DNA of 57,401 nt, counting the filler, from Dugesia japonica (lineage: Eukaryota), in assembly GCA_001938525.1 (NCBI GenBank). It is 4 parts of 4 records of this genome, joined end to end, with 100 filler letters (N's around TTAATTAATTAA, not from the genome) between each part and the next. Parts side by side here need not be neighbours in the genome. Positions count along the whole stretch, not along the records: positions 23,435 to 38,599 come from MQRL01648563.1; positions 38,700 to 57,401 come from MQRL01602301.1; 2 more parts are not named here. One strand, 5' to 3'. Positions 1-57,401 of this stretch are shown one piece after another (the stretch's first letter is position 1; the number at the start of each line of letters is the position of its first letter). A model generated the notes under the pieces. It did no database searches and had not been told where the DNA came from. It saw nothing but the letters and a program-made list of their open reading frames with translations. Position numbers and translations under genes: made by a program.

Positions 1-560
1 AATAATTTAACTAAGAAAGCTATTTTAAATATATTTAATAATCAGGACAGAATACCAGATGAAGTAAATATGCGTATAGTATTGTTGAATGGTATAAAGA
101 AAATATTATTAATTCTGATATAAAAAATGAAAATTAATATATAAATGAAGAAAATAAAATTGATGTTACATTTTCTAATAAATCAGAAGATATTATTTAT
201 TGTGATAATCTTCCTAAAAATAAAGAGAATGTAGTTATATTTGATGATGTAGTAAATATGAAAAATCAAGATATTCAGAAATTATATTTTACTAGAGGAA
301 GACATAATAATTGTAATGTTATTTATATCTCTCAAACTTATCACGCTTTAGATAAAAACTCAATTATAAATAATTCTAATAGTTTTATATTTTTAAAGTT
401 AAACAAAAGAGATAAAGATATGGTTTATCAAGATCTAATTAGTAATATAGAGCCAGATAAATTATCCTTTGAAAATTGTATTAGAAATCATTGGAAAGAT
501 AAATATAATTAAATCTTTTTAGATAGAGAAAAAGAAGAGATTATTGAAGATTTATTTTAA
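1..560 (+). pseudogene. Polinton/Maverick (adintovirus-like) A32/FtsK-type packaging ATPase, C-terminal half, disrupted
   Basis: In-frame translation upstream of ORF 258-512 gives Walker B VVIFDDVV. It is followed by FTRGRHNNCNVIYISQ, the Arg-finger/Gln-sensor motif of this ATPase family. Premature TAA at 510-512; the reading continues IFLDREKEEIIEDLF to a stop at 560. Confidence 0.85.
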
Positions 561-569
561 AAATTAGTT

Positions 570-1323
570 TTAATAATTCGTATCATAAAATCTTCCTAAT
601 ATATCTTCATTATTTAAATCAGTTTTTCCATATGTAATNGGTTTAGTATGATAAATTTTAGTTATTATAAAAATTTCATTAGTAAATTTTGTTGTATATC
701 CTTTTTCAAGTTTATTTTTATATTTGAATATTCTTACTCTATCTCCTATTTGAAACTTTTGTTTATTTAAGATATTATCGTTCTCATGATTATGCTTATT
801 AATTATATCTTTAATTTTCTCAGGATTTTCTGATGCTTCTTTTGTTGTTAGCTTAATACTTGAATGAATTGCATTATTATATTCATTAACTATTTTATCT
901 AATATTGCTTTATCCCAACTCTGTTTCCCAATTGATGTAAAATATTTAAACATTTTATCTTTCAAAGTTTTTATTAATCTTTCAGCAAAAACTGATTTAC
1001 CTTCATTTTCATTATTATTTTCATTTAGAAATTTATCAAAGTATTTTGATTTTATTGATGATTCTTTATCAAACCAGATATAATGAGCTATTCTATTATT
1101 TTCTTCAAATATATTTTTATAAGCTTCTCTTAAAGATTTTTGACTTTTATTTATCATTGGAATAAAAAAAAGCATATCTTGTATAAAAATCAATGCAAAC
1201 TAAAATATAACGAAACTTTTCTTGGTCAGTGGATTTTTTAACCATATCTGCAATATCGTTATCGTGTATTTGTACTTTTAAAAATCTTTTAGTTTTTCTA
1301 TATTCATGATGTAATTAAGATGC
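570..1323 (-). pseudogene. Polinton-type retroviral-like (rve) integrase, frameshifted
   Basis: LHHEYRK...IADM...FRYILVCIDFYTRYAF (1200-1320), IWFDKESS, AERLIKTLKDKM, YNNAIHSSIKLT, KFQIGDRVRI and KGYTTKFTNEIF all match Polinton integrase motifs. Confidence 0.9.
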
Positions 1324-2058
1324 TTAATTTATTTTTTCATCTTGAGGCTCAATAATTTTAGTATCGTTTTCAATTTCTTTTTCTATGCGTTCTTGCACCG
1401 ACTGTTCAATAATCTTTTGATTAGCTATATTTTTGGCAAATCTTGGTCTTTCTAATCCTTCTCCAACTAATATTTTACCTTTCGTAACTAATTTTACTAA
1501 AGCTCTTTGAAATCTTTCTTTAAATGAAGGACTTTCTATACCATTTAAGTCATGAATTAAATTTACATCAGCAATATGTATGTCTCTTAAATCTTTTGAT
1601 TTATAAGCAATATAATGTTTTAATGTTGCTGCATCAACTTTATTTATTGGTTCTTCTCCTGGTAAAGGATTATTATTTTCATCTAATCTAATATCTAATC
1701 TTGTATTTGGACAAGTATAATTATGTCTAAATAAATATCTTTTACCAGGATATTTTTCAGTAGTAAATGGTTTTAATAATAATGAAGTAACTTTAGAAGA
1801 TTGAATATCTCCAACAGTTTTCTCCCATGGAAATTTATTAATAGTATTATCTATTGATTTACGATAAGTCATCGTAGATGATGTATTTATTGGTTTACGA
1901 TTATTCATCGTAGATGATCTATTTGATTGTTTTATAATTATTTTCTCGATTGGTGAATTAAGATTTCTAATATGTTTATCTGTTCTTTCATGTCTAGCTT
2001 TATGTTTACGTAAAGTAGAAGAATTACATACATTACAATACCAATTTGGCTCACTCAT
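1324..2058 (-). CDS. C2H2 zinc finger + parvovirus-VP1u-like phospholipase A2 (PLA2X) domain, N-terminal part of a former fusion with the integrase
   Basis: WYCNVC...RHERTDKH zinc finger. HNYTCPNT...PINKVDAATLKHYIAY...IHIAD is a decayed YxGP / D-xx-A-xx-HD-x-Y PLA2 motif (G>C, D>Y). Confidence 0.75.
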   Translation of the reverse strand: MSEPNWYCNVCNSSTLRKHKARHERTDKHIRNLNSPIEKIIIKQSNRSSTMNNRKPINTSSTMTYRKSIDNTINKFPWEKTVGDIQSSKVTSLLLKPFTTEKYPGKRYLFRHNYTCPNTRLDIRLDENNNPLPGEEPINKVDAATLKHYIAYKSKDLRDIHIADVNLIHDLNGIESPSFKERFQRALVKLVTKGKILVGEGLERPRFAKNIANQKIIEQSVQERIEKEIENDTKIIEPQDEKIN

Positions 2059-2069
2059 TTTTATAAAAA

Positions 2070-3355
2070 TTATACATCACCTCTTACGTTTTCTATTATA
2101 CCTATTTTACCTCCACTTAATGTCATTTCAATTTTCTTTTCTTCAAGAATTAAACAATATAATTTAGCTGTGAAACCTGTATCTTTTGTGCAATTTAAAG
2201 TTACATCAGCATTATTATTCGCTAATTTATCGTCTTGTGTTGACGTATCAATACAAAATATTGGATATAGTTTATTGAAATCTTGTAAACTAAGTTCTGG
2301 CTTGACTTTAAATTCTTTGCAGCAATTTACATATGAACTAAAAGGAAATAACATTTTGTTATTTTCTACATTAAACTCCATTCTGTTGACTAGATAATTT
2401 GTATTATTTAACTGTATTTGTATCGATTTTAAACTATTAGTTCAATCTGTAACTACAAAGAAATTATTATTCTTTTGAAAAGAAATATCTGTATCTTTAA
2501 AACCAATTAAAATATATCTTGGTCTATAAGCTAAATTTGCTAATTTAACAGAATAGGTTGATCCTTCTCCCATTTCAATAACAGAATAATTTCTATTTAA
2601 ATAATTTGCGTATATAGATTTATTTGAATTTAGTCTTTCTAATAGACTTACTTCTGATCTCGGATTAAGCGTCCACTCAGGTTTATGTAATTCTATCGTT
2701 GTTAACTTTAACTTTTCTGTTAATTTGTCTGCTCCATAAAATAGAATTTTGTCTTCTTATTGTCTGTTGCATAATAATTCGATAAATACATTATGTAAAA
2801 CTATATCATAATTCTATAGAAACCCGAAAAAATATTTTAAGTCAAAATATCCTTCAAATTTCTTTGTGGCATTATATAATAATTTTCTTTTATAATAACC
2901 AGTATTNNTATATTCTCCTGTAACATCGTTTGTTCCTGCGCTATTATCCGGGATCCATTCAGTCATTTCTCTGTATACTTTTTTATAATCAGAATCACTT
3001 AAAATAAAATTTAACATAGATGAATATACTCCTGGGTTTTAAATTGATTCTACTTCTGTTGAACCTAATTTCAATCTTATATTACTAAATAAATTAGAAA
3101 GAAATTATTTTCTAAAGTTATATCATCTTTATCTGTAGTAAGTGTTATTTCAATTTTATAATATAATCGTGTGTTACAAATATCTAAAATATTCGATGAT
3201 TGTAATGATTGAAAAACAATATCTCCTGATTTATTTAAATTAGAAATTAATCCTGATGTTGGAAAAATCTTTAATACTTCATTTTTCTTTATATTATGCT
3301 TAAATTCTTTATTGTAGTTTAAATTTAGTTTAGATTTTTATTCGGATGTAGTCAT
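2070..3355 (-). pseudogene. Polinton/adintovirus double-jelly-roll major capsid protein, multiple stops/frameshifts
   Basis: ATG at 3355. Motifs NLNKSGDIVF, TLENNF..LFSNIRLKLGSTEVES..PG, NTGYYKR...LKYFFGF, RPRYILIGF and LSLQDFNKLYPIFCIDTSTQ...LYCLILEE resemble Polinton major capsid proteins. Confidence 0.8.
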
Positions 3356-3797
3356 TTTATTAATCTGATTATAATATTTATTTTTCTCAAAGATTTTATT
3401 TAAAGCAAATGTTGTCAGAATAGGAACATCATCTTGTTCAATTTCATTTCGATCAAAAACATAATTATCTTTATATTCAATAAAATCTTTATAACCATTT
3501 TATTTATAATTTTCATAATTAAATTGTAACCCTATATCAGTATTTCTTTGTTGAAAAATATCAATTATAGTCTGTGAAGCGAGTTCAAATCCTTTAAAAT
3601 GTTTACTCATAATTATCAATTTTTATTTAATAATTCCATTTAAATTTAATTAAAATCTTATATGATACTAAAAATAGAATTCCTCGTGGGAGACTCTAAA
3701 TATGGTAGCACATATTATTTTCATTATTTATTTGAAATAGATAAGTGGTTAACGAAAATTATTGAATTGATTAATTTAAGTAAGTGAACAAGAGCGC

Positions 3798-4023
3798 CAC
3801 GCAAGGTAGCCTCCGGCTTGTCCCTCATGTTTAAAAAATGTAAAGCACGTATTAAATTTTTATAATCTATTTATTTTATTAATAATATTTCTCGCCATTT
3901 TTCCCAAGCTGGTATTATTTTGGTGAAGCTAAATAGTTCCATTTCTCAGTACAAAATCCTGAAAAAGGCCTATATGAGCTTTACAATTTTTAAACATAGG
4001 GGACAAACGGGGGCTACCTTGTG
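3798..4023. mobile_element. MITE-like element with ~50-bp imperfect terminal inverted repeats
   Basis: Left end CAAGGTAGCCTCCGGCTTGTCCCTCATGTTTAAAAAATGTAAAGC matches the reverse complement of the right end, CAAGGTAGCCCCCGTTTGTCCCCTATGTTTAAAAATTGTAAAGC. Confidence 0.7.
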
Positions 4024-4679
4024 TTACAAAAAACCCTTTAAACCATGAAAAATCATTAAATCTGATATTGGATGGAACAATTTAAGAATAAAAATTTTAA
4101 ATATTCAACAAATGTTCTGAGATATTTTTACTTTGTATCGTGGGTATTTTTGTCAGTTCAAATCAGAAAAAAGTCAACTTAGTTGGGCGATTTTTGTAGT
4201 TTTAGGAATTAGATATCTTCTTAAAGATAAGCATTTAATTAATTAAAATGAAAGTAAATGTTGGTTGCTTACCTTTGGAACCGCAACAATATTGATTTCA
4301 TTTTTTCCAATATTTATAATTTTTGAAAAGCAAATTCATTGTGAAGAAATAATAAGACGTTCTTAATTTAAATAAATTTGAATTATATTCTGAAACAATG
4401 TCGTAAATTGAAAACGGTTTGCTTAATTGAAAATGTTAAAATATTGAAATCTAATTATTTGATTTTCTAAATTTTTAAATTATTTAAAATAACAACTGAA
4501 AACGTCATACTTTCTAATATTAAGTATTTGTTTAAATATTAACTGGTTTAAATTATAATTTTTTAAAAATTATTAAAATATACAAATATTTTTTATTTTA
4601 TTATTTTTTATTGTTCCGACCTGAATTTATTAAGCTTCTTTTGTAATAGCATATTTTTTAACACAATACTTTATAAAGT

Positions 4680-5466
4680 ATGGATTTATCCAGTAAGTCT
4701 TATTGGGATAAGCGCTATGAAGTAGAAGACAATTATGAATGGCTAATACGATTAGATCAAGTTATAGAAATTTTTAAAGAGCACGCAAATAAAGATTCAA
4801 AAATTTTGATAATTGGTTGTGGTAACAGCAACTTAAGCTATAAGTTGTATTTAGAAGGATTTCGAGATATTGTTTCAACAGACTATTCTGAAACAATTAT
4901 TGATAAAATGAAATCTAAATATCATAATGTTTCTGATTTACGATGGGAATGTCAAGATATGTTTAATTTATCTTATCAAAATGAATCATTTGATATAATC
5001 TTTGAAAAGGGCGTTATTGATGCTGTTTTAGCGAATGAGAACCAGTGGAGTTACGCGGATAAATTTAAGACTCAGTTTGAAAATTTCATGCTGCATGTAA
5101 GATTTTTATTTGTTAAATAAAGAAAATATACAAATAGATGCTTAGATTAATCAAATTTTAAAAATTGATGGAAAATTCTTATCGATTTCATTTCACCAGC
5201 CAATGTTTCGGTTGCCGTTAATTATTGATTTTGATTTTTCTCATCGTTGTGATTATAGTCCAAAATGGAAAGTCGATATCAGTGAAATAGAAACAGGATT
5301 CCATTTCATTTTCTATAATCTTCAAAAAACTGATAAATTTCATCACTCAGTTGATCAATTAATAATAAAGTATTCCAAATTTCATCAAAAACGTTTATTA
5401 AATGTTCCTAGAGAAGATTTTACGAAAGAAAACGAAAATTTCCTGGCATTTGGTTTTGAATTATAA
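4680..5466 (+). CDS. EEF1AKMT4: EEF1A lysine methyltransferase 4-like class I SAM methyltransferase; exons 4680-5096 and 5146-5466, ~245 aa
   Basis: YWDKRY, YEW, ILIIGCGNSNLS (motif I), DYS and FDIIFEKGVIDA. The 49-nt GT..AG intron 5097-5145 restores in-frame INQILKIDGKFLSISFHQPMFR. AATAAA at 5466-5471. Orthology is inferred from motifs and length. Confidence 0.85.
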
Positions 5467-5989
5467 ATAAATTTGAGTTCGTTTTTCTGACTTCTCTTGT
5501 TTCGTTTATTTAACATTATTTGTTTTATTCATTTGAAGCTTATTACGGGTCATCCATATATTTACGTACGCTAAAAGTCAATTTCATACACGCCTCTTAG
5601 TTAGGTTGCACGCTGTTCATTCATAATCCAGCCAACGAATTTTATGCTCAAGTCTACACTTTCATGATGAGAAACTATCTAATACTGTGGTATAATTCGA
5701 GTGAAAACTCCTAAAGTAAACTAGTTGGAAAACATGATTTTAGAAATAACACGTGCAAGCATATAATGAACAGAAGAATTAAAAAATTACCCTTATGACT
5801 TTAAGTGAACAAACTATTTTTATTGGTTGCTTTATTAACCAATAATATTAAAATATATGACAACAAAATTAGACTAAAATCAACCAAAATATCAAATTTA
5901 ATAACGTATGCTTATATATATAAACTTCTATATATTACGTACTTTCTTAATAAACGAATTCCAAATTTTGGTGGATCTGTCCAATCGTG

Positions 5990-6753
5990 ATGGCTACGGT
6001 TCTCATAATCACTAGTCAAAAAAAGGAAAGTAGGGAATGATTGTGTTGTTACGTTTTCCATCGCTAATTTATTATCCTCAACATTTGCTACCATGGCGTT
6101 TTCATAAGATTTTTTGAAACAATTTTTGACGCAATTCACAGAAACGTCTTCCCAAGATTGTGAAAACCACACAACTGCATACAACTACTTACATTTTTTA
6201 ACAAATGTTCCTGTATCAATTTTCCTTGATTATCCAGTTGAAAAGACACAAATCTCATTAAAAACCTCATATCTATCTTTAACTGATTATATGATACCTT
6301 GGTCTAATGGTTGAATCAAAGATGTATTTGGTGGGAAGAAAAATAATTAAACATTATAATATATGACCTTTACAATACAATAGAGCATTCTCTAATAATA
6401 ATAAAATTTTCCAACAGATGCTTTATACTTGATAGGCAGCATTTTCTAGTTTCTTATTATTTCATTTCTCAATTTGGCAGCTTAATCTGCTTTTTGTTCA
6501 AAAGTTAAATTCCTTTTTTTAATTTATTTTTAATTGGTTATTGTTCATAATATAAGTTTTCAAATGTTTAATATTTAAACAAGTCACTAAAAGATTAACG
6601 ATAATGTTTTTCAATTACATGTTCATTATTTTTAATATTCGTACTTAAAGAATAATATATACTTATAATATAATTTTTAAATATTTTAAATATTTGTTCA
6701 TTATATGACCAATTCATTAAGTATAGGGTTTATTATAGAATAGTTTGACTGTA
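5990..6753 (-). mobile_element. Internally deleted Tigger/pogo DNA transposon remnant
   Basis: FLPPNTSLIQPLDQGII (~6290-6345) and SWEDVSVNCVKNCFKK match the DDE_1 C-terminus. TA+CAGTC terminus at 6747-6753 on the minus strand. Confidence 0.8.
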
Positions 6754-6819
6754 CATTAATTCGATGTGAAAAATATTACGGAGAAAATGTAATAAATATG
6801 TTATATAAATATAAAATCT

Positions 6820-6917
6820 AGGGTTTTGCCATGTGGGGTTTTATTTGTGTGGGGTTTTATCCTTGTGCGGTTTTGTCCATGTTGGGTTTTATCTGTGTGA
6901 GATTGTACCCGTGTGTG
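6820..6917. repeat. ~16-bp G/T-rich minisatellite (GGGTTTT..TGTG, ~6 units)
   Basis: Direct reading of the tandem units. Confidence 0.7.
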
Positions 6918-7880
6918 TATATGTCTGGTCACCAAATTACACAAGAGTTGTATTAAGGATTTGAAAAAGTGGCAAAATCAGATTTACATCCATATTTATT
7001 ATTCATTCTAACAAAAGTATAATGAATTTTATATTTAAATACCATATTATTAAATCGTAATATAGTATAATTTGATCTCACAGAGCCAGTTCAAGTTTTA
7101 GTATTTATCATCCAAAAGAAAAATAGCACAAGGAACTTTTAGCCTCCGAAACTGATATCTGGGACTTAACATTTCATTTACAAGAATTCAGACTAAAAAA
7201 CTGTGAGCTAAAGATGCATAGTGAGTTACAGGAAAGTTAGAATTTGTTGCTACATCACAACAACCTTATTGACATTTGAAAATTGTACGCAGATCGGCTC
7301 TGTTCCAAATCTCAAAGATTCTCTGGGAACATATCGAGACAAATTCAATTCCAGAAGATTTGTTAATTTTTCGTTTTTCTCACAAAATCTATTCCTAGTA
7401 CCACTTTGTTAATTGTTAAGTAATCACTATCATCATTTACATTTATCATATCACCCAGTTTTAAGCGTTTAGTAACTTAGATTAATTTTTTGTTATTTTT
7501 TGAATTTTTAATAAATTTATTTAAATCATTTTCTAGGTTTAAACCTATACCAGTACTTTTACTGATGGATTGATTTCCATCGGAATATGTGTTTAAGTAT
7601 TGTCAGTAACATATTGAAAGTTTTAATTTATCTAACATGTAAATTTCTGAATTTCCTTTGATTTGTTATTGCTCATGCTACTTCTGATGCTATTCCGGTC
7701 GCGCCCAAAAAGCCAACTATGTAGCTAATGGGAGGTTATCGCATTCACGTATTACGTTTTTCGAATTATTTCGTTTTATTTTTATCTTATCAATAATGAT
7801 TTCTACTTATAATTTAGCTTTATTACTATTTAATATTTCCCATGAATCTTCTTTTAAAGCTTTTATAGTTTTAATGCAAA

Positions 7881-8159
7881 ATGGATACATTAATAATTCG
7901 ACATAGATGTAAATCAATGAAAACAAATTTAATATTTCCATATCATTTTAGGTTATTAATAGTAGGATCGTCTGGTTTTGGGAAAAGTTATTTATTAGTG
8001 GAATTGCTTTTAGCTGACGAGTTTTTGCATTACGATAATTTAATTATTTACTCAGCAACAATTCATCGTTTTAAATTACAGCTATTGGAAAAGACTTTAA
8101 CAGAAATCAAAGTAAGAAATATATTTGGTTTATTTTTGGAAACACGGTATTGTTCCTGA
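7881..8159 (+). pseudogene. Polinton packaging ATPase, N-terminal fragment (second copy)
   Basis: FRLLIVGSSGFGKSYLLVELLL (Walker A) followed by LHYDNLIIYS. Confidence 0.75.
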
Positions 8160-8699
8160 TATTTAGTTAATAACGAGTTTGTTGAAAATAAAATGCTATC
8201 AAAGTTGTCTTATCACTGTTGCGGTTTTATCTAAGTAGCTCAATTTTAATTGACATCTAGTGTAGTGAAACCCGGCAAAAAATTGGATTTAGTGTCCCCG
8301 TTCTAGATTTTTGAAATAGAGCCGATGACTCACAACCTGTAGTTCGACTCATTCTCGTATTTCTTTGGTTCGGGTCCATCTATCTTTCATACTCTCTTTA
8401 CTTTTCTTTCGCCTTTATTTAGTGAGCAGCACCATGGTCACGGTGATTAATAAATTAGTATGTTTTGTCAGGTTTATAGCTATAGATATTTAATTTTTCC
8501 AAAAAAATAAAATCCGTGCAATTTGTGTGAAAATTTTAATAAGGATTCATATATAGTACTACCTACATTAGGTGAAACAATAGCCTTCCTTCATACTAGT
8601 TCATCATACCATTTCAGCATACAGCATTTGTGAAGCATTGAAGTGAAGTATCTACTCTCTCTACCAACCTATGGTGACTCCTCCGTAAGGCCTATATAT

Positions 8700-10604
8700 A
8701 CTCAAGCCTTCTTATTCTTCGTGATTCCATCTTCCATCACCAGCCTTGTCAAGTGATATCGTGAATCCACTGGAAAACATGTTATCTCACAAAGTATTGG
8801 CAGTAATACAACCATTACTTAGCTACAAGTATTTAGAGTTACCGTACTCGCGTTTCCGCAAAGTTGCCAGTTGACCACAGCAACTGATACAACTAGTGCT
8901 AGCTGGAGAAACTACATGTTAACTACGATAAGCCAGAAAATCCTCCTCAAGACTTTACATCTTGGTTTTGCCAGTGAATCGCTGNNNNNNNNNNNNNNNN
9001 NNNNNNNNNNNNNNNNNNNNNNNNNNNNNNNNNNAAAAAAAAGACATTAATAAAAAATGGATTGAGGAATCAAACAGGGAAAGGAACCCTCTGAATTCAA
9101 TTATTCACAATGGACTCACTATTGCTGGTATCTTTAATAGCAGAGATATCAAAGTTACCGCAATGAGCTTGTCCACTGAAATCGTCAGTTATTTTTAGAC
9201 GATGCAGATTCTTATGTTGACAAGTGCAAATCTCCTTATGACATTGACTTTGACATTAACATATTTCAGGACAGACTCATTTTCAGCAGACCATAATCCT
9301 AGACATTCAGCTGAGATCGTCTTAAGATAGACATTCAAATTTGGAAGATTACGTTTGATGTCTTCAATTTTCTAGTATGTGACAAACTCAGGATGTTGTG
9401 TAAGAGATAAGTCACTATTCCTAAATTTTTAAAATAAACTAGATGATTTCCTGCAGATAGATTATCAACAATTTGACAAATCTTTAATCAATGATTCTCA
9501 TGAGCGTTATGTTAGGCACCTTAACCAGATGTTTGGTTCATCCTATTTCGCCAGTTCTGCTTACCAAAAATGGCCCACTAGACACTTGCATTCAATGCAC
9601 ATCTTTAATGAAGAAAGACGAAGTTTAGAAACCATTTAAAGTTTGAGAATAAGTTGAGGAAATTTCGCCCCCAGTACTTCTAATCATTGATTATCCTTAT
9701 TAAGGAGTTTAGGAATTCTCTCTTCTCTAATTTCAATCTGAACACGCAGACTATTTTCCGGACAGTCAAGATAAGCACACTTATTCGGACGGAACTCTAA
9801 GGAGGACCAGTCAGCTAAGTCAACAGAAACGTCAATCATTTTTTGAAGGAAGGCTTTCGAAGAAGCAACTAACGTAAGATCATCCGCATGTACAAAGACA
9901 TANATGAGATGACCAGCACAACTTACTCCACCTCCAGGAGTTTTTGAGATTTCCTTAATGACTGGGTTATTGCCAATGTTAAAAAGTAACATCGACAATA
10001 TGCAAACTTGCTGGACCTCTCTTATATTTGCAACAGGGTTGGTAGAAGTCCCATCGCAAATATAGTAACTTGAACCGTCAGTGTACAAGCTTTTAATCAA
10101 ACTAGATGCAGTTGCGACTCCTCATACTATTGTAAACCAATGACATGTTTGATGGTTATGCTACTAAAAGCGTCAGCAATATCTAGAAAGACGATATGTA
10201 AATTAAAACTATCATATCGACTTTATTTTTCAAGGAGATAGCAAAGCAAGAAATTGTGTTCGGAGCACCTATCAGATTCTTCAGCACTCTTTTAAAAGTT
10301 GTGAAGCAGGTGAAATTTCTGAGACTAATTCAAAAGTTGAGAGGTAAGACAAGTCATGAAAAGCTTATAAGTACAATCCAACAGAGCAATTGATCACCAA
10401 GAAAAGACAACATAATATCCAGATTTGCCAGGCNTTGGAATCATAAAAGTTTTGTAAACTTGCCAACTTTCAGGAGTAATTTCAGTTTAAAGTATGTTGG
10501 AAAAGATTTTGTGTACCAACAGACATTTGGGATCTGTCGATCTGGTAAGTAATGTTTATGATCCCAGGAGAAGAAACAAATAAATCTAGGAGAAAATTCA
10601 GCAT
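8700..10604 (-). mobile_element. Decayed non-LTR retrotransposon, R2/NeSL-like (RLE class) reverse transcriptase region
   Basis: SIALLDCTYKLF, CSEHNFLL, FLDIADAF, VQQVCILSMLLFN (decayed QG motif), HADDL and LEFRPNKC. Possible CCHC remnant near 8800-8870. Confidence 0.8.
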
Positions 10605-10704
10605 NNNNNNNNNNNNNNNNNNNNNNNNNNNNNNNNNNNNNNNNNNNNTTAATTAATTAANNNNNNNNNNNNNNNNNNNNNNNNNNNNNNNNNNNNNNNN
10701 NNNN
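10605..10704. other. Artificial scaffold linker N44-TTAATTAATTAA-N44
   Basis: The identical 100-nt construct recurs at 23335-23434 and 38600-38699. Confidence 0.95.
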
Positions 10705-10938
10705 TAATTAAAAGCACTGAAAAATAAATACTATTAATTATTGTTATCAATTTTATATTTACTATACTTTTAACAACAAAATACAAGTTCAATAAATAAA
10801 AGACAAGTGATTGGAATTATTTTTTTTAGTCATAATCAAAAAACATATTTGATTGTTAAATAGGCTTTCTTCTTCTGTAACAATCTGAATGCAGCACTTG
10901 GATTGATTGACATAAAAAACGTGTAACGATTATTTTTG

Positions 10939-12350
10939 CTAGTTAAATTTATTTATTAATTTTATAATGACCATAAGCCATACTCTTACTTTTTCCTTCC
11001 AAAAGCTCTTATCGTCCATACATGATAACACGCATTTCTTAGTTTCTATCGTATAAATCTGATGATTTATTGACCTGAAAGTGCTTTGATTTACCTTCTT
11101 CACTTCTCCTGCTTTGGTATATACGTACAGATAGTTATCATGACGAATATCAGTTTGTTTCAAACCAACTCTTTTAGCCTTCATTGTTGTGCCGCCATCT
11201 TCCTTATTCATGCTATAGCATTTGGGTCTTAAAAATACCTATTCCAGATAATTTTCTACTTGACCCTCATCTTTAAATAGTCCGATCTTGTTGGCCACTT
11301 CACTAGAGTATAATGGGTGATCCTTTAAATAATTGCTTACAATCCAGCAGACCATCAGATTTCATTTCTCTCAAGAGCCTGTCTCTGTCCACTCCAGTAC
11401 ATGAAAAGAAAAAGATATATGTGTCATCTGCAATAATATCGATTTTACAACCAAATTGATTTCTATATTTTTCCAACTCTTCATACTGTAACTTGTACAT
11501 GCGTAGCTTGCTAAGATCCAGCACCACCTGTCCAATGTAACTTGGTCTATCCAGACAGATAAAATCCTTTTCCACCAAGACGGCTTTAAATTCATCTGCA
11601 ATATCCATCGTCTTTTTGAATGTCACTTTGCTCGTATACTTAACAAATTTCTTTTCATTATTGCAGAGTCGAAGATTCATGCGCTTCTTTAAATTTTCAA
11701 CCGTCTTGCCGTACAAAACATTATTCAGTAGCTTATAAAAATCCAACTCAATACCGGTAATGATAGAAATCAAAGTGACTCCAATCCATGTTCTTCAAGT
11801 GCTTTTTTCTGAATTTTTGGAATACATCTTCCAATAAATAAATATCCAGTTTCATATAATATAATATGGGTTCCAAGAGATTTGTGTTCAGAGATTCCGA
11901 CCATGTTACAACTGCCAATTGATATTTTTCGTCTGAAATTTCCGACCACCTATCTGATAATGTTGTTTGATTGACGAGCATCTCATAAAATGTCGCAAAT
12001 TTAAATCGAAATATTTCTTTACTTTGATGTCCTTGATGCGGGCATTCTGTAAATGTAATCGGCCAGTTCTCCAGAGTTGCAGTCAACGATGATAGTCAAC
12101 TACTCAGGAACTGGAAGGAATCAATAAATCGAATTGACTCCATCACCCAAATTTGCTAAAATTGCAAGTAATCTTTTTGTGGTTTGTGCAATTGGTTTCA
12201 GCTTCCAATGCTGGAATTAATTGAGAGCATATTTGATTATATGATAAGAATCATAAACTTTAAAGTTATGAAACACAACAGGCAATTCCACCCTGTTTTT
12301 CCTGGATAAATTGCATTGATTGGATGCAGCTCCAATGTATTTTTCATTTG
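10939..12350 (-). pseudogene. Polinton protein-primed DNA polymerase B, internally deleted
   Basis: YIGAASNQCNL...PVVFHNFKVYDSYH, IRFIDSFQFL, YMKLDIYLLEDVF, FYKLLNNVLYGKTVEN, RPSYIGQVVLDLSK, decayed YTDTD (ADDTY), KAKRV and LSCMDDK. The motif A region is missing. Confidence 0.88.
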
Positions 12351-12594
12351 GTATGTTAATAATTAAAAAGAATAATAGAAATAAATATTTTGATAGGCAT
12401 TATACAAAATAAAAAATGGAATATTTTTAAGAAAATAATTTGCAATTAGTAATAATCATTGTTATTATTATCTATATTATTTATGTGACAATCAAAATAA
12501 AAAAAACTGATAAATTTATGTCTGTAATAATTTAATATTGTTATCATTCTTATATATTTTCATTAATATTATTATCATTCTTATATATTTTCAT

Positions 12595-12634
12595 TAATAT
12601 TATTATCATTATTATAATTATAATTATAATTATA

Positions 12635-12678
<44 letters not shown>

Positions 12679-12792
12679 NNNNNNNNNNNNNNNNNNNNNN
12701 NNNNNNNNNNNNNNNNNNNNNNNNNNNNNNNNNNNNNNNNNNNNNNNNNNNNNNNNNNNNNNNNNNNNNNNNNNNNNNNNNNNNNNNNNNNN

Positions 12793-12838
<46 letters not shown>

Positions 12839-12865
12839 ATTATTATGATTATTATTATTATTATC
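12595..12865. repeat. (ATT)n microsatellite spanning a gap
   Basis: Direct reading. Confidence 0.95.
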
Positions 12866-25020: not shown

Positions 25021-26218
25021 GCTAAATAACCAAAAAAAAAACTTCGTACTCATCATCACATTACCTCTAAGAGAGAATGCATTAAAAATTCAACTGAAAT
25101 TACATTTATCGCAGAAATTATTTCTTTCATTAAACTATAGTAGATATGATAACTGATTTTATATTTTTCTTATTCTACCATTTTATTTATTATGCCAGAA
25201 CTTATTTCTTTCGTTTATTTCGAGATATGCTATTTACTAAAATGGTTTTAGCACTTTAGATTTTTTTCTTTTATAGGATATTTCATTGCTTTCCAATGTT
25301 TAATCGTTTTTCAAAATTACTAACTTTTAATTTCTTCTACCTAAAATTTTTTTATTAATTCGCCCGTTGTTGTTGGATTGGATTTGTTGTACCTATTTAT
25401 TCACATTTCATCTCTTTATTTATTCAATTCCTTTATTCACATTTAACTCTTGTCAGTTAATTTTGTTCATCAATTATATTAATTCATCATTTTATTTTAT
25501 TCCTGTATTATTTTAGATTTTATTTCCTTTTAATTCATATTTCTTTTACAATCAGATTTCATTTCATTTTACTTAGTCATCAATTTAGATTTTATTCATT
25601 TTGTACAATGAAAAATTTTATTTCTTTCATTAAAATTTAATATCCATTTATCTTTTATTCGTCTATTCAATAATGATTTTATATCTTTCGTCCATTTAAT
25701 TTTAATAGCGATTCCTTTTATCTTTAAAAAAATATTTTTTTCATTTATTGTAATAATTTCTTTAATTATTCATCATTTATTATAAGAATTTCTTTAATCA
25801 TTTATCAATTTACTTTAACAGGGATTTATCAATTATTCAACAAGGATCCTATTCTTTTATTTATTTATTCATTTAGTTTAATAGAGATATCGATTATTTA
25901 GTAAGGATTATATTGTTTAAAAAAAATATAGAAATTTTGGGTTTTTAGGATTTTGAAGTTCTAATTTTTCTCTAAATTCTCCAATCTCATTCTCATTTTA
26001 CTGTTTTCATCTTCATATCTAGGGGTAACCTAAAAACCACAAGCATTCTCTTTTCCACGGGTTCAGCTCAACTTCGTGGTATCGAGTCTTACTCATTAGA
26101 TTTCTGAACCCTGACAACAATATCTCTCACATGCTCAGTTAAAATTTGATATCGTACTTTTAATCAAACAAAACCACAAGTCAAAACATGCTATTAATAT
26201 CCATTAATATTTATTTAA

Positions 26219-26572
26219 CTATCTACATCTTCGCCATCCGCCATCCAGATCTACCGCCTGCTCTCTTGTTTCGGTCGATTCTTCTGGCGTTCGGTAATTT
26301 AACCACAATGTTCGCAGAGTGTGGAATATTGTGGCCTCCCGGTCGGCGTAGATCTTAATAACCTCGGCCATAAGGCGGTTGGCCTGCTGAAGAGCCAACT
26401 CCTTCTCCTTTAACTGTGCGAATTTTGACGAGGACCTGTTCAGTTGTCCTTTTAATTGCAGAATTTCATTGCACAAATCGCGCTTCTCATCCTTCCACTT
26501 TTGCTGCGCTGCTACTACATTTCTTTTTAGCATCTTTTCGTCATTGGATTTGTTCACTAAAATTGTAGACAT
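26219..26572 (-). CDS. Uncharacterised 117-aa coiled-coil protein (cassette family, copy 1)
   Basis: Open ATG-initiated, GC-enriched ORF followed by AATAAA (26210-26215). Shares W-x42-A[ED][VI]I[KR]xxx[DE]RE with 37602-37991. Confidence 0.6.
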   Translation of the reverse strand: MSTILVNKSNDEKMLKRNVVAAQQKWKDEKRDLCNEILQLKGQLNRSSSKFAQLKEKELALQQANRLMAEVIKIYADREATIFHTLRTLWLNYRTPEESTETREQAVDLDGGWRRCR

Positions 26573-26859
26573 AATTTAATTGCAATAGTTTTAACTAAGA
26601 TATAGGTACAAAATTAATTAAAAGAAATAACAATCGTAGACTACAATTTCTTACAAAGACAAGAAAAATTGTGTGAAACAAAATTCGTTCCTCAATTTCA
26701 CTTTTACACAAAAATGAAAATAATGATTAAATAAACGCATTTAAACCTAGGACTGCCTCTACAGACACAATTTTTTTAACCACAATGTGACAAAAATATC
26801 ATGTTAAGTAATTTAATAAACAACCCCTTACTTAACAACACTTGTACACATTAATACAT

Positions 26860-27050
26860 TTATTTGATCATTGATTTCACCTTGATGATCACTGGGTCAC
26901 GTACTTCGGTCGTGACCCCAGTGTCATCCATCAGCTGCTCCAAAATCTTTTCTTCGATCTTCTCCATCACGAAGTGGTGTTCGATTATTTGCTGGTTCGC
27001 CGTCGAGAGCTCACGGACAACCGATTGTATTTCCAACTTTTTGTAGTAGT
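26860..27050 (-). CDS. Short uncharacterised helical ORF/exon of the same cassette
   Basis: GC-enriched open frame KKLEIQSVVRELST...; the stop overlaps AATAAA. Confidence 0.35.
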
Positions 27051-27469
27051 TGGGAAAATAAAAATATAAAAATTGAAATTCCAAAAGCTCAAAATAAATT
27101 AAAATATCAATTGTAAATTTTAATGTATATAATACTGTAAATAAAATTGTAAAAATAAATTATGTAAAAATACAAAATCAGTATGAATAATGAAACAAAC
27201 AATTGATTTATGATAAAAGGGTGTATCTAAAAAGAAAAACAGTTTGATAATAAATATAAATATATCATTTAAAATGACGTCTTAACACCACAAATCATCG
27301 TAAATAATGTGAAATTATTTTTGTAGATTAGAAAGTGGTTAAAAACACATTATGAAAACTTTGAATAATTAAATTTAGAAAAATAATTAATTTGAATACA
27401 AAATATTTTACACATGAGATATATAGAGGTTACCAACAATTTTGAGAGAAAATTGAGTTATTTTAAAAT

Positions 27470-27950
27470 TTTAAGGGATTCGATCCCAAACCCTCTGTTG
27501 ATAGCGAAAATTAAAAAGTTGATGTGCGACCAATGGGATTTCGACGTGACCAAATAATTTGATAGGAAATTTGCTTTATGAATTTTATTTGACGAAGTAT
27601 TTTATTGGAGGACTTTTGTAAAAGTCAATATTGAGTATGCTAAGATTTTATTTGTAATATTTTTTTGGTTGAATTTTGAAATTCAATATGTACGTGTGCG
27701 TAAAATATGCTATAAAAATAGTTTCAGTTTTGCATGAAATTGCAGATTTGCCGAAGATTTATGTTAAGATTATTGTGATCATTAATAAAATTTATTCAGT
27801 TGGATCAAATTCAATTAACGTAATTATTATTTATTTGAAGAATTAATTAACAGAGACGCACCTTATTGAACTCANTCAGATATTTAATTATATTCAACTT
27901 GAATAGAGCTCAAGTGTCGTGTTTACCCCGACATAATTGGTGAGCCCGAA
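27470..27950 (+). promoter_or_regulatory. 3' part of a gypsy 5' LTR plus primer-binding site
   Basis: TATAAAA near 27711, AATAAA near 27784, LTR end ...GTTTACCCCGACA at 27933. PBS TGGTGAGCCCGA at 27938 is close to the tRNA-Trp complement TGGTGACCCCGA. Confidence 0.7.
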
Positions 27951-28174
27951 AAGAAGGTGTTAAATTAATTCGAGAAAAGAATTTTGAGGTTTGGAAGCTC
28001 AAAGGTTATGCTAGAAATTTGTTGAAAAGGGAAGCAATCACTTCCTCGAGTTATTTCAACAGTCTGAGCAAAGGGAAACTGTCACTTCCCAGAAATTTAT
28101 TGTAGTAGTTGTAACTACGAATTCAAGNNCCTAGAAACAGAAGGAATCGAATTGTCGGAGAACGACAATATAAT

Positions 28175-28770
28175 TTGAGAAATCGACAAATCAAAACAGA
28201 AGTTAAGATTAATATGTTAAACAATCCAAATGATCCTGGAAAGATAAATGAGAATAATGTTGCCAATTGTCACAAATTGCCAGTTTCTCAATATGGAGGT
28301 GATCCAGTTGAATTTGTGGATTTTATGCGAGATTACTACATGTATAGTAAAGCCTATGGATGGACGGATAAAGTCATGGTTACACGATTACCGTTATATT
28401 TAAAAGGAGCAGCGAGAGATGCTTATTGTCAGTTAGAAGCAGCTCAATTGGATACTTAAGCGCATTGTAAAGATGCTTTAGCAGCAAAACTAGTTAGTGG
28501 TGATGCTGGCTCAATTATGCGAAAAAGTTTTACAATCGAATACAAACTACAGAAGAGTCAGTTAGTGAATTTGCTTTCGAGTTGAGTACATTGGCAGAAA
28601 AAGCATTCGGTTTACGAGAAAATTGGGGAGATCACATTAAAAATATTCTGCAAAATCGAATTCTAACGGGAGTCCACCAAAATATTCGAACCACATTATG
28701 TGTAATGGAATATCAAAATTTTGACGAACTTGTTAAAAAAGCAATGAAAATTGAAATGAATCGTCATCGT
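28175..28770 (+). pseudogene. Ty3/gypsy gag, truncated
   Basis: QYGGDPVEFVDFMRDY...YGWTD...LPLYLKGAARDAY...ESVSEFAFEL..LAEKAF, directly downstream of a PBS. Confidence 0.85.
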
Positions 28771-29138
28771 CACTGTTCCATCTTGTCCAAGTACCCAATT
28801 ATAATTGGGTGGACAAATCCGCGATGTAACCGTTTGAGAAATTAATTTTATTTTCCAAAATCTGCTTGTTCCGTTCAGCCAACTCCCTTTGTTTTATGAT
28901 TATGAGGTCTAATTTTTTAATTAATCTATTTCGTTGAGTGAGATGCCGTAGCAGAGCGCGTTCGTTTTGCCTCTTAATATGTCTCTCTACGAGGAGCTTT
29001 TGGATTAGTCGAGGCTATTTGGTAGTCGTATTCGTGGCACTAAAAATAATGGGATGATGAGTCAACATAACAAAACTAAACAATCAAGATATCGAAGTAG
29101 TTACAGTAAAATTTATTCAAAGCAAAACATTTAAATAC

Positions 29139-29494
29139 TCAATTTCGAGTTTGGGTGGCTTTATCCACCTTTAAAGTCTCTAATGGAATATACTTTCGCA
29201 TTTCAAGTAAGTCGGATACCAGTTTATTCTCACGATCATGGAGGGACCGGATAATGTCCGCAATAGATTCCACCTGGTGTTTACAAATACGCTCTTGGGT
29301 ATGTGAGGCCTCTGCTTCTATTCGGTAACTACGGCATTTATTCTGATACTGCTTTACCTTGGCGTTTGCTGCGGCTATTTTGGCCTCCCATTTTCGTTTT
29401 GCTAATTTGTAAAGATCTCAGGACATATCTTTGTCTTCACTATCCTCTCATATATTTTTCGTAGAAGCAACAGATCGATTCAGGAATGAATGTA
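29139..29494 (-). pseudogene. Coiled-coil cassette ORF, copy 2 (two nonsense mutations)
   Basis: EDSEDKDMS*DLYKLAKRKWEAKIAA...YQNKCRSYRIEAE...IADIIRSLHDRENKLVSDLLEMRK is clearly homologous to 37602-37991. Confidence 0.75.
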
Positions 29495-29754
29495 CTAAAT
29501 AAGATAATGTTTAATTAAATTAGGGGCTACGATGATAAAGTAGACAGGGAAAAAGTTATCTCATTAATAATACATTATGTAGTAATGTCAGATTTACAAG
29601 TTAAACGAAACAAATTATTTACTATAAATATCACCTATGAATAAGACTATGAAAAGGATAAAATGTTTAAGACAGATAGAACAACTCTTTTAACCGATTA
29701 CACGGAAAAACATTTATTAAAATTAACACGGTAAAATGGTGTAATAAGACAAAT

Positions 29755-30094
29755 TCAGTTCGCTGCATTTTCAACATTCTCCGTATTCTCGGCATCTTCA
29801 TTGATTGCCGGTTCCCTTATACCTCAATGCAGGTTGTTGATAAATGTTCTTACTGCAGGTGTTGGGGCATGGGTAATACATGTAAACTGGGTCACCAAGC
29901 TCCGCATTGGACCATTCTAACTTTGATAATTCTGGCGTTCACCGAAATCCTGAATACGCGCAACTACGGCCTCCACTGGTAATAAGTTCGTGCGATTTGC
30001 TAATACGCCAGCTTCCATATTGTAAAGGTTGACATGCCGCCGAAAAATCATTTCCAAGTTCGCCTGTCCCATACTCTTTCCCAGATGACGTTCA
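29755..30094 (-). pseudogene. Second cassette ORF, copy 2
   Basis: IFRRHVNLYNMEAGVLANRTNL is homologous to IFRRLQNPYNRDAGVLVDKSKL in 37110-37304. Confidence 0.6.
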
Positions 30095-30191
30095 CTAAAA
30101 GCATAAACTTAAATATAAATTTATAATTTGGTAGTTGATGAACAAATTTTTCTACAAAAAAAAATTAGCATAGTCAAGTTTTTATCTAAAG

Positions 30192-30392
30192 CTAACAGTT
30201 AGAAAATCGATTTGTCTGATCTAAATCAACATTAGTTCGGAGTGGGAATAACTCTTCAAAGCATCGCAGATCGGTTTTGTCGGGTGACAGAATCCGATCT
30301 GGTGCCAAAATATGACCGATCAGTTGCTTTCGCCGAACCCGTTCCATCTCACTACGAATGAATTTCAAAGTTTGACTTAAGATGTCTGACAT
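30192..30392 (-). CDS. Short uncharacterised ORF within the cassette
   Basis: 66-aa GC-enriched ORF preceded by a TTGTTTTTAG acceptor-like site. Confidence 0.35.
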   Translation of the reverse strand: MSDILSQTLKFIRSEMERVRRKQLIGHILAPDRILSPDKTDLRCFEELFPLRTNVDLDQTNRFSNC

Positions 30393-32905
30393 GTCTTCAA
30401 CCTAAAAACAATTTACAATAGTAAATTAATAATGACAGATCAACCACTACGGGGTACAAGCCCTCATAAAAAGTAAACGGGATTGATCCTCAAATAAATC
30501 ATCAGTGCGATTTTGATGTTAATAGTGAAAATAATGAGAATAATAACAATGTCAATATCAATCTCCCCCCCATGATAATAGTAAACTTAAACATCTTAAT
30601 AACCCCAATGGCAATAATAATTGGTAGAAACCTGTCTAACAGAAGGGCTTTTCACCGGATATAGTGTCTAAATTACAGGTATCAATTTTCCTTGATAAAA
30701 AAATAAAATTGTGATCATATTTCTCACATATTTCTGGTACAAGGTAATGCTCGTGCGATGATTAATAAAAATAAATTAATAATAATATTCATTCATAATG
30801 GTAAGAATGATATAAATGATAATGATGATAATAATTTTAATCGCGCTAATAAAATAAACAAAAGTGTCTAACAAAATCGGTGCTCCGTATCAAACAAAAT
30901 TTTCTACTACTTTATCGAATCCAAACTGTAATTAGCCAGAATGTCATTATGAAAAATCACTCTATCTGCTACTGGAAACGACTCTGAATTGACACAATCT
31001 TAATAATCGCCTGGACACCCATACTCAGTAGTTATTAACAGTAATCGAAATTATTAATTATGAATAGAAAGATAATCATTCCGCACACCGGTAAACTGTC
31101 TACCAGCGAGTCTCGTTTATTGACAAAGAATTGTGGTCTCTTGTTTAAGGAAACAGAAGTATGTGTGAGTAATAACAATTCATAACAGATGAGATTTCTT
31201 AATCAACTAACAAGCGCATATGCGGGTATGCATGCATAGACGAATTATTCATCGTGATAATTTCTGGTCGTTTATCACAATTAACTTTATCAATCATATA
31301 TATTTCTTAATCGTGGAACTAATAATTTTCAGAGTGAATCGTTAAATTTAATCACTATTTGACAAACTCAAAAACTGATAATAATAGCTTGGTATTTAAA
31401 TACAGACGGGATTTATTATACACATCATAATTATTCATTAATGTCTGAATAAAGAAAAATTTAATGAAGTAAGATTTATCATAAAATGTTAATTATTTAT
31501 TTAACTGATATTACATTGATTATAAAAATGACAAACATAAATCAAACTCATATTTACTAAATTAGCTTTAAATTCACTACAACGGTGATGAGTAAATTGA
31601 TTATCTTCTCTGTTTGACCACGGATTAACTTGTCACGTTGTTTTATATTATACAATTAATTTTCCTTTAGTCTTGATAATACTACTGACGTGAATATTTA
31701 CGTTTATAAGTAATAAGAACTGGATAATACGTTTTTTAACGACCTTTTCACTAAAATTTCGGGGGGTTTTTATATGATTTTCTTTGCACCCCAACTCTCT
31801 TCATATTGGGTGCTATTTTTACTCTCTGGTTTGTTGCTTTTGATTGGCACCAGCGTTTAATTTTCTGTTTTTTCTAGAAATTTCAGACTCTTCATTGGTG
31901 CCTATTTTTAGGACACCTGTAACTTTTAACTCTTTGCTTTTTGTTTATTTTCTGGTCACTCATTGGCATATTCTTCCAAACCCTTTCCTGACCCTCTTGG
32001 TGATGGTATGATTTTTCTGTTGCAAAATTCAATTTCCTCGTGGTGCTAGCTTTCCAAATTTTCTTTTTATGACTCTGAGGTTTTCCATAGCAAAGATATC
32101 CTAGAAAAACAGATTTTTATTCAATTACATTTCTTTTTCAGAGTAAGATTAATTAATTTTTCTAGTTAATTAATTATTATCTTTTAGTGTCATTTTCTTA
32201 TTTTCTTAATAATAAATTATAATTCCCTTAATTATAATTATGTGTCGTGGACTTTGTTGATAATAATTGTTTTTTTTCTGGTTATGACAACCTCTCAGAT
32301 CCTCTTTTAATTACTGTTAGTGGTTTGTTTAACAATTACTTTGATTTCGATCTTTTTGTTTTTCTTAATTGACCATTTTTGGAGCCCCTGAATGTGTTGA
32401 CCTCATGATCGGGCGTTTCATCCCAACAATAATAATGATAATAATAATAATAATAATAATACACGTAATGGTTATAATAATTCTGATCCCACTAATAATA
32501 ACAATGATAACCATCAAAACAATAAAGACAATTCTAAATATGATCAAAAGCAAAATTAATAATGATGACAATATTTCATAGTTAATCATATCTTCTAGTC
32601 CTAATAATCAATATATTAATAGATAGATGGGTCGTGATAATAAAAAAAAGAAAACTACAATGTCGATATTAATAATTTGACGATACTAATGATGTCAGCG
32701 TGAAGTAATAGTACTTAAATAATGTTTTAAAGTGGACGATAAGGGCAACTGAATGAAAACTAATATTACGATGTCTATATTCATAATAAGATTCTAAAAA
32801 TTTGTGAATGAGTCTTTAATATACAAAATGTTTAAAATCAATGAAAATAAAATTTTTTTTTAAAAGGTTTTTTTTAATTATAGTCATAATATTAATATAT
32901 TAATA

Positions 32906-32941
<36 letters not shown>

Positions 32942-33802
32942 GTCATATTATTAATAATTTTATTAAGCAAGATAACAAACAAAGTTTATATTTAAATTAT
33001 GATGTTTTCCACCTACGGCCTATTAGGTCTGGTTTCATCACTCCTGGAGCCCAAACGAGTAAAGATTATAAAACTTTCACTTCTTTTATTTTACGAACCC
33101 CTACGGAGTTCTCACAAGATTGCTCTAGTTAAGAAAAATTAAATCATGAGAACGAAACCCTCAACTTGTTCATTTTGTTTTCAGACAATATTAACAATAA
33201 TACGACAAATCCATTATCACATATGAGGCTTTAATATTATATGGTGTAATTCCTAAATCCAATAATTTAAAATAAGATAATAAGGAAAAATTTGATTATA
33301 ACACAAACTATGGAACTGAATTCGTTATGCCAGTAATTAAAATAAACAAAATTGAAGCAATCATAAAAATAAAAAAAATTTTTTTAACTAAGTCGATTAT
33401 AAAAGAAGAACTAAACTATCCACAATAAAATTTCATCCGTAAATTGACTCAAGCTAGATACTTAAAACTACAACGAATATGGTTATCATTGATTCCTAAG
33501 ATTGTGATTAGAGGTTAATTATAAAATAAATTAATTAAAAGTAATGCATTAGTAATTACAAATGCATACAATAAAATAAATTCGCCCGAATTTTATCTCA
33601 TACAAAATTCATTTTCTAATCGCAATGTGTCTTCTCAACTCGTTTGACTTTGGTCTTATTATTCCATCTTGTTTTAACTCCTCATTTACCGTCAAAATCC
33701 TTCGTATATTATCTCGTTAATATAGTCAACTCAAATCGCATATTATCTTTTTAACAACTGTGATAATTATTTTCTTTTCGGCTTCATTTCGTATTTAACA
33801 TA

Positions 33803-34640
33803 TACTGATATGCATAATTTTTGGAAATTTACATATTTTCGTTAAATTTTTTTTACTATTTAGATTTAAAACTTTTTAACTATGTAACATGATATCTGAA
33901 ATAATTAACGTTATACCACAAAATAAAATTTTGTTTAAATCCGAGTTATTACAAAAATGTGAAAAATTAAAATATACCAAAATAATATGTGCATAATTTT
34001 TGGCAACAAGAAATTAAATCCTTCTAAATTTATTTATTAAATAAATTTCCTTGTCTTTTTAATACTTTTTAACACAAGACGACTTCGATATCTCATATAA
34101 AGATTTTTAATAACATGTCTTGAGGCAATATTAATTTGATTGATAACTGTGATCCTTTTTTCTTCCAAATCCAAGCAATTATTAGATTGTAGGTCATTAT
34201 ATATGTCGTTTTATATTTAAGTCAGGGCTCCTCTCTGGTCATTGAATGACTTTAGTATTTGAATCTGTCATAAATTTTGATACCTTCAAATTTTTGTGTA
34301 CTCTGCAATTATCTTCTTGGTAAAAGAAATCGTCTCCATAATTTAGTTTTATTATTGGCACAATCATTTCAGACAACAGTTTCATATATCCGTCTGATTT
34401 AAATGTACCTTTGATAATTCTGAATGCAAACCATTTGGCATACACATAATGCCACCCCCTTTGGATTGTCGTTTATTTCTGATGCAAATCTCTGATTTCA
34501 GTTTATATGTACGCCGATCATCTGGTCCGTCTAAACTGAAACGCTTTTCGTCTGAAAATATAGTTTTTGACCAATCAAGATTTTCGGTTATTCAATGCCT
34601 CACAATTTTAAGTCTTTTCTTTATGCTTGGGATTTAAAAT
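33803..34640 (-). mobile_element. Tc1/mariner transposon remnant
   Basis: WSKTIFSDEKRFSLDGPD, GGGIM, FYQEDNCRVH and PERSPDLNI. The repeated TGCATAATTTTTGG (~33811, ~33989) resembles IR/DR ends. Confidence 0.85.
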
Positions 34641-34779
34641 TATTTGATGTTTGGCTCTTTTATATTTGTAACCAACCCTAGCTATATATCTCTGTACTGT
34701 ACTTTTCGAAACATTTGGATTTTCCAAATTTTATATGTAATTCCAATGTCTGGGCCAGATAGTAATATTATTAAATACT

Positions 34780-34780
<1 letters not shown>

Positions 34781-34847
<67 letters not shown>

Positions 34848-34897
34848 NNNNNNNNNNNNNNNNNNNNNNNNNNNNNNNNNNNNNNNNNNNNNNNNNN

Positions 34898-34958
<61 letters not shown>
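34781..34958. repeat. (AAT)n microsatellite
   Basis: Direct reading. Confidence 0.95.
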
Positions 34959-34963
<5 letters not shown>

Positions 34964-36855
34964 TATATTAAACATAATGAAATCTCCAATTATTAATAGT
35001 GTCGGGGTGAAACACCGGCCAATAAAGAAAAAACAGACAGGGGCCCGAAATCATAATCAAAGTGAAGAAATAAAACCACGAGACTCCAAATAATGGTTAA
35101 TCAATATCAATTTTAATTTAAAAAATACTTACAAATAATTAAATAAGGAAAAATAAGAGGAACCGAAGAAATATGGGAAAAATATTAAGTAAAAATAATA
35201 AGAGATATTAATAATATAACAGATATTCAATCATAATCAAAACATATGAAATATAATTAGATCAATTTAATATCGAAAAAATAAATGGAAAGGGAAAACA
35301 TTAATTAATTAATCTGAAAAAGAAAAATTAATTATAATGATAATCTGTGAAAGGGGAATATATTCCCTCAAAATAATCGGAAAACGTCGAGGAAAAAAAA
35401 TCGAGAAGCCGTCAGCCAGAGAAATTCAATTTTGTTGAACAAAAAGCGGTACCATCATCATAGAGGTCGGAAAAAGGTTAAGAAGATTGGGCCAACAAGG
35501 AGGCAAAAAAAGACAAAGAATAAAAAATCACGAGATGTCAAAAAATAGGCACAAATAAAAGATAAAGGAAAATGCTGAAAAGTTTGAAAATCAGACAAAG
35601 GGCCAATAAGAAAGCTTAGAGAATCTTAAAATAAGGACCCAATACGAAGGAAGTTGGGGTGTTTAAAGAACGCTATAAAACTCTCAGATTATAGTCAAAA
35701 GAGAACACAATACACTCTTGCTTCAAAAAGAAATCTTACAAGCCAGTTATAAAAGCTTAGCCATTAAACTAAATCACGAGAATCTGTTGTGGAAAGCGTA
35801 GAAAATCACTTACTCGAGTTATGATTTGTCCTCGTTGCAGCAATTTTCAATCAAGCAAAATTTTATTTATAATTTATTAGCTGTGTAATCCTTTAGTCGT
35901 AAATACATTATATCTAAAGCTGATTGTTTTCCTTTTGTAATTAGAATAATTTATTGTTATCACTAATTGATGATACAGATTACAAATGCCACGACTAATA
36001 TCCTGTTAGTTGAATCTCAGTTCAATTACTATGACCAGAATCGATAGTATCAATCCACATTCATTGTCATCATATCGTTTTAGCAGGTGTATTTCAGTTG
36101 CTTCATTTATGATGGGTCACCCCACACACCTACTACTGAATACCAAACTATATACATCATCTTGTCATTTTTTATGTAATAACTAACTCGCCTGTTAACT
36201 TGACTCATTAACATATTCAGAGATGGAAAACACTTATCGGAGATAATTTCCCACAAGCAATTAACTGCTTTGCACATTACATTTTGATACCCACTATTCA
36301 CTGAATTAATGACGACTATAACTGATTGTAGATTTGAGTTTTCGGCAGCTAATTCCGGGGAATTTAGAGAATAAACAAAGGAAATCCTACTGATAATTAA
36401 CACAAACCAGGTTTCAATATCTGTTAGAAGATTATGATTAGTCATTATCCCATATATCTCTCGCGCTCCTATTCTTACCGGCTATTAATGATGACACTAC
36501 CGACATTATTGTAATGACAATAATAATTGAGATTGTAACGAGTATCGTTATCAAATTCTTTGATTCATTAACCGTCGTTTTAATTTCACTAATTTTGTGA
36601 TTCATAATATTATTTCTCAGGATAATACTAACAGCTAATATTGGTGCATTTGTCATCATAATTATCGGAATTATTGGGATTGCTAATAGCATTAATAATT
36701 TTGATCATGGATTGTTATTGTTATCAGTATGGCTTTATTAGGAAATATAATTAATAGGGTTGTTATTATTGCCAATTAATAGTAGTCATTTTCACTAACA
36801 TGTAAAATTAGTATTGTGATAATTATTATCAGTATGTTGCCGTTATTATTTATGA

Positions 36856-36856
<1 letters not shown>

Positions 36857-36920
<64 letters not shown>

Positions 36921-36970
36921 NNNNNNNNNNNNNNNNNNNNNNNNNNNNNNNNNNNNNNNNNNNNNNNNNN

Positions 36971-37032
<62 letters not shown>

Positions 37033-37043
37033 TTATTATTAAT
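36857..37043. repeat. (ATT)n microsatellite
   Basis: Direct reading. Confidence 0.95.
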
Positions 37044-37109
37044 TGAGTCATGTTTTAATTTCTGATTAATTTATAATATACCATCGTTTACTCTCTACTT
37101 TTCATTAAA

Positions 37110-37304
37110 GTGACGGAATTCCGATGCCGACTCGTGTTGGATAGAGCCACTAGCCGTACAATATTCCGCCGACTACAAAATCCCTACAACCGGGATGCAG
37201 GGGTGTTGGTGGATAAGTCAAAACTTCCCTCATCGGAGACCGTTTTCCAACGAAGTCTCGACATCGCGGAATGTTTGTTTTACAAACCAAACCCCCGAAC
37301 CTAA
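37110..37304 (+). CDS. Second cassette ORF/exon, copy 3
   Basis: Homologous to 29755-30094; begins at a pyrimidine tract-AG. Confidence 0.5.
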   Translation: MTEFRCRLVLDRATSRTIFRRLQNPYNRDAGVLVDKSKLPSSETVFQRSLDIAECLFYKPNPRT

Positions 37305-37601
37305 TTTCTCCCCGGCCTTCTCACCTAACTGGGAGAATTATTTAGGGGATCATTTGTGATTTTTGTCATCAATGTTCGATGTAATAAGTTTTCATTAAAT
37401 TCTGGAGTTACTTCATTAACTATTAATCTAAGTTTGTCGAAAGTTTCCTATTTAAAAATATCTAATACTCTTACTTTTTTTTATTCTAATTAATAACACT
37501 TCCCATTGAGAAGTATTTTCATTCATGATTTAATAATCGATTTATTATTCTTGCCCGTATTCAAGTAATGAATTAATTTTCGTTATGATTAACTCGTTCT
37601 A

Positions 37602-37991
37602 GTGAATTCATCCCGCAACCGACCAGTTGGTCCCAATAAGAAAGTACGAGACGATAGTGAAGATCTCGAAATGACCTGGGAGGTTTACCACTTGGCAAAA
37701 CGTAGATGGGAGGCAGATATCGCAGCCGAACGTGTCAAATTTAAACGTTATAAGAACCGCTGCCGTAAATATAGACTGGAAGCGGAGACTTCCGTCACGC
37801 TGGAGCGAGCATGGAAAATGCAGCTCAAAGCCTTTGCAGACATCATCCGCCTCCTGCACGAGAGAGAAAGTAAGCTTGTAGCTGATATCCTAGAAATGCG
37901 CAATCAGATTCCTGTAAAAAACAACTTGAGATCGCTAACCGCACAAATAAGCAGCTGTCAAAGTAAATTTCTTAAAACAATACATCGCTGA
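37602..37991 (+). CDS. Coiled-coil cassette ORF, copy 3
   Basis: Open 129-codon frame homologous to 29139-29494 and 26219-26572; AATAAA at 38098-38103. Confidence 0.65.
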   Translation: MNSSRNRPVGPNKKVRDDSEDLEMTWEVYHLAKRRWEADIAAERVKFKRYKNRCRKYRLEAETSVTLERAWKMQLKAFADIIRLLHERESKLVADILEMRNQIPVKNNLRSLTAQISSCQSKFLKTIHR

Positions 37992-38599
37992 CCTGACCAC
38001 ACGTCTAAAGTTGGAAACTTGATGATGAGGCCGTGTTCGACTTCACGAACGACGCGCCCGCTCAGTGTTTAGATCCTGATGCATTTGATGTTTTGTGAAT
38101 AAATATTCTTTGTGCATTACTTGTCTCCGTCGTAATAATCATGAAGTTAGGAGAATTGTGAACCGGAAACAAAGGGGTGCGAGCATGTACTCCAAATATG
38201 CATTGGGAATTAACGGCTCTATTCCAAAGACTTGACTAGGGACGATAGGTCCACTGAGGGCTGATTTTTCCCCAGCCATGATTTTTCTAACACTCACTGA
38301 GATGGAACCCCAACAATAATAATAACATATTATTAAAGTTCAAATTTTATATTTTTAAAGTTCAAATTTTATTCTTTTAAAGTTCAAAATATTACCTGAA
38401 CTTTATAACTAATTAATCACAAATATGTCATTATTGGATTTTCATTATGAACAAATAATTTTATTATTGGCAAAGTTCAACATTTGAACTTTGTTAATAT
38501 TTAAAGTAATTTATTTATCATTATTCTTATCATTATTATTAAACTTAATTTTAAGAATGACCAATTATGAATTATTTTATTATTTCATACATAATTTTT

Positions 38600-38699
38600 N
38601 NNNNNNNNNNNNNNNNNNNNNNNNNNNNNNNNNNNNNNNNNNNTTAATTAATTAANNNNNNNNNNNNNNNNNNNNNNNNNNNNNNNNNNNNNNNNNNNN
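38600..38699. other. Artificial scaffold linker
   Basis: N44-TTAATTAATTAA-N44. Confidence 0.95.
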
Positions 38700-39049
38700 T
38701 CTTAATATGAATTTGAAAGAAAATTTTAAATGTATGTCTTAAATAAATTAATTTTAATATAAAAAAATTCTTTTTTTAATTGATTTTAAAAGGTTTTGTT
38801 TAAAATATTGCCGTTTGAGTATCACATAAATAAAATTCTAATTATATATATAGTAAATAATTTTTAAAAAAACACAAAAAAACACAAAATAAATTTTCAA
38901 AATTTAAAATATATAAAATTTATACATAAAAACAACACAAAAATTGAAAAATTTTAAATATATTATAATATAATAATTGTAAAAAAAAATTAAAAATTTC
39001 TTAACATATAAAAATTAATATCGAATAAAATATTTAAAAAAGTTAATTT

Positions 39050-39310
39050 AAAAATAAAAATTTTAATTCATAATTAAATAAACCAATACAATGTCGATAA
39101 AACCTAAAGAATTGAGTAACAAAGATCTATTGCATTGAATATATCAAAAAGCCAACATGTTCCTGAAGAAGACTATTGTCGAAAATTTGAACATTTTTAC
39201 AAATACATTTTATTTTGATCGAAGCTTTTTCTTTATTTTAATGAAATCTCAAATGTGATCAATGGTTAAGTCTATAAATTATTCTCACAATAATTGTAAT
39301 TATAAAATAA
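39050..39310 (+). repeat. Dispersed copy of the hammerhead-bearing repeat
   Basis: Aligns to 24480-24670 and 24870-25020. Confidence 0.75.
39157..39194 (+). ncRNA. Minimal type-I hammerhead ribozyme
   Basis: Stem I ATGTTC/GAACAT, core CTGAAGA, extra A, stem II GAC-TATT-GTC, GAAA, palindromic AATT stem III. Predicted cleavage after 39188. Confidence 0.75.
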
Positions 39311-39469
39311 ATAAGTTGTTTGAATATTCAGAGTGCTTGGCAGAAGATCAAAAAATCAAAGAAAAGCAGATAATTATTAAAAGCCGGAATTTATTAACTT
39401 TTTGTGAAATAAATATTTTATATGATAACGGACTCTTTACTGAATGAGCACGTTTGCTCTGATTCTAAT

Positions 39470-40253
39470 ATGGTGACAACGATTAATACCGTCTTATGTC
39501 TGATATCTAAAGAAGACACGATGACATAGAAAATTTTATATGCAAGTGTGAAATGTATTTCGGCTTCAAAGGAATTAACAATATAAAAGATCAATAGCGG
39601 TTGAAAAGGTGTTTGATAGAAGAGGAATTAGTTGGGAAGTATTTTGAAACATTGAAAAAAACAGAAGAATTCCAAAATCGAATTTGCCTAGCAATTGGAA
39701 AGCAAAGAAGCATGATATGTAGTTTCAAAGAATTATAGATTTCAAATGAAATCATGAATATGTGGAAATATATATTGCCAAAGTGGAAGAACTGGTAAAT
39801 AACTTATTTTCAAATAAAACTTTTACACAGGAAAACATGGTGGCAAAGATGCTGATTCACTCTTTNNNNNNNNNNNNNNNNNNNNNNNNNNNNNNNNNNN
39901 NNNNNNNNNNNNNNNGATGACATAGAAAATTTTATATGCAAGTGTGAAATGTATTTCGGCTTCAAAGGAATTAACAATATAAAAGATCAGTAGCGGTTGA
40001 AAAGGTGTTTGATAGAAGAGGAATTAGTTGGGAAGTATGTTGAAACATTGAAAAAAACAGAAGAATTCCAAAATCGACTTTGTCTAGCAATTGGAAAGCA
40101 AAGAAGCATGATATGTAGTTTCAAAGAATTATAGATTTCAAATGAAATCATGAAGATGTGGAAACATATATTGCCAAAGTAGAAGACCTGGTAAATAACT
40201 TATTTTCAAATAAAACTTTTACACAGGAAAACATGGTGGCAAAGATGCTGATT
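39470..40253 (+). mobile_element. Gypsy PBS plus gag N-terminal remnant, duplicated across a gap
   Basis: TGGTGACAAC at ~39471, then DDIENFICKCEMYF. 39520-39866 is nearly identical to 39916-40253. Confidence 0.5.
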
Positions 40254-41533
40254 NNNNNNNNNNNNNNNNNNNNNNNNNNNTCTGTTTCTAATAAATCCAT
40301 TCATTTTTTGTTAATCAATTTGTAGAATTTAACATAGGTAAAGAATTTTTAGGCCCAATTCTAATATATATTGTTTATTGTATTCGTGTATTTTTATTGC
40401 ATGAGTAAGTCATTTTAAATTATTTTAAAGTAGCATTATCGTTTCTAGAACTAAGATGTTTTCATAGGTGAAACAGCTTCTAAAGTATTTTCGAGGTTAT
40501 TGTTAAGAATTTATGAAATTATTCACATTTATTTAATTAGAATGGGATTTATGAATTTTTTGTTGATGTATTTAATAATTAAAAGCTGTTCAGACATTTG
40601 ACAAAAAGTTAAAATTTTTATTTATTTTAAATTTAATCTTACAAAACAGCTTAATTATTTTATATGGCTTTGTGTTGTTAAATCGTTGCAATATTCTATT
40701 TNNNNNNNNNNNNNNNNNNNNNNNNNNNNNNNNNNNNNNNNNNNNNNNNNNNNNNNNNNNNNNNNNNNNNNNNNNNNNNNNNNNNNNNNNNNNNNNCTAA
40801 CCAACTCAAATTCCTGATTCGATTTATAATAAGAGGGTGTAGTCCATATTTCATTGCTAACAGTTGCGATATAACAAAAATTGATCAATGTGATCTTCCT
40901 AAAAAATTCAAAGAGAATCTACAAGCAAAAATAGACGATAGAAAGCTCGTTCTATTAGATAGTGTTAAGAAACTATATGGAGAAGACAAAATAATGCCTA
41001 CCGGGTTTAACGGTAAAATGAAAAGTTGCAATTATAATGCATGCAATAAGCTTAATTTATATAAAAATGGGATGGAAAATTTCGAAACATGAATTTTAAT
41101 TGCTTATCAATAAAACTTGTCTTATTTAAGATTTTTTTTTCTAATTTAGTATGTAAATGTTTTAGTAGAGTTTTAAGTTTTTAATGACGTTCAGTTTGTA
41201 ACAAACATTCACTAATAGGTTGCTGTCATAGGTGAAGATGGGTTTTTAACATTTTGATTTGTGGAAATCTTGTGTATGCATATGTGTGTTGATTATGTAA
41301 TGGTGACACTATGTTTGTGTGATTATAATGTAATGATTATGTAACAGTAATTATTGTATCAATTGACGAATGTTTTTTGTTTAAATGAGATGAAATTAAT
41401 TATTTTTTGTTTAAATTANNNNNNNNNNNNNNNNNNNNNAAACTAAATTTCTCTCGAGAAATTTTAACATTATCTACTCCTATGCTGACATTAATAATAA
41501 AATTTTACATTAAGTTTTTGTTTAAATTAGATT

Positions 41534-44500
41534 TTATATAAATGTCGATATTAAATAATAAAATGATTAACAAGTTTCATAAAATAGCAATATTAAAAAT
41601 ATCGGAATCATTTTAATATTTTGAATATTCGATCATTTGAATTTCGATATATTTAAATATTATTATAATTTAAATATATCACATTCCTCCTTTTGCTTTA
41701 TCGGTATTGAGGATTTGGACTCCTTCTAATTCTTTCTGGATAACGTTTTTATAATTATTTATAATAAATATAAAATATCCTAACAAGCCATTTATCATCA
41801 GTTTTAATTTCACCTCTCCATCGATATTTATTATATTTAGCTGCTGTAACTTCATTATTCACTTCTTCTTTTTTTTACATTGACATAAATATTCATAATA
41901 TTTATTTTTAATTGTTCTACCTATTTATCAGAATTCNNNNNNNNNNNNNNNNNNNNNNNNNNNNNNNNNNNNNNNNNNNNNNNNNNNNNNCCCCCCAAAT
42001 ACTATTTCAATCGTTTCATGTGGGTAATGTGGAGAGGAAACTGTTTTCACGATTCTGAATTGCTTGCAATATTTCTGAAATGTATTTGAACTAAAATGTC
42101 TACCCCAATACGAGTGAATTCGACTAAATATTCCAAACTTGGATATCTAATATGTTTAAAAAGCTTTACATATTTCTTCAGTTGTTATTGTTCGCAATTG
42201 AATTAAACATATAAACTTTGAAAAATAATCCACATTTCCAGGAATATATTTATAATCATATTGCGTTGATTTAAATAGTCCTGTAATATCTATTGAAATA
42301 TTTTGAAATTGTTCTTTTCTGATATATTCTGTAATTATGCTTTAATTCTTCCGTTGATATATTTATGTACATTACACTGTTTACAATTTGATAGTTGTTT
42401 TCTTATGTTTTTGTCTATACATGACCAATAATACTCATTTTTGATAACTCCTGTTGTTTTCTCTACTCCCGAATGCCCCAATAACTTACGATATTTCCAA
42501 ATGACAACTTCTCGTTTATGTCTTTACACAATAAGAAGATATTTTTCATCCTTTTCTAAATATGACAAATCACCTCGTATTCGCAGTTCTTTCTTTTTCT
42601 TTCAATACGATTGTATTTCCTTATTTATCTTTACGTCATGAAGTGTTTTCTCGTCTATTTTTAGAGCCTATAGTATTATTTGTATATTTAAATCTTTTAT
42701 TTGTTTTCATTTGTCTTTCTAGTATATTTTATTTACAACTTTTTTCTGAGCGTATACTTTGTTCCTCATCTTTGTCTGTTGTTTTGAATATTTTAACGTT
42801 TCTTTTTCTTTTGGGATCTTGGTGTTTTACTAAACACTGCTCGCAATCTGTTAATCGTGAAAGTGCGTCAGCATTAATATGTTCATGACCCTTTCTAAAT
42901 TCTACGATCATATCAAAGATTTCCAATTCAGTTTTCAATATGCAGTATTGTAACGTATTTAGGCTATCCCAATTAAGCATCCATTTTAATGCTTGATGAT
43001 CTGTTCGTACTACAAATTGTGATCCCATTAAATAGTGCTTAAACATAAGGACATACACATATATTGTCAGAAGCTCTTTTCTTGTGATGCAGTTTTGTCT
43101 CTGACTTTTTGTTAGTGTCATCAATGCATAGTATAATACTCGTTCTTCGCCATCTTGTACTTGAGACAGTACAGCGTCAATTGCGTTTTGAGAAGCATAT
43201 GTATTCAAGATATATTTTCCATCATTTGTTGGCAAAGCTAGTACTGGTGGTTCTGCCAACCTTTAACTTAGCTGGTAAAAATATTCTTTATTTTCATCTG
43301 TCCACTGAAATTTGTTTTCTTTATTTAGCATCAAACTAAGAGCTTCTGATAAATTTGCATGTTTTTTATGGATTGCCTATAATAATTATAAAAACACTAA
43401 AAATGTTTGAAGTTCTTTTTGACATTGAGGAATCTCCCATTTTTGAATTTCCATTATCTTATCAGAATCTGTTGCGATTCAATTTTTAGTTATTATATGT
43501 CCGAGATATTGTATTTTTTACTGTAAAAATTTAATTTTATTTGGCACTAATTTAAGTCCACCTTCTCTTATTCTGTTTAATATTTGATCCAGTCTTTCAT
43601 TGTGCTCATCTACCGTTTTGCCGAATATTAAAACATTGTTTAAATATATTATGCACGTTTTTCAACTTTCATTTTGCAATACAAAATCCCTAAGCCACTG
43701 AAATGTAGCTGGTGCTGAGCATAATTCAAACAGCATTCTGGTAAATTTGTTGTGGTCAAACTTTGTGCTGAATGCTGTTTTTTCCTGATATTTTTTAACT
43801 ATCGGCACTTAGGGATATCCACTCAAAAGGTCTTGAGTTGAAAACGAGTTTGCTCTAGCAATACTTTCAAATATTTATGATAGTATTGGGAATATTGATC
43901 AGTTTGTTTTAGCATTCAGTGCTCTGTAGTCAACACACATACGGTTATCACAGTTTTTCCTTTTCAGCAAAACAATTGGAAGGTTTCATGGAGAAGTACT
44001 TGATTTTACAATATCAACATCTACCAAATTTTTTAACATATATTCTACTTTTTCTTCCAGTCCTTTTGGTATTCTTCGTGGCTTGAAAGCAATTCGTCTG
44101 CTATCGGATATTTTTATTTTATGTTCACTCATATCAGTTTTGCCCACATCCATATTATATCGACTAAATACATCTTTATTCCTTTCAAGGATCGCTAATG
44201 TTTTGATCACATCTTAGTAATTTTTGCAACTTCCATATCATTCTTAATTTTCTGCAGTATATTGTCTGTAATTTCTATATATCTTTTTTGTTTCTCAGAG
44301 AACAATTGTCAGAGTAATACCTCTTCAAACACTTCTTCATTTTTATTTAAATCTTCTGCATATTTGAGTGTAATTCCAGTTTGTAGAGTCTTACATCCTT
44401 CTTCTAACATATATAAATTTACCTACTTGTATCCATTACTATCGATTGTAATTCTATCTGTTACTAAATGTTTCTTTATTCTTATTCATTCCATTATCAT

Positions 44501-46351
44501 TCCTCTAATAAAATATGCACCAATTTCACTTAAATATACGTTTTAAGATACTGCAATTCTATAACATTGATTATCATTATAAATATTATGAGTCTCTGCT
44601 TTTCTGAATCCCATATTACAACTAATTAACACAATCAATGTTAGTTTTATTGACTTAGGTAGAACTGTTTTTGGTAAAAAAAGAATCTTAACATTCTGTG
44701 TTATTTTTCCATCATTAGCTGCATGCGCCATTATTTCGTATTTCTTCCCGCTATTTAATCCAATACACAGATGTAGAAATATATTTGGCATAATATCAAA
44801 CAAGAGTGCTGTCATTTCAGGTCCAGTTGACCTATTTAATTGTAACTACCCCAAACATTCTTCTGTTGTACCATTGGCGCATGTTACTTTTGTCAAAGGT
44901 TTTAACATTCTTACAGCAGAGTTCTTTTTACAGATACGCTTGTTTAATTCCTGGCTTATAACATTCAAATCAGCGCCAGTGTCAAACATAGTTTTCACTG
45001 GTATCCCTGCAACTTGGCATAGAACAATTAGTTTATTTCTTGCTTTTACAGAGATTGACACTAATATTAGTGTTGGCTCATATTAATTAAGTGTTTGTCT
45101 TGGCCGTGCTCTATTTTCTTCGTTAAAGTTTATATACTTATTTCCGAGTGACGGTTTAAACGTTTTAATTAATTCAGTAGATGTTTATATGTCCCAAAGT
45201 TGGTTTATTTTTACTTATCGTATTCCCTTGATCGCTATAATCTTCTTTTACTGGTTACTCATTGATTACTGGTTCTGTTTACTTTTTTTCTTCATGATAG
45301 TATCTTAAATTGCTTATTTTTTTACAGTTTCTTATAAGATGGTTGCCCTCACACCTGAAACATTTTTTGAGATTGCAGTCTCTAGCTATATGGCTTTTTT
45401 TACCACATGTAAAATATTTTCTTGTTTTTTATCTACCCACGGTTATCCATTATTGTGTTTTTTCAGAACTTTGTGCATTATTATTCCTATTTTTATTAAA
45501 CAATTTTGTGTGCACAAGATTTGCAACTGAGTCTCCTTAGTTCAGCAATTTCATTCTTTAGCTTTTTTATTTCAATTCTTTATAGTTTTATTCTCTTGGC
45601 GTAAATTAAATAATATATTTTCATTCGTTTCGTAGTAATCTGTCATCTTTTCATCTTTTATACTTTCTACTGTCTTTTCCAATGATTTCGGTTCGAATAT
45701 TTTTAGTGCATTTGCAAATTTTCTATTTCCTAAGCCATTAATAAATGCTTTTATCATGATTTCCTCTTTTTTCAGATAAAACGCTGCTCTTCAAACGAAT
45801 GCGCATAGCAAAATTTGTTATTTTTTCTCCTCAATACTGCATTAATTCAAGTATCGGTATTGCTTAGTTAATGTTTGATGTTTTAACATCCGGTAAATTG
45901 ATAAAACGTTTTTCTAAAAAATCGATATCTACTTTNNNNNNNNNNNNNNNNNNNNNNNNNNNNNNNNNNNNNNNNNNNNNNNNNNNNAAAATATTTACTA
46001 CATATAGTAATTCTCTCTTCTACGGTAATGCTACAAGCATCAAATATATTTATAAATTCTTTGATGTTTTTTAGGTGTTCTTGAGTACTGACTGAGCTTT
46101 TATTATCCTTTCTGAACTTGAACAACTTAGCTTCGTTTCTTATAAATATAAATTTCTGCAAGAAAAGTTTCTGCTCATTTGATGCTATGTTATATAAATG
46201 TAGATACTAAATAATAAGATGATTAACAAATTAAACTTATATTTCATAAAATACCAATATCAAAACAAATAGAATTCTTTTTAATATTTTGAATATTCAA
46301 TAATTTGAATTACGATATATTTAAATATTATTATAATTTAAATATATCACA
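41534..46351 (-). mobile_element. Near full-length decayed Ty3/gypsy retrotransposon
   Basis: LTR pair (~41534-41683 and ~46190-46351, starting TGTGATATA on the minus strand) and PPT 41684-41694. Gag has two zinc knuckles (~45330-45420). Protease FDTGA, RT CVDYRALN, RNase H 42729-43259, integrase ~41950-42520. Confidence 0.92.
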
Positions 46352-47899
46352 TTACACCTAAAAAACGTCAAAGAATTTATAAATTTATTCGATGCTTGTA
46401 GCAATACCGCAAAAGAGAGAATTACTATATTTAGTATATATTTTTAAATTAAAAGTTTTTTCTAAATTTCTTCATAGGAAATCAATGGAAAAGCTTTTTT
46501 GTTTAAATTAACCAAATGTTGAAATTTTTAGATAGTTAAGCTAGGTTTCCTTGAGTGGCTTAAATATTAAATGTTCCAGGGTTCAAACTATGAGATATAT
46601 TTTATGAGAGAGTTTACTGTTTTCAATTCCATGCATATACATCAATAAATTATTAAATTCATCAATAAAGAAAAAGNNNNNNNNNNNNNNNNNNNNNNNN
46701 NNAAAGAACTTTTACAAAAATTATTACTTTTAAAGAAAATCATTACCAAAAATTATTACCATTTAATTAAACATAACCGTTTAATAAAATTATAAATAAA
46801 GTCATATTTATTAAGTAAAATCAATAAATAAGTCATAGTCATTAATAAAATAAATCAATAAAATTAATTTAATCTTGTAAATATATTCATCATATATTAA
46901 ATTAAAACCGTTGAGTTAAATTAGATAATGTTATGTTAAGTTCTAATCATTACAATAAAAATTATAATGATAACTAAATTAACAATCTAAATAAAATTAT
47001 TACAATAAAAATTGTTTTGAAATTATAATCATGTTGATTTAATTATAATTGAACTTATAAGAAAATTATTTATTTTAAAATCAATAAACTATAAAATAAA
47101 TCTTATGAAATCATTAAAATAAAATAAATAACATAAAATTAAATTGTTAAATTATAAAATAATTTTAAAAAAAGTACAAAAGTTACTATTAATTAAATTA
47201 AAATTGCTACAAACATTATTATCATAAAATAAATTATTATTTAAAATCAATAGCAAGAAACAAACTTGTTACTAAAAATTTAACTTATAAAAAATAAAAT
47301 CTTACTTGTTTTCATAAAATCATTTTTCATATAAATTCCATTAGTCATATTATTAATCCATTTGTTATATTTAAAATTTCAACAGATATAATATTCAAAT
47401 TACCAGGCGTNNNNNNNNNNNNNNNNNNNNNNNNNNNNNNNNNNNNNNNNNNNNNNNNNNNNNNNNNNNNNNNNNNNNNNNNNNNNNNNNNNNNNNNNNN
47501 NNNNNNNNNNNNNNNNNNNNNNNNNNNNNNNNNNNNNNNNNNNNNNNNNTAAATAAATTAGGAACTAAAATAAACACTTACTTTTCATTTATAATTTTAA
47601 AACTTTTCATTAACCATGTTATTAGACTTCGAGGTTTTTGATTTTCTTGTATCTCTAACTGTTTATTCTCTAACGCTGATTAATTTCTGAATCTTTTATC
47701 TGGCGGTAGATACCCGAAGTCGGCATAAATTTGATGAACACCTCCTGTGATGAGATCATCTACCACGTAGTTCATGTGAGATTTTGCGGTATCCCGTTTT
47801 TGTAGAAATTTTATGCTCCAATTTAATTAACTTCTTTCACAGTAATTATAAGTCAATACTAAACAGAAGAAATCTTTATTACTATACATTTATTAAACA

Positions 47900-48228
47900 C
47901 AATCAAGGAGACCCGAAAATCGTCTACACAGTGATTATACATTCTTCATTGACATTGCGCTTTACCCCGTACTCATTTCAGAGTGTTTTCACATTTGCGA
48001 GGACTGTGACTTGATCTGCATATGATTTTATAATTTCCACGAACATCTGGTGGTTTACCATTGACTCACACTAAAACGTTCTTGTAAGGTTGACATATTT
48101 TTCTTGGTGGCATTGATCGTCTCTTTAATTTATATCGCGTCTTTTCGTAATTTATTGATTTCAGCTTTATTTGATTGTTGTTCCTTTAACAGTTAAGTGA
48201 GGTCTAGCTTACTAATTACTGATGTCAT
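47900..48228 (-). pseudogene. Coiled-coil cassette ORF, copy 4 (decayed)
   Basis: MTSVISK...MFVEII(K)SYADQ..VLANVKTL*NEY, read across frameshifts, resembles MSTILVNK...LMAEVIKIYADRE.TIFHTLRTLWLNY. AATAAA at 47889-47894. Confidence 0.55.
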
Positions 48229-49499
48229 GCTAAATTTGAATGTTGTAAATTTGAAATTACATTTTTATTGTGGTTCATAATATCGAAGTTTTAATCTCAG
48301 TATTTTATATTATTGTTTTAACAAAATTAATTTTGATTATAGTTTATTACTTGATTAAAGAGACTCAAAATTAGAACTCATGTACTATTAAATATATTTA
48401 CAATATTACACAAGTTCGATTTATACTGATGTCTCTTCCATTTCCTCCAACGATGACGTGAGTATCGGCATCACTCGTTTGATACCCGCATCCAGTCTAC
48501 GACCCGCTTGATTATACATCAATAGTTCCGATTCTATTATGGTTCCGCGCTCCGCGATAGTGGGTGGCTTTTGCTGGTGATTCAAAACAAAATACAACAG
48601 ATCCGCTAGAGCTACATTTTAATTTTCTCAGTCGCGTTCCTATTGTAATAGTTGTTCTTGCAGCTGTGCCACATGATCTCGCTATTTCAATATCTCTTTT
48701 TTCTGGTCTCGTATCTACATCTAGCGTAAGTGGAGTTTATCTGCAGTGATTAATCAGGGATCCCTACCTGTTCCGTACTATGACTATGAGTCGTATAATA
48801 TTGCCATATGATTAAAAGGTCTTGTTGTGAAGGTCCAGCCATATATCGACTTCACAGCATCGTTAAATGTTAATTGATTTGCAATTTGTAAGCTATTTGC
48901 AGGTAAAATTACACTATTCAATCAATTCTATATTAATGCGGTTATTTAAAATTTCTCGTTTTTATTAAATTAAACATTATTCTATAAACTCTACTGAAGC
49001 CAAGAAGTGAGAACCTGTGGTGAATGCTTCATGGCTTATTACATTTGGGGGTTGAAACTTATTTCGGTTTATTTCTTCATTTTCAAATCTTTTATGAATT
49101 TGAGTCGCATTAAAGAACTTCATGTCCGTAAAAAATGTCTTTTTACAAATTTAAATCTTAAAACTTTCATTTTATTTCATAAAATTTAATTTTACGATTG
49201 ATCTGTGTTTTAAANNNNNNNNNNNNNNNNNNNNNNNNNNNNNNNNNNNNNNNNNNNNNNNNNNNNNNNNNNNNNNNNNNNNNNNNNNNNNNNNNNNNNN
49301 NNNNNNNNNNNNNNNNNNNNNNNNNNNNNNNNNNNNNNNNNNNNNNNNNNNNNNNNNNNNNNNNNNNNNNNNNNNNNNNNNNNNNNNNNNNNNNNNNNNN
49401 NNNNNNNNNNNNNNNNNNNNNNNNNNNNNNNNNNNNNNNNNNNNNNNNNNNNNNNNNNNNNNNNNNNNNNNNNNNNNNNNNNNNNNNNNNNNNNNNNNN

Positions 49500-52400
49500 G
49501 AGTCAAAATAAAGGAAAATAGAAAGACAAAAGGAAACAAAAAGAAATATCAATTATCCAGACGATATGATTAATTTGGATGAGTATATTCGAGGTTCAAG
49601 ACACAAATTTCCAATTCACAAAAAACAATGATATCAGATGCAAGAAGTAAACCGGCAGCAAACAAACCAATGATCCAAGGCAAAGTAGAACAAAAGTTTT
49701 TTAAAGATTTTGGAGCAGAGTTCAGCATCATGGATTTCAAACTATTTCAAATGATCAGAGAAAAAGAAAAAATCAAGCTGTTTCGATCAAACAAGACGTT
49801 AACATGTGCAAAAGGCGTACCGATTAAGGTAATTGGATATTCTTTTATAAATGCAACTATAGGGGAAAAACTAATAGAATTAGAATGAATATTGTAGATA
49901 AATTGTTCCCAAAAGTTATAATAGGAATAAGAGATATAAAAAAGATGAACATTTCGATCTTATCAAAACTAAACTGTGTAACTGTAGATGAAATAAAAGT
50001 AACTTTCATCCAAAATAAGAGAGCTAACAAATACTAAAGAGCACAGTATCCGAGGGTTTAGATAAAAGTGCAAGAAGTGTGACTTGGCTCAAATGTGTAC
50101 AGTAAGAGTTATATTAGACAATGCAGTTACAATTTTGAGAAAAGAAGAAGTAACTGTTTTATTGAGTGTAGATAGCGATTTTTTATTTGAAGGAAGTGTT
50201 TTTTAGTACTTTTAAAGATAAGTTAGCGAATAAATGGGTTGTATCTGCGAATAGTGTGTCTTATGTTAGAGGAACTGGTAAAATTCCAGTAAGAATAATT
50301 AACTTAAAAAATACAGATATTACAATGTTTAGAAATACAAGATTAGGTTATATTAAGATTGTAGATGATACAGAAGATAATATTGGAAATATTAATAGAA
50401 TATATCAAGATACTGGATGGGACATATTGAATGAATAATGGACACAATTATGAACAGACATTCAGCTGATATCGATAAAAAATGCAAAGAATACTGTTTT
50501 GAAGATTATAACAGAATTTAAAGATATATTTAGTAAACATAATTATGATATCGGACATTGTCCACTTTTTAAACCAAGAATAAATGTCATTGATCCTAAA
50601 CATATTTCTCAACCATTACAAAGACCTTCCTTTCATCTAGAAAGTAAAATCGACGAGACGATCAAAGAGCTTGAACAAAACGGAATAATACGCGAGAGTT
50701 CAAGTCCGTGGTCTTCACTTATTTTGGGTGTTCAAAAGAAATCTTGAGACATCAAGTTATGTATAGACTATAGAAAATTAAACTCAGTTACTAGTAGATC
50801 TATACATCCTTTTTCAGATAACCAACAGTCGTTCGATTCACTTGCTGGATCAAGATTCTTTAATGCACTTGATTTATCTTGTGGTTATTACAATGTAGAA
50901 ATAAGTGACAAAGACAGAGGAAAAACAGCTTTTGCTACACAAAAGGATCAGTACCAATTTAATCGCATGTCTTTTGAACTGTGTGGAGCATCAGCAACTT
51001 TTCAAAGATTAATGCATTTAGTTTTCAGAGAAGAAAATTTTGATAAATTCTTAATATATCTCGAAAGGTTAAGTGCAGTAAAGAATTGGAGTATTCTTAA
51101 TACAAGTGAAGAATTATCAAGTTTTCTAGGGTTTTGCAATTATTATAGAAGATTTATTTCGAGATATGCCAGAATTGTTAAACCTCTAGAAGATTTGTTA
51201 AGAGATGCAAACATCACGAAAAACGGGAAAAGGTAGATTTANCATGGGAAGAATTTCATAAGGAATCTTTCGAAAGTCTGAAACATGCTCTCACAAGCGC
51301 ATAAGTTTTATCATTTACAAATAGAAATTATATTTTTGTATTTAATCCAGATCCTAGTCACTTTGCAATGGGAGTAGTTTCAAGTCAAGTTCAAGATAAC
51401 TAAGAAAATTAATATGCTATGGATCTAAGACGTTTTCGAAAGCAGAAAAAATGTATTGTATAACCAAGAAAGAACTCTTGGCAGTTTATTACTTTGTGAA
51501 GAAATACATGCATTATTTATTNNNNNNNNNNNNNNNNNNNNNNNNNNNNNNNNNNNNNNNNNNNNNNNNNNNNNNNNNNNNNNNNNNNNNNNNNNNNNNN
51601 NNNNNNNNNNNNNNNNNNNNNNNNNNNNNNNNNNNNNNNNNNNNNNNNNNNNNNNNNNNNNNNNNNNNNNNNNNNNTAGATGCTCTTTCCAGAGAATTGC
51701 AATGCGAACAATGTAAAAAAAACATATCGACCCAAAAGCTAGACAAAATTTCAAAGTGTCAAAGTCCAACAAAAGCGATTAGGATGATGAAGGTTATTGA
51801 CAAATTAATGAATTATAAGATACCCATAAAATTCCAATGAAAAAAAAATTAATGACGTTTTAAATGACGTTTTTTAAGTCATCCAAACGATAAACAAACT
51901 TTGACTAATATTAAAAGATATCATGAATGGATAAACATGGAAAAGGAAACGGAGAAATTTGTGGCAAATTGTATGCCGTGTGCTGAGAAAAAGCAGTTAA
52001 ATAAAATTGGTTACAATATAAAGAACTCTTTTACAGAGACAGAACCATTTGAAATGATATGTTGCGATATAACGGGATCGCTACCAAATTCCGAGAGATA
52101 TTCATATATTTTAGGAATCATCGATNTTTTTTCTAGATATTTAGCGTTAATAGCAGTGAAGAATATTTATGCAAATACAGTTACCGAAATTATATTTGAA
52201 AGATGGATAGCGTACTTTGAGATTCTGAAGATAATTCATTCTGATAACGAAACACAATTTAAATCGTAAATAATGAAGAAATTTTGTAATAAATTACAAA
52301 TAAAGCATTCCTTTTCAGCACCATATTATCATCAGAGTAATGAGCTTATAGATCGTGTATTTAGAACAGTCAAAGACAAACTATATGCATCTTGTAAGTC

Positions 52401-53260
52401 ACATAACCAATCGTGGGTTAAAACAATTCGTTTTGTTGAACTAATCAAATAACAAAAAATTTGAGGTCTCTCCTTATTAAATTCTATTTGGAAAAAAAGA
52501 TGGATTTGAAAGCAGATATTTGGACTGCAAATGTAGAAATTGACAAGATGGATTTTCAGAATAACTTTAAAAAAAACAAAGGTGGAGAATTACAGAAAAG
52601 AGAAAACCGATTTTTAAAGAAAATAAAGCAGAAAATAAGAACACTACGTTAAAGNNNNNNNNNNNNNNNNNNNNNNNNNNNNNNNNNNNNNNNNNNNNNN
52701 NNNNNNNNNNTACAGGACCGTGGATGGTAAGCAAGTTTCTTAGTAATTATAATTAAGAATTAGATGATGGAATCAAAGTAATTCGTCAAAATCTTCACCA
52801 TGTAAAACGATTCAATAAGAATTCAGTAATAAAAAAGAAACAGTTGAAGAATCAATCATTAGTGCCACATATATGAAAGCTAACAACATTGATGTAAAAA
52901 ATTTTCTTATAGACAACTCAGAACAATGCAAAAGGAGATATTCAACGAGAGAGAGGAAGCCAAATCCCAAATATATGATCAACTCTTAAAAGAAAGGGGA
53001 TTTTGATAAGTGTTTTAATAATATTAATTAAATTGTGTACATTTTAAATAAAGTTTAGTAAACCCAACCATGAAACTCAATTGCGCATCAATCGCCAAAA
53101 ATTTTACTCATTTACTGTACACTTTATTTATTTGTCGTCTCAGCTCTTTGTTGAATTTCATTCAAATTGCATTTCAACTTCATCGTAAGTTTACTTACCC
53201 TACTCTATCTTTTAGACAAAAATCATACTCCATACCATTTTATGGAATTAAAAATTAAAT
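49500..53260 (+). mobile_element. Decayed Ty3/gypsy pol (PR-RT-RH-IN), PPT and probable 3' LTR
   Basis: KDFGAEFS, SSSPWSS, LCIDYRKLN, FLGFCNYYRRFI, YCITKKELLAV and IHSDNETQF; PPT AAAAGAAAGGGGA ending at 53000. Confidence 0.9.
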
Positions 53261-53334
53261 TAAATTAAATCAACAAAAAATTAATAAAGGCAGTTAATGT
53301 AAATAAAACATTATTATTTTTTATTATTCTAACC

Positions 53335-53736
53335 CATGGGTGGCCAACACGAGGTCCGTGGGCTACATACAGCCCGCCTTGAACATTTTTCCGGCCCGCA
53401 AAATAAATTAAATTAACAGAAAAATCATAAAACCTTTAGGTAAAAATTTATTGAATTTATTTTTGAAAATTTTAACAGTTAAAGTAAATTCCTAGTGTTA
53501 TATATTTCTTTACAATGTGCGTTTAATATCATTATTATTATATTAGCTGTTTATATGTAAGAATAATAGTAAGGATAATAATAATAATAACTCATTAGTT
53601 TAGACTTTTTTTACTCCATAAAAAATGTTTATAGTGGGTCTAAATCTGNTATGTGGTTATAATTTTATATGCGACCCACGGAGTTATATTGCATTTTTAA
53701 AGTGGCCCTTAAGATCATTTTGGTTGGCCACCCATG
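53335..53736. mobile_element. Non-autonomous hAT (Charlie-like) MITE
   Basis: Perfect 14-bp TIR CATGGGTGGCCAAC / GTTGGCCACCCATG with subterminal GGCCCGC motifs. The 8-bp TSD is not cleanly preserved. Confidence 0.85.
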
Positions 53737-54054
53737 TTAGAATCTAACCATTGATCTGTAAATTTAAAATAACTTAATTCTAGATAAAAAAAAATTTATT
53801 TAAAATTTTTTAAAACCAAAGATAAAAATTTTTGTTCTTCTATTTTCATAGATTGTTCAATTATTCGACTATACCTACTTCATTAAATCCATAATTTCAT
53901 TTAATTTAAGCAAAAATTTAAATTCCGCGTGATTCCGTAACTCTTACATAATTGTTCTCTAATATTATATTGATTACGTCTTCGATAAACATTGATATCG
54001 TAATAAACTATATAAATTTCTGAAACAATACGTTACTCATACGTAATCGACTAA

Positions 54055-55030
54055 GTGCAATCTGATTGGCTGGCGAGTAGTGTCATTGTTCCAGTGTGCT
54101 CTTATCCATCTACTAAAGTCATGATAAAAACGTACCACTATAAATTCAAAGCTTTTTCAGAAACAAGGTGTAGTGGAATAATTCAAGCTGTATGCCTAAG
54201 TGCCAAGCATTCTCCTGGAATATTTGATGTATTAAACATTTTACACGGTATAATCGCTTCAAAATTAACTTCTTCAGCAACTCTGAACACTGCTAGAGTT
54301 CTGAAGACATATTTCAGTTATTCTAAAGGTTATTTGACAGTAGTATTTTGGCACAAAGTGTTAATAAGTATTAAAAATCTAAGCATGATAATATCACTCG
54401 ATGAAAAAATCGCACTTATTAAAAATTTACTTCAAGAGATGCAGCATTTGTGTAACTCTTGAGAAAATATTTATTAAGAGACAAAATTAATTGGTGAAAT
54501 GATAGTAATGCAATCTCATTTTTCTAAAACTAGAAGGAAAATTACGGTGCCTGAAAAACATTTTAGAGTGTCTTTAATTCTCCAGTGTTAGACTTTTTAA
54601 TGACCATTATAAAGACAAGATTGGAAGAAGCAGTTACGATCTTTGAATTATTTTGTTTAATTTTCAATTTTCAAAAAATGAATAACTATCAAATCATTGA
54701 AGCGACAATAAAGTTTATTAGATAATTTATTCAGAAAACATATTTTCTCACTAAAAAATCTCCTATCAAGTTGATAAATATGATTTATGAAAACCAATTG
54801 CAAAGACGTATTTTTTAATATCTGTCATGCCAACAGAATATTTTGTATAATACCCTGTAATGTTTCGGTTGAACGATCGTTTTGTTGGCTGGTAAATTCA
54901 TTGAAAATTTGTCAAAAATGTTCAATAACCCAAGAACGACTAAATAATTTTTCTCTTTCATGTATTGAAAATGATTAAAGAAAAATAATAAATTTTACTA
55001 AAGTCATTGAAATGTTTGCTACTTTAAAAG
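54055..55030 (+). pseudogene. hAT transposase remnant
   Basis: KAFSETRCS (decayed TRW), FWHKVL and the dimerisation domain IPCNVSVERSF...TQERLNNFSLSCIEND. Confidence 0.85.
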
Positions 55031-55834
55031 CATGAAGGTCTAATTGAAGTTAATTGTAATGTATTTTGTATATTTTATGTATGCAATTATATATAGTTAT
55101 GAAGATTGTATTAAGCTTTCATGTATCATGCATATTTCACTTAATTTTAATTTCAAATATAATATTTTTCTGTATTGAATTATATGAATTTGTTTTTCAA
55201 AAATATTTTTTTCATTATAATACTACTGTCTAACTATTTATTTAATAATATAGTAATAAAATAAAAAAACATAAATGAAAAAGTTATTTTGAAAATATTT
55301 GGGAGGCCAGATAAAGGTACCAGTATCTGGATTTGGTATTTGAAGTAAGGGTCATGGTTACAGTCGTAGTCCGAAACAAAGGACTGCTTTCAAACACTAT
55401 TTGAACTTATTAATTGACACTGTGAATGAGACTAATCATGAGGCGGTTCATTAAATTGTAGATTTTTATTTTGTTTGAATCAACTAAATTCAAAGTTAAC
55501 AAATAATCTACCTACATTCAAACAGATGTATAGATTTCATTGTTACCTAATTTTTATCGTATGTAGAAATTACTTTTTCTTTAAGGCTTTTTCTTTGTTT
55601 ATTATTTAAGAAATAGTTACTAAAATCTGGTATTTATTTGTTTGTTTAAATATATAATAAAATTATATCAACGAATTCTTGTGAGAATCGCAACATTAAA
55701 CTTATTTGGAACGAGAAATGATTTCAAATGTTTTTTTTATTATGTTTGAAATAGAATTTATAATATTAACATTAAAGACAAAAGTATAATTTACTTCATT
55801 TAAAATATTCTAAAGTAATACCAGGTTTATTTAT

Positions 55835-56146
55835 TTAAAATTCATCTCTAATATAAGTATGAGCATATTTTGTTTCCTTTTCCGTATTGCAGCCATTATT
55901 ATTACAACAAACTATTTCACCTCCCATTCCAAGATCTATGAGATTTTCTTTACCATCAAAAGCTTTATAAACTCTATCTGTAAGAATCATTTCTTCATCG
56001 TGTATTTTGTTATTCAAAAACCCAATAACTTCAGGTGCAAAATTGCATTCTTCTAATTTGTTGAGGTCGCATGTTTGTATAGGACAATTTGGTGTACAGC
56101 CTCGCAATAAATATCTCATTTTCATAGAGCTGTTGTCCGATTTAAC
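55835..56146 (-). CDS. Last exon of a Ly6/uPAR (three-finger, LU) domain-like host gene
   Basis: Acceptor ATTTAG|GTT at 56146 is in frame. RGCTPNC...C...C...CCNNNGCN signature, with AATAAA right after the stop. Confidence 0.6.
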   Translation of the reverse strand, partial: VKSDNSSMKMRYLLRGCTPNCPIQTCDLNKLEECNFAPEVIGFLNNKIHDEEMILTDRVYKAFDGKENLIDLGMGGEIVCCNNNGCNTEKETKYAHTYIRDEF

Positions 56147-57049
56147 CTAAATTATAAATTATATTGATATTAAAATTACTTTCTAAAAATGGTGAAAGCT
56201 TAAAATTTTATTTTCTTCTGTTAATTTCATTTAGGAATAACACTTAATATTTAAATATTTATACGAAAAAATCAAGAGAATATAAATTATTTTTTCATTT
56301 TCATACAAAACATAAATATCGAAAATATTTTTATTTTATTTTATTATTTATCTTTAAGCAATCAATTTTTTAAATAGATATGTTTAATCTTTACTTCAAA
56401 GGATATCAAATCTTTTCAACACGAGAACAATATTGCACCAAGATGGGAATCACTAAAAATTAAGTCCATATAGGCAACTCAAAGTAGAAATGAAAAAAAA
56501 TGAAAGTAAAAACCAGAATTAGAAATTATGTTATGGCAAACATACTAAAGAAATCCTCAGTCATAAGAAGTCTGAGTAAAAAGAAAATAGTGGTACCCTG
56601 ATATCAAATTTTAAACATATTAAAAAGTTAAATAAATAGCTTTTAAAAGTCAGAAACGTCATACCTTGTCGTTTTTCTACAAAAGATTAATTTTTACATT
56701 ACTTGCCGTAATTTTTAATATGTAAAAATAAGGAAAATGTTTAAAATATATAAAATCTTTAATAGAGTGCTCGATTAGTTAATAGACTGTATTGATAAAA
56801 TTTTAAAAATCATTTTACAAATACAAACATATTTAATTTTCAAAATATAATCTCTTATGGAGTACTATTTGTCATCTTTCACTCAATTCTAAAACTCAGC
56901 GATGATAAAATGCGGCTTTTTTAAATGCGAAATATTCCAGAACACTAATTTCAACCCGCTGAATTTTCTTGAACTGCCGGCCTCGCAAGAAATTAGTCAC
57001 AGATCTAAACAAATAATAATCAGAACAATGAAATGTATCTTTGTATTAT

Positions 57050-57401
57050 GGAAGCANAGTATGGACGCAGTACAACGGATGAAGAGAGAGTACAGAGAAC
57101 ATTAAAAATATTGATTAACAAGCCAAATGAGAATTTAGCGAAAGTTATAATGATTCATAAAGGAATATTCATGGCAGACAACTGGGATATCGGCAGAACA
57201 ACAATGGCAGAACATCAAATAATCACAAATGGAGAACCAATAAATACAAACCCATGGAGACAACCAATGCATTTAGAGAATAAGATAAATGAAGCTATCA
57301 AGAATTTGTTTAACAATGGCATTATTAGGAATTTTAATTCTCAATGGAGCATTTTGTTAATATGTGTTTGGAAAAAAGAAAGGAAAGACGTTAGATTATG
57401 T
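57050..57401 (+). mobile_element. Ty3/gypsy pol fragment (start of RT), runs off the window
   Basis: WDIGRTTMAEHQIITNGEPINTNPWRQPMHLE...GIIRNFNSQWS...KKERKDVRLC. Confidence 0.85.

Follow-up and report, generated by a model that had tools for sequence, protein, structure and literature searches.

LTRs are usually regarded as non-coding, and a solo LTR as a dead end. MMTV sag and lentiviral nef have coding sequence in U3 that is duplicated into both LTRs, and the HBZ ORF of HTLV-1 lies mostly outside the LTR. In Ty3/gypsy elements, antisense additional ORFs (aORF-3R) have been described in maize Grande, rice RIRE2, Silene Retand, bean PvRetro13 and fungal Boty (brtn), where they are located between pol and the 3′ LTR (PMC7264820, PMC11963269). 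In planarians, the part of the published account available to us describes the giant gypsy element Burro as having an internal region of up to 25 kb and a total length above 30 kb, with a giant ORF1 that carries Smc, MATH, BIR, BCL2, env and pol domains (PMC6431247). Our literature search, whose scope did not extend to the Burro genome paper, found no description of antisense accessory ORFs inside gypsy LTRs.

The window analysed here is a stretch of 57,401 nt, made of four joined parts and rich in N gaps, from the AT-rich genome of Dugesia japonica. The retrotransposon copies in it are decayed, and Polinton-like remnants are also present. An initial annotation had proposed that four small coiled-coil ORFs of one family (copies 1 to 4) belong to a conserved antisense array, carried in the multi-kb LTR/5′ region of a gypsy lineage. 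All four ORFs are present where they had been placed, and the array proposal holds, sharpened to a probable location inside the LTR. The ORFs, termini, primer site and gag are confirmed, while the single four-member family and the link of copy 4 to a pol are not. Our reading, to which we assign a probability of about 0.6, is that two pairs of ORFs are small protein-coding genes under purifying selection, likely placed antisense inside gypsy-type LTRs and likely serving as accessory regulators. There are 2–4 GC-rich ORF blocks per LTR, most with an end near AATAAA, and the blocks appear to lie antisense within the LTRs, whose lengths range from 1.9 kb to 3.6 kb or more (Table 1). The copies in the window are decaying remnants of several subfamilies; no element was seen within the window that is complete with pol and both LTRs. 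Many diverged copies are present in the reads.

Table 1. Features of the ORF arrays and their LTRs (positions in the window)
Feature	Position	Strand	Remarks
LTR1, 5′ LTR of element 1, 1.9 kb	26018..27933	+	putative start, 10/14 inverted match to end
Copy 1, intact 117-aa ORF	26219..26572	-	predicted one long helix and acidic tail
Second GC-rich ORF block of LTR1	26860..27039	-	59 codons, without early ATG; stop overlaps AATAAA
Primer-binding-site-like 12-mer	27938..27949	+	1 mismatch to tRNA-Trp PBS listed in PMC13524379, supplementary file 1
Broken gag, capsid part	28130..28761	+	64–72% identity to P0002 over two frames
LTR2, at least 3.66 kb, 5′-truncated	28765..32428	+	terminal motif at 3′ end
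Downstream coiled-coil-like ORF block of LTR2, broken	28766..29040	-	end homologous to 37960–38019
Copy 2	29139..29498	-	two in-frame stops; 55% identity to copy 3 over 107 aa, 65% over 313–339 nt
Upstream ORF block of LTR2, frame breaks	29756..30094	-	homologous to 37111–37304; third-position excess
Further ORF block of LTR2, 69 codons	30192..30401	-	counterpart not found
Non-coding block common to LTR2 and LTR3	31768..32161	-	62% over 399 columns; candidate antisense promoter
LTR3, apparent solo LTR, 3.3 kb	35000..38315	-	both ends carry terminal motif
Candidate antisense promoter block of LTR3	35296..35680	+	three CCAAY, GGGGTG, TATAAAA
Upstream ORF block of LTR3	37111..37304	+	without in-frame ATG
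Copy 3	37603..37991	+	homologous part ends near 37919; predicted single helix
Copy 4, broken ORF	47900..48228	-	homologous to copy 1
166-codon frame upstream of copy 4, many stops	48421..48921	-	additional block at 47680–47826

LTR2 and LTR3 show collinearity that runs from the 3′ ends through the promoter block and three ORFs, and copies 2 and 3 read away from these homologous termini, as had been noted. On the ORF strand, the promoter-like block of LTR2 contains four CCAAT, GGGGTG and TATAAAA; the TATA is at 31774 in LTR2 and at 35674 in LTR3. No primer site was found behind the LTR2 3′ end. The 4-nt flanks of LTR3 match at 3 of 4 positions, in AT-rich sequence. The frame of copy 3 is open, without an ATG at its start. 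It includes a basic stretch (9 K/R in 15) before the heptad region, and through a deletion its last ~24 codons are fused, out of frame, to what remains of the next ORF.

The link of copy 1 to a gypsy primer site and gag is upheld: behind it follow, as proposed, the LTR end at 27933, the primer site and gag. From directly behind 27933 onward, the flanks of the reads diverge and are heterogeneous (43 reads, agreement 0.53). The putative LTR1 start coincides with an AT-to-GC boundary; the runner-up position reaches 9/14, and the chosen start departs from the TG...CA scheme at its second base. Four nucleotides behind the LTR1 end lies the primer site, for which the reference is a listed tRNA-Trp PBS and not a tRNA of the host itself; no tRNA gene was found in the window. 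The gag aligns to residues 2–226 of P0002, a close relative comprising PF03732 (Retrotrans_gag) and three PF00098 CCHC knuckles, and ends in the window at the junction with LTR2, before the knuckles. The hallmarks of Ty3/gypsy elements found here are a tRNA primer site behind the 5′ LTR (LTR1), a gag with retrotransposon capsid domain and CCHC knuckles (the knuckles being seen in P0002), and TG...CA ends with short inverted termini (LTR3 at both ends, LTR1 and LTR2 at the 3′ end). Copy 1 itself is open for 117 codons, with an ATG at the block start and AATAAA 4 nt beyond its stop.

Judged by sequence comparison, the ORFs are two pairs, 2+3 and 1+4, and the link between the pairs is not significant. 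Copies 1 and 4 align with a score reached in 0 of 5000 shuffles. For copies 1 and 3 the counts are 54 of 2000 plain and 278 of 5000 heptad-preserving shuffles, for copies 1 and 2 they are 779 of 2000, and copy 4 shows no resemblance to copies 2 and 3 (1209 and 1315 of 5000). Comparing a profile of 1+4 with a profile of 2+3 gave 25 of 150, and an ungapped test anchored on W gave 72 of 400. The identical W-x42-A spacing reported for copies 1 and 3 is real and extends to copy 2. Likewise, the lack of DNA similarity, judged by eye at first, is borne out, LTR1 and LTR2 having none at the DNA or tblastx level and LTR1 and LTR3 a single AT-rich tblastx scrap. LTR1 and LTR2, being without detectable similarity, therefore belong to different elements. 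The remaining ORF blocks, cross-compared among LTR1, LTR4, LTR2/3 and the candidate at 23436–24383, gave nothing significant. One 13-residue match (41/3000, among many tests) was an exception.

Copy 4, with an ATG at the start of its block, is interrupted by several stops and by a frame break near 48070, and both ends of its presumed LTR fall inside N gaps. Three gypsy pol remnants occur in the window, none tied to the LTRs described here. The proposed link between copy 4 and the pol at 49500–52990 comes down to proximity: a purine tract of its own closes this pol at 52988, the sequence behind it has no match elsewhere in the window, and it is probably another element.

Next, we considered how the blocks might be expressed. 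Of 10 ORF ends, 7 have an AATAAA no more than 40 nt away, compared to 22% in the AT-rich background sequence. RNA over the ORFs is thin (about 1.5–3 per direction in X22) and comes nearly all from other copies, in both mate directions, so that antisense transcription is only putative. A tentative alternative, about expression and in agreement with a location in the LTR, is that the blocks are exons, either of one spliced antisense gene or of a leader cis- or trans-spliced to alternative last exons. Seven hand-picked blocks start directly after a T-rich tract and AG, and 5 of the 7 pass a filter met by 5.6% of 557 AGs. The AG at the block start is aligned between copies 2 and 3, the codons from AG to the first Met show a third-position excess (12/23, p = 0.048), and two blocks lack an early ATG. 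Moreover, spliced-leader trans-splicing and operons are used by flatworms (PMC8629364). Nonetheless, most blocks end in a stop with AATAAA, the blocks of copies 1 and 4 open with an ATG, the splice phases vary, and two raw RNA runs gave no supported joint (15 of 76 joints listed, at low depth, from ~6% and 25% of the reads).

The location of the arrays depends on the LTR ends. The terminal motif, which was chosen after the ends had been seen, occurs five times compared to 0.67 expected (0/100 shuffles): at both ends of LTR3, at the 3′ ends of LTR1 and LTR2 and at one end at 24383. In run X1, summed contig depth, which is no copy number, was 880–1200 over the copy 1 ORF, 1300–1900 over gag and 8,000–31,000 over the 3′ part of LTR1. 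The array is thus about as deep as gag, as expected of an internal region, and the LTR 3′ part ~10–25 times deeper. These depths favour a 3′ internal region between pol and a shorter (~1 kb) 3′ LTR, the arrangement described for the plant and fungal antisense additional ORFs (PMC7264820). The order of array, LTR, primer site and gag would then be an effect of a tandem element or of collapse in the short-read assembly, in keeping with the many N gaps and the weak match at the LTR1 start. We nonetheless consider this placement unlikely. The terminal motif closes LTR3 beyond the array, with near-matching AT-rich flanks, and in none of the three LTRs is there a polypurine tract between the array and the LTR end, or a purine tract with TG in element sense anywhere inside. 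Upstream of the arrays there is no related pol, the one at 21700–23200 having 122-bp repeats of its own, and a stretch near 26068–26075, beside the putative LTR1 start, is as deep (27,000) as the LTR 3′ part.

The initial annotation had also asked whether the ORFs match a known host gene or TE ORF, and no such match appeared in Pfam, PHROGs, PDB or large protein sets. Copies 1 and 3 had no homologue in a search of 5.8 billion proteins that covered only proteins of ~63–205 aa, a profile of copies 2+3 had no match among 1.84 billion representative proteins, and an exact look-up of copy 1 was blank. Pfam returned only sub-threshold coiled-coil matches for the ORFs, PHROGs nothing for 10 ORF blocks, and PDB sequences a best E of 0.09. 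Viral contigs yielded nothing for gag, copies 2+3 or copy 1, and prokaryote genomes nothing for gag. Two other candidates were discarded: the single metagenome match, L001, hits a GC-rich phage-like gene in the wrong frame, and L002 is a chance motif match. The predicted models are single long helices (pLDDT 93 and 76), and Foldseek of the copy 1 model against viral models gave 0 matches. An HBZ-like bZIP regulator was considered and rejected: the basic stretch is present, but Pfam has no bZIP match and a basic region with bZIP signature followed by a leucine heptad was not found. The nearest atlas cluster with a family is bZIP_2 (22% share, score 0.85), a weak lead; for Transposase_28 there is no Pfam match and only an atlas lead at 0.83. 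All atlas results stay under the recognition level. For copy 1 the atlas lists unrelated host coiled-coil clusters at 0.92–0.94. These clusters and the Polinton-like remnants could suggest pieces of a host gene family or a Polinton-like virus mixed by chance with gypsy debris. This is very improbable, since every block is antisense to its LTR and bounded by the same terminal motif, the LTR2/LTR3 collinearity reaches the terminus, neither large protein set holds a match, and the atlas matches are low in recognition value and disagree in family.

Copies 2 and 3, the closer pair as first proposed, align without gaps over 107 codons, and their coding frame is the best of six, with the fewest stops. 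Their differences fall 31/18/62 by codon position (p = 9e-7) and dN/dS is 0.17, compared to a value of ~1 that had been named beforehand as speaking against the proposal. The upstream ORF pair of LTR2/LTR3 differs 17/18/34 by codon position (p = 0.004), copies 1 and 4 differ 33/21/44, and read contigs over copy 2 are diverged yet gap-free (264 nt, 37 differences, 0 gaps). Copies 2 and 3 and their upstream neighbour have been under selection as protein. That the ORFs have no protein function, being only GC-rich LTR modules or antisense RNA sources, would suit the 3 of 4 copies that are broken or rearranged and the thin RNA, but is already largely refuted by the third-position excess, the dN/dS in the antisense frame and the 107 gap-free codons, and we regard it as the least probable explanation.

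The ORFs are likely accessory genes in unusually long LTRs and would survive loss of the remaining element. If the arrays lie in U3, they would therefore be copied by reverse transcription into both LTRs and persist in solo LTRs such as LTR3. The CCAAT/TATA block near the LTR 3′ part may drive transcription backward, with each ORF ending at its own AATAAA; these signals being on the antisense strand, the genomic RNA would not be cut short. The helical products might oligomerise in the nucleus, among themselves or with coiled-coil or zipper proteins of the host, and so tune element transcription or blunt host silencing, as HBZ does, a possibility that we raise tentatively and by analogy. A bolder and rather unlikely version makes the LTR a modular antisense operon, in which a CCAAT/TATA promoter, AG splicing and AATAAA cleavage would yield several small coiled-coil regulators from polycistronic or alternatively terminated RNA. 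The many solo LTRs would in that case amount to a multigene family that is scattered yet still expressible and acts in trans, either on the element or on the silencing machinery of the host. If the LTRs of a gypsy lineage do hold several selected genes, these would remain after recombination of the kind that normally inactivates an element, and would escape annotation pipelines. In an organism for which many RNA data sets exist, the locus also offers a concrete and testable setting for the open question of which role the antisense accessory ORFs of retrotransposons play.

Compared by arrangement only, MMTV sag and nef differ from these arrays in being single sense ORFs of vertebrate retroviruses. 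Burro resembles the present elements in its AT-rich host with decayed gypsy copies, its long LTRs and accessory ORFs, and a gag with three CCHC knuckles, here seen in P0002. In the part of the Burro account available to us, however, the extras are domains of a 4,900–5,100-aa sense polyprotein or a sense upstream ORF, and that part does not mention an LTR-internal antisense ORF (PMC6431247). None of the Burro domains is seen here, the internal region being missing in the window, and a specific tie to Burro is not supported. HTLV-1 HBZ and HTLV-2 APH-2 have an antisense promoter in the LTR (PMC11963269, PMC7264820), as the arrays may have in their candidate block. By analogy, they may also share the character of a small nuclear helical regulator, the basic stretch of copy 3 preceding its heptad region; each is a single gene, whereas we find an array without a bZIP profile match. 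The aORF-3R have no clear homologues, are often SMC-like (coiled-coil), have their own antisense promoter and are of unknown function (PMC7264820, PMC11963269), and like them the window ORFs are antisense to gag and conserved among copies. There is no sequence match between the two, and the window ORFs were not found between pol and a 3′ LTR, a distinction of moderate firmness since the X1 depth points the other way. Unlike the aORF-3R, they apparently lie inside the LTR, as arrays of 2–4 short blocks that are kept in a solo LTR.

The window holds antisense ORFs under selection, together with long terminal repeat (LTR) termini, a primer site, gag and dispersed copies. This is a real feature: a gypsy-type element has accessory ORFs that run antisense and have been under selection, and what makes it unusual is that the ORF arrays probably lie within the LTR, an architecture to which we assign a probability of about 0.7.

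All four small coiled-coil-like ORFs proposed in the initial annotation were found (copies 1-4; table). Copies 2 and 3 align over 107 codons without gaps at 55% identity, with differences by codon position of 31/18/62 (p = 9e-7). Their dN/dS, which the annotation had named as a check (a value of ~1 speaking against it), is 0.17. When the six frames are compared, dN/dS is lowest and stops are fewest in the antisense ORF frame; a value of 0.30 is obtained for the sense frame with common third positions. A second ORF pair, upstream of copies 2 and 3, displays a like pattern (17/18/34, p = 0.004).

Copy 4, translated with an X at its frame break for comparison, matches copy 1 across 72 columns (0/5000 plain and 0/5000 heptad-preserving shuffles) and has no match to copies 2 and 3 in shuffle tests. 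The W-x42-A spacing noticed earlier is real. The similarity of copies 1 and 3 is within chance (278/5000 shuffles), as is the link between the pairs when compared profile to profile (25/150) or without gaps (72/400). Because of this, the four-copy family first proposed resolves into two proven pairs, 2/3 and 1/4; a single family embracing all four is possible. The final two dozen or so codons of copy 3 are the next ORF read out of frame after a deletion, since LTR2, which holds copy 2, has ~250 nt more at the corresponding place.

The motif TGTYGGGRT, selected after the ends had been inspected, occurs five times against 0.67 expected (0/100 shuffles). At 27933 it terminates an LTR. RNA reads of the public run X22 run past this point into dissimilar sequences (43 reads, agreement 0.53), and a 12-mer 4 bases behind it has one mismatch to a tRNA-Trp primer site given in PMC13524379 supplementary file 1. 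The gag begins ~200 nt past the primer site and is 64-72% identical to P0002, a database relative that combines three CCHC knuckles with a retrotransposon capsid domain. The best inverted partner of 27933 within 8 kb upstream, at an AT-to-GC boundary (10/14; runner-up 9/14), gives the putative start of LTR1, which holds copy 1. Over 27900-27933, 70 X22 reads match LTR1 over its final 34 nt only and upstream run into one other sequence (agreement 0.94); these represent an expressed sister family with an identical terminus. All four termini without a primer site adjoin ATA/TAT-rich sequence, which suggests that (AAT)n-like sites are preferred as targets.

Collinearity of the copy 2 and copy 3 segments starts at their 3′ ends (32428 and 35000) and extends across 400 nt of non-coding sequence and three ORFs. 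The copy 3 segment (LTR3) carries the motif at each of its ends, and its 4-nt flanks agree at 3/4 positions; we therefore read it as a 3.3-kb solo LTR. LTR2 spans at least 3.66 kb and abuts the cut gag of another element. Every ORF block is antisense to its LTR, and a scan of LTR1-3 found no purine tract followed by TG in element sense.

Contig depth speaks against the LTR location. In the public run X1, summed depth, which is no copy number, amounts to 880-1200 for the copy 1 ORF, 120-250 for the spacer together with the second block and 1300-1900 for gag, against 8,000-31,000 over 26990-28079, the pattern that an internal region would give. However, positions 26068-26075, beside the putative LTR1 start, are likewise deep (27,000), as expected if short LTRs that lack the array or contain more diverged arrays are abundant. 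We consider it improbable that the arrays form a 3′-internal region outside the LTR.

Taking the arrays as LTR-internal, each LTR contains 2-4 blocks of 40-50% GC with AT-rich spacers between. On the ORF strand, AATAAA lies within 40 nt of 7/10 block ends (hand-picked and non-independent, two approximate, one duplicate copy 1 row dropped) compared to 22% of AT-rich positions. A block common to LTR2 and LTR3 has CCAAT-type boxes on that strand (four in LTR2, three in LTR3) as well as GGGGTG and TATAAAA, with order kept, the layout of a candidate promoter directed at the ORFs. Splicing of the blocks is possible, because seven hand-picked blocks begin after a T-rich tract and AG (5/7 pass a filter met by 5.6% of 557 AGs) and the codons of copies 2 and 3 ahead of the first Met appear weakly constrained (p = 0.048). 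Raw RNA reads of X21 and X22 support none of the 15 listed of 76 splice joints. RNA reads were mapped to 25900-32425 only, with copies 3 and 4 outside, giving 27 reads in X21 and 824 in X22 (9 at ≥99% identity). In X22, copy 1 and a portion of copy 2 are covered at a depth of ~1.5-3 per direction, read strand not being distinguishable, and 29388-29823 has zero depth. Diverged relatives are evident among the contigs; one of them aligns to 264 nt of copy 2 without gaps and differs at 37 positions.

Copy 4 is enclosed by two N gaps, and no terminus can be seen there. Its proposed link to a gypsy pol is unproven, because the pol behind it closes with its own purine tract at 52988 and the sequence beyond resembles nothing in the window. 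In a candidate fifth LTR of like type, the opposite strand has frames that are broken and moderately rich in GC; the similarity of this LTR is borderline to the second block of LTR1 (156/3000) and not significant to copies 1-4.

Protein sequence searches found no homologues of the ORF proteins, Pfam, PHROGs and PDB sequences gave no family above threshold, and atlas results fell under recognition level. AlphaFold2 predicts a single long helix for each (pLDDT 93 for copy 3 from a two-sequence alignment, 76 for copy 1 from a single sequence); Foldseek of the copy 1 model against viral models gave no match. Copy 3 has 9 K/R in 15 residues preceding its heptad region and no bZIP match. Tentatively, and by analogy, the products might oligomerise in the nucleus and regulate either the element or host silencing.

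The window (GC ~25%, numerous N gaps) is packed with decayed mobile elements, including Polinton-like remnants, and part of the copy 1 region is present in 20/24 listed public runs from 9 studies.

Coordinates of features in the window
Feature	Position	Strand	Remark
Copy 1	26219-26572	-	
Copy 2	29139-29498	-	
Copy 3	37603-37991	+	
Copy 4	47900-48228	-	
TGTYGGGRT	24383, 27933, 32428, 35000, 38315		
LTR1 (putative)	26018-27933		
LTR2 (putative)	28765-32428		
LTR3 (putative)	35000-38315		
Candidate fifth LTR	23436-24383		motif at 24383 on minus strand
Gypsy pol remnants	near 21.7-23.2, 42-45, 49.5-53 kb		
Small gypsy element	21426-23335		122-bp direct repeats (89% identical) flank RNase H-integrase fragment; internally deleted copy of short-LTR family
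Polinton/adintovirus-like remnant (putative)	1-2756		double jelly-roll-like and phospholipase A2-like Pfam matches below cut-off; integrase-like, ATPase-like frames by eye
Related decayed DNA polymerase B frames	11300-12340, 17350-18100	opposite	tblastx 36-41%, DNA_pol_B_2 E 0.008; likely more Polinton debris
Likely host class I methyltransferase gene	4677-5466		PF13847 above cut-off; possible ~41-nt intron near 5096-5138
Reverse transcriptase fragment	9684-10121		RVT_1 above cut-off
Homologous cysteine-rich small ORFs	40682-41092, 55835-56146	+, -	31-36% identity; no Pfam match; C-x-N-x-x-x-C-N ending resembles Ly6/uPAR proteins
338-nt repeat	39520-39857, 39916-40253		98% identical, one copy each side of N gap; probably assembly overlap

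Under the established scheme of replication, both LTRs receive a copy of U3, so an array in U3 would be doubled in every insertion and kept in solo LTRs. Antisense poly(A) signals would leave the genomic RNA untruncated. The array may have come to lie in the LTR through a shift of the plus-strand priming site to a point upstream of a plant- or fungal-type 3′ antisense region.

LTR-encoded ORFs are known from retroviruses (MMTV sag, nef). Titles and abstracts listed by the literature searches contained no LTR-internal antisense ORFs, which Grohme et al. 2018 with its supplement, or Repbase, could already record; one phrase match denotes ORFs between LTRs, not inside. Neither do such ORFs appear in the available portions of PMC8532177, PMC12801592, PMC3601003, PMC5408684, PMC11410931, PMC13524379, PMC8629364, PMC6673714 and bioRxiv 10.64898/2025.12.11.693146. 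The extras of Burro are described as domains of a sense polyprotein or as an ORF lying upstream (PMC6431247). As far as the available text of two reports goes, antisense ORFs occur in plants and in the Boty element of fungi, and some of these have SMC-like domains and promoters of their own; HTLV antisense genes are mentioned alongside (PMC7264820, PMC11963269). Those plant and fungal ORFs are placed there between pol and the 3′ LTR, whereas the ORFs described here probably lie inside the LTR itself.
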